Source: an uncultured Spirochaetales bacterium | GTDB lineage: Bacteria > Spirochaetota > Spirochaetia > Sphaerochaetales > Sphaerochaetaceae | Direction: 5' to 3' | Length of the DNA stretch: 47,185 nt | NCBI GenBank assembly: GCA_945947045.1 | Contig: CAMEXG010000001.1 | Location: forward strand, 1 to 47,185 | Shown here: positions 1 to 47,185 of the stretch, piece after piece | Layout of the letters: the number at the start of each line of letters is the position of its first letter | How positions within the stretch are numbered: the stretch's first letter is position 1 | Position numbers and translations under genes: made by a program | Notes under the pieces: generated by a model | What the model was told of the DNA's origin: nothing | The model's input: only the letters and a program-made list of their open reading frames with translations | Databases searched by the model: none

Positions 1-63
1 GGAAGCAAAAAGGCCAAAGGCAAAGAGTGTTAAAAACAAAACGACACTTAATATCTTTTTCAT
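1..63 (-). CDS. 5' end of a gene running off the left edge; the N-terminus looks like a signal peptide or membrane anchor (MKKILSVVLFLTLFAFGLFAS...)
   Basis: ATG at 61-63 (minus) opens a frame that stays open to base 1. It has a Lys-rich start followed by a hydrophobic run. GAGG abuts the ATG, which is poor SD spacing. Too short to appear in the ORF track. Confidence 0.3.
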   Translation of the reverse strand, partial: MKKILSVVLFLTLFAFGLFAS

Positions 64-128
64 CCTCTACAGTATAACCATGAGGAAGGAAGATGGAAAG
101 AATGAAAAACTAAGCTATAATGTAGATT

Positions 129-1304
129 ATGGGAAATGTATTCTTCCATATAGATCTTGATGCCTTCTTTGCCTCCGTGGAATGTCTGGACCATCCTGAG
201 TATAGGGGGAAACCTTTGATCATTGGATACCCGGGGCCAAGAAGCGTAGCCTCCACATGTTCCTATGAGGCTAGAAAATATGGCGTTCATTCAGCCATGC
301 CCATGACTACGGCGCTAAAACTCTGTCCGGATGCAATATGCGTATGGGGTAATCATAAAAGATACAGCGAGAAATCAAAGGAAGTCATGAATATCATCAA
401 AGCCTTTGCCCCCGGTTTTCTTCAAGTATCCATCGATGAAGCATTTTTAGATCTCTCTGGAATGAATAGAATCTATCCCCTGCCAGGAAAGGCTGCAAGG
501 GCTCTTAAAGACAAAATACTTGAGGAGACAGGCCTTACAGTCTCAATAGGAGTAGCATCCTCAAGGTTTATCGCCAAACTTGCTTCAGACTACCATAAAC
601 CTAATGGATTGACGATTGTTCCAAGAGAAAGGGAAGAAGAATTTATAGACAGAATAGGATTAGAGAAACTTTGGGGTGTAGGAAAAAGCACCTTGGAGGC
701 AATCAAAAGAAAAGGAATCAACTCGACGACAACTCTTCGTAAATATAAGAAAGAGGACCTTATTTCAATGTTCGGTCCATCCAGCGGAGAGTATCTATAT
801 TCTATAGTCAGAGGTATTGATCCTGGAATCTACCAAGGTGAAGTCAAGTCCCACTCTATAAGTGAAGAGAGGACATACTGGCCTGACATTTATGGAATGG
901 ATGCCCTTTCCCAGGAACTGTTGTTGATGAGTCAAAGTGTCATGTTCAGGGCTTTGGATGAAAAAAGCGTAGGCAGGACTGTTACAGTCAAACTCAGATA
1001 TGGAGACTTCTCTACATCCACAATCTCCGAGACGCCGAAAAGCGGAATATACTCATCCGATGACATCTATAAAATTGCACGGAGATTACTAGAGAAGAAA
1101 TACAACAATACGGGAGTGAGATTGTTAGGAGTCTGTCTAGGTGGTGTATATGAAGGGGAGAATCCGGAACAGGGAGAATTCTTTATTGAGAAAAAGCAGA
1201 AGTTGAGAGACCTTGAAAAAACTATCCTTAAATTATCAAAAGATGGAAAAGTTGTTACAAGAGCCACTTCAATAAAGGATAGTGAACTTGCCCATAAAGA
1301 TTGA
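129..1304 (+). CDS. dinB: DNA polymerase IV (Y-family translesion polymerase)
   Basis: N-terminal FFHIDLDAFFASVE motif, SIDEAFLD, and little-finger region. At 391 aa, the length is typical of DinB. Confidence 0.9.
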   Translation: MGNVFFHIDLDAFFASVECLDHPEYRGKPLIIGYPGPRSVASTCSYEARKYGVHSAMPMTTALKLCPDAICVWGNHKRYSEKSKEVMNIIKAFAPGFLQVSIDEAFLDLSGMNRIYPLPGKAARALKDKILEETGLTVSIGVASSRFIAKLASDYHKPNGLTIVPREREEEFIDRIGLEKLWGVGKSTLEAIKRKGINSTTTLRKYKKEDLISMFGPSSGEYLYSIVRGIDPGIYQGEVKSHSISEERTYWPDIYGMDALSQELLLMSQSVMFRALDEKSVGRTVTVKLRYGDFSTSTISETPKSGIYSSDDIYKIARRLLEKKYNNTGVRLLGVCLGGVYEGENPEQGEFFIEKKQKLRDLEKTILKLSKDGKVVTRATSIKDSELAHKD

Positions 1305-1323
1305 GAAGGTGTAGAATCCTTCC

Positions 1324-1791
1324 ATGCTTTACATTTGTCTTATAGAGCCCGAGATACCTCAAAACACTGGAAATATAGCACGCACTGCCGCTGCAACAGG
1401 CTCTACTTTGGTTCTGGTCCACCCCCTTGGCTTTGATATATCGGAAAAAGCAGTGAGAAGATCAGGTCTGGACTACTGGAAAGATGTAAAAAAGATTGAA
1501 TATAGAAACAAAGAAGAATTCTTCTCTTCAGTATCTGACAAAGAGTGTTGGTTTTTCTCTTCCCATGGGGAAAAAAGGTATACGGATATATCTTTTCCTA
1601 TGGGCAAAGACATATATCTTATTTTCGGAAAAGAATCCGTAGGACTAGGAGATGAGATACTGACCAAAAATAAAGAGAGGGCATTGAGAATCCCATTAAA
1701 AAAGGGAGAAAGATGCCTTAACTTATCTAATAGCGTGGCAATCGCTGTATATGAATGTCTCAGACAATGGAATTATCCTGATTTTGAATAG
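1324..1791 (+). CDS. trmL: tRNA (cytidine/uridine-2'-O)-methyltransferase, SpoU/TrmL family
   Basis: 155 aa and colinear with E. coli TrmL/YibK: EPEIPQNTGNIART..., LDYW, FG.E..GL, LNLSNSVAIAVYE. Confidence 0.85.
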   Translation: MLYICLIEPEIPQNTGNIARTAAATGSTLVLVHPLGFDISEKAVRRSGLDYWKDVKKIEYRNKEEFFSSVSDKECWFFSSHGEKRYTDISFPMGKDIYLIFGKESVGLGDEILTKNKERALRIPLKKGERCLNLSNSVAIAVYECLRQWNYPDFE

Positions 1792-1800
1792 GAGGGAAAT

Positions 1801-2598
1801 GTGGAGAAAACAAAAATAGCTGTAATAGGCGGAGGAAACATGGGGGGAGCCATAACGACAGCCCTCTCAAAGAAAGAAGAATATGAAGTCTTCTTATATG
1901 AACGCACAACAGAGAAAGCAAAGGCTCTCTTGGATGAATGCCATATCACCCTTCTCTCTTCAATCTCTGAGGCGACGGACATGGATGTCGTCATCATTGC
2001 CCTCAAACCTCAGAACCTTCCCTCATTTTATGAGAAGCTTGCACCTCTTTCTCCTTCTCTATTTATCTCCATATGTGCAGGAGTAGATCTGAACACTCTG
2101 AAAGAAAACTTGAAGAGCGACTCAGTCATCCGCTTCATGCCCAATATCGGAGCAAAGGTTGGAAAGAGTGTAACTGCCGTAGCCACAGAAGAAGGTTGCG
2201 ACCCAAAACTGGTGGAGCTGAGTATGGATATTGCAAGATCCTTCGGCGATGCATTTTTACTGGATGAAAGCCTTTTTTCAGCTTTCATCGGGATATCAGG
2301 AAGTGCAATAGCCTTTGTGTTCGACTTTATGCATAACATAGCCATGGCCGGGGTGAGAGAAGGTATTCCATATAACAAGGCACTTTCTATTGTTTCAGGC
2401 ACACTTGAAAGTGCTGCATTGCTGCAAAAGGCCACTGGTAAGGGTGCAATTGAATTGGAAACTATGGTATGCTCTCCACGTGGAACTACTATCGAAGGTG
2501 TAAAGACTCTTACAGAGGGAGGATTTGCATCCATAGTACAGGACGCTGTAGAGGCCACAGTAAGAAAAAGTGAAGAAATGACGCGGAACGCCAAATAG
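1801..2598 (+). CDS. proC: pyrroline-5-carboxylate reductase
   Basis: GTG start 6 nt after AGGAGGG. Rossmann motif IAVIGGGNMGGAI and C-terminal SPRGTTIEG signature. Confidence 0.85.
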   Translation: MEKTKIAVIGGGNMGGAITTALSKKEEYEVFLYERTTEKAKALLDECHITLLSSISEATDMDVVIIALKPQNLPSFYEKLAPLSPSLFISICAGVDLNTLKENLKSDSVIRFMPNIGAKVGKSVTAVATEEGCDPKLVELSMDIARSFGDAFLLDESLFSAFIGISGSAIAFVFDFMHNIAMAGVREGIPYNKALSIVSGTLESAALLQKATGKGAIELETMVCSPRGTTIEGVKTLTEGGFASIVQDAVEATVRKSEEMTRNAK

Positions 2599-2613
2599 AA
2601 TGGAGGAAGCAAA

Positions 2614-3894
2614 GTGATAGACGTAAAAGAACTAAAGACCAGATACGATGAAATAGCAAAGAATATCAAGGACAGATACATGAATGTAGACCTTGATAAA
2701 ATCGTAAAGGATCAGGACGAAAGAGCTGCACTTCTCTTGGAAGTAGAGAATCTTAGAAGTAAGAGAAATGAAACAGCCCAGAAGATGAAGCAGAAGCTTG
2801 ACAACGAAACAAGGCAGCGCTACATCCAGGAAGGAAAAGACATCAAAGAGGCTCTTGCAGAGAAGGAGGCCAGACTGGCGGTAATCGACGAAGAGTTTAA
2901 GAAAGAAGCCATGACTATTCCAAACTATGCTTCTCCTGAAGCTCCCATCGGAAAGGAAGACAAAGACAACCTTGCAATCAAATTCTATGGCGAGCCTAAA
3001 CGCTTCTCCTTTAAAGCAAAGGATCATGTCCAGCTTGGTGAGGAATTGGACATTCTTGATTTCGACAAGGGTGCGAAAGTATCCGGCCAGAAATTCTATT
3101 ATATAAAGAACAAGGCGGTTATCCTTCAGATGGCTCTGGAGAGATATGCAATGGATATTGTAATGAAGCATGGCTTCACTCCATTCATTACACCGGATGT
3201 CGCAAAGGAAGAAATCCTGAATGGTATCGGATTCAATCCTCGAGGAGCCGAGTCCAACATCTACACAATCGAAGGTACAGATACCTGCCTTGTGGGAACA
3301 GCTGAAATAACTCTTGGCGGCTACTACAAAGATACAATCCTCAGTAAAGAAGACCTACCTATCAAAATGACAGGTCTCTCACACTGCTTCAGAAGAGAAG
3401 CAGGCGGCGCCGGCCAGTATTCCAAGGGACTGTATAGAGTACACCAGTTCTCAAAGCTTGAAATGTTCATCTATTGTCTCCCTGAAGAAAGCGAAATGTA
3501 TCATAAAGAGATCCTCTCCATCGAGGAGGAGATCTTCCAGGGTCTTGGCCTGCCATACAGAATCGTAGATACGGCCACAGGAGATCTTGGAGCTCCGGCT
3601 TACCGCAAATTCGACATCGAAGCATGGATGCCAGGACGCGGTGACGAAGGCGAGTATGGCGAAGTGACAAGTACTTCCAACTGTACAGACTATCAGGCTC
3701 GCTCCCTTAACATCAGATTCAGAGATGATGACGGAAAGATTAAGTTTGTGCATATGCTTAATGGAACAGCCGTCGCACTTTCAAGAGCAATGGTTGCAGT
3801 AATCGAGAACTACCAGAATGAAGATGGATCCGTCTCTATTCCTCCTGCTCTCGTAAAGTATACAGGATTCGACAAAATCGAAAAGAAGAACTAA
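2614..3894 (+). CDS. serS: seryl-tRNA synthetase
   Basis: GTG start after GGAGGAAG. N-terminal coiled-coil arm plus class II core motifs (FRREAG, GLYRVHQF, NGTAVA..R). Confidence 0.95.
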   Translation: MIDVKELKTRYDEIAKNIKDRYMNVDLDKIVKDQDERAALLLEVENLRSKRNETAQKMKQKLDNETRQRYIQEGKDIKEALAEKEARLAVIDEEFKKEAMTIPNYASPEAPIGKEDKDNLAIKFYGEPKRFSFKAKDHVQLGEELDILDFDKGAKVSGQKFYYIKNKAVILQMALERYAMDIVMKHGFTPFITPDVAKEEILNGIGFNPRGAESNIYTIEGTDTCLVGTAEITLGGYYKDTILSKEDLPIKMTGLSHCFRREAGGAGQYSKGLYRVHQFSKLEMFIYCLPEESEMYHKEILSIEEEIFQGLGLPYRIVDTATGDLGAPAYRKFDIEAWMPGRGDEGEYGEVTSTSNCTDYQARSLNIRFRDDDGKIKFVHMLNGTAVALSRAMVAVIENYQNEDGSVSIPPALVKYTGFDKIEKKN

Positions 3895-3896
3895 TT

Positions 3897-5342
3897 ATGA
3901 CAAGCGCATTGGTCACCGATTTTTATGAACTGACTATGATGCAAGGGTATTTTCTCCAGCATCATAATCCTAGAGTCGTCTTCGATATGTTCTACCGAAC
4001 AAATCCTTTCGACGGTGGATATACAATTTTCACAGGTCTGGAGGAGCTGGTAACAAAACTTGAGGAGTTTAGGTTCAGTGAAGAAGATATCGAGTATTTA
4101 AGGAGTCTTGGAAAATTCAAAGAAAGCTTCTTGGATTATTTATCTTCTTACCGCTTTACCGGTGACCTATACGCCTTCGATGAGGGGACTCCTGCTTTTC
4201 CACAGGAGCCTCTTATCAGAATAGAGACGAATATGCTAGATGCTCAGCTTATTGAGTCTATTATTCTCAATACAATTAATTTCCAGACATTAATCGCAAC
4301 AAAAGCATCCCGAATGAAGCTTGCAACGAAAGGCAAAGGTTCCATTATGGAGTTCGGACTAAGACGAGCACAAGGTTTGGACGGTGCTCTCTCCGCTTCC
4401 CGTGCCTGCTATGTGGGAGGAGCCGATGTAACAAGTAACACTCTTGCCGGCAAAGAGTTCGGCATTCCTGTAGCAGGTACAATGGCCCACTCATGGATCA
4501 TGCTCTTCGGAGACGAATACCAGGCATTCAGAGCCTTTGCTGACATCTACCCTGACAACTGTATTCTTTTAATCGACACCTATGACACTCTTGGTTCAGG
4601 AATAGACGCAGCCATCAAAGTCGGATTGGAACAGAAAGCAAAGGGAAAGAGAATAGGAATAAGAATCGACAGCGGTGACCTTTCATATCTGACGAAGGCT
4701 GCAAGGGCGAGACTTGATGAAGCAGGACTTGAAGATGCAACTATCTGTGTCTCCAATGACCTAAATGAGCAGATTATTCTTACTCTCATAAACGATGGTG
4801 CTCCAATAGACAGCTGGGGAATAGGAACTCACTTGGTCACCGGTGGAAACCAAGCGGCTCTTGGAGGAGTATATAAACTATGCGCAAAGGAAGAAAACGG
4901 TGTATACATCTCGACTCTCAAGATATCTTCCTCCTATGAAAAGACTACAAACCCAGGCATCAAGCAAGTCTATAGATTCTTCGATAAAAATGGACAGGCC
5001 TTGGCTGACTTAGTTGCACTGAATGACGAGAGAATAGAAACAGGAGTAAACCATATCTTCTTCCACCCTTTCTCTACTCAAGATATGTTTGTAATGAGAA
5101 AAAACGCATATGCTGTTATCAAGCCTCTATTAAAAAAGCAAATGGAGAACGGAAAGAGAATAAACCCATCTCCAAGCTTAAAAGAGATACAAGAGAAAAG
5201 CATAGAAATGCTTTCACACTTCGACAAGTCTTACAAAAGACAAGTGAACCCGCATATTTACAAGGTATCACTCTCGACAAAACTTAAGAACTTAAAAGGC
5301 GATCTTATAATGCAGGCTAAGATGGTCGAGGATAAGATCTAA
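3897..5342 (+). CDS. pncB: nicotinate phosphoribosyltransferase
   Basis: 481 aa. TDFYELTMMQGYF N-terminus, EFGLRRAQG and GTMAHSWIM motifs of the NAPRTase family. Starts 2 nt after the serS stop. Confidence 0.9.
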   Translation: MTSALVTDFYELTMMQGYFLQHHNPRVVFDMFYRTNPFDGGYTIFTGLEELVTKLEEFRFSEEDIEYLRSLGKFKESFLDYLSSYRFTGDLYAFDEGTPAFPQEPLIRIETNMLDAQLIESIILNTINFQTLIATKASRMKLATKGKGSIMEFGLRRAQGLDGALSASRACYVGGADVTSNTLAGKEFGIPVAGTMAHSWIMLFGDEYQAFRAFADIYPDNCILLIDTYDTLGSGIDAAIKVGLEQKAKGKRIGIRIDSGDLSYLTKAARARLDEAGLEDATICVSNDLNEQIILTLINDGAPIDSWGIGTHLVTGGNQAALGGVYKLCAKEENGVYISTLKISSSYEKTTNPGIKQVYRFFDKNGQALADLVALNDERIETGVNHIFFHPFSTQDMFVMRKNAYAVIKPLLKKQMENGKRINPSPSLKEIQEKSIEMLSHFDKSYKRQVNPHIYKVSLSTKLKNLKGDLIMQAKMVEDKI

Positions 5343-5346
5343 TTAA

Positions 5347-5376
5347 TCCGCATCCAAAAGGGTGCGGAATATTTTT
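5347..5376. terminator. bidirectional rho-independent terminator between convergent pncB and the proBA-operon tail
   Basis: 9-bp stem TCCGCATCC / GGGTGCGGA (one G-U pair), loop AAAA, followed by ATATTTTT on the plus strand. Confidence 0.7.
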
Positions 5377-5423
5377 AATAGCCTTTATGTTAAAATCGGA
5401 AATATAAATCCGAATTAGGAATA

Positions 5424-6335
5424 TTATTTTTCTCCCCACTTTTCAACAAGAGTGAAGATATCTGTTTTTTGAAGATTTACCTGTTTTTTCTTCACCTCTT
5501 CAGAAAGGACTTTTTTATCTACAAAGGGTTTCCACTTGCTGACTAAATTCTTTCCCGCAATCCTCTTGATGGAGAAGGCCTTAGTATAAAAGCGGTTCAT
5601 TCCTATGCATTCGCTTCTATCTTCAATTATCGAGACACGGTTAGGGAATCTTACGGCAAGGGATCTGGTTACAAACATCTTATACCCAAAGAGCCAAGAA
5701 CGCATCCCCAAGTCCAGACTCTGATAATACTCCCCCAATATCTCGGTGTCATATCCTCTGAGACGCTGAAAGAGCGCCCTGTCGTAGAGTCCGGAACAGA
5801 GGACAGGGTAAAGAGTCGGCTCCAATCTCTCTTCATCTGTATTAGGCTGGAAAGACTGTGGGTCTATCTCCTTTCCCCTTATATATGGAGCTCTAATAGT
5901 AGGCATTACTTCCAGGTTAGATGAGAGCATCACCGGAGCTATAGCCACTGGATGGTCCTTTCCCCCCATAGCTTTCAGCAGCTTTTCTCCATCAAAAGCC
6001 ACCACTTCCATATCCGATCTGACGACGAAGAAATAATCTGTATAACACTCGTCTGCCATAGCATTGATAAACTCTCCGGTAGTGGTGTCATTCTTAAAAA
6101 TGATAAATGTAACTTCAGGGTAATCTTTTGCTATGTCATACTGTTCCATCTTGAACTCAGTTGATAAAACATGTATTGAGAGATTCATGTTTTCCAGGTA
6201 CCAATCTAAAGATGCAGTCAGATCCTCTTTAGAACCGAAATCGAGGATACCTATAGAAAACTGTTTCTGCCTATATAGAGTGGATATCCTATATCCTAGG
6301 TCCTGCTTACTGAATACAATCCTATAACTGCTCAT
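5424..6335 (-). CDS. hypothetical protein with a GT-A (family 2 glycosyltransferase)-like pattern
   Basis: 303 aa. Pattern ILDFGSKED ... FFVVRSDMEV ... GLYDRALFQRLRGYD resembles a GT2 nucleotide-sugar fold. Overlaps the proB stop by 14 nt. Confidence 0.5.
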   Translation of the reverse strand: MSSYRIVFSKQDLGYRISTLYRQKQFSIGILDFGSKEDLTASLDWYLENMNLSIHVLSTEFKMEQYDIAKDYPEVTFIIFKNDTTTGEFINAMADECYTDYFFVVRSDMEVVAFDGEKLLKAMGGKDHPVAIAPVMLSSNLEVMPTIRAPYIRGKEIDPQSFQPNTDEERLEPTLYPVLCSGLYDRALFQRLRGYDTEILGEYYQSLDLGMRSWLFGYKMFVTRSLAVRFPNRVSIIEDRSECIGMNRFYTKAFSIKRIAGKNLVSKWKPFVDKKVLSEEVKKKQVNLQKTDIFTLVEKWGEK

Positions 6336-7440
6336 ACTCCACCATATCCTCCGGCCTAAACACTACTTTATGTCCTTTGCCTACTACATCTGGAATATCT
6401 TTGGAATCCTTTCCTTTTATCAGTGATAATTCCGCATCGGAAAAGTTTGTAATGGCTTTTGCCAACACTTGACCTCTTACATCCTTCACTTCAATGACAT
6501 CACCCTTCAAAAAGAAGCCTTCGGCCCCGATTACACCCTTTGGAAGGAGAGACTTGTGGTCTGACAATATCGCCTTTACAGCCCCGTCGTCGATTGTAAT
6601 AGAGCCAAGAGACGGGGTGTTGAGAATCCATCTCTCCCTCTGTTTTAATCTCTCTGTAGGGAGAATATATGTTCCTATATCTTCTCCCTTAAGTATTCTC
6701 AGTATTGCATTCTCTTCATATCCGCTGGCAATTATTGTTCCACATCCACCCTTTTGTGCAATCTCTGCAGCCAAGAGCTTCGTCTTCATTCCACCTGTAC
6801 TGAAAGTAGAACCGGCTCCTTTGGCATAAGAGAAAACTTCCGGAGTAAGTTCCTTGATTTCCTTCAACATTACAGCTTCTTTATCTTTTTTAGGATTACC
6901 TGTATATACACCGTCAATATCTGTAAGTAGAAGGAGTAGTTCTGCATCCATCTTACTGGCGCAGTATGCACTCATTCTGTCGTTGTCTCCGAATACATCT
7001 CCGATTTCAGCTGTAGATACTACGTCGTTTTCATTAAAGATAGGAACGACACCTAGATCAAGAAGTGTTCCGACACTATCTCTCAGATTATTATAACTCT
7101 TTCTGTTATTAAGAGATGAGCGTGTTATGAGAACTTGAGAGCACAAAAGGCCGAAAGACGCGAACTCCTCTTCATACACTCTCATGAGCATTGGCTGTCC
7201 GATAGATGCACAGGCTTGTTTCAAAGGAATATGTCTTACAGGGGTAAGGTGACCTATGGCCTTGGCGCCTAAACCTACAGCACCGGAAGACACAAGCATT
7301 ACTTCAAGTCCATTTTTTCTCAATGCAGCGATCTGGCTGACAATGGAACGTATCCTTTCTCTATCGACACCACTTTCAGAGGAAAGAAGATTGGTTCCAA
7401 CCTTTACTACAATACGTCTTATTTTTCCAAAGTCTCTCAT
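6322..7440 (-). CDS. proB: glutamate 5-kinase with C-terminal PUA domain
   Basis: RIVVKVGTNLL amino-acid kinase N-terminus, FGDND, and a PUA-like C-terminal region. 4-nt overlap with the proA stop. Confidence 0.92.
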   Translation of the reverse strand: MRDFGKIRRIVVKVGTNLLSSESGVDRERIRSIVSQIAALRKNGLEVMLVSSGAVGLGAKAIGHLTPVRHIPLKQACASIGQPMLMRVYEEEFASFGLLCSQVLITRSSLNNRKSYNNLRDSVGTLLDLGVVPIFNENDVVSTAEIGDVFGDNDRMSAYCASKMDAELLLLLTDIDGVYTGNPKKDKEAVMLKEIKELTPEVFSYAKGAGSTFSTGGMKTKLLAAEIAQKGGCGTIIASGYEENAILRILKGEDIGTYILPTERLKQRERWILNTPSLGSITIDDGAVKAILSDHKSLLPKGVIGAEGFFLKGDVIEVKDVRGQVLAKAITNFSDAELSLIKGKDSKDIPDVVGKGHKVVFRPEDMVEYEQL

Positions 7441-8714
7441 ACCAGCTCCCTATGGTGGAACTCTTTTCCATTACTACCGGAATATTCACCGACGGTTTCA
7501 CCGTTACCTCTGAGAATCCACTTGGTAGTCATAAGGCCATCCAGCCCTACAGGGCCTCTTGCATGAAGTTTAGATGTCGATATACCAACCTCGGCACCAA
7601 GTCCGAATCTGTAGCCGTCGGCAAATCGAGTGGAGCAATTAACGAAAACATCGGCGCTATCGGTAAAAGAGACAAAGTAGGAGGCATTATCCTCATTTTC
7701 AGTTATTATGGCGTCTGTATGATGAGAGCCATGGGCGTTAATATGATCAACGGCGCTCTTCACATCTTGGACTACCATAATATTGCACTCTTTATCCAGG
7801 TATTCGTTGTCTTCGTCTCCTTTCTCCATAGGGATGGCAGAAGTCAAATACTTTAGAGATTCTTCATCTCCGTGAATTTTTACACCATTTTTTAAAAAAG
7901 CTTCTTCAAGCATTGGAAGGAAAGAAGGAAGAATACTTTTATGGATAAGGAAAGTTTCTGTGGCATTACAAGCCGCACTGTATTGGATTTTAGCATCAAG
8001 GCATATCTTGACCGCTTTATCAAAGTCTGCCGACTTATCTACGAAAGTATGGCATTTTCCATCAGAGTGTCCCATTACAGGGATTCTTGTATTGTCCATA
8101 CAATATCTGACAAACTTATTGGAGCCTCTAGGAATCAGAAGGTCTACATATTTATCTGCAGAGAGCAGCACCTGCACGTCTTCCCTACTCTCTATTCCCA
8201 GAATCCAGGAGGAAGAGAAAGTACATGATGATGTCGCCCTCTTTATTATATCCACAAGAATTCTATTGGTATTAGAAGCTTCTCGTCCTCCCTTTAGAAT
8301 AAGGCCGTTACCACTTAATAGCGAAAGGCCTGCTATCTGCAATAGAGCATCAGGACGAGCTTCGAAGATCATGCCGATTACTCCGATAGGGAAAGTCTTC
8401 TTCTCAAGAACAAAACCAGGATCCAGTTCTCTTTTCTCTCTTATTTTTCCAATCGGATCCATAAGAGAACAAAGATCCCTATATCCCTTCTCAACGCTTT
8501 TCAGTTTTTCCGGAGAGAATACTAGACGATGAAGAATAGATGACGAAATGCCTTCCTTCTCTGCATTCTCCAAGTCTTTGTCATTCTCTGCCTTTATGAT
8601 GTCTTTTTCTTCTTCAAGCAACCTTGAAATAGAAGCAAGAGCTTCTCTTCTCTCCTCCAAAGAGGAGACAGCCAACAGTGTAGAGGCCTTTCTTACCTCA
8701 CCAAAAAGAGTCAT
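7437..8714 (-). CDS. proA: gamma-glutamyl phosphate reductase
   Basis: Aldehyde dehydrogenase-type ProA over its full length. I place the start at Met23 of the track ORF (MTLFGEV...) because GGAAGGA lies 3 nt upstream and a TATAAT-like box (8780-8785, minus) would exclude the ATG at 8780. Confidence 0.9.
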   Translation of the reverse strand: MTLFGEVRKASTLLAVSSLEERREALASISRLLEEEKDIIKAENDKDLENAEKEGISSSILHRLVFSPEKLKSVEKGYRDLCSLMDPIGKIREKRELDPGFVLEKKTFPIGVIGMIFEARPDALLQIAGLSLLSGNGLILKGGREASNTNRILVDIIKRATSSCTFSSSWILGIESREDVQVLLSADKYVDLLIPRGSNKFVRYCMDNTRIPVMGHSDGKCHTFVDKSADFDKAVKICLDAKIQYSAACNATETFLIHKSILPSFLPMLEEAFLKNGVKIHGDEESLKYLTSAIPMEKGDEDNEYLDKECNIMVVQDVKSAVDHINAHGSHHTDAIITENEDNASYFVSFTDSADVFVNCSTRFADGYRFGLGAEVGISTSKLHARGPVGLDGLMTTKWILRGNGETVGEYSGSNGKEFHHRELV

Positions 8715-8945
8715 TAATCCTTCCATATATTTATGATAAACCAGAGAGAGAAAAGGGTTCAACCGAGGAATCGAAAACAATTATAGATATGACAATAGTT
8801 TTCATCTAATATTTGCGATAGTGTTCATCTTCATTTATTGTGTTTATACACAAAAATGATTTAAAACAGATTACGACTAAGAGAACTTCGGGGAAATATG
8901 TAAGTTTTAATTTTTACAATAAATGAAATAATTAATTATTCTTTG

Positions 8946-8974
8946 TTGACAACCCAAGGGCTCGGTAATAGAGT
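8946..8974 (+). promoter_or_regulatory. sigma70-like promoter for the TauE/SafE gene
   Basis: TTGACA (8946-8951), 17-nt spacer, TAGAGT (8969-8974). AGGAG RBS at 9031-9035. A perfect 14-bp palindrome AATAATTAATTATT (8927-8940) lies just upstream. Confidence 0.45.
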
Positions 8975-9040
8975 AATGATATATTTAAATATTTTAATTA
9001 TTTACTTGTTTTCTCTTTAAGTAAATAATAGGAGACTGAT

Positions 9041-9826
9041 ATGTTGATGTTCGTCTTTTCTATCGTAGTGTTGGTAGCAACTATCGTAGGGTCAATAAGT
9101 GGTATCGGAGGAGGAGTCCTAATCAAGCCTGTAATGGACGCTTCTTTCCCTCTTACTACTTCCCAAATCAGCTTTTTAAGTGGAACCACAGTCCTCACAA
9201 TGACCATCGTATCGCTCCTAAGAAGCAGAAAGGACTTGAAGCTTGATTTAAGGACCCTCATGTTAGCCATAGGCGGAGCTGTGGGGGGAATAATAGGAAA
9301 ACAAATCTTCGATGTAGTAAAAAAAGCAGCCGGCAACGACGCCTTTGTAGGTCTTGTACAGAATATCATCATGGTGCTATTAACAGGTGCCGTCTTTGTT
9401 TATACTCTGAAAAAAGCAACTATCAAGACGAAGAACCTCAAGAACCCTGTATTCTCTTTGATCGTAGGTTTATTCTTAGGAGTATTATCTTCATTCTTAG
9501 GAATCGGAGGAGGACCAATCAACCTTATGGTTCTCTCTTATATTTTCTCCCTTGATACAAAGAATTCAGCTCTCGCTTCCTTGTTTATCATATTCTTCTC
9601 ACAGCTCTTCTCTCTTGTTTCTTCTGTTGTGACAAATACAATCCCGACCTTTGACTGGCCTATGTTATTGATGATGATGGCATGTGCAGTAATAGGAAGC
9701 ACACTGGGAAGAATGTTCTCCAAAAAGATGGACAACAAGGCTGTAGATAAACTCTTTATGGCTCTTATGGCTGTAATCATCGCCCTCTCAATCTATAACT
9801 GCATCAAATTTGGAATAAGTCTTTGA
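9041..9826 (+). CDS. TauE/SafE (TSUP) family anion exporter/permease
   Basis: 261 aa, about 8 TM segments, duplicated G-rich motifs (SGIGGGVLIKP / LGIGGGPINL) typical of TSUP. Confidence 0.8.
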   Translation: MLMFVFSIVVLVATIVGSISGIGGGVLIKPVMDASFPLTTSQISFLSGTTVLTMTIVSLLRSRKDLKLDLRTLMLAIGGAVGGIIGKQIFDVVKKAAGNDAFVGLVQNIIMVLLTGAVFVYTLKKATIKTKNLKNPVFSLIVGLFLGVLSSFLGIGGGPINLMVLSYIFSLDTKNSALASLFIIFFSQLFSLVSSVVTNTIPTFDWPMLLMMMACAVIGSTLGRMFSKKMDNKAVDKLFMALMAVIIALSIYNCIKFGISL

Positions 9827-9845
9827 CGTTTTTCATGTTTCCATG

Positions 9846-9871
9846 GCCCTGTACCGTTGCAGGGCTTTTTT
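9846..9871 (+). terminator. rho-independent terminator after the TauE/SafE gene
   Basis: Stem GCCCTG / CAGGGC, 8-nt loop, then TTTTTT. Confidence 0.8.
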
Positions 9872-9910
9872 ATTTCACAAAAATAACATTAGTGATAAAA
9901 TAATATAGTT

Positions 9911-11032
9911 ATGGAAAATGCTTTTCAACTTCTTCATAGAAAAGAGAAAGATATGCTCCTTGATATTGTAAAGGAGAAGACGATATCACGAACAGAGCTA
10001 CAGAAAAAATCAGATTTAAAAGTTGCAAACTTCTACAATACAGTGGACGACCTTTTGAAATATAAGCTTATAAAAAAAGATGAAGTTATTGTTACAGGAA
10101 AAAAAGGAAGGCCATCAGAGATCCTTTCTTTGAATAAAAGATACTGCTATACTTTGTATATCCTCATTACTGGAGAAGGATATTATCTGGGAGTATGTGA
10201 TCTTGAAGGTAACATCAATGAAGGAGAGCGCAATAAGATTACAGATAATCTTCACCTTCCTCTATTTCTCAGTAATGTTGAAAAATACTTCAAAGAGAAA
10301 TCCTGCTCTTATAACATCCAATATGTTACACTTGTCACAGGAGTAAATCCCAAAAGAAAGGAAATTGCATTCTCTTCATTCTTCGGAGTAGATATTGAAG
10401 ATGAACTCTACAAAATTACATCTCTTCCCGTTTATTCAGACTCCATAGCCCGTGCTGCGGCTCTTGGCATTTATAATGAACGATATAGTCAAGAGCATGT
10501 ATCTCTCGCCTTCTTCAACCTCGGGACAGGTATTGGAGTCGGTCTAGTACATGCTATGATTCCTGAAGAGTTTTGGTATAAAAACAGAATAGCTATTGGA
10601 CACTGGGAAATGGATCCTAACGGAAGAAAATGCAGATGTGGCAAAAATGGTTGCTTGATAACTACTCTTGGCTGCAACGACATTATAAGAAATGCTTTGG
10701 AATACAAAGAAGAAGGCACACATTCTTCTCTCAATGAAGGAGCAGATGTCCTTGATCTAATAAATGCTGCAAATAGTGGAGACCCTTGTGCAACGAAAGC
10801 TCTTGATGAGGCTGCAGTCTCCTTTGTAAAAGCAATGAGAATCATTTATAGCATTGTAAATTTTGATATAGCATCAATTGGTGGTCAACTTTGTCATGGC
10901 AACACTTACTTCTATACAAAAGTAAAAGAAGAGATAAAAGGTCTCCCTTTTACATTAGATATAGAAGAAAACTATATTCAAAAGACCAGTAAAGGTATCT
11001 GTTATAGACTTCTATTAGAGCTTCTATCTTAA
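9911..11032 (+). CDS. ROK-family transcriptional regulator (wHTH plus ROK sugar-binding domain)
   Basis: 373 aa. N-terminal winged-helix-like segment and the ROK zinc motif CRCGKNGCL. No SD before the ATG, so the start is uncertain. Confidence 0.75.
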   Translation: MENAFQLLHRKEKDMLLDIVKEKTISRTELQKKSDLKVANFYNTVDDLLKYKLIKKDEVIVTGKKGRPSEILSLNKRYCYTLYILITGEGYYLGVCDLEGNINEGERNKITDNLHLPLFLSNVEKYFKEKSCSYNIQYVTLVTGVNPKRKEIAFSSFFGVDIEDELYKITSLPVYSDSIARAAALGIYNERYSQEHVSLAFFNLGTGIGVGLVHAMIPEEFWYKNRIAIGHWEMDPNGRKCRCGKNGCLITTLGCNDIIRNALEYKEEGTHSSLNEGADVLDLINAANSGDPCATKALDEAAVSFVKAMRIIYSIVNFDIASIGGQLCHGNTYFYTKVKEEIKGLPFTLDIEENYIQKTSKGICYRLLLELLS

Positions 11033-11040
11033 GAAAAACT

Positions 11041-11796
11041 ATGAAACACGTAATCGAAAACCAATTTTTAATTGCTACCATTGATTGCAAAGGAGCACAG
11101 CTTCTCTCTTTAAAATCTAAAGAAAATGGCAAAGAATATATATGGACAGGAGATGAAAGCATTTGGAAGTGGCACGCTCCTGTTTTATTTCCACAGTGCG
11201 GAAACTTTCCAAACGGTTATTTCTACAATGGGAATAATTACAAGCTTCCTATGCATGGTTTCCTTAGAGATGTAGAACATACTTATCAGAGAGATGGAGT
11301 CTATATTTTTACTTCAGAGAAAAGGGAAGATTATCCTTTCTCTTTTAAAGCCCAAACAACCTTTACACTTAATAAACATACACTTACTCATTCAATTACT
11401 ATCACAAATCCATCTTCCTATCCTATGCCCATGTCTCTTGGTTTTCATACAGGGTACTTAATTAAGTCTCCGCTTCTTATATTTGAGAATACTGAAGAAG
11501 AAGTAGGTGGAAGGAAGTTTAAGTGCAATGACGCGACTCTCTCAGAAACTAAGTTATATACAAAGATCAAGTCCAGACGAATCAATGTGGAAGGAGAAGA
11601 GGGAAAAAGAATGGCTGTCTCTTTCTCCGACTGCACTACCCTTGTTATTTGGAGTCCAAAGGGTGAAAGTCGAAATCTAGTATGCATCGAACCCCGCATA
11701 GATACTATTCCTTCTGGTACAAAAGAACCCTTTGCTATTATGTTAAAAGGAAATGAGAGTATTACTCTCTCTGAAAGCATTGAAATAATAGAATAA
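11041..11796 (+). CDS. aldose 1-epimerase (mutarotase) family protein, short LacX/YihR-like form
   Basis: 251 aa. PVLFPQCG... and LPMHGFLRD motifs of the galactose-mutarotase-like fold. Starts 8 nt after the ROK gene. Confidence 0.65.
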   Translation: MKHVIENQFLIATIDCKGAQLLSLKSKENGKEYIWTGDESIWKWHAPVLFPQCGNFPNGYFYNGNNYKLPMHGFLRDVEHTYQRDGVYIFTSEKREDYPFSFKAQTTFTLNKHTLTHSITITNPSSYPMPMSLGFHTGYLIKSPLLIFENTEEEVGGRKFKCNDATLSETKLYTKIKSRRINVEGEEGKRMAVSFSDCTTLVIWSPKGESRNLVCIEPRIDTIPSGTKEPFAIMLKGNESITLSESIEIIE

Positions 11797-11819
11797 AGCT
11801 ACAATTTTTATCTGAAAAT

Positions 11820-11839
11820 GGGCTGCAGTCACGCAGCCC
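11820..11839. terminator. hairpin between the convergent mutarotase gene and the LarA-like gene
   Basis: GGGCTGC AGTCAC GCAGCCC (7-bp GC-rich stem). Flanking U-tracts are weak on both strands. Confidence 0.55.
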
Positions 11840-11859
11840 AAGGTTTCACATTTGTTTTA

Positions 11860-13353
11860 TCAGTGCATCAAAGTAAAGTCACCTGCGTGGCCGTTTGTAC
11901 CATCATAGACTTCGCCTTTCATTGAGAGGTGTACTGCACCTGTCTTGAATGTCAGAGGAAGAGCAAGGATGTTAGGGTTCTCAGGAAGATACTTTCTCAT
12001 TGCATCTGAGAGTGCTTCCTCGAATGTAGCCCTGGTCTTTAGACCCATGCCTCTTGCGATTCCCGGTTCCCTTGCGCCAACGATGTAGATGGCGGAAGTA
12101 TTCATCTCAGCAATATGGCCGCAGCTCATCATAGAGAAGCCGTGGAACGGATGGAATGCGTTGCAGAAGCGATACTTTCTGATGTACTCCTCGTTTGTTG
12201 CGAAGTACTCGCCGTATCTGTTCATATCAGGGAGAACGTTGTTGTAGTCATGCTGGAACATATTGTAGAGCTCCCTGAGGTATGGCCATCTCTCGTCATG
12301 GAAGTAGCCGTCGCAGATTGTGGATACGATGAATACACATCGGTCCGACATAACTCTCTTGTGTCTGATTACCTGAGCAGACAAGGCCTGCATCATCTGG
12401 ATCGGGTTTGTCCCCATTCCGTTTCCATAGTGGAAGTTTGTAGGCATGCCGAATACAATGCAGTCATACTTCTTCTCTGCAAACGGTACATATGTACGCT
12501 TGTCGGCGCATGCCCAAGAGACTGGCTGCATCTCCTTAGCGTATCCTGAGAAGATCGCTATCTGGCGTGAGGACGAGTCAAGGACTGCGTCTACGCAGAA
12601 GAACTTTTTCCCCATCTTCTCTTCCATGTACATACCCTGCTCGTCGAACTTGTTTCTCATTGTGCTTGTCCCGGAAACAGGTGTGAAGTCCTTTCTATGC
12701 ATTACGGATGGAACATGGTGGGCTGCGATGCTCCTCCAGTGTGTGATGCCGCAGGAACAGTGCTTATATCCACCGCTGTATCCGCCGTATGGGTTACCAG
12801 ATGTGTGACCGATCATGATGGCTACATCGGAGTCATAGACATACTTGTTCATGATCACGTGGTCGCCGCCCTCTGTATATCCAAGGTCCACCAGGTGCTC
12901 ATAGTCTTCACTGTCGTGGCTTGTGAGGAGACCGTATGGATAGAACTCGTTGAAGAGCTCCTCTCCAAGAATCTGCTTCATCTCCTTCTCCGTTGCACGT
13001 GGATGGAGTCCATTTGAGATGATTAGGAGAATGTCCTTCTTCTCTACTCCTACACTATATAGTTCGTCCAGGATACAGCGCATCGCAACCTTTCTGTGGC
13101 TCGTCTTCTGGCATCCACCCTTTACGATGTCAGGGATGATGATGGTGACCTTGCTTCCCTTATGGGCAAGCTCAGTGATAGTAGGCATTCCGATTGGATT
13201 CCTGATGGAGTCCATAGTAGCCTTATACAGGGAGTCCCAGTCCTGAGGAAGTGGTTCCGGATCCTTCACTGTCTCTCCTGGGATAAATACGTCTGTGTAA
13301 TCTGGGAGCTCGGCAGCCATTGTGCCTTCGCCATACTCAAAATTCAACTTCAT
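11860..13353 (-). CDS. LarA-like nickel-pincer-cofactor-dependent racemase/epimerase family protein (DUF2088)
   Basis: 497 aa. By-eye alignment to L. plantarum LarA matches NGLHPR (His108 region), GHTSGNPYGGYSGGYK (His174, and the SGGxK Lys184 cofactor tether) and IAAHH (His200 Ni ligand). The ATGA start overlaps the upstream stop, and AGGAG is 6 nt upstream of the ATG. Confidence 0.75.
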   Translation of the reverse strand: MKLNFEYGEGTMAAELPDYTDVFIPGETVKDPEPLPQDWDSLYKATMDSIRNPIGMPTITELAHKGSKVTIIIPDIVKGGCQKTSHRKVAMRCILDELYSVGVEKKDILLIISNGLHPRATEKEMKQILGEELFNEFYPYGLLTSHDSEDYEHLVDLGYTEGGDHVIMNKYVYDSDVAIMIGHTSGNPYGGYSGGYKHCSCGITHWRSIAAHHVPSVMHRKDFTPVSGTSTMRNKFDEQGMYMEEKMGKKFFCVDAVLDSSSRQIAIFSGYAKEMQPVSWACADKRTYVPFAEKKYDCIVFGMPTNFHYGNGMGTNPIQMMQALSAQVIRHKRVMSDRCVFIVSTICDGYFHDERWPYLRELYNMFQHDYNNVLPDMNRYGEYFATNEEYIRKYRFCNAFHPFHGFSMMSCGHIAEMNTSAIYIVGAREPGIARGMGLKTRATFEEALSDAMRKYLPENPNILALPLTFKTGAVHLSMKGEVYDGTNGHAGDFTLMH

Positions 13354-14186
13354 TTGTTTTCTCCTAGATATGTCTTGATGATTTCGATGTATTCGTCTGG
13401 ATAGAATCCGATTTCACCCTTAAAACGAGTAAGAGCAATTAGACCTCCATCAATTTCATCGATTGAAGCAAGCATTTCTGCATTGTCAGTCTTTAAACCG
13501 CCACCGTAAACTACAGCCAGACCGTCAGTCTCTTTCTTTACAAGCTTTGCAACCTTTGTGATGTAAGGCTTATCTGCAGGAGTCTTACCAGGGCCAATGG
13601 ACCAAACAGGTTCATATGCAATAGCTACTCTCTCTTTATCTGCACCCTCGAGTCCGATAGAGAGCTGTTCTTTTAGAACTTCATCCCAGTTATCCAGCTC
13701 TGTATCCTTTTCTCCGATACAATACAAAACTTTAAGACCAGCATTTTGTGCAGCAAGAATCTCTTTATTGAGAATTCTATTGACAGCCTTTGTATCGACG
13801 ACACCAGCTTCAGCCAGGATCGCAGCAAGCTTATTTCTCTCTTCGCAATGACCGATAAGGGCATATGAGCAGCCGAAAGAAACAGCAGCATTTCCTGTAA
13901 GGGAAGTAGTGAATGCACCAAATGGTCCACCTACCTTTGTGTCTCCCCAGAAAAGTCCCTGTGTTCCTACTTCAATCGGGCTGTCTTCTGTCTTGGCAGA
14001 GCAGGCAGGAATAAGGTGTGCTTCAGGGAAGAACATTGCAAACTCAGTATCTTTGAAAGCCTTAAGCTGCTCCTGTGTATTCTTGACGATGAATGAACCC
14101 CATTCTTTCGGATCAGATATGGAGTTTACTCCTCCCTTCTCTCTTGGAATATCAAATCTTTTAAGGTTTAAGTAAATGTGCTTCAT
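13350..14186 (-). CDS. triosephosphate isomerase family protein (divergent paralog type)
   Basis: 278 aa. The catalytic set is retained: NLK (Asn/Lys), LIGHCEE (His/Glu), AYEPVWSIGPGK (Glu). The signature motifs differ from housekeeping TpiA. Confidence 0.8.
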   Translation of the reverse strand: MKHIYLNLKRFDIPREKGGVNSISDPKEWGSFIVKNTQEQLKAFKDTEFAMFFPEAHLIPACSAKTEDSPIEVGTQGLFWGDTKVGGPFGAFTTSLTGNAAVSFGCSYALIGHCEERNKLAAILAEAGVVDTKAVNRILNKEILAAQNAGLKVLYCIGEKDTELDNWDEVLKEQLSIGLEGADKERVAIAYEPVWSIGPGKTPADKPYITKVAKLVKKETDGLAVVYGGGLKTDNAEMLASIDEIDGGLIALTRFKGEIGFYPDEYIEIIKTYLGENK

Positions 14187-14195
14187 ACACTCTCC

Positions 14196-15353
14196 TTATC
14201 TAAAGATTGCAAAATCTGGATGACTACCCATAAGTGGATCACAATAAGCGAAGAATTCATCGGAAATCTTATTTGTACCTTCAATCCACTGGAGAGGGAA
14301 CTTCTTTTCCACGTTTGCTACATCACATAGAGGCACAAGATCAAGAGAGAACTTGAAGCCGTCGGTTCTATCAGCGACAATAGATACCATGCTTCCTGTC
14401 TTTCCTGCGGCGGCAGCTTCAACAGCCTTCTTTCCGACTGCATATGCTTCTTCTCTGTCTACGTCTGACTGGTATGCGATTGAAGTTCTACCTACCAATC
14501 CAGGCTTCTCACTTCTGGACTTAAGACCAATTTTGTCCATAATCTGACGTGAGATGAACTCGCCTACGCCTCCTGCGACCTTGTGACCGAAGCCGTCTAC
14601 AATTCCGGTGTCTGCAAGAGGATTTCCATCCAAGCCACAGAGACCTTCACTTACTGTAACAAGGCATCCTCTTCCCTTGGCATATGCCTTCTCGATATCA
14701 GAAAGCATAACATTTACATCCACAAGTTTCTCAGGAAGGTATGTCAAGACTTCACAATTTGTAACCCTTGCGGCCAAAGCAGAAGCAGCTGTAACCCAAC
14801 CTGCGTTTCTTCCCATAAGTTCCAGAACTACTACATGGATAGGAAGACCGTTTGCATCAAGGGCAAGCTCAGATGCGTTGATAGCGGCATAACGAGCTGC
14901 GGATCCAAAGCCTGGACAGTTATCTGTAAAAGCAAGGTCGTTGTCCATAGTCTTTGGTATTCCGATCACCTGAAGATCCAAGCCTTCTTTTTCTGCAAGG
15001 ATAGAAATCTTATTACAAGTATCCATACTATCGTTGCCACCGTTGTAGAAGAAAACACCGATGTCATTCTTCTTCATACACTCGATTACAGCGGGATAAT
15101 CCTTATCACTGAGCTTTCTTCTGCAGCTGCCGATGGCAGTTGCAGGAGTATGAGAAAGCTTACCTACAGTAGAAGACGGAATATTTGTCAAATCCAAAAG
15201 GTCATTCTTTAAGATTCCTTCGGCACCGAACTTAGCACCTAAAATCTTATTAAAGCCCCCGTTGATTCTAGCTGTTTCGATGACACCCTGAAGAGATGTA
15301 TTGATTACAGCTGTGGGACCGCCACCATGGGCGACAAGTATATTCTTTCCCAT
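14196..15353 (-). CDS. phosphofructokinase (PfkA) family sugar-phosphate 1-kinase, with a PPi-type signature
   Basis: 385 aa. GGNDSMDT, IGIPKTMDNDL and LMGRNAG motifs. The Asp in GGxDS and the Lys in PKTxDND are the classical PPi-PFK markers. Confidence 0.85.
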   Translation of the reverse strand: MGKNILVAHGGGPTAVINTSLQGVIETARINGGFNKILGAKFGAEGILKNDLLDLTNIPSSTVGKLSHTPATAIGSCRRKLSDKDYPAVIECMKKNDIGVFFYNGGNDSMDTCNKISILAEKEGLDLQVIGIPKTMDNDLAFTDNCPGFGSAARYAAINASELALDANGLPIHVVVLELMGRNAGWVTAASALAARVTNCEVLTYLPEKLVDVNVMLSDIEKAYAKGRGCLVTVSEGLCGLDGNPLADTGIVDGFGHKVAGGVGEFISRQIMDKIGLKSRSEKPGLVGRTSIAYQSDVDREEAYAVGKKAVEAAAAGKTGSMVSIVADRTDGFKFSLDLVPLCDVANVEKKFPLQWIEGTNKISDEFFAYCDPLMGSHPDFAIFR

Positions 15354-16510
15354 TAGATACCTGCCTTCTTATATCTTTCAGCCATTTCATCAAGTGTTAC
15401 ACATTCGATGAGAGGAGCCTTACCATAGGAACCGAACTGAATGATGAGGGAGCCTACAGCTTCCTTGACACCAGCTTCCATTCTCTCGAAAAGTAATCTT
15501 GTATCGTCATCATTGATGTTTCCATACATGACTGCATCCATTACTGGTGGCAGGAACACTCTTGGGTCGAAAGCAGATGGGTTCTTTACCATAAGTTCAT
15601 AAACAGGTCCGATAGAAGGACTATTCTTCAATGACGGCTTGTCTCTGAAGAGTTCACGGAAGTTTCTTGTAACAGCAAGGCGGATATCTGTATCAACGTT
15701 GATCTTTCCGATTCCACACTTGGCAACTTCCTGAAGCTGCTCGATCTTGATTCCATAAGCGTTCTGAACGTCTCCGCCAAGAGCGTTAATTTCCTTTACG
15801 ATATACTGAGGAACAGTTGAAGAACCATGGCTGACGAGAACACCGTCGATTCCTTCATGTCTCATGCACTCTTTTGTTGCAATAGCGATCTCTTTTCTGA
15901 TGACTGTGTTTGCGCCCTTATTTGCACCATGCTTTGTACCATAAGAGATGGCAAGAGCATCAACCTTTGTCTTCTTGAAGAATTCGATTGCATCCATTGG
16001 GTTTGTGTAAGTGCTTGTAGCAGCAAAGACATGGTCCTCGACACCTGCGAGAACTCCAAGTTCACCTTCTACTGTTACACCTCTTTCGTGTGCATATTTT
16101 ACGACTTCTCTTGTAAGCTCGATGTTTTCCTTGAAAGGAAGAGAAGAACCATCGATCATGACAGATGTATATCCACCTTCAATGGCAGCCTTACAAGAAT
16201 CGAAGTTCTTACCATGGTCAAGGTGAAGAGCAACAGGAATCGGGGAATCGACAGCATACTTCTTGACTGCCTCTGCAATGTTTCTTGCTCCAACTTTCTT
16301 GTCTTCAAGAGTTGCGTTCTGGAAGTCTGTCCTTCCACCCATGAAGCCGTTTGCAAGGTCTGCACCCTGAAGAATGGCTGCACTTCTGAACATTTCGTGG
16401 ACTTCAATGACTGCCTTTGCCTGAGCAACTGCGTTAACGTTGAATGCACCCTGAGCATAGCAATATTTGTCTGTTGCATCGAGGATGGCTTTCATAGGTA
16501 CTAATGACAT
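15353..16510 (-). CDS. class II (metal-dependent) fructose/tagatose-bisphosphate aldolase family protein
   Basis: 385 aa. The HLDHG, EGELG, YGTKHG and SHGSS metal/catalytic motifs are all present. AAGGAG RBS at 16519-16524. Confidence 0.85.
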   Translation of the reverse strand: MSLVPMKAILDATDKYCYAQGAFNVNAVAQAKAVIEVHEMFRSAAILQGADLANGFMGGRTDFQNATLEDKKVGARNIAEAVKKYAVDSPIPVALHLDHGKNFDSCKAAIEGGYTSVMIDGSSLPFKENIELTREVVKYAHERGVTVEGELGVLAGVEDHVFAATSTYTNPMDAIEFFKKTKVDALAISYGTKHGANKGANTVIRKEIAIATKECMRHEGIDGVLVSHGSSTVPQYIVKEINALGGDVQNAYGIKIEQLQEVAKCGIGKINVDTDIRLAVTRNFRELFRDKPSLKNSPSIGPVYELMVKNPSAFDPRVFLPPVMDAVMYGNINDDDTRLLFERMEAGVKEAVGSLIIQFGSYGKAPLIECVTLDEMAERYKKAGI

Positions 16511-16574
16511 CTTCTTATCTCCTTATTTAGATGTTTTTATGTAGGTTAAACCTCTAGTTTTTAGTTTATTTAAA

Positions 16575-16590
16575 TTATTTAATTAAATAA
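16575..16590. promoter_or_regulatory. perfect 16-bp palindrome TTATTTAATTAAATAA, a candidate operator overlapping the -10 of the aldolase operon
   Basis: Read directly; it is self-complementary and contains the half-site TAATTAAA shared with the dyads at 23624 and 31500. Confidence 0.45.
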
Positions 16591-16615
16591 TATCACCCTT
16601 TTTCCCGTTACGCAA
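16587..16615 (-). promoter_or_regulatory. sigma70-like promoter of the aldolase-PFK-TIM-LarA operon
   Basis: Minus strand: TTGCGT (16615-16610), 17 nt, TGa-TATTAT (extended -10; hexamer 16592-16587). Confidence 0.5.
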
Positions 16616-16635
16616 CAAAATATTTTCCAAACAGG

Positions 16636-16662
16636 AAAAAGCACGGGGATACAAGATCCCCG
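16636..16662 (-). terminator. rho-independent terminator ending the ABC/sulfatase operon
   Basis: Stem CGGGGAT / ATCCCCG with a 5-nt loop, followed on the minus strand by UGCUUUUUCC. Starts 5 nt after the sulfatase stop. Confidence 0.8.
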
Positions 16663-16666
16663 ATAA

Positions 16667-18130
16667 TCACCAATTAATCTTCTTAGGTTGCTTCTTACTT
16701 GACACCATCTCTTCCGGATAGTGACGAGCACAGTCAGGAGCATGCCATCGTTCATCAGAATCAAAAGAACAACGCATTGTAATAGAGAGGTTTTGTTCCT
16801 CTTTCTTTGCATTTTCAACTATTTTTTCAAAGCTTTCACACTTTTCATCCAATAAAGATACCGCTTCTTTTGCAAACTCAGAATAAGAAGAAATTATATT
16901 TTCCGTTTCATGAGGATCTTTCTCTATATCGAAAACCTCTTCTTTATCTGAAGTGCAATATCTGACATATTTAAGGCTACCCTTCTTTACCATCTGGGCA
17001 TATGGAACACTATGTGTATTTCTATCCATAGCACCACCAAGTTCAGAGATCACCATTCTCTTTTTATCATCATACTCCTCTGTAAGTTGCTTTTTAAGGC
17101 TGACTCCATCTGAGCCATATGCAATGGGTGCGTCTACTAGATCACAGAGAGTAGGTCCTAGATCGATAAGGCTTGTAGCTCCTTCGATCTTTACGTTCTT
17201 TCTTATTCCGTCACCGGCAATTATAAGAGGCGTATGTACGGACTCTTCGAAAAATGTCTGCTTACCATACAGACCTCTTGATCCTATTTGATCTCCATGA
17301 TCTGAAGCATAAATAAAGATTCCTTCATGTCCTGTACGTCTCAAATACTCTTGGAAAGCGTCATATACCATACCGACTTCCATGTCTGTGAACTCACACA
17401 TAGCGTAGTATGCCGCTCTGACAGCTTTCACTACTTCAGGGTCTTTATCATTGAAGACACCTTCATAGAATGATGGAAGAGGATAATCCACATCGTCTTC
17501 TCCGCTGACTCTTTCGTAATAATAGTCGTAAAGTTCCTTTGGAGCTACATAAGGATGATGGGGTGCATATGTTCCGACACATAGAAACTGTGGTTTTTCA
17601 TAGCTATCCTTCAGATAATCCAAAGCATGCTCTACAACATATCTATCGAACTCAAGAGTAGGAGAATTGCCTGCCCCAATTATTGAAATACAGTGAGCCC
17701 CGCCTGTAGGAGTATTGAGATGAACTCCCCTCTCTTTTTTAAAGGCTTCGGTCGGTCTGTTTGTATATATCGGAGTTATATCTCCTGCAATACGCTTTGA
17801 AAAACCATGTCTCTGGTCAGGGCCTACAAAGTGCATTCTTCCACACAGCACCGTCTCATAGCCGATGCTGTTCAGGCTATGGGCGAAAGTAGCACGTGAA
17901 GAATCAAGAACACTGAAGTTTCCCATTACTCCGCACTTAGAGGCTAACTGTCCTGACATCAGACTCATTCTGGCAGGGACGCAAAGCGGATAAGGAGTGT
18001 AGTTATTCATAAATGCTACACCCTCCGAAGCGATTCTATCTAAGTTTGGAGTTCTCAAGATTCCATTTCCAACATAGTGTTGCTGGAGAAAGGCATGTTG
18101 GTCAGAAAAAAACAAACAAATATCTTTCAT
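16667..18130 (-). CDS. Cys-type (formylglycine) sulfatase, no signal peptide
   Basis: 487 aa. Sulfatase signature PLCVPARMSLMSG (C-x-P-x-R). The N-terminus MKDICLFFSDQH has no hydrophobic leader. Confidence 0.85.
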   Translation of the reverse strand: MKDICLFFSDQHAFLQQHYVGNGILRTPNLDRIASEGVAFMNNYTPYPLCVPARMSLMSGQLASKCGVMGNFSVLDSSRATFAHSLNSIGYETVLCGRMHFVGPDQRHGFSKRIAGDITPIYTNRPTEAFKKERGVHLNTPTGGAHCISIIGAGNSPTLEFDRYVVEHALDYLKDSYEKPQFLCVGTYAPHHPYVAPKELYDYYYERVSGEDDVDYPLPSFYEGVFNDKDPEVVKAVRAAYYAMCEFTDMEVGMVYDAFQEYLRRTGHEGIFIYASDHGDQIGSRGLYGKQTFFEESVHTPLIIAGDGIRKNVKIEGATSLIDLGPTLCDLVDAPIAYGSDGVSLKKQLTEEYDDKKRMVISELGGAMDRNTHSVPYAQMVKKGSLKYVRYCTSDKEEVFDIEKDPHETENIISSYSEFAKEAVSLLDEKCESFEKIVENAKKEEQNLSITMRCSFDSDERWHAPDCARHYPEEMVSSKKQPKKINW

Positions 18131-18134
18131 TTCT

Positions 18135-19088
18135 TTAACCCAACTCCTCGACTCTACAACATCTGACGAAATGTCCAGGACTTACTTCTTGCTGCTCCTG
18201 TGGCTCAAGACATTTTTCTGTAGCAAACTTACATCTAGCGGCAAATCTACATCCAGGCTTAGGATTAATTGGAGAAGTAAGCTCTCCCCTCAATATCTCC
18301 CTCTTATTCGGATGATCGATATCAATACTTGGAATTGCAGACAACAATGCTTTTGTATATGGATGAAGTGGCATTTTGAATAGTTCCTTTGAAGGGCATT
18401 TCTCCACAACCTGACCAAGATACATTACACAGATTTCATCAGAAATATGTTTTACAACGGACATATCATGAGTTACGAACATATATGTAAGATCTCTATC
18501 CATCTGCAGTTTTTTCAAGAGGTTTAAAACCTGTGCCTGAATAGAAACGTCGAGAGCGGAGACAGGCTCGTCACAAACAACGAACTTTGGATCCAATGCA
18601 AGAGCTCTTGCTATTCCGACTCTCTGTCTCCTTCCACCGTCCAGTTCGTGAGGATATGCATACTTTAGTCTCTCATCAATTCCAACAAGGTCCATGAGCA
18701 TATCTGTTTTTTCTTCGATTTCAGACTTAGAGTATCTTCCCGATACTTTGAGAGGTTCTTTTACAGTATCCCTGATGGATTTCTTCGGGTCGATTGATGA
18801 GTATGGATCCTGGAATATAATCTGCATCTGCTCTCTGACTCTCTTTAGATCCTTGCCCTTCACATCAGATACATCTTCGCCTTCAAGAAAGATCTTTCCG
18901 TCAGTTTTATCTAAAAGATGAATGATTGTTCTTCCAAGAGTAGATTTACCACATCCAGATTCTCCGACTATTCCAACAGTATGGCCCTTTTCAATATCCA
19001 TGGTAACATCATCCACAGCGTGGAGAAGTCCTCTTGCAGTTGAGAAGTATTTTTTAAGTCCCTCGACTCTCACCATTGATTCGGACAT
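18135..19088 (-). CDS. ABC transporter ATP-binding protein, OppF/DppF type
   Basis: Walker A GESGCGKST, signature LDGGRRQRV, and a C-terminal oligopeptide-type extension with Cys residues. Confidence 0.9.
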   Translation of the reverse strand: MSESMVRVEGLKKYFSTARGLLHAVDDVTMDIEKGHTVGIVGESGCGKSTLGRTIIHLLDKTDGKIFLEGEDVSDVKGKDLKRVREQMQIIFQDPYSSIDPKKSIRDTVKEPLKVSGRYSKSEIEEKTDMLMDLVGIDERLKYAYPHELDGGRRQRVGIARALALDPKFVVCDEPVSALDVSIQAQVLNLLKKLQMDRDLTYMFVTHDMSVVKHISDEICVMYLGQVVEKCPSKELFKMPLHPYTKALLSAIPSIDIDHPNKREILRGELTSPINPKPGCRFAARCKFATEKCLEPQEQQEVSPGHFVRCCRVEELG

Positions 19089-20090
19089 TTATTTTCCCTC
19101 CTTTGAAAGAACAGACTTCATATTAATACAATGTGAAATATGACCGTCTTCTGTTGTCAACGCGGGAATTTCACCCTTCAAGCAGGCCTCTGTCGCATAT
19201 TTGCATCTTGGAGCAAAGGCACATCCCACAATCTCTTTTGTCGGATCTGGTGGGAGACCTTCAATCGGATGAAGCCAGATATCATCATCCGCCATGTCTG
19301 GAATTGCACCAAAGAGACCTAAAGTATATGGATGAGAAGGATGATGGAATATCTGTTCTTTTGTTCCATATTCTACGATTCTTCCAGCATAGATAATTGC
19401 AACCTCGTCACATACAGTTGCAACGACACCAAGGTCATGGGTGATCAAAAGCATTGCAGTATTAAACTTCTTCTGCAACTCCCCTACAAGCTCCAATACC
19501 TGAGCCTGGATTGTAACATCCAAAGCTGTTGTCGGCTCATCAGCCAAAAGCACCTGAGGATTACAAGCAAGAGCTATGGCTATAACGATTCTCTGTTTCA
19601 TTCCACCGGAGAACTGATGAGGGTATTCATAATAACGGTCTTCTGTGATTCCCACCATTTTAAGCATTTCTTTAGCTCTCTCTTCACACTGCTCTTTTGA
19701 CAAATCACTATGAAGTTTTACTGCTTCAGATATCTGCTCACCTACTCTCTGTACTGGGTTAAGTGCAGTCATAGGATCCTGAAAAATCATAGATATTTCA
19801 TTACCTCTAATCTTTCTCATATCATGCTCTTTAAGAGAAAGAAGATCTTTTCCATCAAGTTTTATTTCTCCCTCCACTATTCTTGCACCTACATCAGGCA
19901 AGATTCTAAGAATAGACTTAGCTATTGTAGTCTTTCCTGCTCCTGTTTCACCAACCAATCCCAGTGTCTTACCTTTATACATCTTTAGGTCTACGCCGTT
20001 TACGGCATGAACCACTGTCTTACCGGAGAAGTATTCGACTTTTAGATTCTTCACCGAAAGAAACTCTTTGTTTTCAGCTGTGTTATCCAT
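19089..20090 (-). CDS. ABC transporter ATP-binding protein, OppD/DppD type
   Basis: Walker A GETGAGKTT, FSGGMKQRI, Walker B LLADEPTTALD. The start abuts the next gene's stop. Confidence 0.9.
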   Translation of the reverse strand: MDNTAENKEFLSVKNLKVEYFSGKTVVHAVNGVDLKMYKGKTLGLVGETGAGKTTIAKSILRILPDVGARIVEGEIKLDGKDLLSLKEHDMRKIRGNEISMIFQDPMTALNPVQRVGEQISEAVKLHSDLSKEQCEERAKEMLKMVGITEDRYYEYPHQFSGGMKQRIVIAIALACNPQVLLADEPTTALDVTIQAQVLELVGELQKKFNTAMLLITHDLGVVATVCDEVAIIYAGRIVEYGTKEQIFHHPSHPYTLGLFGAIPDMADDDIWLHPIEGLPPDPTKEIVGCAFAPRCKYATEACLKGEIPALTTEDGHISHCINMKSVLSKEGK

Positions 20091-20102
20091 TATATCTTCT
20101 CC

Positions 20103-20960
20103 TTATTTCTTAAGTTTTGGATCGAGAGCATCTCTAATTCCATCGCCAAGCATATTGACAGCAAGAACTGTCACGGCAATTGCAAGACCTGGGAAAATAA
20201 CCATATGAGGGCTCTTTCTGATAAAAGCTCTTGCTCCACTGAGCATTGCACCCCAGTCTGGTGTAGGAGGCTGCACGCCAAGTCCGATGAAGGATAGGGA
20301 AGCTGCCTGAATGATAGTATGGGCGACACCCATTGTCATACCGACAATATTTGCACTTATGGAGTTTGGAACCAAATGGGTGAAGATTATCCTTGCAGGA
20401 GAACAGTTAATTGAATATGCAGCTTCAATATATTCAGCCTTTCTCTGCTTAAGCATGTTTGCCCTCAACATTCTTGCCTGACCAGGTATTGCTCCTACAC
20501 TTAATGCGAGAATGGTATTGAAATATCCAGAACCAAGAACGGCAGACATTACGATTGTGAGAAGCATACCAGGAAGAGATTGGATGACATCCAAAGCTCT
20601 CATGATGATGTTATCTGTCCAACCACCTGCAAAACCTGCAACAGCGCCGATGACTATACCGATGACAGAACTGATTGCCGTAGCGATTATTCCCATGGAA
20701 AGAGAATATCTTGTGCCTACCACAACACGAGAGAATATATCCCTACCGATTTCATCTGTTCCAAACCAATGTTTTGCGGAAGGAACCTGTCTAAGAGCAG
20801 TTGGATCTATTTCCTGATATCCATAGGGAGCAATCTGTGTGGCGAAGATTGCAATCAACACCTCAATAAGAAGAATAACCAATCCAATCATTGCCATCTT
20901 GTTTTTACTAAGCTGATAAACAAATCTTGAAAATTCAGACTGACCTTTATGTTTCTTCAT
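20103..20960 (-). CDS. ABC transporter permease, OppC/DppC type
   Basis: 285 aa, 6 TM segments, EAA-like loop (EYIEAAYSINCSPARIIF). Confidence 0.9.
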   Translation of the reverse strand: MKKHKGQSEFSRFVYQLSKNKMAMIGLVILLIEVLIAIFATQIAPYGYQEIDPTALRQVPSAKHWFGTDEIGRDIFSRVVVGTRYSLSMGIIATAISSVIGIVIGAVAGFAGGWTDNIIMRALDVIQSLPGMLLTIVMSAVLGSGYFNTILALSVGAIPGQARMLRANMLKQRKAEYIEAAYSINCSPARIIFTHLVPNSISANIVGMTMGVAHTIIQAASLSFIGLGVQPPTPDWGAMLSGARAFIRKSPHMVIFPGLAIAVTVLAVNMLGDGIRDALDPKLKK

Positions 20961-21931
20961 TAGTTAGCCCCCTTCTTGACTGCAACTTTTTTCTTGCCCT
21001 TATTCTGATACTGAGCCTTTATTCTTGGGTCTACAGCCGCATAAAGCATATCTACGAGAAGCATGCTGAACGAGAAGACGATAGCCAAGAAGATTGTTCC
21101 TGTCTGAACAACAGGATAGTCTCTGTTGTTAACAGCTGTGATGATAAGTGTACCCATGCCAGGGATAGAGAAGATTGTCTCGATGATCATCGCACCGCCA
21201 AGCATCTTTCCAAACTGTGTTCCCATCATTGTAATAATAGGAATCAAAGCATTCTTAAGAGCATGCTTGATAATTACTTTATTCTCTGGTACACCCTTCG
21301 CTCTGGCTGTTGTAATATAATCAGATCTGATGACATCTAGCATACTGGATCTGGACTGACGAGCTGCAGATGCAATATGGGTAGCGGAAGCTGAAATTGC
21401 AGGAAGAATGTAGTATTGTATACCACCGATACCAAGGGCAGGAAGCCATTTGAGTTTTACAGCAAAAAGAATAACCAACAACAAAGCAAGCCAGAAGTTT
21501 GGCATTGATACTCCGACGAGAGCCAAAACCATACACAAAGAGTCCTGCCATCTATTTTGATGTACTGCAGCAATGACGCCAAGAGGCACACCGATTGCAA
21601 AAGAAAGAATCAATGTTATACCTGAAAGCATCATAGTTCTTGGAAGTCTTTCAACAATAGAGTCTGCAATAGGAATTCCGGTTCTCCATGCCACTCCAAG
21701 ATTAAAATGAATAAATGTATCGCTTAAAAATCTTGCCAATCTGACAAAATATGGATCATTTAGGCCCAATTCTTCTCGTTTTGCTTCCAAAGCCTCTTCC
21801 GTCGCTTCTGAACCCAAAATAATCTCAGCAGGATCACCAGGACAATATGTCATTAAAGTAAAAACAACAATGGCGACAGCTAGAATAATCGGAATCATCC
21901 AAAGTAAACGCTTTAGAAAATATCTAAGCAT
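20960..21931 (-). CDS. ABC transporter permease, OppB/DppB type
   Basis: MLRYFLKRLL N-terminus typical of OppB. I place the start at Met11 of the track ORF because AGGAGG lies 7 nt upstream. Confidence 0.9.
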   Translation of the reverse strand: MLRYFLKRLLWMIPIILAVAIVVFTLMTYCPGDPAEIILGSEATEEALEAKREELGLNDPYFVRLARFLSDTFIHFNLGVAWRTGIPIADSIVERLPRTMMLSGITLILSFAIGVPLGVIAAVHQNRWQDSLCMVLALVGVSMPNFWLALLLVILFAVKLKWLPALGIGGIQYYILPAISASATHIASAARQSRSSMLDVIRSDYITTARAKGVPENKVIIKHALKNALIPIITMMGTQFGKMLGGAMIIETIFSIPGMGTLIITAVNNRDYPVVQTGTIFLAIVFSFSMLLVDMLYAAVDPRIKAQYQNKGKKKVAVKKGAN

Positions 21932-21998
21932 TAGTACTCCTCCTTTTTTGTTTCCTTGCATAGATTGCCCTGCATATAGCAGGACAATCTAGTTTTTA

Positions 21999-23582
21999 TC
22001 AGTTGTATATGCAGGCTGTAGGAACTACCATGTTAATGTTGTCATTTACAACTTCCTTGATTCCAACCTTATTGTTCCATACTGCAAGGTTATTAAGCTG
22101 GTACATTCCATATCCGTAAGCTTCTTCCTTGATGTAGTTATGAACCTTGTTAATATTTTCAGGTGTGAATCCCTTCACTGTTGAAGCCTCTGCAATCATG
22201 TCTGCAAGTACATAGTCATGTCTACTTGTAGCGTCACCAGTCTTGTAGGATCTGCAGTCATATCTTGTATTCCAGTGGTTTGCAAGTGTGATGCCACCGA
22301 CCTGGTTAATGAACATATCGTACTGTGTTCCATCAAGTCTAATAGCTGTAACAAGGGCAACTTGTCTCAAATCAAGCTTGATGTTGATGCCAACGGCAGC
22401 ACAGCAGTTCTGAATGATTTCTGCAACAGTCTTTGTTGTTGAGGAACCAAGAAGAACGAGTTCTTCTCCCTTGTAGTTAGACTTAGCGAGACATTCCTTA
22501 GCCTTTTCTACGTTATAAGGATAGTATTCCTCGTCGAGCCACTCTTTTTGGTAACCCATAGCATAAGTAGCTGCAGAGTCATGCATTACTGTTCCATATC
22601 CTTCGAGGGCGGCGTCAATCATCAACTGGTTATTGATGGCATAACAGATTGCCTGTCTAAGATATTTGTCTTCTGCAACAGGTTTTCCTTCTGCCCCTGA
22701 GAAGAAGATCTGCATACCGTTTCTTGCATCTGCTCTCTGGAGTGTATAATCACTGTCACCATCAAACTGTACTGCAGTTGAAGCTGGGAAGTTGAGGACA
22801 AAATCTACTACACCTGTCTCAAGTGCGATGCCAAGCTGGGCAGCTTCTGGAATAATATGGACTTTAACATTGTCCACAGTCGCCCTCAGCTGCTCAGGAA
22901 GGAGATTATAATCCTGCCAGTAGTCATCTCTCTTTGTATATTCCATAGAAGAGCCGGAAACAAAACCTGTTACCTTGTAAACGCTAGTTGTTACACAGCT
23001 GTTCACATAATCATCACCAGCCTTCTCATATTCAGCCTTTGAACAGACAAGAGTATCTGTCATGAATGTTTCGAATACACCTACAAGAGTATTGTTGAAC
23101 TTAACTCTTACAGAATAGTCGCCTGTAGCTTCGATGGATTCAACATACTTGTAGTTTGGCTTAAGAGCTTTTTCTTTTGATGTCTCGACAACCCAAACAA
23201 TATCTTCGGATGTAATCTTGTTACCTTTGCTATCTGTAATGTAGTCCCAGATAGTAATATCGTATGTTACACCGTTATCTTCTGTCTTCCATTCCTTTGC
23301 AATCCATGGAACAAGGGTATTTGAACCATCAAGATAGCCGAGAGACTCATAAGTAATAGTAGAAATTACAGGAAGATTGTTTCCGATGTTGGATCTGAAT
23401 GGAGAGAGTGTATCCCAACCAGTGTTGATACCAACATTGATTTCAATCTTTTTCTTCTCTGCAGTCTTTGTGCTTGTTTCAGTAGCAGTTCCTGATGTAG
23501 AACTGGTCTTCGATTCGCTCTTTCCACATGAAACAAAAAGCATGAGAACAGCCAAAAGAAGCACGAAAATAATCTTTTTCAT
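21999..23582 (-). CDS. family 5 (peptide/nickel/oligosaccharide) ABC substrate-binding lipoprotein
   Basis: Lipobox LMLFVSC-G followed by a Ser/Thr-rich linker. 527 aa, SBP_bac_5-like. AGGAG RBS. Confidence 0.85.
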   Translation of the reverse strand: MKKIIFVLLLAVLMLFVSCGKSESKTSSTSGTATETSTKTAEKKKIEINVGINTGWDTLSPFRSNIGNNLPVISTITYESLGYLDGSNTLVPWIAKEWKTEDNGVTYDITIWDYITDSKGNKITSEDIVWVVETSKEKALKPNYKYVESIEATGDYSVRVKFNNTLVGVFETFMTDTLVCSKAEYEKAGDDYVNSCVTTSVYKVTGFVSGSSMEYTKRDDYWQDYNLLPEQLRATVDNVKVHIIPEAAQLGIALETGVVDFVLNFPASTAVQFDGDSDYTLQRADARNGMQIFFSGAEGKPVAEDKYLRQAICYAINNQLMIDAALEGYGTVMHDSAATYAMGYQKEWLDEEYYPYNVEKAKECLAKSNYKGEELVLLGSSTTKTVAEIIQNCCAAVGINIKLDLRQVALVTAIRLDGTQYDMFINQVGGITLANHWNTRYDCRSYKTGDATSRHDYVLADMIAEASTVKGFTPENINKVHNYIKEEAYGYGMYQLNNLAVWNNKVGIKEVVNDNINMVVPTACIYN

Positions 23583-23623
23583 AGTATCTCCTTTTTTTCT
23601 CAGGATTTTTTTGATCCCGAGAT

Positions 23624-23642
23624 TAATTAAACAATTTAATTA
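23624..23642. promoter_or_regulatory. 19-bp dyad TAATTAAA-CAA-TTTAATTA, a candidate operator
   Basis: Perfect 8-bp inverted arms with a 3-bp spacer. Starts 8 nt downstream of the predicted -10. 16/19 identical to 31500-31518. Confidence 0.45.
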
Positions 23643-23649
23643 TGTCTAA

Positions 23650-23677
23650 ATAATAACAGAGGTTTTCAATAACGCAA
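23650..23677 (-). promoter_or_regulatory. sigma70-like promoter of the SBP/ABC/sulfatase operon
   Basis: Minus strand: TTGCGT (23677-23672), 16 nt, TGt-TATTAT (hexamer 23655-23650). Same hexamers as the promoter at 16587-16615. Confidence 0.5.
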
Positions 23678-23752
23678 GGATTTTTTTATATTTTTTATAA
23701 AAATTATTTTTAAAAATAGATTCTTTATCTGCAATTAATTATATTTTTTGCA

Positions 23753-25381
23753 TTAATTCTGTTTTTCCCTTGCTCTTCTTACCATTTGGCCAAGCATCAT
23801 GCCACCCAATCCCTCTTCGTATCGTCTGAAGATTTCTTTTTTTACATCTTCATCCAAACCTCTTGTCATAGCCTCCACCTGGGCTCTTTTTATCCTATTG
23901 TCGACTTTCCTAGGTACAATATCACAAGTGGACTGATACCAATCCAACATATCAAGTTTCATCTTCATGATTTGGTCTTTGTAGAGAGGATTATCTATTT
24001 CATTCTTCTCCTCTTTTATATCTTTCTCCAAATCATAGAATTCATCTTTATTGTTAGCCCTCTTTATATACTTATACCTATGGTCTCTGATCATTGTACC
24101 CTTTATATGGGCTTCACCGTTGGTCTGGGAAATCTGCTTGGGCCAATAATCACTTTCTTCAGGAATACTTCCGCCTTTTCCACAGACCCCATGGTACTCG
24201 TCAGCCTGCCATTCATACTCCATTCTTCCACCTTCAGAGAAGACATATTTCCTATTCTCGATCTTCCTATCTTCAACAATAGGTCTGAGAGATATTCCGA
24301 ATTGATCATGATCAGGCTCTACGCCGACATAATCCATGACTGTCCTATAGAAATCCACTAGTTCTACTAGGCTATCGGAGATACCTGGATCCACTTTCTC
24401 ACCCTTTGGAGGTTTGATGAGCAAAGGCACTCTTACAAGACAGTCTTCGAATGTATTTTGGGATTTCTCAGGAAGAGAATAATCTCCACAGAAATCTCCA
24501 TGGTCAGATAGAACGACTATGAGAGTGTCATCATAGACACCTTTTTCCTTAAGACCGTCGCATAGTCTCTTAAACTGTGCATCGATTTTCATGCACATTC
24601 CAAGATACACAGCCCTCAGCTCGTCCCAGTCCTTTTCCTCCATCTGGTCGATTCCCATATGGGATCTCAGTTCTTCCTGCATTAAAGGCTTACCTTCACC
24701 CTTTGATGCCCTCTTTGGCAGTTTTTTTCTATCTATGGCTGAGAAATATGGCTTCTCAACTCCATAAGGGCAGTGAGGATAGAAAAGGCCAAGGAAAGCG
24801 ACCACAGGTTTTCCTCCATGGTCCTCCCCCATCATCTCTATGCATCTATCTACGTCGCTGTCATCGGAAGTATAATTAATACCTTCATTATTGACTGTCA
24901 GCTCTCCCAGATAGTGGGAATAGAAGAATTTATCGCCTTTTTTACCTCTTATATTTGATATAACAGGTTTATTATGATCAGTAGCCATTACTCTAGGATC
25001 TGTCTTCCCTGAGTGGATTTCATCAGCTTGTGATTCATACAACCCTGGAATCTGCCCCGCAACAAGATCGTTACGGTCATTCATCCAAACATAGTATCCT
25101 GCATTCTTTAATTCAGTGAACAGATTCGACTCATCCTCATGAAGAAGATGCTGCATAGTTCTATGTCCTTTGACATGAGGATACAAACCAGTAAAAAAAG
25201 AACAGCGAGATGGAACGCATACAGGGTTCTGGCAGTATGCATTTGAAAATGACACAGCCTCTTTCGATGCAAACTCATCAAGATTAGGAGTGATTGCAGC
25301 TGGATTTGCTCCCATATGATAAAGCGCATCCCACCTCATCTCATCTGGGTTAAATATTACAACATTCGGTCTTTTTTCCAT
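23753..25381 (-). CDS. Cys-type sulfatase, no signal peptide
   Basis: Signature PVCVPSRCSFFTG. I place the start at Met9 of the track ORF (MEKRPNVVIF) because GGAG is 5 nt upstream of it and it begins 2 nt after the GH3 stop. Confidence 0.85.
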   Translation of the reverse strand: MEKRPNVVIFNPDEMRWDALYHMGANPAAITPNLDEFASKEAVSFSNAYCQNPVCVPSRCSFFTGLYPHVKGHRTMQHLLHEDESNLFTELKNAGYYVWMNDRNDLVAGQIPGLYESQADEIHSGKTDPRVMATDHNKPVISNIRGKKGDKFFYSHYLGELTVNNEGINYTSDDSDVDRCIEMMGEDHGGKPVVAFLGLFYPHCPYGVEKPYFSAIDRKKLPKRASKGEGKPLMQEELRSHMGIDQMEEKDWDELRAVYLGMCMKIDAQFKRLCDGLKEKGVYDDTLIVVLSDHGDFCGDYSLPEKSQNTFEDCLVRVPLLIKPPKGEKVDPGISDSLVELVDFYRTVMDYVGVEPDHDQFGISLRPIVEDRKIENRKYVFSEGGRMEYEWQADEYHGVCGKGGSIPEESDYWPKQISQTNGEAHIKGTMIRDHRYKYIKRANNKDEFYDLEKDIKEEKNEIDNPLYKDQIMKMKLDMLDWYQSTCDIVPRKVDNRIKRAQVEAMTRGLDEDVKKEIFRRYEEGLGGMMLGQMVRRAREKQN

Positions 25382-25383
25382 TT

Positions 25384-27801
25384 TTACTCCACGCTTACAG
25401 GACATGTATATACACGGTTATCTTTTACACACTTCTTTTCACCGATTATCTTTACCTCTCCAACTACACTATATGTTCCGGAAGACTGACCTACCATGAT
25501 ATTAAGAGTTCCAGGTTCAACTGCAAACTCCATGTTTTCATTATAGTAACCAAGCTGTCTCATTGAGAGATGGAAGGTTACTTTTTTAGTTTCACCCTTC
25601 TCCAATGTTATTCGCTTAAAGCCCTTAAGTTCCTGAACCGGTCTTGTAACGCACACGTTCTTTACTCTTGTATAAAGCTGTACAACTTCGTCTCCTTTAA
25701 CATTTCCTGTATTCTTCACTTCTACAGTAATGTCTACATCTCCATCAGCTTCAACTTCTTTTCTACTTAAAACCAAGTTGGATATGTCGAAAGTAGTGTA
25801 TGAGAGACCATATCCGAATGGATAAAGAGGCGAATCATCCGAGTCTACATAACCTCCCTTTAAAAGTCCTACAATTGGTTCTCTTACATAACCTGAACCC
25901 GAACGATGATTATAGAAAATAGGAATCTGTCCCTCATTTCTAGGAATTGAGAATGTCATCTTTCCTCCAGGGTTTACACTTCCATCCAATACATCTGCCA
26001 CTACTTTTCCTGCATATTGCCCCGGCATATATGCTTCAATAATTGCAGACGCATGCTCAGAAGCATAAGGAGTAGAGAATATCTGAGGTCCATACATTAT
26101 TACTACTACAGGCTTATTTGTAGCAATAAGGCTTTCAAGTAGTTCTTCCTGAACACCTGGAAGCGTTATTTTTGTCCTATCTATTCCCTCTCCTCCTGTT
26201 ACATTTACCCAACCGCAGTTTCCTCCGCAGGCAAATACGACAACATCATTTTCTTCCGCAGTTTTTATGGCAGAAGCGAAATGAGACTTGTCATCTCCCG
26301 TGATTTCGCAACCCTTTTCATAGGAGACGGAGAATCTTTCTGATAGGACTTCTTTCAAGCTTCTGGCATCAAGTCCTCTAAGGACACCGTCCATGTCACC
26401 AAGTTTTTTCAGTTCCTCTTCTGTATAGATGGCCATCATCTTGGCAAAAGGATTGTTGTCATTCTTCTTGTTATTGTCGGCAAGATCAGCCATACCTCCA
26501 ATGCCGACGTTCTCACCTCTGCTACCTGCCTCCATCATTTCAATATATGCAGGATATGTATATCCAGACACCGGATATCTAATGGAATCTGCATGAGGAC
26601 CAATGAGGGCTACCTTGACACCTTTCTTAAGAGGAAGAACTCCATCGTTTTTCAACAAAACGAGAGAATCTGCTGCGATTTTTTCTGAGAGATCATCTTT
26701 TTCCTTTGTTCTGAAGGTATCTTTTATACTACTTTCATCACAATAAGGGTTCTCAAATAGGCCGCACTTAAATTTTACATACAATACTCTTCTTACTGAT
26801 TCATTTATGCACTCTTCTGTGATAAATCCACTCTTAACATACTCTGGGAGTTGTCTGAAAGCTGCACCAACAGGAATCTCAGTATCAGTTCCTGCTTTTT
26901 TTGCAATTGCTCCGGCTTCTTTGTAACTAGATCCGATTTTATATACATTATATGTTCTGAGGACAGCAGCTCCATCGGAAGTGACGACTCCTTTAAAGCC
27001 CATCTCTTCTCTCAATAGCTTTCCTATGATTTCAGGGTTGTCAATTACTGGAAGGCCATCAATCTCACCATAGTTACACATTACAGCATCCAGATCTTCT
27101 TCCTTCATGGCTGTTTCAAAGGGAAGAGCGAAATCTTCATATAACTCTCTATGACCGCAACGGAAAATAGAAGTATTTAGACCACCTTGGGTGAATGCGT
27201 AACCTAAAAAGTGCTTGGCAATACAGCTGACTTTTTTACTCTGCATTCCTCCGATATATTCTTTTCCAAATTGGGATACTAAATATGGATCCTCTCCATA
27301 TGTTTCATATGTTCTACCCCATCTAGGATCTCTTGCCACATCGATTACAGGGCTCATAGCAGATGAGATTCCTACACTTCTTGATTCTTCGCCAATATAT
27401 TCAGCCATTTCTCTAGCTAATTCCGGTTCCCAAGTAGAACCTAGATTTATCTGGGAGGGATAAAGGGAGCCACCTTTTCCCGGATAACCACAGAGGTTTT
27501 CACTTTGTAAAGCAACAGGGATGCCTAGTCTTGTCTCTTCTACAAAATATCGCTGGACTTCATTTGCTATTTTTGCAATGTAATGTGGATCTGTAATTCC
27601 TGCTGTAGAGAACTGAGTGAATCTTCCGTGTCCGTTAGGAAACTGTTTCTTAAGTTCTTCTTTACTTACTTCACCATTGACTATGACGGTTGGAACAAGG
27701 TCTCCACAAAGCTGGGCCACCTTCTCCTCCAGTGTCATTTTTGAGAGCAAATCCTCTACTCTTTCCTTAATAGGCAAAGATGCATCCTTGTATTTGTCCA
27801 T
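25384..27801 (-). CDS. glycoside hydrolase family 3 (BglX-type beta-glucosidase/xylosidase-like), cytoplasmic
   Basis: 805 aa. LTLEEKVAQL start, KHFLGY motif, GFKGVVTSDG nucleophile region, C-terminal FnIII-like domain. No signal peptide. Confidence 0.88.
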   Translation of the reverse strand: MDKYKDASLPIKERVEDLLSKMTLEEKVAQLCGDLVPTVIVNGEVSKEELKKQFPNGHGRFTQFSTAGITDPHYIAKIANEVQRYFVEETRLGIPVALQSENLCGYPGKGGSLYPSQINLGSTWEPELAREMAEYIGEESRSVGISSAMSPVIDVARDPRWGRTYETYGEDPYLVSQFGKEYIGGMQSKKVSCIAKHFLGYAFTQGGLNTSIFRCGHRELYEDFALPFETAMKEEDLDAVMCNYGEIDGLPVIDNPEIIGKLLREEMGFKGVVTSDGAAVLRTYNVYKIGSSYKEAGAIAKKAGTDTEIPVGAAFRQLPEYVKSGFITEECINESVRRVLYVKFKCGLFENPYCDESSIKDTFRTKEKDDLSEKIAADSLVLLKNDGVLPLKKGVKVALIGPHADSIRYPVSGYTYPAYIEMMEAGSRGENVGIGGMADLADNNKKNDNNPFAKMMAIYTEEELKKLGDMDGVLRGLDARSLKEVLSERFSVSYEKGCEITGDDKSHFASAIKTAEENDVVVFACGGNCGWVNVTGGEGIDRTKITLPGVQEELLESLIATNKPVVVIMYGPQIFSTPYASEHASAIIEAYMPGQYAGKVVADVLDGSVNPGGKMTFSIPRNEGQIPIFYNHRSGSGYVREPIVGLLKGGYVDSDDSPLYPFGYGLSYTTFDISNLVLSRKEVEADGDVDITVEVKNTGNVKGDEVVQLYTRVKNVCVTRPVQELKGFKRITLEKGETKKVTFHLSMRQLGYYNENMEFAVEPGTLNIMVGQSSGTYSVVGEVKIIGEKKCVKDNRVYTCPVSVE

Positions 27802-27843
27802 ACATATCTCCTTTTTACTATCCTCTGTTTTTTTTCTGTTTGT

Positions 27844-29109
27844 TTATTTTCCTAAAAGCTTAAACATGTCCTTCTTATAGTCTTCAACACCATTCTGATC
27901 AAAAGGATTTACTCCTGTGATATTGCATGAAACATAGCAGGCCATCTGGAAGAAATAGAAAAGAGCGCCATAAGTCTCTTCATCGAAACGAGGAATCTCC
28001 AAAACAAGGCATGGGAATCTTCTTGAGTGAGCGGCAAGAGTTGCGTTAAATGCAGCTTTATTGATTTCCCAAAAATCTTTTCCATCAAGATATTTGAAGC
28101 CATCTTCCAATTCATCACTTGGAAGCGGACAAGTAGATTCTCTTTCCGTTACATTCAAAAACGTCTCGAAAAGCATTGGGGAACCATCCTGGACAAACTG
28201 TCCTAAAGAATGCAGATCCTCACTATATGAAGTATCCATCGGCAATAAGCCCTTATCTTCCTTTCCTTCACTTTCACCGAAAAGCTGTTTCCACCACTTT
28301 GCAAATCTAAAGAATCTGGGTTCGAAATAAGAAAGAAGTTCTACACTCTTCCCTTTTTCTTTTAGCATAGTGCGCATTGTGGCATATTCGAGGGCGACAT
28401 TTAATATTGAATGATCGCTTTTGAGTCTACTCTCCATATCTTTTGCACCCTTAACCATAGCTTTAATATCAAAACCTGCAACAGCAAGAGGGAAAAGACA
28501 GATGGGAGAGAGCGCCGTATATCTACCGCCAATATTCGAAGGGAAAGGAAGAAGTGTATAACCCTCCTTTTCAGCCATATTCCAGGAAGGCGTATTCTCT
28601 GTAAAAGTAACGATTACTCTTGAAGAGTAACTATCCCCATATCTTTTATCCAAGAAGTTCCTGATAACTCTGAAAGCAATACCAGGCTCCAATGTCTCAA
28701 AGTTTTTGGCGATACAATCCACATAGACGCTTTTCTTGTTCTCCAAAGATTTTAATACTTCGTTCATTGAATATGGGCTTATAGTATTTCCTGCCCATAT
28801 TATTTCAACATCATTCTTCCGTCCCAATGCCTCGTATACAGCTCTGGCTGCCTGGTTTGAACCGCCAATACCTATGACAACCAAGGCATCTGCATCTTTC
28901 CTTACTCTTAAGGCAGTCTCTTCATACTTTTCCAGCCATTCTTCTCCAGCCCAAAGAGATACATTGTGCCAACCGAGAGTATCTTTATACTTCTCCTCTC
29001 CTTTCAGAGCTCTATCTAGGGAAGGAAGGTTTCTTTCTAGTCTTGCTTTATATTCCTCTTTCCCGATTAATCCCGAATTATCTACATACTTAAAGTTTAT
29101 ATCCGTCAT
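27844..29109 (-). CDS. glucose-6-phosphate isomerase family protein (short Firmicute-type PGI), with an atypical phosphate loop
   Basis: GIGGS, IGGRYTALSP, WWKQLFGESEGK, DLHSLGQ and NPFDQNGVEDYKK signatures are present. The canonical SKSGTT/SKTFTT loop reads AKNFET. Confidence 0.8.
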   Translation of the reverse strand: MTDINFKYVDNSGLIGKEEYKARLERNLPSLDRALKGEEKYKDTLGWHNVSLWAGEEWLEKYEETALRVRKDADALVVIGIGGSNQAARAVYEALGRKNDVEIIWAGNTISPYSMNEVLKSLENKKSVYVDCIAKNFETLEPGIAFRVIRNFLDKRYGDSYSSRVIVTFTENTPSWNMAEKEGYTLLPFPSNIGGRYTALSPICLFPLAVAGFDIKAMVKGAKDMESRLKSDHSILNVALEYATMRTMLKEKGKSVELLSYFEPRFFRFAKWWKQLFGESEGKEDKGLLPMDTSYSEDLHSLGQFVQDGSPMLFETFLNVTERESTCPLPSDELEDGFKYLDGKDFWEINKAAFNATLAAHSRRFPCLVLEIPRFDEETYGALFYFFQMACYVSCNITGVNPFDQNGVEDYKKDMFKLLGK

Positions 29110-29993
29110 AGAGACGCTCCTTTTACTTGATAGTTTTCTTTGATTATTTCTATAACCTTAGCAACATACTTCTCATTTTCCGGAACATTGGAGTTTAAGA
29201 ATGCATGCCAAAGATCTTTATCGATAAAATAAGAATGTAGAATTCCATCCCTATTTAGTATTTCATCCAGCTTATCGCTATGATTTTTCAATATCTCTTT
29301 TTCTGATGCAAATAGCGCTACAAATGGAAACCCAAAATAGTCGCCCAGCACAGGATATGCATATGGATCATCACAATCCGCTGTGATGTAATACTCATAT
29401 TTCTCACCCGTTCTATAGTCCAGAATAGCATCATTATCTATTTGGTATTGCGTGGGCTCTATCCCTTCTCCAATATATGGAGAGGAAAGAATAAGGGAGG
29501 ACGGAAGATAAATACCATGGTCCCTGCACCATAGAGACAACGACAAAGCTATGGTTCCACCTGCGCTCGTTCCAATGATACTCGACTCTCCCGGATCGAC
29601 TCCCCATTCCAATAGTTTTCTCCAGACTTTTACACAATCCATAAAGGCTGCAGGATATGTATCCTCAGGTGCAAGTGAATAGTTGATTCCATAAATAGTC
29701 ATTCCTAGATTTCTTGCTATCTGAGTGCAAAGCCAATATCCATTCGAAGCATATCCGTTTTTAAAACCTCCACCATGAATATAAACAAGGGCGGAAGACG
29801 ATCTTGAATTGGGAAAAGTAATTTTTTCTGTTTCAACACCTTTTATATTAAGTAGAGTCTTCTCAGCATCTTCCGGAAGCTTAGAGGCTCTTTTTTTCTG
29901 ATTCTCCCTCATCTCTTCCAGAGTAGACTTACTCCTCAATTTCTTTATTTCCCTAAGTCTCTCTTCATATTTCTGTCCTATTTCTCCAAGCAT
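29106..29993 (-). CDS. alpha/beta-hydrolase esterase (HSL/deacetylase-like)
   Basis: Oxyanion motif HGGGF, nucleophile elbow GTSAGG, distal DLWHAF. 4-nt overlap with the PGI-like start. Confidence 0.75.
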   Translation of the reverse strand: MLGEIGQKYEERLREIKKLRSKSTLEEMRENQKKRASKLPEDAEKTLLNIKGVETEKITFPNSRSSSALVYIHGGGFKNGYASNGYWLCTQIARNLGMTIYGINYSLAPEDTYPAAFMDCVKVWRKLLEWGVDPGESSIIGTSAGGTIALSLSLWCRDHGIYLPSSLILSSPYIGEGIEPTQYQIDNDAILDYRTGEKYEYYITADCDDPYAYPVLGDYFGFPFVALFASEKEILKNHSDKLDEILNRDGILHSYFIDKDLWHAFLNSNVPENEKYVAKVIEIIKENYQVKGASL

Positions 29994-30003
29994 AAGACCA
30001 ACC

Positions 30004-31476
30004 TCAGACGCCTCTTTTGTTTCTACCGCTCTTCCATGGGTTTCTCACGTTTCTGTAGTTCATGGACTCATTACCCACTGTCTTCATCTTTTCAATAAAT
30101 GCAGCTTTGGCTTCTTCGATACGTTTGTCATAAGCCTCGGTATGATATTTCTCCAGGAGAGGATCCTTATATTTTTCCATATAAGAGTTTAGAATGCTTC
30201 TCATCTTCGCTATCTCTTCCTGATACTCAGGATCATCAATAAGATTACACAAAGCATCCGGATCCTTCTCAAAATCATAGAATTCTTCAGGGACTCTATA
30301 CTGGAAGAAGTCCACTCTTTCTTTTATTTCTTTATTCTCTTCCCCCGCCTTCACCATGGCATTAAAGGTAAGACCAGTCTGAGCCTCATTCTTAAAAACT
30401 TTCTCTCCATCGGACCATGCATTGAAGATATATCCATATCTCTTGTTTTGTACGCATCTCATAGGGTAAGAATTAAAAGCAGAAGTAAGGTTAAACTGTG
30501 TATATACATAACCATCTCTACTATCATCTTTCTTTCCTTCAAGAATACTAAGGTAACTCTTTCCGTCACACTTCATCTTATCTTCCAATCCACAAGCTTG
30601 GAGAACTGTAGGAGTAAAATCTACTCCACTTATTAGATCTGTATTATTTCTTGTTCCTGCAGCGATATGTCCAGGCCACTTGGCGATAAAAGGAGTCTTT
30701 GTAGAGTTCAAGTAACAGTTTGCCTTGGCAAATGGGAATGCCATACCATTATCAGACATGAAAATAACCAGTGTTTCGTCTTCGAGACCTGCTTCTTTCA
30801 ATGAATCCAATACTGCGCCCATAGACTGGTCTCCCCTATGGACTGAAGAATAATACTGTGCAAGTTCTTTTCTTACGTCTGGTAAATCAGGAAGGAATCC
30901 AGGCACCCATGCTTCTTCACTCTTATAGAATCTATCGGCATAGATATGGTAGCCATAGAATTTTTTAACTTCATCGTCGCTTCCTGCGAAAGGTCTATGT
31001 GGATCATGGGTATTAGCCATCAAGAAAAAAGGCTTTCCTGATTCTTTTGCCATTTCGAAGAACTCTTTGGACCTGGACCTATATAAATCAGGGCTTCTAC
31101 CGTAATTTGATTCAGGCTCCATCATTCTTGAGGCATAATCCCACGCAAATTTTTCCATTGGTACGGCATGCTTCAGTTTTCCGATAATTCCATTGAAGTA
31201 TCCATTTTCCTTAAGGGTCTCCGTGAGAGTAGGAATCTCGGAAGAAATGGGCATAAAACCAGGGGCACCGTTTTTATGAGGATATAATCCTGTCAGGAGA
31301 CACTCCCTCGAAGGCTGGCATACAGCGATAGTAACGTGGGCATTGTCAAAACATACACCTTCAGATGCAAGCTTGTCCAAGTTTGGTGTTATGTCATCTA
31401 CAGGGCATCCGAAACAACCGATAGAGTTGTAATTCAAATCATCCGCCATTAATAGAAGGATATTGGGTCTTGTCAT
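30004..31476 (-). CDS. Cys-type sulfatase, no signal peptide
   Basis: NILLLMADDL metal-site N-terminus, signature AVCQPSRECLLTG. AGGAG RBS at 31483-31487. Confidence 0.9.
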   Translation of the reverse strand: MTRPNILLLMADDLNYNSIGCFGCPVDDITPNLDKLASEGVCFDNAHVTIAVCQPSRECLLTGLYPHKNGAPGFMPISSEIPTLTETLKENGYFNGIIGKLKHAVPMEKFAWDYASRMMEPESNYGRSPDLYRSRSKEFFEMAKESGKPFFLMANTHDPHRPFAGSDDEVKKFYGYHIYADRFYKSEEAWVPGFLPDLPDVRKELAQYYSSVHRGDQSMGAVLDSLKEAGLEDETLVIFMSDNGMAFPFAKANCYLNSTKTPFIAKWPGHIAAGTRNNTDLISGVDFTPTVLQACGLEDKMKCDGKSYLSILEGKKDDSRDGYVYTQFNLTSAFNSYPMRCVQNKRYGYIFNAWSDGEKVFKNEAQTGLTFNAMVKAGEENKEIKERVDFFQYRVPEEFYDFEKDPDALCNLIDDPEYQEEIAKMRSILNSYMEKYKDPLLEKYHTEAYDKRIEEAKAAFIEKMKTVGNESMNYRNVRNPWKSGRNKRGV

Positions 31477-31499
31477 TTATGTCTCCTTTTACTAATCAT

Positions 31500-31518
31500 T
31501 AATTAAATGATTTAATAA
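31500..31518. promoter_or_regulatory. 19-bp dyad TAATTAAA-TGA-TTTAATAA, a candidate operator
   Basis: The core ATTAAAT-G-ATTTAAT is a perfect inverted repeat. It lies 23 nt upstream of the sulfatase ATG, just downstream of a weak TTGCAA-N16-TATGCT promoter candidate (31547-31520, minus). Confidence 0.4.
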
Positions 31519-31624
31519 AAGCATAACCCATATATCTAGGTTTGCAAGTCTTTTTTTTAAAATTTGTAAAAAATATTTATTTTAATAAAGACACATATCA
31601 TTTTATTACAGTCAAACAAAATAC

Positions 31625-32119
31625 TTAGATATCAAGCATACCGATGTTATATTTCTCCACCGGTTTTGAGTAGAACCATTGAAGATCCATCAATCGATCT
31701 TTAGTGAACTTCAGATAGATCTTGTCTTTTGGCGGCCACTTTAGCATCATGTCAAATCTTTTGTCGTCATCTAGTTTTTCCGGAGAAAAAATCAAATAAA
31801 GAGTTCCACATTTCTTCGTATTATTTCTGTTCAGTACCTTTGATCCTATTACATCTACTTCAGCAATTTCGTTCCAAGGAATATATCGCCTCCTGATGCC
31901 TAAGAACGAGAGAGAAACGCCAACCTTTTCCACTTTTACTACACTTCCATATCTAAATACGATTGCGAGGAAAGGAATTGAAATCAGAAGAAATACAAGA
32001 GCTGATATATATCTTGATATAGTGCAGAGGGTAATTGATATGGCAATAAGAAAGAGAAAGTATAATAAAGCGAACATGAACATCGTATCGTTTGCCAAGT
32101 ATTTCTTACCTTTTCCCAT
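31625..32119 (-). CDS. small membrane protein: two TM helices plus a beta-rich cytoplasmic domain (bacterial PH/YdbS-like?)
   Basis: 164 aa. Hydrophobic segments at roughly residues 13-33 and 38-56. Starts 3 nt after the ROK stop. No recognisable catalytic motif. Confidence 0.45.
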   Translation of the reverse strand: MGKGKKYLANDTMFMFALLYFLFLIAISITLCTISRYISALVFLLISIPFLAIVFRYGSVVKVEKVGVSLSFLGIRRRYIPWNEIAEVDVIGSKVLNRNNTKKCGTLYLIFSPEKLDDDKRFDMMLKWPPKDKIYLKFTKDRLMDLQWFYSKPVEKYNIGMLDI

Positions 32120-32122
32120 ACA

Positions 32123-33349
32123 CTACTCCAAAAAAGACTCCAAATCTCTCTTTATTGCTACTGCAGAAGCCCCAACAGCTCCACTTAGATCATCACTGCT
32201 TTTGAAATGAAGTTTCAAGTCCTGGAATGTTCCTCGATACAGATTCTTGTAAACCACATTCATAAGAACTTTTCTATTTTCCTCCACATCAAAGATCTTT
32301 CCTTCTATAACCATATACTCAGGTCTTACAAAATTCTCAATGTTTGCAATTGCAAGCCCCAGGTATCTAATAGCTTTGAATATAATTTTCTTTACCTCTT
32401 CATCTCCTTTTTCTGAAGCTTCAAGTACATCCGCAATATCCAAGAACTGCTTTTTCTCATAGATTGAAGACAGAACAGGAGTTTTCCCTTCCTTCATAGC
32501 TTTATTAGCCTTTTCAATGATAGTCTTTTCACTGGAGTAAGCTTCAAGACACCCCCTATTTCCACATAGACATGGATCTCCGTCTATTTCCATGATCATG
32601 TGACCTACCTCTCCGTCTCCAGTAACATTCCCGAAGTGGGTCTTCACAGAATTAAGTAAAGGGCATCCGATTCCTGCAGAGACAAACATATACGCCATCG
32701 AATCCGCATCTTCCAATACTTTCCCCTCAAACATAACCAAGGCATATGCTCTTGCAATAGTATTGTTTTCAACACTTACCATGCCCTTATATCCGGTAAG
32801 AGACGAAAAGTCTTCCATTACATTTTTATCTTTCCATTTATATCCCGGATGGATGATAAGTCTTCCCTCTTCTTTATCTACGATTCCCGGCATGGTAAGA
32901 CCAACTCCGAAGATGTCTTCCTGGATTAAATTTGCCTTTTTCAAAAGGGAAGAAAACAAATCTGCTGCACTTTTTATGGAGGCTTCATAGTCAGAGAAAG
33001 AACGCTCATCTCTAAGCGAAGCCAATACGTGGCCCCTTGTATCCACAATCACGCCATTTCTTACGGTTCCTCTTATTGCTATTCCCATAAATCTTCTGGA
33101 GTTTTCATTGATATCCACAAGCATTGTTCTTCTTCCCAAGCTCTTTACACTATGATCCTGTTCAACTTCTTTCAAAAGTCCATTCTTTATCATGGAGCTT
33201 ACGCTGGTAGTTATAGTAGGAAGAGTAAGACCTAACCTATCTGCTATCTCTATTCTTGAAATAGGACCAAATTTATAGACAATTTCCTTAATTGAAAACT
33301 GGTTTTGTACTTTTACTCTGGGTAGGTTGTTTCCTATGGAATTCTCCAT
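32123..33349 (-). CDS. ROK-family transcriptional repressor (XylR/NagC-like)
   Basis: 408 aa. wHTH (ISRIEIADRLGLTLPTITTSVSSMIKNGLL) and ROK zinc motif CLCGNRGCLE. Confidence 0.85.
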   Translation of the reverse strand: MENSIGNNLPRVKVQNQFSIKEIVYKFGPISRIEIADRLGLTLPTITTSVSSMIKNGLLKEVEQDHSVKSLGRRTMLVDINENSRRFMGIAIRGTVRNGVIVDTRGHVLASLRDERSFSDYEASIKSAADLFSSLLKKANLIQEDIFGVGLTMPGIVDKEEGRLIIHPGYKWKDKNVMEDFSSLTGYKGMVSVENNTIARAYALVMFEGKVLEDADSMAYMFVSAGIGCPLLNSVKTHFGNVTGDGEVGHMIMEIDGDPCLCGNRGCLEAYSSEKTIIEKANKAMKEGKTPVLSSIYEKKQFLDIADVLEASEKGDEEVKKIIFKAIRYLGLAIANIENFVRPEYMVIEGKIFDVEENRKVLMNVVYKNLYRGTFQDLKLHFKSSDDLSGAVGASAVAIKRDLESFLE

Positions 33350-33449
33350 TCAATATATCCTTTTGGCAATATTAGTCTTAATAATGAAATTATATATGCC
33401 ATTTTGGTATATATCATCAATTAATTTTTTAATTTAATGAATATTATTC

Positions 33450-34130
33450 TTACCTTCTTATAGGCGGAAATAAGTGTTCTATCCCCAGCTCCTTCACCAT
33501 CTTAACGACTTCCGTCGATCTCGATACTCCGAACTTCTGAAGCAGAGTTCTTATCTGGCTCTTGACCGTAGCAGGCTCAACGAACCTTCTCTCGGCTATT
33601 TCCCTTACCTTCAAACCTTCCATAAAACATGAGATCAGCTCTTTTTCTGCTGGAGTCAGATTGCCTAGGTTCTGTATGAAATACAAGAGGTTTTTCTCAC
33701 TCTTACGTAGTCTTTTATATTCATCCATCAAGACTTTCTGTATTTCACTGTCAATCTGTGCATTGCCTTCCTTTGCCATTCTGACTTTCTTTCTCAGTGT
33801 CTCTTCGTCGCAGCCTTTGACCACATAATCCAGGGCACCGTTTGACATGGCTTTTACAATGGTCTCATCACTATCATGGCTAGTGAGATAAAGAATGACA
33901 GCATCATTATCGCTGGAAAGAATCGCATCTGCAGCCCTTATCCCATCCTCGTTATCAGCCATCTCAATGTCCATTAAGACTACATCGTACTTTTCTTTCT
34001 CATATTCCATCTCAGCTTCAATTCCAGTGGAACACTCTTTTATTACTAGAATATCTCCCTCTTTTTCCAAAGCTTCCTTTATATATGTCCTGATTACTTC
34101 ACTGTCTTCAGCCAACATTACTCTAATCAC
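33450..34130 (-). CDS. response regulator, NarL/LuxR family
   Basis: REC domain (DVVLMDIEM phospho-Asp region) plus a C-terminal LuxR HTH (LTPAEKELISCF...VKSQIRTLLQKFGV). Confidence 0.9.
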   Translation of the reverse strand: MIRVMLAEDSEVIRTYIKEALEKEGDILVIKECSTGIEAEMEYEKEKYDVVLMDIEMADNEDGIRAADAILSSDNDAVILYLTSHDSDETIVKAMSNGALDYVVKGCDEETLRKKVRMAKEGNAQIDSEIQKVLMDEYKRLRKSEKNLLYFIQNLGNLTPAEKELISCFMEGLKVREIAERRFVEPATVKSQIRTLLQKFGVSRSTEVVKMVKELGIEHLFPPIRR

Positions 34131-35602
34131 TTTCTTCCCTCCCCTGCCAAAGGCAACATCACGATAAAGGAAGTTCCCCCATCCCTACGTGGTGTAAATG
34201 AAATAGACCCCAAGTGCCTTTTTATTACAAGCCTGGTGAAATACATACCGATTCCCCAGTTAGTAGAACTATTCTTGGAAGAATGGAAAGGCTCCCAAAG
34301 ATGCTTTTTTAATTTCCTATCTATACCCTTTCCTCTATCACTAAAAATAATCTCGACCCACATTCGTCCATATTTGACCTGTATCTCTATGGGATCATGC
34401 CGTTTATTATCAAGCGTTGCTTCTATTCCGTTTTGTATAATGTTATATAAAGCCTCTGAAAGAAAGGTTGTATCTGCAAGAATGAGTTTTGTAGTTTCTT
34501 CGGTATCGACATTAATCTGGTAATTGCAGAAATTCTCTCTTACTCTCTTCTTACACTCTTCTATTACATCCATCATTGAAGCTGGACGAAGTCTTATTGA
34601 GTTTACTTTGAGAGATTTATTTAGCTTCTCCAACCTTGTCACAAGAGAAGCGTTGATCTGTGATAGTCTCTCGATATCACCATCCTCAGGGTAATTTTTC
34701 TTTACTTTATCTAGGAGGATACGTGTAGCCAACAAGTCATTCTTTGTTCCATGAACAAACATGGATACTCCTCTAGCTGTGGAACTGACCTCTCTTCTTA
34801 TTTTTACTTCCGCCACCTCCTCTCCAAATGTAATTGAGAAATACCTGATAAGAGAGGCCATGGACAGGATACCAGATAGCAAAGCTCCTATCATGACTAC
34901 ATAGTTGAAGCCTGATGAGAATCCTCTATGTAGATACCATAGACCAAGCATCCACATATAATCGTTTCTATAGAAAAGATAAACTTGGGCAGGATCCTGA
35001 GGAAAGAAAAGACCATAGATCATTACGAGAGAAAGAATGATCATGAATTTCATAATAAATCTCAATCTGAAGAAAGAGAGCTTGGTACCCCATAGTTCGA
35101 TGATCATCATGAGAATAGACATGGCTAAATAAAGAATAATCCATATTTTTGTAACAGTGACTACAATCCCCATTGCAGTGGGATTTGAAGAGAATGTCTC
35201 AAAGAACTGGGGGATATAAATAAGTATACCCATCAATGGGAGGATAAATAACAACAATCCTTTTTTTATTAAATTACTCTTATTCAGCTTTCCAGCCATA
35301 TTCAAAGATGAGAGCAAAAGAAAATAAGGAGAAAGATATCTTCCTATAGCCATCATGAATCCAAGTCTATTCATTGTGAAGACTTGATACATAAGCTTTT
35401 GTCTAACCCGATTGTTTCCATAGAGGACAAAGGTTGTAAAGTCTGTTATTCCTCCTTTTTTGGCTATATATACAGAAATTGTATAAAGGAAAAAAGTTAT
35501 TGATCCCACTGCCAAGAAAAGAAGGGCGCTTCTTAAATCACGTCTCAACAAAAGAAGAGCAAAAGACATAAAAAGTGTTATCAATAACAATACTGGGAGC
35601 AT
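34127..35602 (-). CDS. polytopic membrane sensor histidine kinase
   Basis: About 260-aa N-terminal domain with about 7 TM segments, H-box-like FVHGTKNDL, HATPase N/G boxes (NIIQNGIEA, DRGKGI, GIGM). ATGA overlap with the regulator. The exact start is uncertain (no SD). Confidence 0.8.
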   Translation of the reverse strand: MLPVLLLITLFMSFALLLLRRDLRSALLFLAVGSITFFLYTISVYIAKKGGITDFTTFVLYGNNRVRQKLMYQVFTMNRLGFMMAIGRYLSPYFLLLSSLNMAGKLNKSNLIKKGLLLFILPLMGILIYIPQFFETFSSNPTAMGIVVTVTKIWIILYLAMSILMMIIELWGTKLSFFRLRFIMKFMIILSLVMIYGLFFPQDPAQVYLFYRNDYMWMLGLWYLHRGFSSGFNYVVMIGALLSGILSMASLIRYFSITFGEEVAEVKIRREVSSTARGVSMFVHGTKNDLLATRILLDKVKKNYPEDGDIERLSQINASLVTRLEKLNKSLKVNSIRLRPASMMDVIEECKKRVRENFCNYQINVDTEETTKLILADTTFLSEALYNIIQNGIEATLDNKRHDPIEIQVKYGRMWVEIIFSDRGKGIDRKLKKHLWEPFHSSKNSSTNWGIGMYFTRLVIKRHLGSISFTPRRDGGTSFIVMLPLAGEGRK

Positions 35603-35673
35603 AAGAAAATTATAAATCAGCTAAATTAAGGAGACAAGAAAATATAAAATCGATATTCATTTACCCAATATTT

Positions 35674-35700
35674 GTGAAAAGACCCGAGATTTCTCCCGGG
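35674..35700 (-). terminator. possible terminator after the NitT/TauT binding-protein gene
   Basis: Imperfect GC-rich hairpin (CCCGGGAGA...UCUCGGG with a bulge) followed by UCUUUUC on the minus strand. Confidence 0.4.
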
Positions 35701-35723
35701 CCATTAATTCACAAAGAATGGAA

Positions 35724-36725
35724 TTAGTTGTGTGCAGCTTCAAGCATGATGTCAAAGAGGACGTAGTTCTCAACTGGAGTTGTAGGATCAACTGCATCAC
35801 CGAATGCAAGCTTCTGAACTTCATAGAGAGCCTTGATAGAACCATCTTTGATTCCGTTGATTGTATCTGCTTCTGTATACCACTTTGCACCATGGACTGT
35901 CTGATACTGAATCTCAACGTCACCTGCAACCTGCTTAGCAACCCATTCAGCAACCTGTCTCATGTTCTCTTCCTTTGCTCTGAAGTCTTCACCCTTATAG
36001 AGTGCTCTTGTGAACTTGACAAGTGTATCGTGGTTAGCTTCAGCCCACTTTGGCATGACGATCCAAGAAGCGATGTTGACTGTCTCGTCAGAGAATGTTT
36101 CGTTTCTAGCGATTACAACAGCATCGGAACCGATCTGAGAGCACATTGTTTCTGTTGATGGTGACCATGTAGCACATGCATCGAGAGAACCAGATGTCAT
36201 AGCAGATGTGAGAGAAGAAGCATCCATTTCGTAAGCTGTGATGTCATTCATAGTGAGTCCAGCTTTCTTAAGACCGAGCATGAGGATGTTCTCTGAAGAT
36301 GTTCCTGAAGAATAACCGACTTTCTTTCCTCTGAGGTCAGCGAGAGATTCTACACCATGAGACTTGAGACCGACGATAGCGTCACCGTTTCCAAGGTGAG
36401 AGAATGCGAAGATGGAAGCACGACCATTGATACAAAGCTTATGAGCGCCATGTCCGATGTATCCGATATCGATAGAGCCGGATTCCATAGCAGCGATGAT
36501 AGTAGGACCGTCTGCGAATTCAACAAGGTTAACCTTGAGGCCTTCTTCTTCGAAAGCGCCTGTCTCAATTGCAGCCATTACGGAGCAGAGAGATGCATAG
36601 TTTGGCATATATGCAACGTTGAGAGTCTTGAGAGAAGAAGTTGTTGCCTTTTCTTCTGCTCCCTGAGCGAAAATGCCTGTAAGAGCGATGACTGCTACCA
36701 AAAGAATAGCGATTGCCTTTTTCAT
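35724..36725 (-). CDS. NitT/TauT-family (NMT1/SsuA-like) ABC substrate-binding protein
   Basis: Signal peptide MKKAIAILLVAVIALTGIFAQG. 333 aa with an SsuA/ThiY-like pattern. Confidence 0.8.
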   Translation of the reverse strand: MKKAIAILLVAVIALTGIFAQGAEEKATTSSLKTLNVAYMPNYASLCSVMAAIETGAFEEEGLKVNLVEFADGPTIIAAMESGSIDIGYIGHGAHKLCINGRASIFAFSHLGNGDAIVGLKSHGVESLADLRGKKVGYSSGTSSENILMLGLKKAGLTMNDITAYEMDASSLTSAMTSGSLDACATWSPSTETMCSQIGSDAVVIARNETFSDETVNIASWIVMPKWAEANHDTLVKFTRALYKGEDFRAKEENMRQVAEWVAKQVAGDVEIQYQTVHGAKWYTEADTINGIKDGSIKALYEVQKLAFGDAVDPTTPVENYVLFDIMLEAAHN

Positions 36726-36765
36726 TTTATATCTCCTTTTTTTGTTTTCAAAAATGTGGTTCCGA

Positions 36766-37557
36766 TTATTTTCTTACCTCAAGGTATTCATGATATACCT
36801 GAGACCAAATCTGGTTCTTAAGCTCCAAGAATCTTGGGCTCATCTTTGTCTCCTGATCACGTGGATAAGGAATATCTACATCGATGATATCCTTGATTCT
36901 TCCTGGTCTAGCGGACATTATGACGACTCTTTGACCAAGGATGAGGGCTTCGTCGACATCGTGGGTGATGAAGAAGCAAGTCTTTCTTTCCTTTTCCCAT
37001 GTCTCCAACAACTCCTGCTGAAGCTGAGTTCTTGTCTGAGCATCCAAAGCTCCGAATGGCTCGTCCATCAATAAGACTTCAGGATTTGCAGCATAAGCAC
37101 GAGCGATTGCGACTCTCTGCTTCATACCGCCACTGAGTTCCTTTGGATAGTGGTCGCAGAACTTCTCAAGATCAACCATCTTGATGTACTTCATTGCGAT
37201 ATCTTCTGCTTCCTGCCCCTTTATTCCTTTCATCTGAAGTGGGAAGAGGACATTCTTCTTTACTGTGAGCCAGGGAAAGAGTGCATACTGCTGGAATACG
37301 ACACCTCTATCTGGACCTGTTCCATGGACTTCCTTTCCATTACAGATGATCTTTCCGCTTGTAGGCTCCAAAAGACCAGCCATAATATTGAGGATTGTAG
37401 ACTTTCCGCAACCAGATGGACCGACGACAGTAATAAACTCGTTGTCCATAATATCCAGGTTTACACCGTTGAGAGCTACTACCTCACCAGTTCTTCCCTG
37501 ATATGTCTTCTTAACGTTCTCAATGTGAACTTTTATATTTCTCTCTTCTCCTGCCAT
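36766..37557 (-). CDS. NitT/TauT-family ABC ATP-binding protein
   Basis: Walker A GPSGCGKST, LSGGMKQRV, Walker B LLMDEPFGALD. 263 aa, SsuB/TauB-like size. Confidence 0.9.
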   Translation of the reverse strand: MAGEERNIKVHIENVKKTYQGRTGEVVALNGVNLDIMDNEFITVVGPSGCGKSTILNIMAGLLEPTSGKIICNGKEVHGTGPDRGVVFQQYALFPWLTVKKNVLFPLQMKGIKGQEAEDIAMKYIKMVDLEKFCDHYPKELSGGMKQRVAIARAYAANPEVLLMDEPFGALDAQTRTQLQQELLETWEKERKTCFFITHDVDEALILGQRVVIMSARPGRIKDIIDVDIPYPRDQETKMSPRFLELKNQIWSQVYHEYLEVRK

Positions 37558-38324
37558 CCTGTCAACTTCCTTTCAAGTAATTGTATAAGCTTCTCAACTG
37601 TGATTCCGATGATACCGATGATGATGATATATAGAAGCATCGGAGCTGTTTCGAAGTTGTTGTTAAGTGATCTGATTCTCATTCCCAATCCAGCGAATGC
37701 ACCTGTAGATTCTGCGGCGATAAGTGTCGTGAGGGCACAAGAAGCACCGAGACGTACAGCTGTAAGAATGAATGGAAGAGATGCTGGAGCAAGAACGCGA
37801 AGGAAGATATCCTTATCTTTAGCTCCAAGGACTCTTGCTGCCTTAATAAGCGTCTCGTCAATGTTTACGATTCCCTGATACATTGTGATACACATAATGA
37901 GACAGGTTGCGATTGTAATGACGATGATCTGTGGTTTTCTTCCTACTCCTGCTGCGATGACAATGAGCGGAACATAAGCAAGAGGTGGTATGTTTCTGAT
38001 GAACTGAATCCATGGCTGGATAATTCTTCTTACAGGATTATACCAAGCCATAAGAATAGCCAATGGAAGTGCAATGACAAAACCAAGGGCATATCCAGCA
38101 CTTACAGAGATAAGAGAAGAAGAAATATCCTTCCAAAGAACGCCTCTCTGAATCATGACACCAATCTGCTTAAAGACGACGAAGATATTGGGGAATGAAC
38201 GTGCAGTAGCCGGCAACACTGATAAAAGTGTCCAAAGTGCTAGAGCACAAAGTAAAGAAATACCGAGCCAAATCCAATTTGTAAGTTTCTCGTTGGTTTT
38301 GCCTCCCTTTAGCTTTGCAGCCAT
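37533..38324 (-). CDS. NitT/TauT-family ABC permease
   Basis: 263 aa, 6 TM segments, EAA loop (LIKAARVLGAKDKDIFLRV). Confidence 0.85.
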   Translation of the reverse strand: MAAKLKGGKTNEKLTNWIWLGISLLCALALWTLLSVLPATARSFPNIFVVFKQIGVMIQRGVLWKDISSSLISVSAGYALGFVIALPLAILMAWYNPVRRIIQPWIQFIRNIPPLAYVPLIVIAAGVGRKPQIIVITIATCLIMCITMYQGIVNIDETLIKAARVLGAKDKDIFLRVLAPASLPFILTAVRLGASCALTTLIAAESTGAFAGLGMRIRSLNNNFETAPMLLYIIIIGIIGITVEKLIQLLERKLTGWQEKREI

Positions 38325-38412
38325 TTATTACCTCCTAATTGTTAATCTGAGTCTAAATCACCTTTTCCAAAAAGATAGGTTGAAATTTATTACGCCCATC
38401 AAAAGGTGAAAA

Positions 38413-39906
38413 CTAATTGAAATAGACGGGACTAAGGAATGCCACGCTTCCGTTCTTCTGGAATATTTCCATATGGTAGAAAGCATTACCCTTAATATCG
38501 TCTTCTACTTCCCCTTCTATTCTGTATAAACTTTCTCCAATAGCTTGATGAACTTTGAAGGAAGGAGAGTTTGTAATTCCAACAGGGTAACAGAACGAGT
38601 TGTTTAGTAGATCTCTTATTTTCAATCTCACTTCCCTATCATTAACTTTGATAGACAGAAGAGTATCAAGAGAACCGTCGATCTCCATTACGACCATGGA
38701 TGTAGAAGGTGTGGTAGGATTAATATTCTTTGCGGTCTGTACTCTACCTTCCAAATGGTCATCACTAATAATACTTGCCCTGTTATCGATGACATTGCAG
38801 TCCTCTGGTACTTCTACTCCTTCTTGTGGAGCCAATACACTCTTACCTCTGAAACACTTTTCAAGAGAAGAAAACTTCCCGTTTTCAAGCTTTACATCAA
38901 AGTCCCAGGTAAGGAGATCTTTCTTTCCACCCCAGCCGAATTCAAGTCTTACTTTGTATTTTCCTTTTTCGTTGACTACTCTGAAACTCTCACCATTTAT
39001 TACAGCTATAGGCTCCAGATTTCTGTAGATTACAGCTTTGTCCAACAAATATGACAGATCCATTTTATAGTGGACGGTATGATGGCTTATAGAAGATGAG
39101 ACTTTATCACCCATAATAAAACCATCTACATCAAAGAATGCTTTGATCTTGTCTCCACTGAGTGCATACGTATGACGTTTTTTAATAGCGTCGATGATGC
39201 TGGACCTATCGTTATTATCAGCAAGGACACATAAACACCCGTCACCATAGGAACCAGGATAACCTGCGTGATGGTCCGTAGAACCTACAAAGCCAAATTG
39301 TCTCCCCTTTTCCAGTCCCCTATATACAGTGTTCCTACTGTCTCTGCCTCCCATATTGTGGTAATAAGGGAAAGGATGAGAATCGCTCATGGAGCATCCA
39401 TGCTTACTTATCACCTCGACCACAGGGAAAAGAGAATCATCATATTCATCCCAGTTTATTCCCCTGTATTCAGGAGCATAGGCAATGTGATGGGGAATGA
39501 TCACTGTATCTTTATACCCTTTCGTCTCTTCATAGAATTCTCTAGGAGTCTTTGCATCTGTCAGCAACGGAATTGAAGTATCCCCAGAGACAATATGATG
39601 GTCTCCAAAGTGATGAGAGTGCATCTCATAACCTATAAACGTAGTGAACTCGCCCTCTTTATTGTACTTCTCGAAGATAGCTTTGTTTCCTTCATAGTTA
39701 CCTTTCAGCTTGGCAAAACCTTTCTTGTGGAATGCAACCAGGAACTCTGTATCCGGGGTTACAGGTGGGATATCTGGCCAGAAAGCGTGTCCTGTCACCG
39801 CAACAAAGTCCAAGTGGCTCCTAGCGTTCACAAGTGCATTCTCCAAGCTTCCATAGCCATATGAAATACCACAGTGATCATGAATATCTCCAAATAGATA
39901 TTTCAT
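38413..39906 (-). CDS. PHP-domain / DUF3604-like metal-dependent hydrolase with a C-terminal beta-rich domain
   Basis: His-rich PHP-type motifs GDIHDHCGISYG, VAVTGHAF, YEMHSHHFGDHH, IIPHHIAY, GSTDHHAG. No signal peptide. The ATGA start overlaps the nagA stop. Confidence 0.6.
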   Translation of the reverse strand: MKYLFGDIHDHCGISYGYGSLENALVNARSHLDFVAVTGHAFWPDIPPVTPDTEFLVAFHKKGFAKLKGNYEGNKAIFEKYNKEGEFTTFIGYEMHSHHFGDHHIVSGDTSIPLLTDAKTPREFYEETKGYKDTVIIPHHIAYAPEYRGINWDEYDDSLFPVVEVISKHGCSMSDSHPFPYYHNMGGRDSRNTVYRGLEKGRQFGFVGSTDHHAGYPGSYGDGCLCVLADNNDRSSIIDAIKKRHTYALSGDKIKAFFDVDGFIMGDKVSSSISHHTVHYKMDLSYLLDKAVIYRNLEPIAVINGESFRVVNEKGKYKVRLEFGWGGKKDLLTWDFDVKLENGKFSSLEKCFRGKSVLAPQEGVEVPEDCNVIDNRASIISDDHLEGRVQTAKNINPTTPSTSMVVMEIDGSLDTLLSIKVNDREVRLKIRDLLNNSFCYPVGITNSPSFKVHQAIGESLYRIEGEVEDDIKGNAFYHMEIFQKNGSVAFLSPVYFN

Positions 39907-41027
39907 TTATCCTCCTTTTCAAAGACTACTTCTCCTCCTACAATAGTCTTCATCACTTCATTTTCTTTCGAAAGAACTACCATATCAGCCCTCTTCCCCA
40001 CTTCAAGAGCCCCTCTATCAGAGAGTCCCATCATATTTGCCTGGTTAAGAGAAAGAATTCTCCATAAAGTTTCAGGACCCAGTCCTGTAAACTTAATTAG
40101 GTTTCTCAATGCTTTATCGAGAGTAAGGGTAGAGCCAGCCCTGACACCATTTCTAAGCTTTGCGTCTCCGTCCTTTACCACAACGTCATTTACACCCAGC
40201 TTATACTCTCCGTCAGGAAGACCTGCAGCCATAATAGAGTCAGTAATGGCCACAACTTTATCCAGACCCTTTGTTTTGAGAACCAATCTTACTGTTCCAG
40301 GATGAAGATGAAAGCCGTCTGAAATAATCTCAGTATAAACTTGGTCGCTTTCAAGGGATGCCCCGGATATAGCTGGTCGATGCATATGAAATAGCTTCAT
40401 TGCATTAAAAAGGTGTGTAGCAGATGTCACTCCATTCTCTATGGCTTCCAATGCTGTTTCATACTCTGCACTGGAGTGTCCCATGGAGACTACAACACCC
40501 TTTCGTCTGAGAGAAGAAATAAAAGGCATGGCACCCTCTCTCTCTGGAGCGATTGTGATATATGAAATATGACCACGGGAAGCTGTAAAATATCTATCAA
40601 ACAACTCTGGATCGGGATCCACTATCAGCTCTGAAGGCATGGAACCTTTATATTCATCTGATAGGAAAGGCCCTTCCAGATGAATTCCTACTAGCTGAGC
40701 TCCCTTCAACTTCTTTTCCCTTGCCTCTCCCAATACTTTAAGGCACTTTACCATGCTCTCCTCTGTATCGGTGACAAGAGAGAGCTGAACAGATGTAACA
40801 CCATGAGAAGCATAGAAGGAGGAGAGTCTCTCCACATCTTCCATACTCTCAATATGGTTTACATCCATTCCTCCACCGCCGTGGGTATGGACATCAATAA
40901 AGCCAGGAAGAATAAGAGGATAGTTTCCGTCTTCAATCTCCTTAATGCTCTTTATTTTTTCTCCCTCTGTCTCAATTTCTACACTGATAAGTCTTGAATT
41001 AAAGGGAATCTTTCCAAAAAGTGTCAT
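39903..41027 (-). CDS. nagA: N-acetylglucosamine-6-phosphate deacetylase
   Basis: 374 aa amidohydrolase: GFIDVHTHGGGG, HLEGPF, THLFNAM. Confidence 0.9.
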   Translation of the reverse strand: MTLFGKIPFNSRLISVEIETEGEKIKSIKEIEDGNYPLILPGFIDVHTHGGGGMDVNHIESMEDVERLSSFYASHGVTSVQLSLVTDTEESMVKCLKVLGEAREKKLKGAQLVGIHLEGPFLSDEYKGSMPSELIVDPDPELFDRYFTASRGHISYITIAPEREGAMPFISSLRRKGVVVSMGHSSAEYETALEAIENGVTSATHLFNAMKLFHMHRPAISGASLESDQVYTEIISDGFHLHPGTVRLVLKTKGLDKVVAITDSIMAAGLPDGEYKLGVNDVVVKDGDAKLRNGVRAGSTLTLDKALRNLIKFTGLGPETLWRILSLNQANMMGLSDRGALEVGKRADMVVLSKENEVMKTIVGGEVVFEKEDK

Positions 41028-41842
41028 TAAAAAGCCCTCTCTGAAGCGATATTATTTGTAAGAATCAATGCATCAGGATGGTTCTGCAACAAGGTTACAG
41101 GGAAGTGTCCGCTAGGCTCGTCAAAGATAGCCTGTCTGACTACAGCCCTATGCCAAGGTCTGAATACACCAAGAACAACCTTTCTTGCTTCTATTATTTC
41201 TTTGATTCCGATTGTCACTGCATATACAGGCATAGCATCTATGGCGCCATTAAGGTCACCGATGGCATTGGCACATCTTGTTTCTCTCGAGATAGCAAGG
41301 ACTCTCGTATCACGGGTAGCAAACTCTTCTGCAGATACTTCTTCAGCCTCATTAAAAGCAAGATGCCCGTTTATTCCGATTCCTCCGAAGCAGATATCTA
41401 CGCCGCCGAGTTCCTCGATCTTTTTTCCTACACTCTCTGGATTCTTTGGATCTGGAAAGAATCTCTGAGACTCAGGTACGTTAAGTTCCTCTGGAATCTG
41501 GGAGTAGACTTCTCTCTCCATAAAACCACGGAAAGAGAGAGGAGAAGATGAGTCGATGTATTCTTTATCATCTGTCAAATACTCGTCCATGTTGAAGAAC
41601 CAACAATTAGCGAGAGAAAGATTCCTCTCTTTTACAAGCCTTACAAATATCGGGTACTGTCCCACTGGTCCTACTGGGCATATAAATACAGTTTTCTTTC
41701 CTTTTTTGTTATTCTCTTCAATTGTATCCACCATGATGTGGGCAATCTCAGAAAAGACTTCACCGCTATCTCCCAGACATTTGACAGGGATTCTTCCCTC
41801 TCCCAGTCTTTCTTTAGGATATGAATAATATTTTTTGTCCAT
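41027..41842 (-). CDS. nagB: glucosamine-6-phosphate deaminase/isomerase family protein
   Basis: 271 aa. The NagB/6-PGL fold pattern includes FFNMDEY, GGIGINGHLAFNE. TAATG junction with nagA. Confidence 0.82.
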   Translation of the reverse strand: MDKKYYSYPKERLGEGRIPVKCLGDSGEVFSEIAHIMVDTIEENNKKGKKTVFICPVGPVGQYPIFVRLVKERNLSLANCWFFNMDEYLTDDKEYIDSSSPLSFRGFMEREVYSQIPEELNVPESQRFFPDPKNPESVGKKIEELGGVDICFGGIGINGHLAFNEAEEVSAEEFATRDTRVLAISRETRCANAIGDLNGAIDAMPVYAVTIGIKEIIEARKVVLGVFRPWHRAVVRQAIFDEPSGHFPVTLLQNHPDALILTNNIASERAF

Positions 41843-41901
41843 TTGATCCTCCGTTATTATGAGTCTAACACCACTATGGGAGAATCAAAGGATGATTTTT
41901 C

Positions 41902-43428
41902 TTAATACCGGTTGCAGTAAAGAGCGTTGTCTATAGCTTCCAAGACAGCTCCTCCCAGGGCTCTGGCTTTATCGCTCACTGTAGTATGGTCGGTCTCCTC
42001 CCCCCTTGGATCTACATCTGCGATCTTAAAGTGCTCTGGAACATATAGACCGTCATGCAACAGTCCTCTGAGGCGGCCTGAGATAGTAGTAAACTGAGGT
42101 TCGTCATCAACGTAAGCTACAATATCCCCCTCTTCTACAATATCCCCTATCTCTCTGTTTCCCTTAAAGACTCCTGCTCTTGATGAGTGGATTACTCTTT
42201 CTTTTCCCTTTCCTCCTATTAATCCTGGAGTTCCAGTATTCTCCATTGCCCTTCCTTCATATATCAGGCGTCCCAGTTTATGACCACGCATAGTCTCGAT
42301 AACCACATCAGCATCAACGCCTGCTGTAAAACCAGGGCCGAGAGCCACTACAAAAGGTGCCATGCCTACTCTTGTCCCCAGGTTCTTCTTAGCAATAATG
42401 GCGTCGACAACCACTCCTGGTTTAAGTTTCTCTACGGTTTCTCCCTTTGGGTCTATTAATAGTGGTACTGAACCTAATTTAAGAATATCCAAAGCTTCAT
42501 CGATATCTTTAGCCAGCCTGCACTCCACTCCCTCAATTGTTTTTGTCCCTTCATAAACTACGTCAGCAAATGAAACAGTTCGTCTTATTACAGTGGGATT
42601 TGGGATTTCCAACGCTATGCAGTTATATCCGGCGTTGTGTAGGCGGATAATAGTACCAGTGGCCAAATCACCTGCACCTCTAACTACAACTAGTCTCCTT
42701 CTCCACTCAGAGTGAGGAAGAAGAGATCTGTTGTTAAAGCGTGCAAGAACTTCGCTTGCTGTGGAGATTGCTATCTCTTCCGGTGTCTCTTCTCCCAGAT
42801 CGATGCCCATAGGGCTATAGACTCTCACATCGTTACTCCAAACTCTCTTTCTTGATGACAATAACCCTATATAAAAAGTCCTGGTGTCCAGAGCAAAGGG
42901 AAGAATATCGGTGTTTATCTCAGGAACTGTAGAAATAAGAGCAGTGTTATCGTCGATCAAAGCTTTTTTCAAGCCTTCTTTATATTCACTTACAATACGA
43001 CGGGCAAAGGGATAAGACTCTTCTGTGTTGAGATCTTTTCTTGGATCCACAACCGTCACATGCCACTTTATAGAATAAAAGACATCATAAAGGGCTTTTC
43101 CCACATGTCCGGCACCAAGAATTACCACAGATCTATCTTTAATAGGAATATCTATCATGACACTTATCTCTCCTTTGTCTCTCACTTTTATTCTCTCTAT
43201 TCTATTCTTACCATTCTTAATTGCTTCTTTAGCCAAAGATTTGGCTTCTGCTTCCTGAGCCCCGCCGCCTATTGTTCCGACACATTCGCCATCTTTAGAC
43301 ACCGCCATTCTCCCTTCCTTTCTGCTTACAGTTCCGGAAGAAGATATTATGGTAAGAAAAGCAAACGGGATATTGTTCGCCTCCCAACGGCTACACTCTT
43401 TAAAGAGACTCATAGATTTTATCCTCAT
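41902..43428 (-). CDS. yqeB: XdhC/CoxI-domain plus YqeB-family selenium-dependent molybdenum hydroxylase accessory protein
   Basis: 508 aa. N-terminal XdhC_CoxI (GTIGGGAQEAEA), a Rossmann-like middle (VVILGAGHVGKAL), and a C-terminal YqeB-type region (VVVRGAGDLATG...IRRTVSFADVVYEG). An alternative start is at 43413. Confidence 0.72.
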   Translation of the reverse strand: MRIKSMSLFKECSRWEANNIPFAFLTIISSSGTVSRKEGRMAVSKDGECVGTIGGGAQEAEAKSLAKEAIKNGKNRIERIKVRDKGEISVMIDIPIKDRSVVILGAGHVGKALYDVFYSIKWHVTVVDPRKDLNTEESYPFARRIVSEYKEGLKKALIDDNTALISTVPEINTDILPFALDTRTFYIGLLSSRKRVWSNDVRVYSPMGIDLGEETPEEIAISTASEVLARFNNRSLLPHSEWRRRLVVVRGAGDLATGTIIRLHNAGYNCIALEIPNPTVIRRTVSFADVVYEGTKTIEGVECRLAKDIDEALDILKLGSVPLLIDPKGETVEKLKPGVVVDAIIAKKNLGTRVGMAPFVVALGPGFTAGVDADVVIETMRGHKLGRLIYEGRAMENTGTPGLIGGKGKERVIHSSRAGVFKGNREIGDIVEEGDIVAYVDDEPQFTTISGRLRGLLHDGLYVPEHFKIADVDPRGEETDHTTVSDKARALGGAVLEAIDNALYCNRY

Positions 43429-44134
43429 TGAGGGAAACGATAAAGCCTCTACCTTGGATAGGAAGTCTGATGCTCTTTATTTCCTCTCTCACTCTATCTT
43501 CCACCACATCTCCCCCATTAAATAAAAACACATTCTTTGTGTCCCTCTTCATACCTTTTCTCATACCTTGTGGAGTGGAAGAGAGATAATCGAAATAGGA
43601 CTTATCCACATAAATACCTGTCCTGTCATCACCGAAGACAGTGTCTTCAACTCTTTTTCCATAGGCCCAAAGGCCTGCAATAGATACAACAGAAGTGGTA
43701 GGGGGCCATATTACAGGATCCCTCTCCGTATGTATTTTCAATGGAAGTCGCCTTGAACCGTCTGATTCAACGATTATCACGTCATATCTCTCATACAATA
43801 AAGAGACTATAGATTCCGGAGGCGCTACAGTCTTACCCAGCCTATCATTGTATTCTCCATAGAAGACGCTCTCACCTTTTCCCGGCCAATATGAAAGAAT
43901 GTCTGGAGAGAGAAAGACATGATCCGCTTTATAATCAAAGGAATAGGGAGAAGCCAGCTTTGTACTTGTAGTCATAAGCACGGAATATCCTCTGTTCTTT
44001 AAAAACGAGGAGAAAGAAACAAGAAATGTAGTCTTTCCTCCTCCGCCTGTTACACTGATAAATCCTCTGCCATTGTCAATAAGAATCTTTTCCAGTGTCT
44101 CCCATAGTTTTTCAGCCATACCCGATATTATCAT
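43400..44134 (-). CDS. yqeC: YqeC-family putative selenium-dependent hydroxylase accessory protein (P-loop)
   Basis: 244 aa. ISVTGGGGKTTF P-loop and a VESDGS motif characteristic of the YqeC family. Confidence 0.7.
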   Translation of the reverse strand: MIISGMAEKLWETLEKILIDNGRGFISVTGGGGKTTFLVSFSSFLKNRGYSVLMTTSTKLASPYSFDYKADHVFLSPDILSYWPGKGESVFYGEYNDRLGKTVAPPESIVSLLYERYDVIIVESDGSRRLPLKIHTERDPVIWPPTTSVVSIAGLWAYGKRVEDTVFGDDRTGIYVDKSYFDYLSSTPQGMRKGMKRDTKNVFLFNGGDVVEDRVREEIKSIRLPIQGRGFIVSLNEDKIYESL

Positions 44135-44143
44135 CCAAAGCTC

Positions 44144-45817
44144 TTAACACTCAACCTTTTCATCCATAGAGACAAAGAGCGTAGAGAGTCTTTCCTCTTC
44201 CATTTCCTTCTTTCTTCTCTTCTCTGAAATCATTTGATGAATGTGGTAAATAACGATTACCAAAACTGAAGAAACAGAGAGGACTACATACAGTTTTCCA
44301 AAGAGATCCGGATGACGGGTATAGAAAGTCAGGGTCTTATCCTTATATATCGGAACCTCATATACTCCCCAAGCCTGGGTAAATGTATCGAGTACACCAT
44401 GAGTGGAGCCATCAGGAAGGACGAGACAAGTGATTCCGCTGTTTGTACTACGAAGTAGAGGCACCCTATTCTCAACCGCCCTGAACACAGCCAGTTGATA
44501 GTGCTGCAACTCTGCCTGTACCGACATGGACCAGAAATCGTTGGAAAGATTCAGAAGCATTTCCGCCCCTTTAGATACAAACTCTGCATTTAAATATCCG
44601 AAAGTATCTTCAAAACAGATTGGGGTGGAGAACTTGACTCCATCATACTCAAAGATTGTAGCATCCTCCCCAACTTCCCACCATTTATAATCGTTGGCCA
44701 GGAGAAGATTATAAAGCCATGGCAACTCTTTCTCATAGGGAAAATACTCTGTGAAAGGAACTAAGTGTTGTTTTCTATATGTTCCTTTTATTCCCCCCTC
44801 AGAGAATAGTATTACAGTGTTATATGTCTTCCAGTTCCAATCTCCGCTCTCCAGTATGGGGGATAGTTCTTTATCTTTAATGACTCCTTCCGGATTTCCT
44901 GTAACAAGGGGGACACCAAGATTGGAGCCGAAGGAAACAAAATCGTTGCAGAGCCTGGATGTGGCGACATTATTAGGGTAAGCGCTGTGCCATGCGACAG
45001 AAGGGACGAAAGCCGTTTCAGACCAGACAACCATATCTGGATTCTCCTCCATAGCTTCCATTGTAAGCCTTTTAAGATTCTCGAAATTCTCTTTATATGT
45101 ACTGTACCCGCCCTTCCAAGTATCTGCGGAGTGTTGGATGGCTGCGATTCTCATTACCCTGTCACTCTCTTTATTCTCCCATTTTTTCTTGACAAAGACA
45201 CCTCCTATCCAAGTGGAGGAGAGAATAAGGAGAGAAATGAGAAGATCCCATCTGCTAGTCTTCCACTCTTTCTCAAAAAGGCACTCCGAGATTATTACCT
45301 GAGGAAGAACAACTATTAAATCCAGCCCCCAGATTCCAGTTACGCTCACTATCTGGATAAGAGAAGTAAACCCGTAAAGAGCCGAGGCGATGTTTCCGTA
45401 GGGATAAGCCAAAAAACCTTGCTGCGTCAGATATAGATATGCTGAATAGAACAATGTGGCCAAGAGGCTGTAATGACGCTTCACCAGCGTCTTAGACAGC
45501 TTTAAGCACATAAAAAGAAGCATATATTGTACGCACTCAAGTATAGGTGCAATGAGAATGGCAAGAGGATGAAACGTCTTAAGCCAATAGTTATAAAAAA
45601 GGTAGAAAAGAAAGCCATAGAAAGCACCATATAACCATACGGTGCTCCACTTACTCCTCCAGATTACATAGAAAACAGGAATAAGATAGAAAAAGGCAAG
45701 AACAGGGATTCCGTTCTCAATATACTTCGAGGGGAAAGAGAGAGATGCAATAAAGGCCGAGAATCCCAAAATCAAGAGATCAAGAATGAAATTGAATGCT
45801 TTCTTCAAAAAAGACAA
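44144..45817 (-). CDS. lnt: apolipoprotein N-acyltransferase
   Basis: 557 aa. About 7 N-terminal TM segments plus a CN-hydrolase domain (RIAAIQH..., WSETAF, PICFED). TTG start 8 nt after GGAGG. Confidence 0.85.
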   Translation of the reverse strand: MSFLKKAFNFILDLLILGFSAFIASLSFPSKYIENGIPVLAFFYLIPVFYVIWRSKWSTVWLYGAFYGFLFYLFYNYWLKTFHPLAILIAPILECVQYMLLFMCLKLSKTLVKRHYSLLATLFYSAYLYLTQQGFLAYPYGNIASALYGFTSLIQIVSVTGIWGLDLIVVLPQVIISECLFEKEWKTSRWDLLISLLILSSTWIGGVFVKKKWENKESDRVMRIAAIQHSADTWKGGYSTYKENFENLKRLTMEAMEENPDMVVWSETAFVPSVAWHSAYPNNVATSRLCNDFVSFGSNLGVPLVTGNPEGVIKDKELSPILESGDWNWKTYNTVILFSEGGIKGTYRKQHLVPFTEYFPYEKELPWLYNLLLANDYKWWEVGEDATIFEYDGVKFSTPICFEDTFGYLNAEFVSKGAEMLLNLSNDFWSMSVQAELQHYQLAVFRAVENRVPLLRSTNSGITCLVLPDGSTHGVLDTFTQAWGVYEVPIYKDKTLTFYTRHPDLFGKLYVVLSVSSVLVIVIYHIHQMISEKRRKKEMEEERLSTLFVSMDEKVEC

Positions 45818-45881
45818 AACTCTTACCTCCAGAATGATTCTATTACTTTTGATGCTCTTTTATATGTGGATATGGTGTTTT

Positions 45882-47108
45882 CTATTCCATGAAAAGTTGG
45901 AGATTATCTTTTATAGCTGCTGCAGAGGAGCCCAATGCACCATTGAACACATCGCTCTTTACATAAGATAGATTGTAATCGAGGATAGAGTTCCAGGAGA
46001 GGTTTCTCTTCAGGGCACTTTCAAATATTCTCTTGTTCTCTTCCCTTTCAAACAACCTGCATTCAACAACAACACAGTCAGGTTTGACAAAGTTATTTAC
46101 GTTTGCTATGGCAAGAGACAAATACTCCAATGCGTTTGTTACAATTTCCAAACACTCTTTGTCGCCTTGGTCCATACAATAGAGAATGTCGCTTATCTCC
46201 AAATCGTGAGATGAAGAAAGAGAGGAAAGAAGAGGACTTCTGTTCTCCTCCACCGCCTTTCTCGCCTCCCTTAGTATCGCGTTTTCGCTGGCATATGACT
46301 CCAGACATCCGTGGTTTCCACACTCACACTCTGGTCCCGAAGGGTTCACCACCATGTGCCCTACTTCACCTTCACCGACAATAGAACCAAAATGATTTCT
46401 AAGAGAGAACACTAAAGGGCACTTGATACCTGTACCTACATACATATAGGCTGCGTGATCCGCTCCTTTGAATACAGAGCTGTTAAACAGACTTGATCCA
46501 TATACTCTTGCACAAGTATTGTTGACTATGGTAATCAGCCCATTATAACCCGTGGCCTTTCTTACATCTTCTCTTGTATCTCTATTCTTCCACTTGAAAC
46601 GCGGGTGCACCTCCAAAACGCCCTTCTTTGAGTCTACAATGCCGGGAAGACAGAATCCCAACCCAGTTATGTCACTCCAATTCATGCCGCTCTCTTCTAA
46701 TAAAGAGAAGGCAAGATTGCAAGCCGCAGACAATGAGCCTTCATAGTCGTCATTAAAACTCTTTAAGCTTTTCTTTGAAATGATGTTTCCCTTTAAATCT
46801 ACTATTACTGCATATGAAGCATGACGTCTCATCTCCACGCCCATGAAGAGTCTAGACTTCGGATTGATGTCTACAAGCATAGTCTTTCGTCCTCTGCCAA
46901 TTGGGGAAGAAGATTCATCACTCTTTTCTACAAGTAATCCATCCTCCAACATCAAAGAAATATTTGTTGTGATAGTAGGAAAAGTAAGATCGAGACGTTT
47001 AGAAATATCTAAACGGGAAATAGGTCCGAACTTATAAATCGCTTCACGAATTAAAGCCTGGTTGGTTACTTTAATTCTCGGGAGATTGTTTCCTTTTATT
47101 TCTGACAT
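45882..47108 (-). CDS. ROK-family transcriptional repressor, paralog of 32123-33349
   Basis: 408 aa and colinear with the other ROK (NNLPR(I/V)KV..., KFGPISR, PTITT, GEGEVGHM, CECGNHGCLE). Confidence 0.85.
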   Translation of the reverse strand: MSEIKGNNLPRIKVTNQALIREAIYKFGPISRLDISKRLDLTFPTITTNISLMLEDGLLVEKSDESSSPIGRGRKTMLVDINPKSRLFMGVEMRRHASYAVIVDLKGNIISKKSLKSFNDDYEGSLSAACNLAFSLLEESGMNWSDITGLGFCLPGIVDSKKGVLEVHPRFKWKNRDTREDVRKATGYNGLITIVNNTCARVYGSSLFNSSVFKGADHAAYMYVGTGIKCPLVFSLRNHFGSIVGEGEVGHMVVNPSGPECECGNHGCLESYASENAILREARKAVEENRSPLLSSLSSSHDLEISDILYCMDQGDKECLEIVTNALEYLSLAIANVNNFVKPDCVVVECRLFEREENKRIFESALKRNLSWNSILDYNLSYVKSDVFNGALGSSAAAIKDNLQLFME

Positions 47109-47162
47109 TTCTTTGCCTCTTGTCTAATTATAGGAGAGTGGAAATAAGAAAAAAAGGGTTTT

Positions 47163-47177
47163 TTTAAATTATTTAAT
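47163..47177. promoter_or_regulatory. TTTAAATTATTTAAT 15-mer upstream of the ROK gene, identical to 16569-16583
   Basis: Exact 15-nt identity between two minus-strand promoter regions, read directly. The window ends at 47185, so the context is truncated. Confidence 0.35.
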
Positions 47178-47185
47178 AATTTCAT

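Follow-up and report, generated by a model that had tools for sequence, protein, structure and literature searches.

The window, by which we mean the whole 47,185-nt stretch analysed from an uncultured Spirochaetales bacterium, carries on its minus strand four consecutive genes for a class II aldolase (ALD), a PFK-family kinase, a TIM-like isomerase and a LarA-like enzyme (Table 1). Their products match the Pfam families F_bP_aldolase (PF01116, 5.4e-71), PFK (9.8e-49), TIM (PF00121, 4.2e-33) and Lar_N (3.9e-35). A single nucleotide is shared by the stop codon of the aldolase and the start codon of PFK (TAATG, 15351-15355), 9 nt separate PFK from TIM (14187-14195), and the end of TIM and the beginning of LarA have 4 nt in common (ATGA, 13350-13353), which agrees exactly with the coupling and junctions described in an earlier note on this DNA. 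That note also called LarA "fused" to the other genes, but the relation is one of translational coupling, with no fusion.

Table 1. Genes and other features of the window, with positions counted from its first nucleotide
Feature	Position	Strand	Remark
TauE/SafE-family anion exporter	9041-9826	+	PF01925 at 8.7e-34; export predicted
ROK-type regulator	9911-11032	+	convergent with LarA
Short aldose-1-epimerase-like protein	11041-11796	+	convergent with LarA
Hairpin GGGCTGC-N6-GCAGCCC	11820-11839	-	3' of LarA stop codon
LarA-like nickel-pincer-nucleotide enzyme	11860-13353	-	single-histidine (His to Asn) subfamily; Lar_N and PDB matches
TIM-like, divergent TIM-fold isomerase	13350-14186	-	PF00121
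PFK-family kinase	14196-15353	-	PPi-dependent PRK14072 type; NF010675
Class II ketose-bisphosphate aldolase (ALD)	15353-16510	-	385 aa; first gene of operon
Putative promoter and palindrome	16574-16615	-	TTGCGT, 17 nt, TGaTATTAT; predicted from sequence
Terminator-like hairpin and T-run	16644-16662	-	after upstream sulfatase gene
Cytoplasmic Cys-type sulfatase	16667-18130	-	directly upstream of operon
Opp-type ABC importer	18135-23582	-	
Sulfatase, GH3, PGI-like, esterase, sulfatase block	23753-31476	-	PGI-like at 27844-29109
Two-component system	33450-35602	-	
SsuA/TauA-type ABC importer	SBP 35724-36725; ATPase 36766-37557; permease 37533-38324	-	
NagA deacetylase	39903-41027	-	TIGR00221 304.9 vs cut-off 225.65
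NagB-like deaminase	41027-41842	-	105.8 vs cut-off 236.9, under threshold

The signals said to bracket the operon are borne out in part. A terminator-like hairpin does lie upstream; it is missing in a related Sphaerochaetaceae locus (L026), where the sulfatase-aldolase spacing is only ~38 nt. The proposed palindromic operator is a perfect 18-bp palindrome, ATTATTTAATTAAATAAT (16574-16591), which occurs once in the window; the DNA around it is AT-rich, and a match with no more than 3 mismatches turned up in 11 of 100 shuffles. The palindrome shares bases with a plausible extended -10 element (16587-16595) of a putative promoter, whose sole properly spaced -35 has 3 of 6 consensus bases and for which a consensus promoter scan made no call. 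The hairpin beyond LarA is likewise present, but only four T follow its stem and the terminator scan made no call there.

The operon is not the self-contained unit it had been taken for: genes that prove to be its conserved partners sit at 9.0-9.8 kb and 33.4-41.8 kb of the window, the latter group (importer, two-component system, NagA and NagB-like) 20 kb away from it. The importer's substrate-binding protein (SBP) has SsuA and TauA as its nearest solved relatives and the SsuA family as its best NCBIfam match. The PGI-like gene is real, with a PF00342 match and 396 bits against a cut-off of 443 for NF010697. The window has neither a PTS nor a sugar kinase, as the earlier note had said, and its three ROK proteins are of the regulator type: two are 408 aa long and have additional N-terminal sequence before the ROK domain, one of them with called HTH_24 and MarR domains, and the third aligns to Mlc/NagC from residue 21-23, with no kinase DxGxT motif evident in its sequence. 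The ROK and aldose-1-epimerase-like pair has the same arrangement on four other metagenome contigs, and mutarotase-like genes lie beside LarA in further loci.

Judged by its sequence, the LarA-like protein is a member of the structurally solved single-histidine subfamily: its identity is ~80% to LarA_Bw and to LarA_Sp, both of which have published structures (Protein Sci 2025; PDB matches 9q3j at E=2.9e-247 and 9q2u at E=1.2e-237), and retains the equivalents of LarA_Sp Asp73, Lys76, His115, Asn185, Lys195, His211, His306, Tyr307 and His401. Both published proteins have one catalytic histidine and no known function (PMC12611868), and as of June 2026 the functions of the subfamily "remain unknown" (PMC13524815). 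LarA_Sp held an unidentified ~316 Da ligand extending to the active-site entrance, which the authors modelled as a phosphorylated sugar, proposing a role in "carbohydrate metabolism"; they also noted the glycolysis-like neighbours of the subfamily, so this link is already in print (PMC12611868). What we add is the accessory-module status, the conserved partners, the altered residues and the L026 operon, as set out below.

The PFK scores well above its subfamily cut-off (NF010675, 415 bits against 273), contains a 'PKT' motif and has the PPi-PFKs 3k2q and 3hno as closest PDB entries. The aldolase, longer than is usual for class IIb, only just clears the cut-off of the TIGR00167 subfamily (217.9 vs 215.6) and is under every FBA equivalog; its nearest solved structures are the Giardia and T. 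aquaticus FBA. The TIM-like protein keeps the catalytic Asn, Lys, His and Glu and matches PF00121, yet is far under the cut-off for all TPI equivalogs, and the NagB-like and PGI-like proteins are also under every NCBIfam equivalog cut-off. The TIM-like clade is small and distinct from canonical TPIs: of 1.84 billion proteins, 92 representatives reach E≤1e-30.

The earlier note had named conservation of the neighbourhood elsewhere as a check, and a genome search found the LarA gene set again in more than 565 matching stretches. We scanned 89 loci, 80 from that search and nine from contig look-ups. LarA identity across phyla is 76-94%, in Spirochaetales, Oscillospiraceae, Lachnospiraceae, one Desulfovibrionaceae MAG and one Bacteroides MAG. 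Bullifex porci, Intestinimonas massiliensis and Blautia wexlerae are among the isolates with the cluster. TIM is present in 65 of the 89 loci, a TauT-type ABC importer in ~50, NagB-like in 42, ALD in 42 (62-93% identity), NagA in 36, PFK in 34, TauE in 32, DUF4838 in 16 and a sulfatase in 1; LarC adjoins LarA in five loci, and a PGI-like gene lies within the LarA cluster in eight. Full flanks are available for 28 loci, of which 24 carry the ABC importer, 17 TauE and 19 NagA or NagB-like. Of the 72 loci with enough upstream DNA, 57 have TIM immediately upstream of LarA, and TauE, where present, usually comes right after LarA. ALD-PFK-TIM-LarA is an accessory module recurring across phyla in hundreds of gut bacteria, and the conserved partners of its LarA are the SsuA/TauA-type importer, TauE, NagA, NagB-like, a two-component system and often a DUF4838 glycosidase. 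The earlier note had allowed that these might simply be the organism's housekeeping glycolytic genes, and their Pfam families are indeed those of glycolysis, in which spirochaetes use PPi-PFKs; against the sub-cut-off scores of the TIM-like, PGI-like and NagB-like proteins, the tiny TIM-like clade, the travel of the set with LarA between phyla as a unit at 60-90% identity, and its location in an island of catabolic genes that has regulators of its own, we regard this as extremely improbable.

A sulfatase locus, the setting given by the earlier note, is not the general context of the module, being found in 1 of 80 loci and the window, in spirochaete genomes only. L026 has the order Opp, sulfatase, ALD, PFK, TIM, LarA, TauE, radical-SAM/SPASM; here the four genes form one operon, flanked by a sulfatase on one side and a sulfatase-maturase-like (anSME-like) gene on the other. 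The Opp-sulfatase unit directly before them matches that of the window, and it is also found elsewhere without LarA. The sulfatase/GH3/PGI/esterase block recurs in L094 and L095, and in L094 an SsuA-type ABC importer and a two-component system abut it. Sixteen loci encode a DUF4838 protein, and in 13 of them a 617-aa one occupies a fixed order, SBP-DUF4838-NagB-like-NagA. The DUF4838 family takes in GH185, which was founded on a cytoplasmic exo-6-sulfo-GlcNAcase (PMC10570127).

Across cluster variants LarA, importer and exporter are constant, and the steps leading to the C3 fragment are replaced in other genomes by a transaldolase/FSA-like enzyme, by ketohexokinase with short class II aldolases, or by C3 dehydrogenases. 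Two cluster types have no hexose enzyme: type B contains LacI, an AP-superfamily hydrolase, a YihU-like dehydrogenase and LarA, and type C a GlpA-like trio and LarA. The TIM-like gene and a C6-cleaving enzyme are both present in 51 loci and both absent from 16, and TIM-like and the YihU-like dehydrogenase never share a locus. Since TIM-like co-occurs with C6 cleavage and is retained in loci where aldolase and PFK give way to an FSA-like enzyme, a type that yields no DHAP, its substrate would be a cleavage fragment other than DHAP.

NagA, NagB-like and PFK of the module each have substitutions at positions that contact the 6-phosphate in the canonical enzymes, and the phosphate loop 8 of TIM is remodelled, all four changes being conserved in module homologs. 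Specifically, the Arg of the NagA H-R-E-P-G motif is His in 37/37 homologs; in the NagB-like protein Ile takes the place of Arg172, and the PTGGTP loop is reduced to PVG--P; and in PFK a Lys is replaced by His in 19/19 homologs, this invariant His173 aligning with the Lys of 3k2q/3hno, at the position of E. coli PfkA Arg162. In the TIM-like protein loop 8 reads ALTRF for GGASL (GG to AL, plus a conserved Arg), kept in 56-61 of 61 homologs; loops 6 and 7 are nearly canonical, and loop 6 is intact. In NagA, R225A abolishes activity on GlcNAc-6-P, and ordinary NagA accepts GlcNAc-6-sulfate with similar kcat and a 7-fold higher Km (kcat unchanged for the M. marinum enzyme, 33 vs 91 s-1 for that of M. 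smegmatis; PMC6016474).

These changes bear on an ordinary phosphorylated amino- or rare-sugar route of the GlcNAc/GalNAc-tagatose type, in which an unlinked kinase would make the 6-phosphate, NagA, NagB/AgaI-like, PFK and a KbaY-like aldolase would yield triose phosphates, LarA would be a sugar-phosphate epimerase/isomerase and TIM-like an extra TPI. The gene set fits Aga/Nag and tagatose-bisphosphate logic, NagA exceeds an equivalog cut-off and PFK a subfamily cut-off, and the near-canonical TIM-like loops 6 and 7 and the phosphorylated sugar modelled in LarA_Sp (PMC12611868) agree with it. Nevertheless, the R225A result means that the conserved loss of the NagA Arg counts against a GlcNAc-6-P route, as does that of NagB-like Arg172; the cluster has no sugar kinase or PTS, its importer is of the nitrate/sulfonate/taurine type and not a CUT1 or CUT2 sugar system, the anion exporter would be purposeless, TIM-like is kept where no DHAP arises, and hexose enzymes are missing from types B and C. 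We consider such a route improbable.

The earlier note had proposed a hexose with a non-phosphate substituent at C6, and a sulfur oxyanion in that position is supported by the importer, TauE, the lack of a C6 kinase, the altered residues, DUF4838 and L026. The gene neighbours suggest breakdown of a sulfated sugar from which the sulfate is not removed first, and our preferred though tentative reading is an EMP-like cleavage of a 6-O-sulfated amino sugar, whose C3 sulfate would be processed by the TIM-like and LarA-like enzymes and its sulfate exported by TauE. The EMP-like sulfate idea of the earlier note is thus retained, but its substrate, glucose-6-sulfate, is not: because the conserved upstream enzymes are NagA and NagB-like, an amino sugar is favoured, most likely GlcNAc-6-sulfate from mucin or keratan-type glycans. 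Reasoning from comparative genomics for every step, we infer that the four genes would supply the half concerned with cleavage and the C3 unit in an accessory pathway that has spread horizontally and handles a C6 sulfo group like a 6-phosphate. The SsuA/TauA-type importer, perhaps with Opp, would bring in the sulfated sugar or a small glycoside intact; NagA would deacetylate it and NagB-like deaminate and isomerise it to fructose-6-sulfate, a pool that PGI-like could also feed from glucose-6-sulfate. Phosphorylation at C1 by the PPi-type PFK and cleavage by the aldolase would then give DHAP, for glycolysis, and glyceraldehyde-3-sulfate, which TIM-like would convert to dihydroxyacetone sulfate, presumably via an enediolate. 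The single-histidine nickel-pincer enzyme may carry out a redox-neutral hydride transfer on the C3 unit; our preferred guess is sulfate loss followed by a 1,2-hydride shift taking methylglyoxal hydrate to D-lactate, with TauE exporting the sulfate.

Several observations weigh against sulfate. The SBP, TauE and the altered residues fit sulfate and sulfonate alike, DUF4838 also takes in GH163 endo-GlcNAcases, and sulfatases accompany the module in spirochaetes only. Types B and C, without hexose enzymes, imply a C3 substrate such as DHPS, and we know of no sulfate-ester equivalent of DHPS in the gut. The LarA_Sp ligand is bigger than a C3 compound, and the intact loop 6 speaks against TIM-like as the eliminating enzyme. 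ALD and PFK, too, are nearer to bona fide FBA and PPi-PFK than to the known sulfofructose enzymes. A carboxylate at C6, as in N-acetyl-hexosaminuronic acids, would give DHAP and tartronate semialdehyde on cleavage, with TIM-like and LarA interconverting tartronate semialdehyde, hydroxypyruvate and glycerate. Every characterised LarA enzyme uses 2-hydroxy acids (PMC7583248, PMC11770544), and the type B dehydrogenase scores 163.1 bits against tartronate-semialdehyde reductase, close to the 167.6 bits, under the cut-off, of its best NCBIfam match, the sulfolactaldehyde reductase YihU. The SBP type, TauE, DUF4838 and the sulfatase and anSME-like context would all go unexplained, however, and we think this very unlikely. 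Uronate routes, moreover, normally rely on other transporters and enzymes.

Also unlikely in our view is a pathway of the same architecture with a sulfonate (C-S) at C6. It would be a novel form of sulfoglycolysis, acting on sulfoquinovose or on a related amino-sulfosugar, in which TIM-like and LarA-like would act on sulfolactaldehyde, TauE would export sulfite or a C3 sulfonate, and types B and C would be DHPS routes. The SBP is nearest to sulfonate binders, TauE exporters are typical of sulfonate clusters, mutarotase-like genes are present, the YihU match points the same way, and one locus belongs to a MAG of the Desulfovibrionaceae, among which sulfite respiration is common. Conversely, no sulfoquinovosidase (GH31 or NAD-dependent) was found among the Pfam-annotated window ORFs of at least 150 aa (three without a family match) or in the gene tables consulted for related loci; sulfoquinovose offers no role for NagA and NagB-like, which are the commonest partners, and no natural N-acetyl-6-sulfonated hexosamine is known to us. 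The DUF4838 and sulfatase/anSME-like context favours sulfate esters, a literature search gave no paper tying the single-histidine LarA family to sulfoquinovose, and sulfite potently inhibits LarA through an adduct with its cofactor (PMC12611868). The combination of a kinase with a class II aldolase, or of a transaldolase-like enzyme in their place, mirrors sulfo-EMP2 and sulfo-TAL (PMC12890257) and so speaks for the sulfonate.

The four minus-strand ORFs described in the earlier note are present and are assigned by Pfam to class II aldolase, PFK, TIM and Lar_N; their coupling is also as claimed, with a 1-nt overlap between aldolase and PFK, a 9-nt gap between PFK and TIM and a 4-nt overlap between TIM and LarA. 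The terminator proposed upstream of the module is there as a terminator-like hairpin, and the hairpin proposed after LarA exists, though with a short T-run. The promoter and palindromic operator held up in part: an 18-bp perfect AT-only palindrome overlaps a plausible extended −10, but the promoter assignment is weak because a consensus scan gave no promoter there. A repeated operator is a poor account of this palindrome, for which we found no second copy across the window and which is missing at the equivalent site of a related Sphaerochaetaceae locus (L026), where the operon runs on directly from the sulfatase gene. A riboswitch or other RNA element was also considered, and Rfam and tRNA searches of the window gave no matches. 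The operon is not self-contained, as had been thought, since conserved partner genes lie elsewhere in the window: TauE on one side, and a two-component system, an ABC importer, NagA and a NagB-like gene between 33.4 and 41.8 kb.

Coordinates of the module, its partner genes and neighbouring features in the window
Feature	Position	Strand	Remark
Nicotinate phosphoribosyltransferase	3897-5342	+	
303-aa ORF	5424-6335	-	overlaps proB start; no Pfam/NCBIfam match
TauE	9041-9826	+	
Hairpin 3′ of LarA	11820-11839	-	short T-run only
LarA-like	11860-13353	-	
TIM-like	13350-14186	-	
PFK	14196-15353	-	
Aldolase	15353-16510	-	
18-bp perfect AT-only palindrome	16574-16591		overlaps putative extended −10 of operon
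Terminator-like hairpin	16644-16662	-	3′ of upstream sulfatase gene
Sulfatase	16667-18130		Cys-type (CxPxR)
Sulfatase	23753-25405		Cys-type (CxPxR)
PGI-like	27844-29109	-	
Sulfatase	30004-31476		Cys-type (CxPxR)
164-aa ORF	31625-32119	-	no family match
Two-component system	33450-35602	-	
ABC importer (SBP 35724-36725)	35724-38324	-	
497-aa PHP/DUF3604-like metallohydrolase	38413-39906	-	
NagA	39903-41027	-	
NagB-like	41027-41842	-	
YqeB/XdhC-like and YqeC	41902-44134	-	immediately upstream of NagB-like

The LarA-like protein (PF09861 at 3.9e-35) belongs to the single-His subfamily of nickel-pincer enzymes and shows no protein-level difference from its two structurally characterized members. 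It is ~80% identical over its full length to PDB 9q3j (E=2.9e-247 over residues 1-485), which is LarA_Bw of Blautia wexlerae, and to 9q2u (E=1.2e-237 over the same residues) and 9q3k, which are LarA_Sp of Streptococcus plurextorum (Gatreddi et al., Protein Sci 2025, PMC12611868). In the alignment to 9q2u, Asn replaces the second catalytic His (His174 to Asn), whereas the first catalytic His, the NPN-linking Lys, the Ni-binding His and the ribose/phosphate Asp/Lys are retained. The motifs PDxVKGG, NGLH, GHTxGNPYGGYSGGYKH, HHVP, FHYG and HPFHGF are identical between the two proteins, and every active-site residue named in PMC12611868, from which we take the residue roles, is kept, including the new His, His, Tyr and His. 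Two-base inversion at C2 needs two histidines, which argues against the 2-hydroxyacid racemase/epimerase class with which the family has been identified. According to that paper, the subfamily forms octamers with bound nickel-pincer cofactor, LarA_Sp lacks lactate racemase activity, and the substrate is left open; its functions were still termed unknown in June 2026 (PMC13524815). Glycolysis-like neighbours are reported there for both proteins, with PGI, PPi-PFK and TIM in one organism and FBPase, TIM, FBA, GlcN6P isomerase and mutarotase in the other, so that the central observation of the earlier note, LarA beside glycolysis-like genes, rediscovers a published genomic context. The importer, TauE, altered-site NagA and NagB-like proteins, DUF4838 and the sulfatase and anSME context go unmentioned in the accessible text of PMC12611868, and our literature search found no paper tying LarA/DUF2088 to sulfoquinovose, mucin or sulfatases. 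At E<=1e-10 we found 2898 homologs of the LarA-like protein, of which the best 120 are 70-99% identical, nearly all at least 75%. No lar biosynthesis genes were found in the window, and LarC (PF01969) adjoins LarA in five related loci. A nicotinate phosphoribosyltransferase gene, 6.5 kb from LarA, encodes an enzyme that makes NaMN en route to NaAD, the precursor of the nickel-pincer cofactor; it is probably a housekeeping gene and its proximity coincidental.

Conservation of the neighbourhood elsewhere, which the earlier note had proposed to check, was confirmed: the gene set recurs beside LarA, with more than 565 matching stretches when one genome per species was scanned. We kept 80 loci, belonging to Spirochaetales, Oscillospiraceae and Lachnospiraceae together with one Desulfovibrionaceae MAG and one Bacteroides MAG, whose LarA proteins are 76-94% identical. 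We counted partners by tblastn of the window and neighbour proteins against 89 loci (these 80 and 9 contig look-ups), and also used pre-annotated contigs for gene neighbourhoods. TIM was found in 65 loci, aldolase and NagB-like in 42 each, NagA in 36, PFK in 34 and TauE in 32; the other counts were NitT/TauT-type ABC components (~50), DUF4838 (16), a two-component system (~15) and PGI-like (8). Among the 28 loci with full 10-kb flanks, an ABC importer was present in 24 and TauE in 17.

Sulfatases, by contrast, were not borne out as general partners: they accompany the module in only 1 of the 80 loci and in the window, and the Opp-sulfatase unit also occurs without LarA. Two spirochaete loci add support for a sulfo substrate. 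L026 has the order Opp, sulfatase, aldolase, PFK, TIM, LarA, TauE and radical-SAM/SPASM (anSME-like), with ~38 nt between sulfatase and aldolase, and in L094 an SsuA-type importer and two-component system abut a sulfatase/esterase/PGI/GH3 block. The three window sulfatases are all Cys-type and lack signal peptides, and so are cytoplasmic enzymes that depend on a maturase. The window itself encodes no radical-SAM anSME, and in L026 the anSME-like gene lies directly 3′ of TauE. We also observed a 164-aa ORF that separates the ROK regulator from a sulfatase and whose N-terminal stretch looks hydrophobic by eye; an unannotated 164-aa gene occupies the same place in L094 (12876-13370) and in the related locus L095, as judged by size and position.

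Several enzymes of the neighbourhood retain their catalytic residues and have lost residues that bind phosphate. The TIM-like protein scores 50–88 bits against TPI equivalog cut-offs of 130 to 883 (best NCBIfam scores 88.2 vs 883, 79 vs 255 and 64.1 vs 130.6). Like TpiA it is a TIM barrel with catalytic Asn, Lys, His and Glu (NLKRF, GHCEER and YEPVWSIG, invariant in 61 homologs) and a nearly canonical lid loop 6, but its phosphate grippers differ, with YGGG in place of the loop 7 YGGS and ALTRF in place of the canonical loop 8 GG(A)S, and it is constantly paired with LarA. The aldolase falls below the class II FBA equivalogs (249 vs 511 and 236.6 vs 343 at best), passes the broad ketose-bisphosphate subfamily alone (217.9 vs 215.6), and among the class II aldolases in the PDB resembles FBA most closely. 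The PFK falls within the PPi-dependent PRK14072 group (415 bits vs a cut-off of 273), and Lys precedes TxDND in its motif PKTMDND, a phosphoryl-donor assignment made from sequence; at the position of the 6-phosphate Lys, which in E. coli is Arg, 19 of 19 module homologs carry His. The PGI-like gene is real where the earlier note had placed it, but scores under its equivalog cut-off.

The same pattern extends to the amino-sugar enzymes. NagA passes its equivalog cut-off (TIGR00221, 304.9 vs 225.65 bits) and keeps the metal-binding motifs HTHG, HLEGPF and GHS. The 6-phosphate Arg of H-R-E-P-G, which we take to be Arg225, the residue mutated in M. marinum NagA, aligns to His216, and 37 of 37 module homologs carry His there. 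In E. coli NagB we take Asp72, His143 and Glu148 to be catalytic and Thr41-Thr44, Arg172 and Lys208 to bind phosphate. The NagB-like protein, at 105.8 against a NagB equivalog cut-off of 236.9, keeps Asp72, His143 and Glu148, and has its loop shortened to PVG--P, Arg172 replaced by Ile, Asp141 by Asn and Lys208 by Arg. NagA has been reported to be inactive on GlcNAc, and on GlcNAc-6-sulfate to show a similar kcat with a 7-fold higher Km (PMC6016474). The SBP of the importer is closest to SsuA and TauA, and this is not an ABC system of the sugar type. The gene for the 497-aa metallohydrolase separates NagA from the ABC permease; its product matches the CehA/McbA family domain under the cut-off, and we found no homolog in any of the 80 related loci. 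Immediately upstream of NagB-like, on the same strand, are genes of the YqeB/XdhC-like and YqeC types, which function in maturation of selenium-dependent molybdenum hydroxylases.

In Oscillospiraceae and Lachnospiraceae, a DUF4838 glycosidase adjoins NagB-like and NagA where the window has the 497-aa metallohydrolase, and the DUF4838 protein stands between SBP and NagB-like in 13 of the 16 loci carrying one. The domain is matched at 2.7e-15, and by eye the N-terminus has no apparent signal sequence; a homology search with this protein gave only close relatives and no solved structure. The DUF4838 family includes GH185, a cytoplasmic exo-6-sulfo-GlcNAcase (PMC10570127), for which our criteria were the DUF4838 domain, no signal peptide, and Q174, H227, D309, Y436 and R633. 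In size and in having no evident signal sequence the neighbour in the 16 loci resembles GH185 Sp_0475 of Streptococcus pneumoniae, a likeness at the level of the domain family that takes in both GH163 and GH185. The window itself, unlike those loci, encodes no DUF4838 protein.

Different front ends supply LarA in different loci, which bears on what the TIM-like protein and LarA act upon. An FSA/transaldolase-like gene replaces aldolase and PFK in 7 loci, mostly Lachnospiraceae; another front end consists of SDR, Zn-ADH, two short class II aldolases, mutarotase, and ketohexokinase or PFK; and a GlpA-like flavoprotein trio with LarA forms a further one. A compact and common cluster (L085-L087 and L090-L093) encodes LacI, a 675-aa AP-superfamily (PF01663) hydrolase, a YihU-like beta-hydroxyacid dehydrogenase and LarA, along with an NMT1-type ABC importer whose permeases and ATPases are doubled, and one or two copies of TauE, and has neither hexose enzymes nor TIM. 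The YihU-like dehydrogenase, which scores under its cut-off, is restricted to these loci and never occurs together with the TIM-like protein in the loci examined. The TIM-like protein and a C6-cleaving enzyme are both present in 51 loci and both absent in 16, and the TIM-like protein stays where the FSA-like enzyme, which makes no DHAP, is present. Its substrate is therefore most likely the C3 aldehyde of the non-DHAP fragment, and a role as an extra DHAP/GAP isomerase is unlikely. We also considered a methylglyoxal-synthase-like elimination of sulfate and downgraded it, because the intact lid loop suggests a true isomerase. From these gene neighbourhoods, LarA appears to act on what all front-end variants have in common, and the substrate of the dehydrogenase-containing cluster may be the best clue to its true substrate. 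A phage-type integrase, HTH_17 genes and small ORFs come after the GlpA-type clusters (L088 14000-21400; L089 13600-20700), and this, with the high identity of LarA across phyla, suggests that the module moves horizontally.

The earlier note had proposed EMP-type chemistry on a hexose whose C6 substituent is not phosphate, with glucose-6-sulfate as a candidate. A C6 anion other than phosphate is likely, but glucose-6-sulfate is less probable than an amino sugar. Five independent lines point to an amino sugar with a sulfo group on C6: the type of SBP; TauE; the absence of a C6 kinase or PTS, given the need of NagA and NagB-like for an anionic substituent at C6; the replaced 6-phosphate residues of NagA, NagB-like, PFK and TIM-like, all kept among module homologs; and DUF4838. 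The third line agrees with the earlier note, as no PTS or sugar kinase was found in the window and its three ROK proteins are of the regulator type. A sulfate ester is favoured over a sulfonate; DHPS would be a better fit for the dehydrogenase-type clusters.

In the route we propose, GlcNAc-6-sulfate would be taken up, deacetylated and deaminated to fructose-6-sulfate, phosphorylated at C1 and cleaved by the aldolase to DHAP and glyceraldehyde-3-sulfate. Neither fructose-6-sulfate nor glyceraldehyde-3-sulfate was mentioned among the papers retrieved with sulfated-sugar terms. The TIM-like protein would isomerise glyceraldehyde-3-sulfate, the nickel-pincer enzyme would carry out a redox-neutral hydride-transfer step, and TauE would export sulfate. 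Our favoured guess for the LarA step is that the C3 ketone or enediolate loses its sulfur oxyanion and that a 1,2-hydride shift would then convert methylglyoxal hydrate to D-lactate. Such a sequence needs one acid/base histidine only and draws again on the pyruvate-to-lactate half-reaction of the family. Desguin et al. (PMC7583248) said in general terms that such homologs may move hydride to an adjacent atom. An alternative is an aldehyde dismutation like that reported for NphT, and the substrate may be larger than C3, judging by the ligand of about 316 Da in LarA_Sp described in PMC12611868. We consider it rather unlikely that the full version of the favoured guess is right, namely that the TIM-like protein (yielding the ketone or enediolate of glyceraldehyde-3-sulfate) and single-His LarA (coupling oxyanion loss to the shift) together strip the sulfur off a C3 unit, whether sulfate ester or sulfonate, independently of sulfatases, completing a “sulfate-ester glycolysis” of mucin-derived GlcNAc-6-sulfate.

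The context narrows the substrate of single-His LarA to the C3 piece, other than DHAP, that comes from a 6-sulfo sugar. NagA, NagB, PFK and TIM appear to have been jointly retuned for another anion. GlcNAc-6-sulfate is freed from mucin by sulfoglycosidases, and to our knowledge desulfation by sulfatases is the only route known for using it. If our proposal is true, a sulfate-keeping EMP-like route would explain GlcNAc-6-sulfate use by sulfatase-poor Oscillospiraceae and Lachnospiraceae, and would be an extra source of free sulfate for gut sulfate reducers. Were the sulfur-removal version also true, the LarA family would have its first reaction other than that of a racemase, in a route widespread in gut Clostridia and spirochaetes.

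The proposed route follows the logic of sulfo-EMP and sulfo-EMP2 (YihS/V/T/U; SqvD/SqiK/SqiA), in which a C6 sulfo group takes the place of phosphate, a kinase acts at C1, an aldolase (class II in sulfo-EMP2) yields DHAP and a C3 sulfo-aldehyde, and the sulfur product is exported (PMC12890257). It differs in its PFK-family kinase, FBA-like aldolase, upstream NagA and NagB-like enzymes and a context in favour of a sulfate ester over a sulfonate. Where sulfo-EMP has an NAD-dependent sulfolactaldehyde reductase/dehydrogenase, the window-type cluster has the TIM-like protein and nickel-pincer enzyme, and neither that enzyme nor a sulfoquinovosidase, as the sulfoquinovose routes (sulfo-EMP, sulfo-EMP2 and sulfo-TAL) would have, was found among Pfam-annotated window ORFs of at least 150 aa. 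With the GlcNAc and GalNAc routes (NagA-NagB; AgaA/AgaI/AgaS-PfkA-KbaY) it shares the family order of deacetylase, deaminase/isomerase, C1 kinase and class II aldolase. Those routes use a PTS or a permease and kinase, and their NagA and NagB have intact phosphate-binding residues, whereas here a sulfonate-type ABC importer is found, the residues are replaced, and TIM-like, LarA-like and TauE are added. The pathway works like sulfoglycolysis and the Nag/Aga routes yet belongs to neither; it would be a sulfoglycolysis-like route with the single-His LarA enzyme at its centre, and the hypotheses it raises are directly testable.

Follow-up and report, generated by a model that had tools for sequence, protein, structure and literature searches.

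The window analysed here, a 47,185-nucleotide stretch of a contig from an uncultured Spirochaetales bacterium, carries an operon in which a divergent TIM-fold gene, TIM*, is followed by a LarA homolog, LarA17, and preceded by paralogs of PFK and class II aldolase (Table 1). An AGGAG ribosome-binding site precedes the ATG of the TIM* ORF by 6 nt, and the stop codon of this ORF overlaps the start codon of LarA17 (ATGA at 13350-13353).

Table 1. Genes of the TIM* operon and its surroundings in the window
Feature	Description	Coordinates	Strand	Basis or position
TauE/SafE	TauE/SafE-family anion exporter	9041..9826	plus	
ROK	ROK-type regulator	9911..11032	plus	divergent from operon
Epimerase-like	aldose-1-epimerase-like protein	11041..11796	plus	divergent from operon
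LarA17	single-His nickel-pincer (NPN) LarA homolog, 497 aa	11860..13353	minus	E 3e-247 to PDB 9Q3J
TIM*	divergent TIM-fold enzyme, 278 aa	13350..14186	minus	Pfam, motifs, AF2 model, tree
PFK*	PFK-family kinase paralog, PRK14072 type; GGNG replaces GGDG	14196..15353	minus	
FBA*	class II ketose-bisphosphate aldolase paralog, 385 aa	15353..16510	minus	
Sulfatase	choline-sulfatase-like	16667..18130	minus	immediately upstream of FBA*
PGI*	PGI paralog	27844..29109	minus	
SsuA/NMT1	ABC importer (binding protein, ATPase, permease)	35724..38324	minus	
NagA*	NagA paralog	39903..41027	minus	adjoins NagB*
NagB*	NagB paralog	41027..41842	minus	

Fold, catalytic residues and phylogeny of TIM*

TIM* scores 115 bits with the Pfam TIM family (PF00121; cut-off 20). 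Its AF2 model is a (beta/alpha)8 TIM fold (pLDDT 95.4), the fold of TpiA (EC 5.3.1.1), and the top 50 structural neighbours returned by Foldseek are all TIMs, with a TM of ~0.75 to many solved structures. However, identity to TpiA is 21-31%, and none of the NCBIfam TpiA equivalogs was reached (best scores 64-88 bits, cut-offs 130-883).

We aligned TIM* with the E. coli TpiA sequence and with TIMs from the PDB. The motif comparisons listed in the first-pass annotation all hold against these sequences: GNWKLN of TpiA reads LNLKRF, IGHSERR reads IGHCEER, AYEPVWAIGTGK reads AYEPVWSIGPGK, the loop-7 YGGS reads YGGG (a single Ser to Gly change) and the loop-8 DGALVGGASLK reads DGGLIALTRFK. The catalytic residues, Asn7, Lys9, His113 and Glu192, are retained as in TpiA, and the loop-6 lid has equal length and the same core, YEPxW.IG.G. 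In contrast, HSERR has become H(S/C)EER, with loss of the conserved Glu97 equivalent. The extra length that had been remarked on is real as well (278 aa, against 255 aa for E. coli TpiA); loops 1, 3, 4 and 8 each carry an insertion that accounts for part of it. The loop-1 insertion reads GG(V/I)N and may supply a new anion site. Among 37-40 homologs from several phyla, the Asn, Lys, His and Glu vary little or not at all, and the same holds for the changed residues; the replaced positions therefore represent a selected state rather than decay or chance. The alignment thus supports the earlier view that TIM* is a conserved paralog with intact catalytic residues, not a decayed copy.

The same genome encodes a canonical Pgk/TpiA fusion elsewhere (897 bits, cut-off 883) together with housekeeping PFK and FBA, and a housekeeping TIM was present in every TIM* carrier checked. 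Clustering with housekeeping TpiA, which the first-pass annotation had asked about, is not seen in the tree: TIM* falls outside, in a clade of its own (SH-aLRT 100) on a stem of ~1.5 substitutions per site.

The tetrulose-phosphate isomerases EryH/TpiB and LerI resemble TIM* in being TIM paralogs recruited to sugar operons, with catalytic residues kept and recognition altered. As EryH references we took three sequences from confirmed ery-type loci of Rhizobium, Roseibium and Paracoccus; plasmid-borne ery loci were used because the Rhizobiaceae genome of locus L063 has one TIM only. The EryH sequences grouped on their own inside the ordinary TIMs, 11 nodes from the TIM* stem, at a tree distance to TIM* (P0001) of 4.8-4.9, against 3.4-3.6 for the ordinary TIMs. 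The tree therefore rejects TIM* as an EryH/LerI-type tetrulose-phosphate isomerase, an identity that had been raised for it earlier. EryH also keeps YGGS, has GRSAW in loop 8 and adjoins DeoR and RpiB in ery loci, whereas the motif set and partners of TIM* differ. No erythritol/threitol gene (EryA kinase, EryB dehydrogenase, EryC, RpiB/EryI) was found in the window, and RpiB occurred only in two minority contexts, loci L006 and L098.

The rewritten anion-handle site

The phosphodianion gripper of TpiA consists of YGGS, the loop-8 Gly-Gly and the closure partners of loop 6, and TIM* lacks this set. Loop 8 is substituted and also 5-6 residues longer: beta8 of the AF2 model ends at Ile250, and the Gly-Gly positions are Ala251-Leu252. 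Loop 6 reads IGPGKTP, altered at two lid-closure positions (T172P and A176P equivalents). The loss of the loop-7/loop-8 gripper proposed in the first-pass annotation was thus confirmed by alignment and model and extends to the lid, and the idea of a re-engineered anion site stands, with loops 6, 7 and 8 rewritten and conserved among homologs. The weight placed on the loop-8 Arg was too great, however: the residue is present, but its conservation does not reach beyond the close subclade (35/37), and it varies in the wider family. Moreover, the alignment of that wider family showed no new invariant cation at the handle site, which counts against the sulfate reading given below. In TIM*, nature has in effect run a test on the most thoroughly studied of enzyme lids: the gripper and closure hydrogen bonds are replaced, and the tetrad is kept.

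LarA17 and the gene neighbourhood

Unlike TpiA, TIM* was never found in a gap-pgk-tpi context. Instead, LarA17 lies directly downstream of it at all checked loci except L098, and among 201 Lachnospiraceae-type genomes both genes occur in the same 16 and neither in the other 185. The two form a near-obligate module. Orthologues of TIM* are present in Blautia hansenii and B. wexlerae. This pairing with LarA17 was the key fact that the first-pass annotation missed.

LarA17, an orphan enzyme, falls among the "Group 17" single-His NPN enzymes, for which structures exist of LarA_Bw (9Q3J) and LarA_Sp (9Q2U/9Q3K); these do not racemise lactate (Gatreddi et al. 2025, bioRxiv 10.1101/2025.08.19.671153). 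The same paper lists a "triose phosphate isomerase", PFK, aldolase and PGI as Group 17 neighbours. The claim that such an operon had not been described therefore fails for the neighbourhood itself; it stands for the rest, since the divergence of the TIM, called there simply triose phosphate isomerase, went unnoticed and no role was proposed.

Tight gene coupling and co-inheritance might also mark a non-catalytic partner of LarA17, a scaffold or chaperone. We consider this extremely unlikely, given that neither the four catalytic residues nor the sequence of the active-site lid varies across phyla and that LarA_Bw and LarA_Sp form octamers and load NPN without TIM* (Gatreddi et al. 2025). A complex prediction for LarA17 and TIM*, both supplied as alignments, scored 0.00 and is uninformative on binding either way. 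Searches of this genome and of two other Sphaerochaetaceae genomes turned up no LarB, LarC or LarE, which makes the module only putatively active in this host; this, too, counts against our preferred reading.

Across 37 loci, the module is accompanied by PFK* in 26, FBA* in 21, SsuA in 17, NagA* in 16, NagB* in 12 and PGI* in 11; TauE adjoins it in seven, plus locus L098. Judged by sequence, the distal-phosphate sites of PGI* and NagB* are rewritten in parallel with the handle site of TIM*: the PGI* phosphate loop has changed from ISKSGTTTEP to IAKNFETLEP, and in NagB* the anion loop is two residues shorter and the Lys208 equivalent is Val. In FBA* the Zn ligands are conserved, as are the two Arg residues equivalent to those of a 6-phosphate site, one in DPR and the other in DTDxR; Ala stands in place of Ser at Ser61/Ser49, and the protein is extended by 50 aa at its C terminus. 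Compared with the 6-phosphate site of E. coli PfkA, PFK* keeps MGR and the Arg243/Arg252 equivalents; Arg162 has become His and His249 Leu, positions at which housekeeping copies vary too. No conserved C6 kinase (hexokinase or NagK) was found across the 37 loci.

These data bear on the annotation of TIM* as triose-phosphate isomerase, used in public records and by Gatreddi et al. The protein could be a genuine DHAP/GAP isomerase, a second TpiA that serves this operon and whose loop 8 is unusual: the tetrad is intact, the Gly-rich loops 6 and 7 are partly retained, and DHAP made by the aldolase must reach GAP. This is nevertheless very unlikely. The universally conserved Gly-Gly and Ser are gone, as are the lid-closure partners, all TpiA equivalog cut-offs are far above its score, the checked carriers all have a housekeeping TIM, and phosphate sites were lost in parallel in PGI* and NagB*. 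Nor would a generic TpiA need perfect co-inheritance with LarA17.

A proposed role in sulfated-sugar breakdown

TIM* would be a working TIM-fold enzyme that turns an alpha-hydroxy carbonyl into an enediol(ate) by means of Asn7, Lys9, His113 and Glu192, and it would no longer grip a phosphodianion. It would serve a "shadow" sugar pathway that splits or rearranges a sugar whose distal end bears an anionic handle other than phosphate, using paralogs of NagA, NagB, PGI, PFK and class II aldolase and, in other hosts, transaldolase, RpiB or AraD-type enzymes. TIM* probably processes the three-carbon leftover of such a glycolysis-like sulfated-sugar route. The most likely substrate would be D-glyceraldehyde 3-O-sulfate, derived from 6-O-sulfated GlcNAc or glucose; sulfolactaldehyde would be a less likely one. 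The product would pass to LarA17. In full, this reading, in which TIM* makes an enediolate on a C3 aldehyde with a sulfate-type handle and hands the product to LarA17, is the one we favour, and we hold it to be about evenly balanced between right and wrong.

Three types of locus context were found, one aldolase-based as in the window, one AraD/RpiB-based (L006) and one TAL/FBA/Rpe/RpiB-based (L098), and one common C3 aldehyde can be obtained from all three. TIM* is co-inherited and translationally coupled with LarA17, and the module would always come after a C3-aldehyde-releasing step, which narrows the search for the substrate of this structurally solved single-His LarA subfamily to a few testable compounds.

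A close parallel is sulfoglycolysis, in whose sulfo-EMP and sulfo-EMP2 variants a sulfur oxyanion replaces the 6-phosphate during sulfoquinovose breakdown (PMC9594981, PMC10665668). Its series of mutarotase, isomerase, 1-kinase and aldolase, yielding DHAP and a C3 sulfo-aldehyde, with a TauE-type exporter, would be shared by the pathway proposed here; the distal phosphate sites are replaced here in PGI*, NagB* and TIM*, and no C6 kinase is conserved. The enzymes differ, however: PGI, NagB, PfkA and an FBP-type class II aldolase here, YihS/SqvD, pfkB-type kinases and YihT/SqiA there. Indeed, no sulfoquinovosidase, YihS/SqvD, pfkB-type SF kinase or SLA reductase/dehydrogenase is among the genes of the window, where other families fill the analogous steps. 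The NagA and NagB paralogs point to an amino sugar, unlike sulfoglycolysis, and the C3 aldehyde would go to TIM* and LarA17 rather than to an NAD(H) reductase or dehydrogenase.

The aldolases bear on the nature of the handle. Sulfonate-specific SqiA aldolases have lost one of the two Arg residues for the 6-substituent (PMC10665668). FBA* retains the partner-subunit Arg that SqiA replaced and so keeps both residues for a substituent of phosphate-ester length, which favours an O-sulfate ester. The FBA* site would thus argue against a sulfonate or a carboxylate, with sulfate and phosphate fitting it equally. That the Arg residues of PFK* and FBA* would suit phosphate just as well counts against the sulfate reading. 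The link to sulfur is contextual: in 25/37 loci at least one of SsuA, TauE and a sulfatase is encoded no more than 10 kb away, and the 12/37 loci with none of these in that range count against it.

Those 12 loci would agree with a route in which the C3 logic is kept and the handle is not sulfur but a carboxylate (tartronate semialdehyde <-> hydroxypyruvate, from 2-acetamido-uronic acids) or neutral (glyceraldehyde or lactaldehyde). The SsuA/NMT1 and TauE/TSUP families also handle compounds without sulfur, 2-hydroxy acids are the classical LarA substrates, and LarA17 has Lys at the position of the carboxylate-binding Arg of LarA. We think this quite unlikely: the two FBA* Arg are placed for a phosphate-ester-length group, and even a sulfonate, one atom shorter, made SqiA change its pocket; sulfatases, SsuA and TauE recur; and uronate-pathway genes were not found nearby in the window.

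A second alternative, unlikely but to be taken seriously, is that TIM* relocates the carbonyl within a longer sugar (a C4-C6 ketose with phosphate or sulfate), as EryH does on tetrulose phosphates, with LarA17 as the accompanying epimerase in analogy to the EryC/EryH/EryI trio. Known TIM paralogs adjoining RpiB carry out such shifts, RpiB is present in the L006-type and L098 contexts, and the four catalytic-face insertions of TIM* could enlarge the pocket. Moreover, LarA_Sp shows density reaching the active-site entrance and a 316.5-Da adduct (Gatreddi et al. 2025), which hints at a long partner substrate, larger than C3, and so counts against the C3 sulfate reading. In contrast, TIM* is phylogenetically unrelated to EryH, most loci have no RpiB, and in the AF2 model Ala-Leu fills the handle pocket rather than opening it. 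The main context also has a dedicated paralog for each hexose-level step, so that only a C3 fragment is left over.

The same C3 substrates would allow another chemistry, which we judge rather unlikely: TIM* as an enediolate-forming lyase and LarA17 as a methylglyoxal-to-lactate enzyme, instead of an isomerase module. Because TIM is kept from eliminating its leaving group by a lid and gripper that TIM* has lost, TIM* would expel sulfate from glyceraldehyde 3-sulfate (or sulfite from sulfolactaldehyde) to give methylglyoxal. The methylglyoxal would next be turned into lactate by LarA17, whose nickel-pincer cofactor would shuttle hydride internally (C1 hydrate to NPN to C2), passing through a pyruvate plus NPN-H state as in lactate racemase; one catalytic His would be enough. 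The outcome, if true, would be a glyoxalase that depends on nickel and not on glutathione, and it would complete a desulfating glycolysis of mucin-type sulfated sugars in gut anaerobes.

On the favoured sulfate reading, the module may be the marker of a hitherto undescribed route for sulfated sugars of host or dietary origin, such as GlcNAc-6-sulfate from mucin, that would serve gut and rumen Lachnospiraceae, Oscillospirales and Sphaerochaetaceae without prior removal of the sulfate. Literature searches on sulfoglycolysis with TIM, GlcNAc-6-sulfate with NagA/NagB and GlcNAc-6S cross-feeding returned no description of such a pathway, and the proposed intermediates were not mentioned in the literature searched. 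Two 340-aa proteins of the L006 context match no Pfam or NCBIfam family; a lead drawn purely from their features points to a GH5-like protein.

TIM* and its place among TIM paralogs

The product of the TIM* gene, a divergent TIM-fold protein (asterisks set paralogs apart from housekeeping copies), has a Pfam TIM domain (115 bits) and scores only 64-88 bits against the NCBIfam TpiA equivalogs, whose cut-offs lie at 130-883. An AGGAG ribosome-binding-type site lies 6 nt 5' of its ATG. Alignment with E. coli TpiA from NC_000913.3 and with PDB TIMs confirmed the motif changes listed in the first-pass annotation: GNWKLN is replaced by LNLKRF, IGHSERR by IGHCEER, AYEPVWAIGTGK by AYEPVWSIGPGK, YGGS by YGGG, and the loop-8 DGALVGGASLK by DGGLIALTRFK. 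The greater length noted there also holds (278 aa versus 255 aa). The loop-8 Arg is indeed present, but its conservation is confined to a close subclade.

The source genome also encodes a bifunctional Pgk/TpiA with all canonical motifs (897 bits, cut-off 883; 31% identical to TIM*), as well as separate housekeeping PFK and FBA genes. For phylogeny (IQ-TREE, 85 rows, 38 of them TIM*), references for EryH, the TIM paralog for tetrulose phosphates in erythritol catabolism, came from a Rhizobium leguminosarum ery locus (in order, FGGY kinase, G3P-DH-like, TIM-barrel EryC, regulators, TIM, RpiB) and from Roseibium and Paracoccus loci arranged DeoR-TIM-RpiB. TIM* forms a single clade with support of 100 on a stem of 1.5 substitutions per site. 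EryH forms its own clade (support 100) inside the ordinary TIMs, 11 nodes from TIM*; ordinary TIMs lie closer to the window protein than EryH does. TIM* is therefore neither TpiA nor EryH, and the erythritol-type affiliation considered for it does not hold. A plain TpiA role, alongside the canonical Pgk/TpiA, is accorded lesser weight.

A search of 5.8 billion proteins returned hundreds of close TIM* relatives (67-99% identity) in Sphaerochaetaceae, Lachnospiraceae (e.g., Blautia hansenii) and Oscillospiraceae, and an exhaustive search of representatives found full-length members down to 36-48% identity. Among species-representative genomes the identity gap is sharp, with the TIM* clade at 48-95% and all others at 36% or less. 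Conservation was scored twice, for 37 clade members versus 42 canonical TIMs and in a 40-sequence family alignment. In both, Asn7, Lys9, His113 and Glu192 are invariant or nearly so, as are NLKRF, GNFGAFT, H(S/C)EER, GG(V/I)(N/C) in a loop-1 insertion, IGPG(K/R)TP, YGGGLK and DGGL(I/V)ALTxF...IGF; a non-catalytic role is given lesser weight.

The AlphaFold2 model from the family alignment (pLDDT 95.4, pTM 0.93) places strand beta8 at residues 247-250, so that Ala251-Leu252 occupy the positions of TIM Gly232-Gly233; a loop of 12 further residues leads on to helix 8. The proposed alteration of the phosphate gripper is upheld, with YGGG in loop 7 and Ala251-Leu252 at the Gly-Gly positions. Foldseek matched the model to canonical TIMs only (TM ~0.75, 21-26% identity) and found no solved structure of the subfamily. 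On chicken/yeast numbering, loop 6 carries T172P and A176P, and the YGGG change of loop 7 corresponds to S211G. In TIM lid closure, Tyr208-OH bonds Ala176-NH and Ser211-OG bonds Gly173-NH. Given this enzymology, the three substitutions would leave the closure hydrogen bonds unable to form in TIM*.

The LarA17 partner and its cofactor

The downstream gene, encoding the LarA homolog LarA17, overlaps the TIM* stop codon by ATGA. LarA17 falls far under the cut-offs of every named LarA subfamily; its PDB matches, 9Q3J (E 3e-247) and 9Q2U/9Q3K (E 1e-237), are single-histidine "Group 17" LarA homologs (Gatreddi et al. 2025, bioRxiv 10.1101/2025.08.19.671153). These are octamers with covalently bound NPN, the nickel-pincer cofactor of LarA enzymes; Asn stands at the position of the second catalytic His, they lack lactate racemase activity, they carry a 316.5-Da adduct of unidentified nature, and their gene neighbourhoods were said to encode glycolytic enzymes, with "triose phosphate isomerase" among them (Gatreddi et al. 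2025).

The LarA17 gene lies directly 3' of TIM* in about 42 loci, with one exception (L098), and does so even for TIM* members only ~44% identical. In a single Firmicutes family, 201 genomes were compared: TIM* and LarA17 occur in the same 16, side by side in 15 of these, and are both absent from the other 185. Such perfect co-inheritance indicates that TIM* and LarA17 work in concert. One Lachnospiraceae-type genome (G079) has two TIM* copies and a single LarA17 match.

No LarB or LarC was found in three LarA17-bearing Sphaerochaetaceae genomes (the source genome, 76% complete, and those of loci L011 and L012), nor was LarE, for which no match reached the cut-off in the incomplete source genome. 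LarA17 of all three retains the Lys that anchors NPN and the His that binds Ni. Firmicutes carriers do have these genes, with LarB and LarC of Mobilisporobacter a few kb from the TIM*-LarA17 module. In the Sphaerochaetaceae, either NPN is scavenged or the genes for its synthesis lie in unassembled DNA.

Gene neighbourhood and the proposed substrate handle

Neighbours were counted by clustering genes around 37 TIM* loci, and the whole set is present in the window itself. Of the 37, 25 have one or more of SsuA, TauE and sulfatase no further than 10 kb away; a handle (the anionic group on the substrate's distal end) that is not sulfur-based is given lesser weight. No conserved C6 sugar kinase occurs among the neighbours.

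Features of the window and of related loci, with neighbour counts
Feature	Location	Strand	Loci as neighbour (of 37)
LarA17	window 11860-13353	-	
TIM*	window 13350-14186	-	
PFK*	window 14196-15353	-	26
FBA*	window 15353-16510	-	21
SsuA-type binding protein, its permease and ATPase			17
NagA*			16
LacI			16
NagB*			12
PGI*			11
TauE			7
Sulfatase			6
497-aa metallohydrolase	window 38413-39906	-	
YqeB and YqeC	window 41902-44134	-	
TIM* copies, G079	C45:1819-2637; C285:18763-19506		
Two 340-aa proteins, Sphaerochaeta variant cluster	L006:12348-14398		
TIM* and E1-E2-E3 set	L098:6887-13462		

In PGI* the distal-phosphate loop ISKSGTTTEP reads IAKNFETLEP, and in NagB* the PTG(S/G)(S/T)P loop is two residues shorter, with Val at the Lys208 equivalent; both have lost their distal-phosphate sites. 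FBA* retains the Zn ligands and both 6-phosphate-holding Arg equivalents of FBP aldolases, whereas the sulfonate-specific SqiA aldolases have one such Arg replaced and use a different pocket (PMC10665668). From this difference we infer a handle of phosphate-ester length, which an O-sulfate would fit better than a C-sulfonate or carboxylate. FBA* also has a conserved C-terminal extension of ~50 aa, absent from E. coli FbaA and from the housekeeping class II aldolases of the source genome. In PFK*, GGNG/GGND, invariant in 27 orthologues, replaces the Mg-binding Asp motif GGDG/GGDD found in all PFKs, and the PPi-type PKT Lys is present; compared with PFK, the enzyme may use another phosphoryl donor or even catalyse another reaction.

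Proposed reaction and variant loci

All three context types could release one common product, a handle-bearing glyceraldehyde, by an aldolase-based route in the window and most loci, an AraD/RpiB-based route in L006 and a TAL/FBA/Rpe/RpiB-based route in L098. TIM*, with enediolate machinery intact and handle site rebuilt, would be its natural catalyst, and we put at even chances that TIM* processes this compound together with LarA17; a carbonyl shift on a longer sugar has lesser weight. It is a speculation, and an improbable one, that the TIM* enediolate expels sulfate or sulfite to give methylglyoxal, which an NPN-mediated hydride shuttle then converts to lactate. If true, such an elimination would explain the dismantled lid and gripper of TIM*, the sufficiency of a single histidine in LarA17 and why the two genes stay together. 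The literature searched makes no mention of the proposed intermediates.

In L098, TIM* (36% identical) is preceded by a class II aldolase and followed, in LarA17's place, by a PDH/acetoin-dehydrogenase-like E1alpha-E1beta-E2-E3 set, which may be an alternative disposal of the TIM* product; nearby are a 440-aa transaldolase-family protein, TauE, RpiB, two Rpe-like genes and a Zn-ADH. The L006 cluster, which has no kinase, runs from TIM*-LarA17 to two 340-aa proteins, which lack Pfam and NCBIfam matches and look GH5-like solely in language-model features, and then to an AraD-like protein and RpiB. The NagB*/NagA* operon of the window is immediately preceded on its upstream side by the genes for YqeB and YqeC, which serve selenium-dependent molybdenum cofactor maturation; no Mo enzyme is visible within the window. 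Translationally coupled to NagA*/NagB* is a PHP/CehA-McbA-like metallohydrolase with a weak DUF3604 match, which could be a hydrolase for a sulfo-sugar.

Follow-up and report, generated by a model that had tools for sequence, protein, structure and literature searches.

What would become of a sulfated glycoside taken up into the cytoplasm of a gut spirochaete is the question raised by the locus described here. The analysed window (the whole stretch of 47,185 nucleotides) derives from a member of the Sphaerochaetaceae, diderm spirochaetes, of the pig or ruminant gut. A sulfatase operon on its minus strand (16667-31476) is inserted within a core island of about 33 kb (9041-41842), with the regulators on one side and the catabolic genes on the other. 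The operon comprises three Cys-type sulfatases with C-x-P-x-R motifs, a GH3 enzyme, an HSL-type esterase, a PGI-like isomerase, and an Opp-type ABC importer with its lipoprotein binding protein. The genes named in an earlier note lie where it placed them, and the gaps within the operon range from −22 to 170 nt. The operon and the genes directly upstream are as follows.

16644..16662, minus: terminator-like GC hairpin with a T-run, directly after the Sulf3 stop
16667..18130, minus: Sulf3, leaderless choline-sulfatase-like Cys-type S1 sulfatase (PF00884, 7e-35)
18135..23582, minus: Opp/Dpp-type ABC importer (Pfam SBP_bac_5), with ATPases (18135-19088, 19089-20090), permeases (20103-20960, 20960-21961) and the SBP_bac_5 lipoprotein (21999-23582; lipobox LFVSC; N-terminus MKKIIFVLLLAVLMLFVSC)
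23753..25405, minus: Sulf2, leaderless Cys-type S1 sulfatase (PF00884, 1e-34)
25384..27801, minus: GH3, leaderless three-domain exo-beta-glycosidase (Pfam N-terminal, C-terminal and Fn3-like domains; TSD nucleophile motif)
27844..29109, minus: PGI-like aldose-ketose isomerase (PF00342, only 66 bits)
29106..29993, minus: leaderless HSL-family esterase (Pfam Abhydrolase_3; HGGG at 73, GTSAG at 141)
30004..31476, minus: Sulf1, leaderless SGSH/S1_8-like Cys-type S1 sulfatase (PF00884, 1.5e-45, and SGSH_C)
31494..31512, no strand: candidate operator, a perfect palindrome (AATCATTAATTAAATGATT) that lies 18 nt upstream of Sulf1
31625..32119, minus: 164-aa membrane protein, no Pfam match, always paired with the ROK regulator
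32123..33349, minus: NagC/Mlc-like ROK regulator (Pfam ROK and HTH_24; wHTH, degenerate ATP motif)

The earlier note had described sulfatases, GH3, and esterase that lack leader peptides and appear to act after import through an ABC system whose binding protein is a lipoprotein, and this is supported. The open reading frames are the longest ones, and the nearest upstream in-frame stop lies 1 (Sulf1), 5 (Sulf2), 18 (Sulf3), 15 (GH3), 18 (esterase), and 17 (PGI) codons before the start. No start codon occurs between this stop and the start in any of the six genes, so that no signal peptide can be added and alternative upstream starts, which the note had named as a possible refutation, are ruled out. 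The N-terminal hydrophobicity, a heuristic defined as the best 12-residue Kyte-Doolittle mean, is at most 1.2 in all six proteins compared with 3.4-3.6 in the two binding proteins. The lack of leader peptides places sulfatases, GH3, and esterase in the cytoplasm; SusC/D-type outer-membrane machinery is absent from the locus. Cytoplasmic desulfation following uptake is already known and is not new in itself, as Bifidobacterium breve UCC2003 handles GlcNAc-6-sulfate with an intracellular sulfatase (PMC7326374).

The Cys-type motifs imply a maturation that depends on anSME. As the note had stated, the window encodes neither anSME nor FGE: Pfam scans of its open reading frames yield no radical-SAM/SPASM or FGE domain, and tblastn with the anSME of a related locus yields no match. 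Close relatives harbor anSME in the same island, and in three loci (L003, L005, and L273) TauE adjoins anSME and sulfatases that are likewise cytoplasmic.

The three sulfatases retain the metal-binding and catalytic SD[HN]G motif and differ in their nearest structures. Sulf1 (C53-Q-P-S-R; SDNG at 241) is nearest to human SGSH (4MHX, 146 bits) and S1_8A (9BB9), and Sulf2 (C63-V-P-S-R; SDHG at 300) has the exo-2S-iota-carrageenan sulfatase 6PT4 as its top structure match at only 125 bits. Sulf3 (C50-V-P-A-R) is nearest to the choline sulfatases 6FNY and 6G5Z and scores 249 bits against TIGR03417, under the cut-off of 433. GH3 falls under the cut-off of every NCBIfam equivalog; its nearest structures are the beta-xylosidases 7ZB3 and 8C7F (612 bits), followed by beta-glucosidases. 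The esterase is a variable accessory gene that is missing or divergent in some related loci. The PGI-like gene, which lies within the interval and was missed by the earlier note, encodes a protein that scores 396 against NCBIfam PRK14097 (cut-off 443).

The interval is a real, separately transcribed operon. The hairpin behind Sulf3 is the top-scoring terminator-like site of the region, and metatranscriptome contig depth shifts about 10-fold across it. This depth was taken from three pig-gut metatranscriptome runs and is a poor measure of expression; it leaves the sulfatase operon nearly silent (about 0-1) and the core abundant, amounting to 16-55 for most of the stretch from FBA to LarA (7-18 in one bin), 13-265 for the SsuA-like ABC importer (265 being the window maximum), and 2-68 for NagA, NagB, and DUF3604 (17-68 in two runs), with good coverage of the NagB-like gene. 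The housekeeping genes proA/proB reach 0-10, and TauE, ROK, and the epimerase show baseline depth only. The sulfatase operon is probably inducible. Close strains without this insert could also inflate the core depth.

The likely regulator of the operon is the NagC/Mlc-like ROK protein (144 bits against NCBIfam NagC), which in Lacrimispora and six Spirochaetales MAGs co-travels with the sulfatase set. Homologs of the 164-aa membrane protein adjoin the ROK regulator with identities of 31-41% in Lacrimispora and 53-80% in Spirochaetales. The palindrome AATCATTAATTAAATGATT, a putative operator, has no second perfect copy in the window.

The island around the operon encodes a second importer and a set of divergent catabolic enzymes.

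9041..11796, plus: convergent unit (Pfam) of a TauE/SafE anion exporter (9041-9826), a ROK regulator-like protein (9911-11032) and an aldose 1-epimerase (11041-11796)
11860..13353, minus: LarA-like nickel-pincer enzyme, 'single catalytic histidine' subfamily (Pfam Lar_N)
13350..14186, minus: TPI-like isomerase (PF00121), catalytic Lys, His and Glu retained, phosphate gripper altered
14196..15353, minus: PPi-type phosphofructokinase-family 1-kinase (PF00365)
15353..16510, minus: class-II ketose-bisphosphate aldolase paralog (PF01116)
33450..35602, minus: two-component system (Pfam), LuxR-type response regulator (33450-34130) and multi-pass histidine kinase (34127-35602)
35724..38324, minus: NitT/TauT-type ABC importer (Pfam NMT1, BPD_transp_1, ABC_tran), SsuA-like binding protein with signal peptide (35724-36725), ATPase (36766-37557) and permease (37533-38324)
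38413..39906, minus: PHP/DUF3604-like metallohydrolase (weak DUF3604 and CehA/McbA matches)
39903..41027, minus: NagA-type N-acetylglucosamine-6-X deacetylase (Pfam Amidohydro_1)
41027..41842, minus: divergent NagB-like glucosamine-6-X deaminase/isomerase, 271 aa, no Pfam match

The interpretation in the earlier note is only partly supported: the leaderless enzymes and the importer stand, but its borders were drawn too narrowly, and the locus forms part of a larger conserved island. The core itself forms a unit. In an unbiased sample of LarA loci, 33 of them flanked on each side by 8 kb or more, a TPI-like gene is found in 29 of these, an NMT1-type ABC importer in 25, FBA in 21, NagA or NagB in 20 (NagA in 17), and a 1-kinase and TauE in 17 each. 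A sulfatase occurs in only one of the 33, which shows that the core does not need sulfatases; many Clostridia and Spirochaetes of the gut share it, and sulfatases hardly ever accompany it. In many loci from Clostridia the two-component system adjoins the genes for the SsuA-like ABC importer and FBA/TPI/LarA, and the PHP/DUF3604-like gene is lineage-specific and co-expressed with the ABC genes on metatranscriptome contigs.

The sulfatase set adjoins the LarA/FBA/TPI module in Sphaerochaetaceae, in Lacrimispora along with other Bacillota, and in Oscillospiraceae, at least three lineages in all. Close Sulf3 homologs stand beside FBA/TPI/LarA in five of seven informative loci from three lineages with differing gene orders. 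In the window and in L002, L003, L005, and L006, Sulf3 immediately precedes FBA. The set also lies beside the core in L259, which was sampled through Sulf1, and the closest MAG, SUG1121 (L001, L255), has the gene order of the window. Related loci conserve the Opp importer at 60-96% identity, and Clostridia homologs of Sulf2 reach 54-62%. In L007 and L008 the sulfatase set lies more than 10 kb from any LarA gene, and even there the PGI-like gene is linked with the Opp importer and sulfatases; in L011, L083, L119, and L153 it is linked with LarA.

Neither a hexokinase nor a 6-kinase or PTS is encoded in the island; both ROK proteins are regulator-like, and the one at 9911-11032 lacks the DxGxT kinase motif. 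Together with the sulfonate-binder-like importer and two altered phosphate sites, this leads us to propose an EMP-like pathway in which a C6 sulfo group replaces phosphate. Tentatively, and with slightly less than even confidence, the operon may serve as an inducible front end in the cytoplasm, handling a sulfated beta-glycoside and supplying a sulfo-EMP-like pathway that takes 6-sulfo hexoses. In this front end (16667-33349), the Opp-type importer would take in a glycoside or oligosaccharide that is small, sulfated, beta-linked, and possibly O-acylated; in the cytoplasm, three regio-distinct sulfatases, the GH3 exo-beta-glycosidase, and the esterase would trim it. The released aldose would be converted to the ketose by the PGI-like isomerase, with the NagC-like ROK repressor probably controlling the operon. 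In the core, deacetylation and deamination, or isomerization, would yield fructose-6-sulf(on)ate, followed by 1-phosphorylation by the PFK-family kinase (or a ketohexokinase) and aldol cleavage to DHAP and a C3 sulfo-triose. The TPI-like and LarA-like enzymes would process this triose in a redox-neutral manner, and TauE would export the sulfur oxyanion.

Several features of the predicted proteins argue for this proposal. The sulfo-EMP2 pathway handles sulfofructose with a kinase of PF00365 and an aldolase of PF01116 (PMC9594981, PMC10665668), and the island kinase and aldolase belong to these families. In Lacrimispora a ketohexokinase (PF25270) stands in place of PFK, which fits a ketose without 6-phosphate. 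Organosulfur chemistry is suggested by TauE and anSME adjoining cytoplasmic sulfatases in relatives and by the binding protein, which in NCBIfam matches the SsuA and taurine binding-protein families best and whose nearest structures are SsuA (3E4R, 2X26) and TauA (6SSY). Altered anion sites with retained catalytic residues in the TPI-like and NagB-like proteins point the same way. The former falls under every TPI equivalog cut-off, and its motifs GHCEER, YEPVWSIGPGKTP, VYGGGL (Ser211 to Gly), and DGGLIALTRF (GGAS to ALTR) are conserved in about 54-61 of 64 homologs. The latter scores 106 bits against NCBIfam nagB (cut-off 237); by PDB alignments it retains Asp72, His143, and Glu148, carries Asn for Asp141, and has an anion loop (CPVGPVGQY) two residues shorter, with Asn and short loop both conserved in 44-47 homologs.

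Other features count against the sulfo reading. The Lys208 change of NagB is not conserved across the family, NagA exceeds the TIGR00221 cut-off for genuine GlcNAc-6-phosphate deacetylases (305 against 226 bits), and PFK, nearest to 3K2Q and 3HNO, exceeds the PRK14072 subfamily cut-off (415 against 273). The aldolase falls under all FBA equivalog cut-offs, passing only that of the cbbA subfamily, and is nearer to true FBAs (173 bits) than to 8Q57 and 8Q58 (102-105 bits), which are sulfofructose-phosphate aldolases of solved structure. The likeness of GH3 to beta-xylosidases also speaks against it, as xylose has no C6. Further counter-evidence is the lack of anSME, LarB, LarC, and LarE genes in the window and the baseline depth of TauE, ROK, and epimerase; the single sulfatase among 33 LarA loci and the separation in L007 and L008 weigh against a coupling of front end and core.

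The most likely substrate would be GlcNAc-6-sulfate or Glc-6-sulfate, with a 6-sulfonate less likely; survival of the 6-sulfate would require all three co-expressed sulfatases to spare it, a further point against. Desulfation followed by ordinary sugar metabolism is not supported, as it leaves unexplained the PGI-like gene in the operon, the missing hexokinase, the divergent glycolytic paralogs, the SsuA-like importer, and TauE.

The LarA-like enzyme has homologs of 76-94% identity in 80 genomes and matches PDB 9Q3J (824 bits, about 80% identity) and 9Q2U/9Q3K (793 bits); its subfamily has been described as uncharacterized (PMC12611868). If the sulfo-EMP-like reading is true, the island would probably represent a glycolysis-like breakdown of sulfated sugars of an undescribed type that uses this orphan nickel enzyme.

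The sulfatase operon consists of 11 tightly spaced ORFs that run on the minus strand from 31476 to 16667, with gaps of -22 to 170 nt. Its main features are, in operon order:

30004-31476, minus strand: Sulf1, the first ORF of the operon
29106-29993, minus strand: esterase (Abhydrolase_3) with HGGG and GTSAG motifs
27844-29109, minus strand: PGI-like protein, between the esterase and GH3
25384-27801, minus strand: GH3 enzyme with three domains and a TSD nucleophile motif
23753-25405, minus strand: Sulf2, 3' of GH3
21999-23582, minus strand: SBP_bac_5 lipoprotein (Opp-type binding protein), followed by two permeases and two ATPases
16667-18130, minus strand: Sulf3, the last ORF of the operon, after the ATPases

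All three sulfatases match PF00884 in Pfam (E-values of 1.5e-45 for Sulf1, 1e-34 for Sulf2, and 7e-35 for Sulf3). The Cys-type maturation motif C-x-P-x-R, which an earlier note on this DNA had reported for each of them, is present as CQPSR in Sulf1 (CQPSRECLLTG at residue 53), as CVPSR in Sulf2 (CVPSRCSFFTG at residue 63), and as CVPAR in Sulf3 (CVPARMSLMSG at residue 50). The SD[HN]G motif is kept in all three as SDNG or SDHG (residues 241, 300, and 276), and an N-terminal DD, DE, or DQ is seen by inspection. The GH3 enzyme is composed of an N-terminal (PF00933), a C-terminal (PF01915), and an Fn3-like domain (PF14310), and its nucleophile aspartate lies in GVVTSD at 274.

The earlier note had also stated that the sulfatases, the GH3 enzyme, and the esterase carry no signal peptides. 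This is borne out within the limits of a hydrophobicity heuristic, because in-frame stops 1 to 18 codons 5' of the starts bar an upstream extension of these proteins and of the PGI-like protein, whose ORF calls are already the longest ORFs, and because their N-terminal hydrophobicity is at most 1.2, compared to 3.4-3.6 in both binding proteins. Cytoplasmic desulfation after ABC uptake, the interpretation given at the time, is supported in part; the borders of the locus were drawn too narrowly, as a core island lies on both sides of the operon. The polysaccharide utilization loci (PULs) of Bacteroides for mucin and glycosaminoglycans, in which the S1 sulfatases are exported, likewise combine several regio-specific S1 sulfatases with exo-glycosidases in one regulated locus. 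They differ from the window, where neither a TonB-dependent receptor nor SusD occurs among the ORFs (no SusC/SusD pair), signal peptides are absent, the uptake genes are of the ABC type, and all trimming would take place in the cytoplasm.

A closer counterpart is the intracellular sulfatase cluster for GlcNAc-6-sulfate of Bifidobacterium breve UCC2003 (Egan et al. 2016, as summarised in PMC7326374). According to that summary, the sulfated sugar is imported, the sulfatase is not secreted and is of the Cys type that needs an anSME, and the organism cross-feeds on sugars from other gut bacteria (PMC7326374). The window differs by its three sulfatases, GH3, esterase, PGI-like protein, and an Opp-type importer suited to oligosaccharides; it also holds no linked anSME and is tied to a module of glycolysis paralogues and LarA. 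The B. breve cluster is said to comprise one sulfatase with an adjoining anSME and to act on a monosaccharide.

The nearest structures give a few hints to the substrate. Sulf1 is closest to SGSH and S1_8, and its relatives outside the spirochaetes belong to Planctomycetota and Verrucomicrobiota. Sulf3 is closest to choline sulfatases, while the structure matches of Sulf2 are weak, with no close solved relative. The GH3 enzyme is nearest to the beta-xylosidases 7ZB3 and 8C7F, followed by beta-glucosidases, and the esterase is variable among related loci. All of these clues are weak, and from the sequences it can be said only that the substrate would be a small, multiply sulfated beta-glycoside that is possibly acylated.

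No radical-SAM/SPASM (anSME) or FGE domain is encoded within the ORFs of the window, as the earlier note had observed, and an anSME is likewise absent from the readable flanks (10 kb on the right, ~4 kb on the left). A search through flanks, a scan of the genome collection, and a protein search with context found the enzyme in relatives, with no match assignable to the species of the window. In related islands, a bona fide "anaerobic sulfatase maturase" lies beside TauE, an arrangement that argues, on the level of gene content, against the sulfatases here being unmaturable. The related spirochaete contig L273 (9129-12597 and 20842-21143) has TauE and anSME in divergent orientation. Two sulfatases follow, the first of them leaderless-looking, with a TRAP transporter (DctPQM) and an AraC-type two-component system placed between them, which suggests a further module for desulfation in the cytoplasm, here served by a TRAP importer.

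The genes on both sides of the operon are:

15353-16510: class-II aldolase (FBA), directly 3' of Sulf3
14196-15353: PPi-type PFK, in the set downstream of Sulf3
13350-14186: TPI-like protein, in the same set
11860-13353: LarA-like protein, in the same set
9041-11796: TauE, ROK regulator-like protein, and aldose epimerase, converging on the aldolase-to-LarA set
31625-32119: small conserved membrane protein of 164 aa, 5' of Sulf1
between this protein and the SsuA-like ABC importer: NagC-like ROK regulator and LuxR-type two-component system, 5' of Sulf1
35724-38324: SsuA-like ABC importer, 5' of Sulf1
38413-39906: PHP/DUF3604-like hydrolase, 5' of Sulf1
39903-41027: NagA, 5' of Sulf1, passing TIGR00221
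41027-41842: NagB-like protein, divergent, 5' of Sulf1

Pfam and NCBIfam profiles and a motif check reveal no hexokinase or PTS anywhere in the island. Both ROK proteins lack the kinase-type ATP motif, so the island holds upper glycolysis and amino-sugar entry, except for the step that makes the 6-phosphate. The families and structures closest to the SsuA-like binding protein are those of SsuA and TauA, and it also shows weak Phosphonate-bd matches. The PHP/DUF3604-like gene, which separates NagA from the SsuA-type ABC genes, shares their good representation in the metatranscriptome contigs and lies outside the Clostridia core. Just past the island, 41902-44134 encodes YqeC and an XdhC/YqeB-like fusion protein (selenium-dependent molybdenum cofactor maturation), and no molybdoenzyme gene is visible in the window. 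The Lnt gene that follows at 44144-45817 fits a diderm.

The enzymes of the island differ in how closely they follow their families. NagA passes its cut-off (305 bits against 226), as does the PFK for the PPi-PFK subfamily, whereas the FBA, TPI, PGI, and NagB paralogues score under the equivalog cut-offs (106 against 237 bits for the NagB-like protein, which has an altered anion loop). The TPI-like protein keeps the catalytic Lys, His, and Glu, with loop 7 changed from YGGS to YGGG and loop 8 from GGAS to ALTR throughout the family. The NagB-like protein similarly keeps its catalytic residues, and its anion loop is two residues shorter and carries Asn in place of Asp141, again family-wide. A change of Lys208 to Val in the NagB-like protein varies across the family and was dropped as a telling change, and a comparison of the PFK with E. 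coli PfkA at the arginines that bind the 6-phosphate is uninformative, as the nearest PPi-PFKs of solved structure are themselves divergent at these positions. The aldolase reaches 102-105 bits to SqiA (8Q57, 8Q58) compared to 173 bits to the Giardia FBA, and these scores argue against a SqiA orthologue.

A strong terminator-like hairpin (16662-16644) is located 3' of Sulf3. In three pig-gut metatranscriptome assemblies, contig depth (the depth reported by the assembler, not read counts, to which related strains may contribute and within which strains differ here, as seen between the loci L169 and L170) is mostly 16-55 over FBA-PFK-TPI-LarA (7-18 in one bin), 13-265 over the SsuA-type ABC genes, 2-68 over DUF3604, NagA, and NagB-like (17-68 in two runs), 0-10 over proA/proB, 0-5 over TauE, ROK, and epimerase, and about 0-1 over the sulfatase operon (16448-31700). 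By these depths, the two halves of the core are abundant in vivo and the sulfatase operon is a separate, mostly silent unit. The XdhC/YqeB-like gene of the right flank leads into different genes in different strains: L170 matches the window, with NagB-like, NagA, and DUF3604 next to it, and L169 shows another ABC transporter, a type-I PMI, and a Gfo/Idh/MocA gene at this place. In run X27, one contig with a depth of 2.3 joins 19825 to 30013 via 11 unmatched letters; it could be an assembly chimera or come from a variant in which the greater part of the operon is deleted.

At 31494-31512, 18 nt 5' of the Sulf1 start, there is a perfect 19-bp palindrome, AATCATTAATTAAATGATT. The site has no second copy in the window, and the adjacent NagC-like ROK regulator may use it as its operator. 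Another perfect palindrome, TTATTTAATTAAATAA, with 16 bp of AT, is found at 16575-16590, where 156 nt separate the Sulf3 terminator from the aldolase start. It might serve a regulator or have arisen by chance in AT-rich DNA.

The organism is a gut Sphaerochaetaceae, and the metagenomes that contain DNA of the window are mostly from the pig gut, with some bovine samples among them. The closest public contigs (L001 and L255) belong to the MAG "Spirochaetales bacterium SUG1121" and show the same gene order at 63-96% amino-acid identity. Homologues of Sulf3, Sulf2, GH3, Opp, ROK, and the small membrane protein occur in ruminal Sphaerochaetaceae (L002, L003, L256-L260), and the same set of close homologues is found in Lacrimispora and a Bacillota MAG (L005-L008) and in an Oscillospiraceae MAG (L011). 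The 164-aa membrane protein (31625-32119 in the window, 3781-4269 in L005, 17090-17578 in L007) has no family match and, in Spirochaetales as well as Lacrimispora, keeps its place beside the ROK regulator that belongs to the sulfatase set.

The sulfatase set abuts FBA/TPI/LarA in five of the seven informative loci sampled through Sulf3, in differing gene orders, and is joined to the same genes in L259, a locus sampled through Sulf1. The order is PGI-LarA-GH3 in L011 and GH3-Sulf2-ROK-Sulf3-FBA-TPI-LarA-ketohexokinase-LarC-TauE-anSME in L005. In Lacrimispora, a ketohexokinase stands in place of the PFK. In L007 and L008, the set lies >10 kb from any LarA gene, and pairs of Gfo/Idh/MocA and xylose-isomerase-like proteins are found at the place of GH3. 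The Lacrimispora locus L007 (11540-15606) contains the Opp, PGI-like, and Sulf3 set and lacks GH3; the set is followed by two oxidoreductases of the Gfo/Idh/MocA type and two TIM-barrel proteins that are xylose-isomerase-like. These genes presumably resemble the systems for oxidative 3-keto-glycoside cleavage and may provide an alternative cleavage of the same glycoside.

The core was counted in 33 LarA loci with at least 8 kb on each side. A TPI-like gene is present in 29 of them, an NMT1/SsuA-type ABC importer in 25, the aldolase in 21, NagA or NagB-like in 20, and the 1-kinase and TauE in 17 each; a sulfatase occurs in only 1/33. The usual order is permease, ATPase, binding protein, kinase, regulator, NagB-like, NagA, FBA, TPI, LarA, PFK, epimerase. 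The sulfatase set is usually beside the core, but the core is rarely accompanied by sulfatases, as expected of an optional front end that feeds a common trunk.

In other LarA contexts, the sugar steps are replaced, and the SsuA-type importer and TauE are retained. Among these contexts, seen at L163 (2422-13961) and L161 (7045-17641), one places the LarA subfamily beside a dehydrogenase trio that is GlpA/GlpB/DUF1667-like, together with an NMT1-type ABC importer, two TauE, and LarC, and another beside a 676-aa protein of the alkaline-phosphatase superfamily and a YihU-family dehydrogenase. Such contexts suggest C3 substrates such as DHPS or glycerol sulfate. LarC is adjacent in L005 and L163, and no LarC homologue is present in the window.

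The LarA-like protein recurs at 76-94% identity in 80 genomes, among them Intestinimonas, Angelakisella, Marvinbryantia, Acutalibacter, Flavonifractor, Lachnospiraceae, Oscillospiraceae, Bullifex, and one Desulfovibrionaceae MAG, and it is abundant among metagenome protein clusters. The gene (11860-13353) has a GC3 of 0.60 and a GC of 0.49, and every neighbouring gene has a GC3 of 0.31-0.47. This GC3 together with 76-82% protein identity to Clostridia suggests a recent cross-phylum transfer or strong codon selection. The protein matches PDB 9Q3J with 824 bits and ~80% identity over residues 2-485, and 9Q2U/9Q3K with 793 bits. These structures represent the "single catalytic histidine" LarA homologues of Blautia wexlerae and Streptococcus plurextorum (PMC12611868). 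Their glycolysis-like neighbours were noted in that study, in which a phosphorylated aldose was tentatively modelled in unassigned density and the function was left at "potential involvement in carbohydrate metabolism" (PMC12611868). PGI, PPi-PFK, TPI, FBA, glucosamine-6-P isomerase, and aldose epimerase, all named there, are also found in the window. Differences are that sulfonate-type importers, TauE, sulfatases, and anSME are not mentioned for these clusters, whose transporters are described merely as possible sugar ABC transporters, with no word starting "sulfo" in the paper (PMC12611868), and that the window adds the physically inserted sulfatase/GH3/Opp operon. Sulfite is reported to inhibit the nickel-pincer cofactor and to form an adduct with it (PMC12611868). 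A literature search tying LarA, DUF2088, or nickel-pincer to sulfoquinovose, DHPS, sulfatase, or sulfur metabolism returned nothing relevant.

Taken as sequence evidence, several features suggest that the core is a sulfo-sugar, sulfo-EMP-like pathway. The binding protein is nearest to SsuA/TauA, and TauE is frequent and, in related spirochaetes, lies back-to-back with anSME and leaderless sulfatases. A 6-kinase or PTS is lacking, the paralogues fall under the equivalog cut-offs, and the TPI-like and NagB-like proteins keep the residues for catalysis and change the phosphate site family-wide. The replacement of the PFK by a ketohexokinase in Lacrimispora fits a ketose without 6-phosphate, and a precedent exists in sulfo-EMP2, in which a PFK-family kinase and a class-II aldolase act on sulfofructose (PMC9594981, PMC10665668). 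The passing scores of NagA and PFK, as well as an aldolase that is nearer to true FBAs than to SqiA, count against the reading. NagA and NagB point to an amino sugar, for which GlcNAc-6-sulfate would be the obvious gut candidate. The window differs from standard NagA/NagB catabolism, as its NagB is under the cut-off with an altered anion loop and the island holds no GlcNAc kinase or PTS to supply the 6-phosphate, whereas its NagA passes.

It is possible, and proposed here tentatively, that many gut Clostridia and Spirochaetes catabolise host 6-O-sulfated hexosamines or hexoses (e.g. mucin GlcNAc-6-sulfate) without a sulfatase, the sulfate ester standing in for the 6-phosphate on an EMP-like route. 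The 6-O-sulfated sugar would be imported by the SsuA-like system and passed to NagA and then to the NagB-like or PGI-like enzyme. Phosphorylation by the PPi-PFK or the ketohexokinase would be followed by cleavage by the class-II aldolase. The TPI-like protein and the single-His LarA nickel-pincer enzyme would together convert the resulting glyceraldehyde-3-sulfate or dihydroxyacetone-sulfate in a redox-neutral manner, possibly through an internal hydride shuttle that ends in lactate, and sulfate would leave through TauE. Literature searches found no mention of "fructose-6-sulfate," "glyceraldehyde-3-sulfate," or "dihydroxyacetone sulfate"; a search on glucose-6-sulfate gave marine metabolomics papers only, and a paper on new 6-sulfo-GlcNAcases is silent on the downstream fate of the sugar.

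The proposed route resembles sulfo-EMP2/sulfo-EMP in being EMP-like with a sulfo group for phosphate at C6 (proposed here) and in the lack of a hexokinase (PMC9594981, PMC10665668). Common to both would be a mutarotase, a TauE-type exporter, an isomerase, a 1-kinase of the PF00365 family, and an aldolase of the PF01116 family that yields DHAP and a C3 sulfo fragment. In contrast to sulfo-EMP2, the window has no sulfoquinovosidase, its isomerase is PGI-like or NagB-like rather than SqvD/YihS, and its aldolase is not a SqiA orthologue. The TPI-like and LarA-like proteins take the position of the sulfolactaldehyde reductase/dehydrogenase, which is absent from the window; a YihU-family dehydrogenase is seen only in other LarA contexts. 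Further differences are the amino-sugar entry implied by NagA/NagB, the SsuA-type importer, and the junction of the window and a few relatives to FGly sulfatases, which points to O-sulfate esters.

Rather unlikely is the model of the earlier note, in which a self-contained cytoplasmic locus fully strips an imported sulfated beta-glycoside of sulfate and acyl groups and hydrolyses it to neutral sugars for ordinary glycolysis. FBA, PFK, TPI, and PGI would then be flux-raising isozymes, and LarA, NagAB, and SsuA would be unrelated. Three sulfatase subfamilies suffice to strip several positions, the Sulf3 terminator and the differing contig depths indicate separate transcription units, the sulfatase sets of L007 and L008 have no LarA nearby, and PFK and NagA pass their family cut-offs. 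Neutral sugars would meet an island without hexokinase or PTS, however, and co-localisation with LarA/FBA/TPI recurs in three lineages with varied gene order. The low equivalog scores of FBA, TPI, PGI, and NagB, with conserved changes in the anion-binding sites, also count against this model, which leaves TauE and the SsuA-like importer unaccounted for.

The core could alternatively be a new sulfoglycolysis variant for C-sulfonates (sulfoquinovose or derivatives, or DHPS-type C3 sulfonates), from which the product is exported or sulfite is released via TauE; the sulfatase operon would then be a neighbour in its own right, with only regulation and the exporter of sulfur anions in common. This is unlikely: the window shows no sulfoquinovosidase (GH31) and no SqvD (PF02952)/YihS isomerase in Pfam scans, the aldolase is not orthologous to SqiA, and NagA/NagB in 20/33 loci indicate an amino sugar, while no common 6-sulfonated GlcNAc is known in the gut. 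GH3 enzymes are moreover beta-specific, and natural sulfoquinovosides are alpha-linked. The kinase and aldolase do come from the same families as in sulfo-EMP2, mutarotase and TauE accompany known SQ clusters as well, SsuA and TauA, the closest matches of the binding protein, are binders of sulfonates, and a C-sulfonate would be immune to the co-resident sulfatases. LarA variants beside TauE and glycerol-3-phosphate-dehydrogenase-like or YihU-family dehydrogenase genes would fit DHPS or sulfolactaldehyde, but the sulfite adduct on the nickel-pincer cofactor (PMC12611868) fits poorly with a LarA that releases sulfite.

Scavenging of GlcNAc-6-P, GlcN-6-P, and Glc-6-P through a PhnD/SsuA-like ABC importer into a dedicated upper glycolysis, with LarA acting on a phosphorylated sugar, is quite unlikely. 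The absence of a hexokinase fits this explanation as well, and NagA passes the cut-off for GlcNAc-6-P deacetylases, PFK that of the PPi-PFK subfamily. The weak Phosphonate-bd matches of the binding protein and the phosphorylated aldose modelled into unassigned density (PMC12611868) are also in its favor, but the best matches of the binding protein are sulfonate binders. TauE and the recurring link to sulfatases and anSME are left unexplained, and no reason is given for duplicate FBA and TPI enzymes with a remodelled phosphate gripper.

That the sulfatase operon is a decaying or silent acquisition without function in this strain is very improbable, as the missing anSME in window and readable flanks, the rearranged TauE (which in relatives has anSME beside it), and the metatranscriptome contig depth near zero are outweighed by eleven intact ORFs with catalytic motifs, tight spacing, and RBS-like starts, by an order conserved at 63-96% identity in the closest MAG, by the frequent separation of anSME genes from their sulfatases, and by the silence in bulk gut samples that is expected of a repressed, substrate-induced operon.

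By itself, the sulfatase operon extends what is known of cytoplasmic desulfation only modestly, and its strategy is not new because B. breve, as summarised in PMC7326374, already desulfates in the cytoplasm after uptake. Its added value is the context, as FGly sulfatases (with anSME in relatives) are tied to an abundant, transcribed island of LarA and glycolysis paralogues. Sulfated host glycans are a major nutrient and barrier of the gut, and there are very few organisms for which it is known what becomes of the sulfated mono- and oligosaccharides that primary degraders set free. The core island is common, with good representation in metatranscriptome assemblies of the pig gut, and its LarA-like enzyme is solved structurally but orphan in function. 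The link to sulfonate-type import, TauE, sulfatases, and anSME provides a concrete and cheaply testable hypothesis of a new sulfo-sugar glycolysis with new nickel-pincer chemistry. If the tentative proposal of sulfate-ester catabolism is true, this orphan, structurally solved LarA subfamily would gain a function, a sulfate-ester glycolysis would be defined, and the sulfatase/GH3/Opp operon of the window would be an add-on for more complex sulfated glycosides.

Follow-up and report, generated by a model that had tools for sequence, protein, structure and literature searches.

A 47,185-nucleotide stretch of DNA from an uncultured Spirochaetales bacterium (contig CAMEXG010000001.1; hereafter, the window) encodes a PGI-family enzyme whose catalytic machinery, judged from its sequence, is intact and whose phosphate loop is truly rewritten. 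The protein belongs to what is best explained as a distinct, horizontally mobile clade of paralogues, the AK-type clade (A-K-N/D-F-x-T loop). This clade travels with rewritten forms of NagB, class II FBP aldolase and TIM and with a PPi-PFK, NagA, a TauABC-type importer and a LarA-like protein, and often with TauE. The physiological substrate of the PGI paralogue is very probably not glucose-6-phosphate, because the protein scores under the equivalog cut-off, falls in a separate monophyletic clade and lies in inducible catabolic clusters rather than in housekeeping contexts. The gene set as a whole is probably a widespread bacterial copy of glycolysis, enzyme by enzyme, that serves sulfated instead of phosphorylated sugars. 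What we observed directly is the identity of the clade, the co-occurrence of the genes, the rewriting of the pockets and the retention of the catalytic residues.

The genes around the PGI paralogue are listed in Table 1. The original prediction had placed the gene between a GH3 glycosidase and an esterase in a sulfatase operon, and the annotated window bears this out: the Abhydrolase_3 esterase is upstream, the GH3 is downstream, and three sulfatases share the same co-directional gene string. The PFK-, aldolase-, TIM-, NagB- and LarA-like genes of the same supercluster were not part of that prediction. GH3 adjoins or neighbors the PGI paralogue in many loci, and other loci also have sulfatase 2 next to GH3, conserved at 60-64% identity. 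The closest solved relative of sulfatase 1 is choline-O-sulfatase (E = 7e-53). We also considered reading sulfatase specificity from solved structures; however, the matches (choline sulfatase, exo-2S-iota-carrageenan sulfatase, SGSH/S1_8) were distant and non-diagnostic.

Table 1. Positions of the PGI paralogue and surrounding features in the window.
Feature	Position	Strand	Remarks
TauE/SafE-family exporter, ROK protein, aldose 1-epimerase	9041..11796	+	Divergent transcription beside module
LarA-like nickel-pincer-nucleotide enzyme, single-histidine subfamily	11860..13353	-	Matches to PDB 9Q3J, 9Q2U
Divergent TIM paralogue	13350..14186	-	Catalytic N, K, H, E kept
PPi-type phosphofructokinase paralogue	14196..15353	-	PRK14072 subfamily, PF00365; GGNDS and PKTMDND motifs
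Divergent class II FBP-aldolase paralogue	15353..16510	-	PF01116
Cys-type sulfatase 1	16667..18130	-	CVPAR motif; no signal peptide
Opp-type ABC importer	18135..23582	-	SBP_bac_5 lipoprotein, two permeases, two ATPases
Cys-type sulfatase 2	23753..25405	-	CVPSR motif; no signal peptide
BglX-type GH3 glycosidase, cytoplasmic	25384..27801	-	GH3 N and C domains, Fn3-like domain
AK-type PGI paralogue	27844..29109	-	421 aa, ATG to stop
Abhydrolase_3 esterase	29106..29993	-	4-nt overlap with start of PGI-like gene
Cys-type sulfatase 3	30004..31476	-	CQPSR motif; no signal peptide; closest solved structures SGSH / S1_8
Histidine kinase, LuxR-type response regulator, ROK/HTH regulator, conserved 164-aa membrane protein	31625..35602	-	
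TauABC/NitT-type ABC importer	35724..38324	-	NMT1-like SBP, ATPase, permease
NagA and divergent NagB paralogue	39903..41842	-	NagA above TIGR00221 cut-off

The sole Pfam match of the PGI paralogue is PGI (PF00342; 65.6 bits against a cut-off of 22, E = 4.6e-18). HMMER aligned the protein along its full length to the PGIs of Geobacillus (1B0Z, E = 8.5e-91) and Staphylococcus aureus (3FF1, E = 3.5e-89), as had earlier been proposed by eye. Both alignments are free of gaps across the phosphate loop, where "nvISKSGTTtEPaiAFRi" of a solved PGI faces "dcIAKNFETlEPgiAFRv" of the paralogue. The register of the loop is therefore correct, mis-registration is ruled out, and the proposed change from SKSGTT to AKNFET (ISKSGTT to IAKNFET) stands. 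The full phosphate loop is IAKNFETLEP, and GIGGSNQAAR forms the first loop. All four catalytic motifs quoted in the original prediction are present, namely GGRY (R196), GESEGK (E279), DLHSLGQ (H300) and FDQNGVEDYKK (K412), and their catalytic residues are identical to those of solved PGIs and invariant within the AK clade. Q275, Q405, E141, S84 and T139 are likewise conserved, and the catalytic and sugar-binding residues are all invariant in the clade. The AlphaFold2 model (pLDDT 93.1, pTM 0.93) has the two-domain PGI fold, with Foldseek TM scores of 0.93-0.95 to 3FF1, 3IFS, 1C7R and 2PGI. The protein scores 396 bits against NF010697, the NCBIfam PGI equivalog, which is under the cut-off of 443, and it falls far under the cut-off of each of the remaining NCBIfam PGI equivalog models.

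Compared with the short Bacillus-type PGIs (Geobacillus stearothermophilus 1B0Z/2PGI/1C7R and S. aureus 3FF1; 37-39% identity, TM 0.93-0.95), the paralogue shares the length class, the catalytic Glu, His, Lys and Arg and the sugar-binding Gln residues. In contrast, the S/S/S/T phosphate tetrad of Bacillus-type PGIs is S/A/N/T in the paralogue, GGSYL is GGSNQ, and the Gly at the induced-fit position is Phe. The E271/T297 pair is swapped for K/R271 and E297 in the paralogue clade. The genomic setting also differs, the AK-type paralogue lying in a catabolic context and not in a housekeeping one.

In the substrate-bound PGI of Bdellovibrio, the phosphoryl group is held by the hydroxyls of S72, S118, S120 and T123 and by the backbone N of K119 and S120 (PMC8354745). 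Alignment to these positions of the F6P complex showed that S72 (S84 in the paralogue) and T123 (T139) are kept, S118 is lost (A134) and S120 is changed (N136), such that two of the four phosphate-binding hydroxyls are absent. The original prediction had argued against a 6-phosphate from both the loss of hydroxyl ligands and the gain of a repelling acidic residue. The first half of this argument is sound, since the hydroxyls are lost. The second half fails, since E138 corresponds to the non-ligand position 122 of Bdellovibrio PGI and is variable, being E, K, Q, R, N, A or T across the wider clade; we therefore rejected Glu138 as a key determinant. Inside the clade, D136 always occurs with R86, and E297 occurs with K/R271. 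This covariation suggests that the pairs form internal salt bridges and would not be free acceptors. Asp136 variants were accordingly set aside as proof against an anionic ligand, since Asp136 is always accompanied by Arg86. The gain of K/R271 is consistent with an anion still being the expected ligand. The pocket geometry and the placement of K/R271 and E297 are predicted from sequence and covariation only.

The AKNFET sequence is identical in 117 of 120 homologues (52-100% identity), a conservation that puts the substitution far beyond chance drift. Among 50% representatives, we saw a wider AK[N/D]F clade with the signature A134, N/D136, F137, N85, E297 and K/R271. The AK clade is monophyletic and stands apart from canonical PGIs, even when the signature columns are masked. 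Homologues of the paralogue are annotated publicly as glucose-6-phosphate isomerase.

The partner enzymes carry rewrites of the same kind. In the TIM paralogue, the phosphate gripper is altered at loop 7 (YGGS to YGGG) and at loop 8 (GGAS to ALTR), the latter gaining an Arg. In the NagB paralogue, the phosphate site changes from PTGSSP to PVG-P, the Arg of ANSRFF (R172) is lost and K208 is replaced by H, and NMDEY and GHxAFNE are retained. Orthologues in five or six further genomes share the TIM-like and NagB-like rewrites. The aldolase paralogue has a conserved insertion of ~18 aa after ILQGA and keeps both C6-anion arginines (NVDTDIR, FDPR). The PFK paralogue scores above its subfamily cut-off and has no clear rewrite. 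The PGI, NagB and TIM paralogues each have intact catalytic residues and a rewritten distal-phosphate grip. An anion is still the expected ligand, because the aldolase keeps both of its C6-anion arginines, the TIM-like protein gains an Arg and the PGI-like protein gains K/R271.

We compared gene neighborhoods in the de-duplicated loci among the matches listed (15 AK-type and 68 canonical). Within this sample, a LarA-like gene was near the AK-type gene in 7 of 15 loci and in none of the 68 canonical loci (P = 1.6e-6). The following partners were also absent from all 68 canonical loci among the matches listed, with AK-type counts of 7/15 for TIM-like, 6/15 for both FBA-like and the TauA-type SBP, 5/15 for both NagB-like and GH3, 4/15 for sulfatase and 3/15 for TauE. 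A scan of genome contigs yielded about 12 new clade loci among the matches listed; a second pattern returned mostly canonical PGIs. TauE is found in the window and in loci L003, L013, L015 and L086, anSME genes are found in related loci, and L018 additionally has a PMI-like gene. In Clostridia loci, the TauABC/NitT-type system is the importer of the module, and no sulfatase was present within 10 kb in the Clostridia module loci L008-L011, L013 and L015.

The LarA-like protein of the window matched PDB entries 9Q3J (E = 2.9e-247) and 9Q2U (E = 1.2e-237), which together with 9Q3K are structures of the single-histidine LarA-like NPN enzymes LarA_Bw and LarA_Sp (Gatreddi et al. 2025, PMC12611868). 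These structures were published without an assigned function, with a 316.5-Da ligand modeled by the authors as a nine-carbon sugar phosphate, and the genomic neighbors ("glucose-6-phosphate isomerase," PPi-PFK, TIM, FBP aldolase, GlcN6P isomerase and aldose 1-epimerase) were taken as ordinary glycolytic enzymes (PMC12611868). All six neighbor types also occur in the window. Our analysis goes beyond that description in identifying the neighbors as co-inherited paralogues with rewritten distal-phosphate sites that are tied to TauABC/TauE. In the window lineage, the linked genes also include an Opp-type importer, a cytoplasmic GH3 and three Cys-type sulfatases.

The best explanation of these data, although a tentative one, is that the paralogue is an active PGI-fold aldose-ketose isomerase acting on a hexose with a non-phosphate anion at C6, most probably interconverting glucose-6-O-sulfate and fructose-6-O-sulfate. 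A 6-sulfo-hexose was among the test substrates of the original prediction and would agree with this explanation. The link to sulfur comes from the CxPxR sulfatases lacking signal peptides, the anSME genes, the importer of the sulfonate/taurine/nitrate family and TauE. The presence of NagA and the NagB paralogue in the module points to an N-acetylhexosamine analogue. We infer what C6 carries as well as each of the reactions. The chemistry at C1/C2 would be unchanged (Glu base, Arg enediolate clamp, His/Lys ring opening), and the 6-phosphate pocket would be relined by the amides N85, Q86 and N136 around a kept helix-dipole/backbone anion hole, S84 and T139. In this proposed "shadow glycolysis," the Opp-type and TauABC-type ABC importers would take up a sulfated glycoside or sugar, which GH3, the esterase and the Cys-type sulfatases would trim once it is in the cytoplasm. 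The PGI paralogue would then isomerize the 6-sulfo-aldose to the ketose; in parallel, NagA could remove the acetyl group of a 6-sulfo-N-acetylhexosamine and the NagB paralogue could deaminate the product, which would give the same ketose. The ketose would be phosphorylated at C1 by the PPi-PFK paralogue and cleaved by the class II aldolase paralogue to DHAP and a C3 sulfo-aldehyde. This C3 fragment may be processed by the TIM paralogue and the LarA-like nickel-pincer enzyme, whose genes are always adjacent, after which TauE would export a sulfur-bearing end product or sulfate, or the choline-sulfatase-like sulfatase would release the sulfur.

A broader proposal, which we consider possible but doubtful, is a complete and horizontally mobile "sulfate-ester glycolysis" in several gut and rumen phyla. 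Here, 6-O-sulfated glucose and N-acetylhexosamine would be catabolized with the sulfate on by a dedicated set of NagA, NagB, PGI, PPi-PFK, class II aldolase and TIM paralogues, and the TIM/LarA-like pair would resolve the C3 ester, possibly by enediolate-driven sulfate elimination followed by hydride-shuttle conversion of the 2-oxo-aldehyde. In sulfatase-dependent use of 6-O-sulfo-GlcNAc, the sulfate comes off first and ordinary NagA/NagB and glycolysis follow, whereas the module would carry the sulfo group through the isomerase, kinase and aldolase steps. The glycosulfatase cluster of Bifidobacterium breve is one such sulfatase-dependent route. Use of this sugar is also known from gut cross-feeding on 6-O-sulfo-GlcNAc freed by dedicated bacterial GH20/GH185 6-sulfoGlcNAcases, one of which is cytoplasmic in a Firmicute (PMC10570127). 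The nutrient (6-O-sulfated host-glycan sugars) and cytoplasmic processing after import are likely common to both. Our literature search found no description of fructose-6-sulfate, glyceraldehyde-3-sulfate or a PGI-type sulfosugar isomerase, and no paper on a fructose-6-sulfate or C3-sulfate pathway.

Several points count against a sulfate. NitT/TauT-family binding proteins, like TauE-family permeases, are not limited to sulfur-containing ligands, loci without a sulfatase would need a putative step of sulfate-ester export or elimination, there is no evident natural source of β-linked glucose-6-sulfate for a BglX-type GH3, the PFK paralogue lacks a clear rewrite, and the LarA-like ligand was modeled as a phosphorylated sugar (PMC12611868). 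The last of these and the absence of sulfatases from many module loci would fit a sugar with a neutral or otherwise different distal end, such as an unphosphorylated hexose after complete desulfation, a 6-deoxy/6-amino sugar, a C4 epimer (a galactose/tagatose derivative) or a longer-chain sugar, with the sulfur-related neighbors coincidental or upstream only. The pocket's loss of a hydroxyl donor and gain of potential H-bond acceptors (N/D136 and E297), the loss of both cationic phosphate ligands in the NagB-like protein and the PMI-like gene in L018, which suggests that several epimers are handled, favor the same view. We nevertheless consider it unlikely: the D136-R86 and E297-K/R271 pairing suggests internal salt bridges, two anion-binding Arg residues are kept in the aldolase and one is gained in the TIM-like protein, a neutral hexose could be phosphorylated by a kinase, making a parallel pathway superfluous, and the importer family is atypical for neutral sugars. 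That the enzyme is an ordinary glucose-6-phosphate isomerase with tolerated loop variation, feeding GH3-released glucose to normal glycolysis, would accord with the complete catalytic apparatus, the confident PGI fold, the two of four hydroxyl ligands and backbone amides that remain, and the public annotation of homologues. This is very improbable given a score under the curated equivalog cut-off, a signature invariant over a deep monophyletic clade apart from canonical enzymes, the parallel phosphate-grip rewrites in partner enzymes, and LarA-, TIM-, NagB- and TauA-type partners that each occur in 0/68 canonical loci among the matches listed.

The C6 group could instead be a C-sulfonate, making the paralogue a sulfoquinovose (SQ)/sulfofructose isomerase in a third, non-orthologous sulfo-EMP pathway whose C3 sulfonate is exported or desulfonated. 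Sulfo-EMP2 (SqvD, SqiK, SqiA; Liu et al. 2021, reviewed in PMC9594981) follows the same isomerase-kinase-aldolase concept, with the C6 phosphate replaced by a sulfo group, and a PF00365 kinase and a PF01116 aldolase, from the Pfam families of SqiK and SqiA, stand beside the isomerase in the window. The window and some loci also have a TauE exporter, a TauABC-type importer and an aldose 1-epimerase, whose family (PF01263) includes the SQ mutarotase YihR. However, the annotated ORFs of the window and of loci L007, L009, L010, L013, L015 and L018 include neither a GH31/GH188 sulfoquinovosidase nor an SLA reductase or dehydrogenase. The SqiA-type sulfonate pocket, in which an inter-subunit Arg is replaced by Ala, is also absent, as the window aldolase retains the Arg of FDPR along with that of NVDTDIR. 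Known SQ isomerases belong to PF07221 (YihS, AGE) or PF02952 (SqvD, FucI) (PMC9594981), and the PGI paralogue lies outside both families; reviews from 2022 and 2026 give only AGE- and FucI-type SQ isomerases and none of PGI type. Unlike sulfo-EMP2, the window module has sulfatases and additional NagA, NagB-like, TIM-like and LarA-like steps. Sulfatases cannot cleave C-S bonds, and NagA/NagB paralogues would be useless for SQ catabolism. We therefore regard a sulfonate as distinctly unlikely.

If the sulfated-sugar explanation is true, the classical glycolytic enzymes have been copied together as a block, with the distal phosphate grip as the shared point of retuning for a different anionic sugar, an unusually clear example of pathway-level paralogy. 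It would also reveal a new route by which Clostridia, Erysipelotrichia, Coriobacteriia, Bacteroidales and Spirochaetes, groups that include the common human gut genera Enterocloster, Hungatella and Blautia, use sulfated glycans from the host or the diet. For the LarA-like nickel-pincer enzymes, with structures available since 2025, it would yield concrete candidate substrates. The broader sulfate-ester glycolysis, if true, would allow sulfatase-independent use of host sulfated glycans and give the orphan single-histidine LarA subfamily a physiological role. Under the sulfated-sugar explanation, module proteins would also be systematically misannotated as glucose-6-phosphate isomerase, triosephosphate isomerase, FBP aldolase and glucosamine-6-phosphate deaminase, inflating the apparent glycolytic capacity of metagenome-based metabolic models.

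Promoter-like matches in the window were fewer than in shuffles and hence uninformative. The Abhydrolase_3 esterase is truncated or split in close relatives, and a terminator-like hairpin is located 3' of sulfatase 1.

The PGI paralogue is a 421-aa ORF, complete from ATG to stop, that matches the Pfam PGI family (PF00342), scoring 65.6 bits (cut-off 22). Using HMMER, it aligned along its full length with solved short Bacillus-type PGIs (1B0Z, E = 8.5e-91; 3FF1, 3.5e-89; 3IFS, 6.3e-86), as the original prediction had judged by eye. Because the loop region was ungapped in these alignments, with "nvISKSGTTtEPaiAFRi" in the solved PGIs opposite "dcIAKNFETlEPgiAFRv" in the paralogue, the register read by eye was correct, and the rewriting of SKSGTT to AKNFET is confirmed. 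The catalytic motifs named in that prediction are also present, namely R196 (GGRY), E279 (GESEGK), H300 (DLHSLGQ), and K412 (FDQNGVEDYKK), together with three residues known from the sugar site of other PGIs, Q275, Q405, and E141. An AlphaFold2 model, built with 40 clade members (pLDDT 93.1, pTM 0.93), superposed on 3FF1, 3IFS, 1C7R, and 2PGI with TM scores of 0.93-0.95. Against the NCBIfam Bacillus-type PGI equivalog model, the protein scored 396 bits, under the curated cut-off of 443.

In the substrate complex of Bdellovibrio PGI (BbPGI), the phosphoryl group is bound by the hydroxyls of S72, S118, S120, and T123 and the backbone nitrogens of K119 and S120 (PMC8354745). When these ligands were transferred by motif, S72 and T123 were kept as S84 and T139, S118 was lost (A134), and S120 was changed (N136); both hydroxyl changes originally noted thus fall on phosphoryl ligands. 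A newly introduced Glu had also been stressed, but this residue, E138, corresponds to the non-ligand position 122 of BbPGI and, because the position varies across the wider AK-type group (E, K, Q, R, N, A, or T), is no determinant. The inference against a 6-phosphate handle therefore pointed in the right direction, although its Glu argument fails. F137 stands where short PGIs have Gly; Phe at this induced-fit position is typical of most large PGIs (PMC8354745). Comparison of 117 clade members with two solved short PGIs revealed further clade-invariant changes: Y85N and L86Q immediately after the GIGGS serine; T140L; S265R, Y268R, and E271K on the helix running up to the catalytic Glu; and T296S and T297E just ahead of the catalytic His.

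AKNFET is exact in 117 of the top 120 homologues in the database (identity 52-100%; Spirochaetales, Herbinix, and Clostridia MAGs), and all 120 have the GGSNQ-type first loop. Searching 1.84 billion 50%-identity representative sequences yielded about 28 AK-type representatives (36-53% identity) with the signature A-K-N/D-F-x-T, GGSN, [S/T]-E-[D/E]-L-H, and K/R271, versus about 120 canonical S-K-S-G-[T/S]-T sequences. With the twelve signature columns masked, a neighbour-joining tree placed all 26 full-length AK sequences in a 27-member clade whose one additional sequence is chimeric. Asp136 occurs only together with Arg86 (4/4 wider-clade representatives), and the canonical E271/T297 pair becomes K,R271/E297 in 25 of 27; this covariation suggests internal pairs rather than free ligand-facing acidic groups. 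Protein P0160 of the representative library (415 aa) resembles the aldolase paralogue in its N-terminal part (..KKGARNIAE.., ..SALPFEENV..) and is an AK-type PGI in its C-terminal part. Either gene fusion or chimeric assembly would explain this layout, which matches the aldolase-then-PGI gene order of two module loci, L013 (Hungatella) and L015.

Between 41842 and 11860, the genes lie in a single co-directional minus-strand string, in which, as originally described, the PGI gene lies between a GH3 and an esterase gene and shares the string with sulfatases.

Genes of the string in order, and neighboring features of the window
Order	Feature	Coordinates	Strand	Remarks
1	Divergent NagB paralogue		-	
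2	NagA		-	Passes TIGR00221
3	DUF3604/CehA-McbA-like PHP metallohydrolase	38413-39906	-	Between importer and NagA
4	TauABC-type importer: permease, ATPase, NMT1-like binding protein		-	
5	Histidine kinase		-	
6	Response regulator		-	
7	ROK regulator		-	
8	164-aa predicted membrane protein	31625-32119	-	
9	Sulfatase 3		-	CQPSR
10	Abhydrolase_3 esterase		-	Overlaps PGI-like start
11	PGI paralogue	27844..29109	-	
12	GH3		-	
13	Sulfatase 2		-	CVPSR
14	SBP_bac_5 lipoprotein + OppBCDF		-	
15	Sulfatase 1		-	CVPAR
	GC-rich terminator-like hairpin + T-tract	16644-16662	-	Directly past sulfatase 1 stop
16	Class II aldolase paralogue		-	
17	PPi-PFK paralogue		-	
18-19	TIM paralogue; LarA-like protein	11860-14186	-	String ends at 11860
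	TauE-family exporter, ROK protein, aldose 1-epimerase	9041-11796		Divergent from string
	XdhC-like, YqeC-like, apolipoprotein N-acyltransferase	41902-45817	-	Follow cluster
	Two ROK-family proteins besides the string's ROK regulator	9911-11032; 45882-47108		

Intergenic gaps are mostly -22 to 42 nt, with three of 148-170 nt, and the hairpin probably marks the boundary between the Opp/sulfatase and aldolase-PFK-TIM-LarA units. The Cys-type C-x-P-x-R motif is present in each of the three sulfatases. The lack of a signal peptide in these sulfatases and GH3, together with a lipobox in the SBP_bac_5 protein, suggests that a sulfated substrate would be imported and processed in the cytoplasm. The 164-aa membrane protein had no Pfam or NCBIfam match and is kept at 36-43% identity beside GH3/Opp/PGI-like genes in six related loci (L001, L004-L006, L086, L087). 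In close spirochaete relatives, the esterase is truncated (174 aa; L086 9401-9925) or split (158 + 104 aa; L087 9193-9983), so it seems dispensable. The Clostridia module loci yielded no DUF3604 gene, and the XdhC-like, YqeC-like, and N-acyltransferase genes appear unrelated to the cluster.

Several partner enzymes are altered at comparable sites. At 88 bits, the TIM paralogue falls short of the TIM equivalog cut-offs (130-880). Its catalytic residues are intact: Asn/Lys in LNLK, His/Glu in GHCEE, and the Glu of YEPVWSIGPG, together with loop 6. Its phosphate-gripper loops read YGGG for YGGS and GGLIALTRFK for GGLIGGASLK, and GGLIALTRFxGEIGFYPEEY is the same in orthologues from five other genomes. 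The NagB paralogue retains NMDEY and GHxAFNE; PTGSSP is shortened to PVG-P, the ANSRFF Arg is replaced, and the K208-equivalent Lys is His, changes likewise conserved in orthologues. The residues affected are the phosphate ligands in the E. coli NagB structure. The aldolase paralogue (249 bits, cut-off 511) has a conserved insertion after ILQGA and retains both arginines (NVDTDIR, FDPR) with which class II FBP aldolases bind the C6 phosphate; the characterised sulfofructose-phosphate aldolase has lost one of the two. The PFK paralogue clears the PRK14072 PPi-PFK subfamily cut-off, with PPi-PFKs 3K2Q and 3HNO as nearest structures, and sequence comparison demonstrated no rewrite in it.

A scan of species-representative genomes found loci, among the matches listed, in Solobacterium, Lachnospiraceae, Enterocloster bolteae, Enorma massiliensis, Hungatella, other Bacillota, Bacteroides, and Spirochaetaceae. 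All loci were sorted by loop type, searched with the window proteins, and cleared of duplicates.

Co-occurrence of window homologues with AK-type and canonical PGI genes among the matches listed (Fisher P)
Homologue	AK-type	Canonical	P
LarA-like	7/15	0/68	1.6e-6
TIM-like	7/15	0/68	1.6e-6
FBA-like (66-75% identity)	6/15	0/68	1.3e-5
TauA-type binding protein	6/15	0/68	1.3e-5
NagB-like (57-66% identity)	5/15	0/68	1.0e-4
GH3	5/15	0/68	1.0e-4
Sulfatase	4/15	0/68	7.4e-4
TauE	3/15	0/68	5.0e-3
PFK-like	6/15	4/68	1.8e-3

The analysis shows a clade of PGI paralogues, catalytically intact but changed in the phosphate pocket, that is co-inherited with NagB, TIM, and aldolase paralogues carrying similar changes. 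L013 holds PFK-like, TIM-like, LarA-like, NagB-like, FBA-like, PGI-like, TauC, TauB, TauA, kinase, regulator, NagA, and TauE genes in a single run. Close spirochaete relatives retain the window gene order, one with a TauABC-type importer, TauE, and mutarotase immediately upstream. In distant clade members (L003-L006), the PGI paralogue lies near Opp-type transporters, GH3, sulfatases, anSME-type radical SAM enzymes, and TauE, and in Herbinix (L001) beside TIM-like and LarA-like genes. The latter two are side by side in every locus with both (the window, L001, L007, L009, L010, L013). Across phyla, LarA-like proteins share 70-75% identity versus only 45-57% for the PGI paralogue, a pattern pointing to horizontal spread and to far stricter constraint on the nickel-pincer enzyme. 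In a Spirochaetaceae MAG (L018, 419-20494), an AKDFNT variant lies beside two 6-phosphosugar-enzyme look-alikes, a PMI type I-like and a second NagB-like protein, with PIG-L deacetylase, radical SAM, GFO/IDH/MocA oxidoreductase, PfkB kinase, and mannitol-dehydrogenase-like genes, so the substrates of the module may include several epimers.

The PGI paralogue is embedded in a conserved, uncharacterised pathway, which makes it considerably more interesting than the loop alone had suggested. It is very probably not the housekeeping PGI and works in this module; that it is an ordinary PGI we consider highly improbable. The altered pocket and partner enzymes likely still expect an anion, because the PGI pocket retains S84, T139, and its backbone/helix anion hole, the new PGI side chains are amide donors, the aldolase paralogue retains two arginines, and the TIM-like and NagB-like proteins acquire Arg or His. 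We propose that the module would handle hexoses and N-acetylhexosamines bearing a C6 phosphate mimic that blocks ordinary 6-phosphorylation.

Sulfate esters are natural isosteres of phosphate esters, and fructose 6-sulfate is an alternative PFK substrate. This isosterism, the fact that the module has its own TauABC-type importer, the presence of TauE, and the sulfatase and anSME association favor a sulfo-sugar of either kind, which we regard as the probable substrate class. Within it, O-sulfate is favored over C-sulfonate because the NagA and NagB paralogues point to an amino sugar, and bacterial 6-sulfoGlcNAcases, one of them cytoplasmic, commonly release 6-O-sulfo-GlcNAc (PMC10570127); because sulfatases are present; and because neither sulfoquinovosidase nor sulfolactaldehyde reductase/dehydrogenase was found among annotated ORFs of the window and of loci L007, L009, L010, L013, L015, and L018. 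A 6-O-sulfate is accordingly our leading, if tentative, candidate, and a sulfonate is improbable. Another C6 or distal modification is unlikely, less so than the sulfonate. No mention of fructose-6-sulfate, glyceraldehyde-3-sulfate, or a PGI-type sulfosugar isomerase was found in the openly accessible literature that was searched.

The PDB entries matched by the window LarA-like protein (9Q3J, E = 2.9e-247; 9Q2U/9Q3K, 1.2e-237) are the two single-histidine LarA homologues from Blautia wexlerae and Streptococcus plurextorum (Gatreddi et al. 2025, PMC12611868). Because that study proposes only "carbohydrate metabolism" as their function and reports an unidentified 316.5-Da ligand in LarA_Sp, modelled as a phosphorylated sugar, the module is a recognised unknown. 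Our analysis adds that the neighbors of the LarA-like gene are a co-inherited set of specialised paralogues, that the change common to these sits at the distal phosphate site, and that a sulfonate-family importer and, in some lineages, sulfatases accompany them. The group added in a phosphate or a sulfate ester differs by only about 0.01 Da; one might imagine that the LarA_Sp ligand mass is equally compatible with a sulfated sugar.

Follow-up and report, generated by a model that had tools for sequence, protein, structure and literature searches.

The locus and its genes

The window, by which we mean the whole stretch of DNA analysed (47,185 nucleotides), carries the gene of a protein termed here P0001, together with the following features:

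38413..39906, minus strand: P0001, predicted PHP-fold metallohydrolase, 497 aa, two-domain, homologue of the BT4655 family
39903..41027, minus strand: nagA, GlcNAc-6-phosphate deacetylase family (TIGR00221, 304.9 bits, cutoff 225.65)
41027..41842, minus strand: NagB-like paralogue (TIGR00502, 105.8 bits, cutoff 236.9)
37533..38324, minus strand: ABC permease, NitT/TauT family (BPD_transp_1; TauC-, SsuC- and SaoP-like matches, all below cutoffs)
36766..37557, minus strand: ATPase of the same ABC transporter (ABC_tran; taurine- and nitrate-type ATPase matches)
35724..36725, minus strand: secreted NMT1/SsuA-type solute-binding protein (NMT1 and SsuA_fam subfamily; signal peptide MKKAIAILLVAVIALTGIFAQG)
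34127..35602, minus strand: polytopic membrane histidine kinase (HATPase_c at residues 377-486, hydrophobic N-terminal half)
33450..34130, minus strand: LuxR/GerE-type response regulator (Response_reg and GerE), partner of the kinase and conserved alongside it
16667..31476, minus strand: context region with S1 sulfatases, GH3, an Opp-type ABC transporter and a PGI paralogue
16667-18130, 23753-25405 and 30004-31476, minus strand: three S1 (SGSH_C-type) sulfatases, 7-22 kb from P0001
27844-29109, minus strand: PGI paralogue, loop sequence AKNFET

P0001 is a real gene, with 563 word-indexed homologues and 2446 clusters of 50% identity at E<=1e-3. An earlier reading of this DNA, made from the sequence only, had described the reading frame, its product of 497 aa and a series of motifs, and all of these were borne out by translation: GDIHDH at residues 6-11, TGH at 38-40, YEMHSHH at 93-99, PHH at 138-140 and STDHH at 209-213. 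The protein is also, as described, without a signal peptide, since the HxH motif begins at residue 9 and leaves no room for one. Translational coupling was confirmed at both junctions, namely, an ATGA overlap (39903-39906) that joins the nagA stop to the P0001 start and is preceded by AAGGAGG, and a TAATG at 41025-41029, where nagA overlaps its upstream NagB-like gene by one base. A scan for promoters and terminators gave no signal above background level.

The operon nagA encodes a match to NagA of B. subtilis (2vhl, E 1.6e-66, 228 bits), and a second nagA of the genome lies on contig C13. The order nagB-like gene, nagA where present, PHP gene, ABC transporter, histidine kinase and response regulator is kept in relatives at 69-76% identity, with differing upstream genes; at the locus termed L004 the NagB-like gene lies directly upstream of the PHP gene and NagA is absent. 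In L005, L017 and L004 an ABC permease gene likewise comes after the PHP gene, and the histidine kinase is conserved downstream of the transporter in L017, L004, L015, L022 and L024-26.

The importer is of the NitT/TauT type, as had been proposed, and among binding proteins its own comes nearest to SsuA and TauA, which bind sulfonates, the nearest solved relatives being the sulfonate and taurine binders 3e4r, 2x26, 6ssy and 3uif. A selenium link of this transporter was considered and dropped: its matches to the selenoprotein-associated Sao system of Haft fall well short of the cutoffs, and yqeB/yqeC, which adjoin the operon, are not conserved there in relatives. Neither a sugar kinase nor a PTS can be seen in the window, again in agreement with the first reading, and three ROK proteins look like regulators of the NagC/Mlc type. 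Three of the genome's 4-5 PF00884 genes fall in the window, in which neither a lyase nor a GH88 was found. The PFK and FBA of the window had been candidates for exotic enzymes, an idea weakened by their passing NCBIfam subfamily cutoffs as an ordinary PPi-PFK and a class II aldolase; among the glycolysis-like enzymes PFK, FBA and PGI, a loop change was verified only for PGI.

The gene upstream of nagA had been read as nagB, a name that we withdraw, as its product scores below the TIGR00502 cutoff and has lost phosphate-site residues; the canonical nagB of the genome is on contig C174 (275 bits). The NagB-like protein retains the catalytic Asp, His and Glu, but its loop is two residues shorter (CPVG--PVG), and Ile and Val occupy the positions of R172 and K208 of E. 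coli NagB, which together with the loop we take to be the phosphate-binding site. These loop and basic residues are conserved in all solved NagBs that were compared and in the genome's canonical NagB; a literature search on NagB phosphate-site residues gave nothing usable. As judged by alignment, this neighbour is a divergent paralogue predicted to lack the canonical phosphate site, and its altered anion site suggests a substrate without a 6-phosphate.

Fold and family models

In the AF2 model of P0001 (pLDDT 91.4, pTM 0.92), residues 1-253 adopt a PHP fold and residues ~251-497 form beta-sandwich domains; the C-terminal part had been correctly read as beta-rich, but its length is ~245 aa in the model and not ~200. 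The N-terminal domain, as modelled, is a distorted (beta/alpha)7 PHP barrel. The Foldseek search that the sequence-only reading had proposed returned PHP folds (E 1e-7), and 2anu was matched by VIA with Z 18.8 and an rmsd of 3.5 over 215 residues. Invariant residues in the 34-member family alignment are D7, H9, H11, C12, H40, E94, H96, H139, H140, H169, H183, D211, H212 and H213, which include a ligand set of the PHP type (H9, H11, H40, E94, H139/H140, H169, D211 and H213, in 34/34 sequences). The model, the Foldseek and VIA matches and this alignment uphold the predicted PHP-type metallohydrolase fold with its ligands, and membership of P0001 in the PHP superfamily rests on fold and motifs.

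Family models, which had also been suggested as a check, gave a mixed answer, and the assignment of P0001 by HMM is weak. First, DUF3604 (PF12228) matched at 37.2 bits (gathering threshold 20.4), over 34 residues only, 223-256 on profile positions 379-412 of 591; this model found no match in the B. theta control genome. Second, CehA/McbA (NF038032) reached 45.6 bits over residues 69-301, below its cutoff of 80. Third, the Pfam PHP model had no match in P0001 at E<=0.01. DUF3604 is treated as uncharacterised in the literature found, and the CehA/McbA family is associated with the hydrolysis of carbamate esters. Searches of PDB chains with the P0001 sequence and with the family profile gave no match at the sequence level. 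The functionally defined structural neighbours are all phosphoesterases or nucleases, namely, EndoQ, RNase AM, histidinol phosphatase, and the PHP domains of polymerase X and polymerase III.

Full-length homology to BT4655

Searched with the family profile (A1), two Bacteroides genomes yielded exactly one full-length match apiece (E 1e-144 and 1e-142). In Bacteroides sp. f07 the match sits within the gene order SusC, SusD, GH88, PL12, S1 sulfatase, A1 match, ROK kinase, MFS and DUF4962/heparinase, which equals the published order from BT4660 to BT4652 (PMC9067506). We identified this locus as the Hep/HS PUL because of its gene order and because its neighbouring genes are near-identical to the solved BT4656 (5g2v, 1174 bits) and B. 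theta heparinase III (5jmd). In BLASTP, P0001 aligned with the gene in the BT4655 slot at 34% identity over 502 columns (E 2e-100), a comparison made with the syntenic f07 orthologue and not with the BT4655 record; in the reverse search P0001 was the sole match in its own genome, so that the two are reciprocal sole hits. By this full-length homology, P0001 belongs to the BT4655-type (non-S1) family of candidate N-sulfatases. The earlier statement that no PHP enzyme is known in amino-sugar catabolism is outdated.

BT4655 is a putative glucosamine N-sulfatase (Cartmell et al. 2017, as summarised in the reviews PMC10154612 and PMC9067506), and these reviews describe how knockout implicates it in the de-N-sulfation of GlcNS. 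PMC10154612 gives ~50% poorer growth of delta-bt4655 on heparin, with GlcNS left in the medium, and terms the protein a 'novel sulfatase family', biochemically uncharacterised and absent from SulfAtlas. Formylglycine dependence is not predicted for BT4655 (PMC11980591).

The f07 orthologue begins with MDRRSFLK...LGAC, a Tat signal plus lipobox, and P0001 does not share this Tat export feature of BT4655-type proteins. The exported proteins form a subclade apart from the cytoplasmic clade of Firmicutes and spirochaetes that holds P0001, and at 34% identity the specificity of P0001 may differ from that of the BT4655-type proteins.

Gene neighbourhoods of the family

Neighbourhoods were sampled at 81 non-redundant loci of cytoplasmic relatives in other genomes, within a range of 10 kb. 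An S1 sulfatase was present at 44 of them, GH88 at 25 and heparinase II/III-like lyases at 22, with any of the three at 51-53; among the 54 loci having at least 5 kb on both sides, 38 carried at least one of the three. The heparin/HS gene association of the BT4655-type family (GH88, PL12/15/21-type lyases and S1 sulfatases) thus holds at the family level. The immediate upstream gene on the same strand encodes a sulfatase in 9/81 loci and GH88 in another 9/81, and no PL8-type lyase cluster occurs among the recurrent neighbours.

The nagBA association did not fare equally well. NagA lies within 10 kb of the PHP gene in 4/81 loci and a NagB-like gene in 11/81, far behind the sulfatase, GH88 and lyase counts, and it is not the conserved link of the family; what stands is that close spirochaete relatives of P0001 keep it. 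Neither orthology to a characterised enzyme unrelated to amino sugars nor absence of nagBA from all relatives, named beforehand as grounds for giving up an amino-sugar role, was encountered.

Sulfatase, GH88 and lyase are all absent within 10 kb in 30/81 loci, and many family loci have GFO/IDH oxidoreductases instead: a GFO/IDH gene lies within 10 kb in 23/81 loci and directly adjoins the PHP gene in 10. Xylose-isomerase-like TIM proteins also recur near family genes (cluster 32).

With respect to the sulfatases, neither of the two S1 enzymes in a Lacrimispora heparin locus matched an S1_8 SGSH-type structure (E<=1e-20), which leaves a place for a sulfamidase open there. Some heparin-type loci (L045, L060) already have 3-4 S1 sulfatases. 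All five genomes examined that combine lyase/GH88 and PHP loci (5/5) contain at least one S1 sulfatase, and therefore a test of S1-free genomes does not discriminate. The best PDB matches of neighbouring S1 sulfatases were merely choline-sulfatase-like, which is uninformative for the subfamily.

Proposed function

The sequence-only reading had proposed that the enzyme could strip amino sugars of an anionic N- or O-substituent. Our results support this, and N-sulfate is the best supported of the options it listed, given the homology to BT4655 and the knockout phenotype. We put at about even chances that P0001 is a cytoplasmic N-sulfoglucosamine sulfohydrolase, independent of formylglycine, which works alongside NagA on imported sulfated glucosamine, its family as a whole serving the catabolism of sulfated amino sugars of the heparin/HS type. 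In such a pathway the neighbouring membrane kinase and LuxR-type regulator would control the SsuA/TauA-like ABC transporter, and the transporter would bring in a small sulfated glucosamine released from host glycans (GlcNS, GlcNS6S or GlcNAc6S). The source of GlcNS would be outside the cell, because the window has no lyase or GH88. The PHP enzyme would hydrolyse the N-sulfate (sulfamate) of GlcNS with metal-activated water and with no need for formylglycine, NagA would strip the N-acetyl group from the acetylated counterpart, and the free-amine products of both reactions would proceed to the NagB-like deaminase/isomerase. We infer each of four elements here, namely, the N-sulfatase reaction, the imported substrate, the metal number and the NagB-like substrate. 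To our knowledge, cleavage of an N-S bond by a PHP metal centre is without precedent. The solved PHP relatives of P0001 are phosphoesterases or proteins whose function is not known. Literature searches on PHP together with sulfatase or glycosaminoglycan found nothing, and those on N-sulfoglucosamine with NagA and NagB found nothing relevant.

The sulfatase, GH88 and lyase context would fit equally well a formylglycine-independent O-sulfatase, acting, for example, on glucosamine at its 6-O- or 3-O-sulfate, or on a sulfate retained further along the route, as in fructose-6-sulfate. PHP centres classically cut phosphate monoesters, the esters that come chemically closest to sulfate monoesters, and the NagB-like and PGI-like paralogues with their rewritten phosphate sites would suit sugars that retain a 6-sulfate. 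However, capable S1 sulfatases are already abundant in the same loci, and the sole genetic datum of the family indicates N-sulfate, which makes O-sulfatase activity unlikely.

An N-deacylase or amidase, giving the free amine from a non-phosphorylated or sulfated N-acyl amino sugar where NagA cannot, appears quite unlikely: it would be redundant in this operon, in which a bona fide NagA is translationally coupled, the lyases of the neighbourhoods are all heparinase-type and suit GlcNS over a generic GlcNAc/GalNAc role, and the BT4655 knockout accumulates GlcNS and not GlcNAc (PMC10154612). It does find favour in the carbamate-ester hydrolysis of CehA/McbA, the best named sequence family (45.6 bits), and in the lack of NagA at most family loci, several of which have NagB or NagB-like and ROK proteins, as at L004 with its NagB-like gene directly upstream.

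The GFO/IDH genes, the recurrent xylose-isomerase-like TIM proteins and the 30 loci without sulfatase, GH88 or lyase could alternatively be explained if P0001 took part in an oxidoreductive amino-sugar route at a different step, for example by hydrolysing a keto-sugar that GFO/IDH had produced, by opening its ring or by an elimination, the sulfatase and heparin link being secondary. Yet P0001's own clade has no GFO/IDH neighbours, and the phenotype of BT4655 would be left unexplained; we regard this as very unlikely. Least probable of all is a phosphoesterase of the classical PHP kind, be it a phosphodiesterase or a phosphatase of sugar phosphates or nucleotides, linked indirectly to sulfated-glycan loci, since, although every functionally defined structural neighbour is a phosphoesterase or nuclease, family loci import unphosphorylated glycans (ABC/TTT) without an obvious phosphorylated substrate, identity to the structural neighbours is just 12-19% and Pfam PHP is unmatched.

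Returning to the N-sulfohydrolase, it is tempting to speculate on an extension that we consider improbable, in which the operon would open a phosphorylation-independent route with the 6-O-sulfate as its anionic handle. GlcNS6S and GlcNAc6S would be imported intact, N-unmasked by the PHP sulfamidase and NagA, deaminated to fructose-6-sulfate by the NagB paralogue with its rebuilt anion site, and passed to PGI-like (AKNFET), TIM-like and LarA-like enzymes without a phosphate grip. If this were so, the PHP sulfamidase would represent a mechanistically new class of sulfatase.

Significance

The family of P0001 is already known through BT4655, though biochemically uncharacterised. What is new here is, first, that the BT4655 family is predicted by modelling to contain a PHP barrel whose metal ligands are invariant; second, that it is large, with at least 436 confirmed loci among the pattern matches listed in species-representative genomes, besides the 2446 clusters mentioned above; and third, that proteins without a signal make up a widespread cytoplasmic branch of it, which occurs in Firmicutes and spirochaetes within loci of the heparin type and loci for sulfated monosaccharides. 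A soluble protein that would be produced without Tat export and without formylglycine maturation offers a practical starting point for biochemical and structural work on the family, the first of its kind. Should the proposed activity prove correct, P0001 would cleave N-S bonds in a metal-dependent manner while being unrelated to lysosomal SGSH, and the spirochaete operon would show how gut bacteria other than Bacteroides scavenge N-sulfated glucosamine from host heparan sulfate.

Comparison with known systems

The closest known system is BT4655 of the Bacteroides thetaiotaomicron Hep/HS PUL (BT4652-BT4663). Homology, as traced through the f07 orthologue, spans both domains, and this orthologue keeps nearly all the family-invariant His, Asp and Glu residues of P0001. 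Both share a context of GH88, heparinase-type lyases and S1 sulfatases, at the level of the P0001 family, as well as a predicted formylglycine independence. They differ in location, since BT4655-type proteins are predicted to be periplasmic, with Tat signal and lipobox, whereas P0001 has no signal and would be cytoplasmic. They also differ in operon partners, which are NagA, a NagB paralogue apparently without a phosphate site and a sulfonate-type ABC importer for P0001, and SusC/D, lyases and a ROK kinase for BT4655.

The S1_8 sulfohydrolases, such as human SGSH and Phep_2826 of Pedobacter heparinus, resemble P0001 in the proposed reaction, GlcNS to GlcN plus sulfate, which they carry out at the monosaccharide stage of heparin/HS breakdown (PMC10154612). 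In contrast, they are members of the alkaline-phosphatase superfamily whose nucleophile is a formylglycine matured by anSME/FGE, whereas P0001 has a predicted PHP barrel with a His/Asp/Glu metal site.

Among solved PHP proteins, the N-terminal barrel fold is shared with TM0559 (2anu, Z 18.8), BVU_3505 (3e38, 17.7), PsfC (7rty, 16.0) and EndoQ (5zb8, 14.1), all of which have the N-terminal HxH motif in common with P0001. Identity to these four is only 13-19%, and none has the ~245-aa beta-sandwich tail in this arrangement; the nearest two, 2anu and 3e38, are structural-genomics entries whose function is not known. Finally, CehA/McbA (NF038032) and DUF3604 (PF12228) are the sole named sequence models that match P0001, and these matches place it broadly in one clan with them, that of the PHP-like metallohydrolases. 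P0001 falls below the NF038032 cutoff (45.6 against 80 bits) and aligns with only 34 of the 591 positions of PF12228; the substrate of CehA and McbA is a xenobiotic carbamate ester.

Gene, motifs and predicted fold of P0001

The gene under study and its NagB-like partner are as follows.

38413-39906, minus strand: P0001, the PHP-fold protein (497 aa), encoded by the PHP gene
41027-41842, minus strand: NagB-like paralogue of the 'CPVG--PVGQYP' subfamily

The open reading frame of P0001 is real, and the five motifs on which the sequence-only reading had relied (GDIHDH, TGH, YEMHSHH, PHH and STDHH) were all found in its translation. The claimed lack of a signal peptide follows from the HxH motif, which already starts at residue 9. 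Both reported overlaps were also seen, namely, ATGA shared by the P0001 start and the nagA stop, with a preceding AAGGAGG site, and a one-base overlap (TAATG) between nagA and the gene upstream of it. Across a family alignment of 34 members (44-77% identity), these candidate metal ligands are invariant: D7, H9, H11, H40, E94, H96, H139, H140, H169, H183, D211, H212 and H213. Other invariant positions include C12 and a number of Arg and Lys residues.

The PHP fold proposed from these motifs is upheld by an AlphaFold2 model built with the alignment as input (pLDDT 91.4, pTM 0.92), in which residues 1-253 are predicted to be a PHP barrel and residues 251-497 Ig/FN3-like beta-sandwiches (Z 9-11). 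Foldseek matched the model to TM0559 (2anu) with E 1e-7, and VIA gave Z of 18.8 (2anu), 17.7 (3e38) and 16.0 (7rty). Family assignment by HMM is weak: the DUF3604 model covers just 34 residues, the CehA/McbA model scores below its cutoff, the Pfam PHP model gave no match, and neither did a sequence-level search of PDB chains with P0001 and the family profile. Two rival readings take P0001 for an N-deacylase with CehA/McbA-like chemistry or for a phosphoesterase.

Operon partners and surroundings

The naming of the partners as nagB and nagA holds for nagA, which is canonical (TIGR00221, 305 bits), but not for "nagB", which at 106 bits versus a cutoff of 237 is a divergent paralogue. Its product retains Asp, His and Glu of the catalytic site; two residues are missing from the substrate-anion loop (CPVG--PVG), and Ile and Val occupy positions at which all solved NagBs compared, and the canonical NagB of the genome, have Arg and Lys/Arg. 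In E. coli NagB these positions are R172 and K208, which bind phosphate. Elsewhere in the genome, contig C174 carries the canonical nagB and contig C13 a second nagA. The same NagB subfamily adjoins the PHP gene in seven family loci (L003, L004, L015, L017, L020, L025 and L052), from spirochaetes, Bacillota OH_CDB MAGs and one Oscillospiraceae MAG.

The importer recognised earlier as TauT-type is indeed a NitT/TauT-type ABC transporter, downstream of the PHP gene, with a secreted binding protein nearest to the sulfonate/taurine binders SsuA and TauA; beyond it follow a polytopic membrane histidine kinase (HK) and a LuxR-type regulator (RR). Three of the 4-5 S1 sulfatases of the genome sit in the window, and its three ROK proteins resemble NagC/Mlc-type regulators, so that, as first supposed, no sugar kinase is evident.

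Several other genes of the window deserve mention. A PGI paralogue (27844-29109, minus strand; NF010697, 396 bits, below the 443 cutoff) has CIAKNFETLE at the usual Ser/Thr-rich phosphate loop; PGI-like genes accompany the PHP gene in L015, L017, L019, L020, L024 and L025. Immediately upstream of the operon and behind lnt are yqeB (TIGR03309, 346 bits) and yqeC, at 41902-44134 on the minus strand, both maturation genes of a selenium-dependent molybdenum hydroxylase; no such hydroxylase is visible within the window, and this adjacency is absent from relatives L005 and L017. A glycolysis-like block borders the sulfatase island at 9041-16510, encoding a TauE/SafE-type anion exporter, a ROK regulator-like protein, aldose 1-epimerase, a LarA-family protein (497 aa, equal in length to P0001 and unrelated), a TIM-like protein, PPi-PFK and a class II aldolase. 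Two minus-strand ORFs, 31625-32119 (164 aa, with a sulfatase gene on one side and a ROK regulator gene on the other) and 5424-6335 (303 aa), had no match in Pfam or NCBIfam.

Conservation and transfer of the operon

Spirochaete relatives (69-76% identity) retain the order nagB-like, nagA, PHP, ABC, HK, RR, with differing upstream genes, for example an anSME-like radical-SAM gene in L017. A Bacillota group (50-55% identity) retains the PHP gene, ABC transporter, HK/RR, sulfatases and PGI-like gene. The tree places P0001 in a 14-member clade (SH-aLRT 92), where 11 members share the importer context of the window, and lyase/GH88 contexts are scattered across the entire tree. No match came from four same-genus genomes, each with a completeness of 95% or more, and a sample of the taxonomic family of the host yielded only relatives of 31-35% identity; the operon is thus accessory and probably horizontally transferred, as is also suggested by the nesting of spirochaete PHP sequences among Bacillota ones.

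Family size and neighbourhoods

The family is large, with 563 word-indexed homologues; an exhaustive search gave 2446 clusters (50% identity) at E<=1e-3, and pattern matches in species-representative genomes include at least 436 confirmed loci. Neighbourhoods were surveyed in 10-kb flanks, annotated with seed proteins and unbiased clustering.

Genes within 10 kb of the PHP gene at 81 non-redundant loci
S1 sulfatase: 44/81
GH88: 25/81
Heparinase II/III-type lyases (six clusters): 22/81
At least one of these three: 51-53/81
NagB or NagB-like: 11/81
NagA: 4/81

The link to nagB-like and nagA genes is kept in the spirochaete relatives but is uncommon family-wide. A sulfatase, GH88 or lyase is present in 38 of the 54 loci having at least 5 kb on each side, and the same-strand gene directly upstream is a sulfatase in nine loci and GH88 in nine; PL8-type lyases were not recurrent in the 81-locus flanks. 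With 1-19 S1 sulfatases in 2-7 Mb (five family-bearing genomes), chance would, on a rough estimate, place one within 20 kb in no more than a few percent of cases. A rival reading of P0001 as itself an O-sulfatase shares this setting. In 30 of the 81 loci no sulfatase, GH88 or lyase lies within 10 kb, and the neighbours are GFO/IDH or other genes; a further rival has P0001 catalyse one step of an oxidoreductive route for sugars.

Two paralogues, separated by some 18 kb, occur in a single Clostridia MAG (L021 and L022; CAYOSU010000001.1, 202-242 kb). One comes, after a gap of 1 nt, behind genes for TctABC, sulfatase, LacI, DUF4432 and sulfatase; the other is oriented divergently from an NMT1-type ABC transporter accompanied by HK/RR. 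Two copies are likewise present in Clostridium sp. AT4 (L036, L068). In six Lachnospiraceae/Clostridiaceae loci (for example, L088 11496-13379), the gene immediately downstream encodes a DUF2264 protein of some 629 aa. Unannotated neighbours with lengths near 600, 770 and 810 aa (clusters 25, 36 and 31) are recurrent as well, and such proteins may be undescribed glycan-active enzymes.

Proposed role

The best-supported reading is that P0001 is a candidate cytoplasmic, formylglycine-independent N-sulfoglucosamine sulfohydrolase. The sulfonate-type importer would bring the substrate in, P0001 would act as a second "N-unmasking" enzyme alongside NagA, and both products would pass to the NagB-like deaminase. 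This reading accounts for the operon layout of the window, for the exclusive tie, among lyases, to the heparinase type, for the frequent absence of NagA, and for the vacant sulfamidase slot in loci such as that of Lacrimispora, where neither of the two S1 sulfatases resembles an SGSH-type (S1_8, formylglycine-dependent) structure at E<=1e-20. We infer the role rather than assign it, since identity between clades is 34%, no precedent is known to us for a PHP centre that cleaves an N-S bond, and 30/81 loci have GFO/IDH or other neighbours in place of a sulfatase, GH88 or lyase. Both the NagB-like protein and the PGI paralogue (AKNFET) have altered anion sites, which leaves room for a bolder possibility: the island might metabolise sugars keeping a 6-sulfate in place of the phosphate.

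Comparison with BT4655

In the literature, BT4655 of the Bacteroides thetaiotaomicron Hep/HS PUL is credited with de-N-sulfation of N-sulfated glucosamine (GlcNS), its deletion giving poorer growth on heparin/HS and leaving GlcNS in the medium (PMC10154612, PMC9067506); the former terms it a novel sulfatase family, outside SulfAtlas and not biochemically characterised. BT4655 is not predicted to be formylglycine-dependent (PMC11980591).

The family profile matched a single gene, along its whole length, in each of two Bacteroides genomes, whose loci were reached via a 16S primer (E 1e-144 and 1e-142). The order in Bacteroides sp. f07 (SusC, SusD, GH88, PL12, S1 sulfatase, profile match, ROK kinase, MFS, DUF4962/heparinase) is that published for BT4660 to BT4652 (PMC9067506), and the sulfatase and lyase beside the match are almost identical to two B. 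theta proteins of solved structure, 5g2v (BT4656) and 5jmd. P0001 and the f07 orthologue of BT4655 are reciprocal sole matches in their respective genomes, with 34% identity over 502 columns (E 2e-100). Judged by this full-length similarity, the family is of the already known BT4655 kind; the earlier interpretation pointed largely the right way, although it did not recognise this kinship. A Tat signal and a lipobox are present in the Bacteroides protein, which belongs, with other exported forms, to a subclade apart from that of P0001; P0001 has no signal peptide. What is new here is a cytoplasmic variant of the BT4655 kind in a new operon setting.
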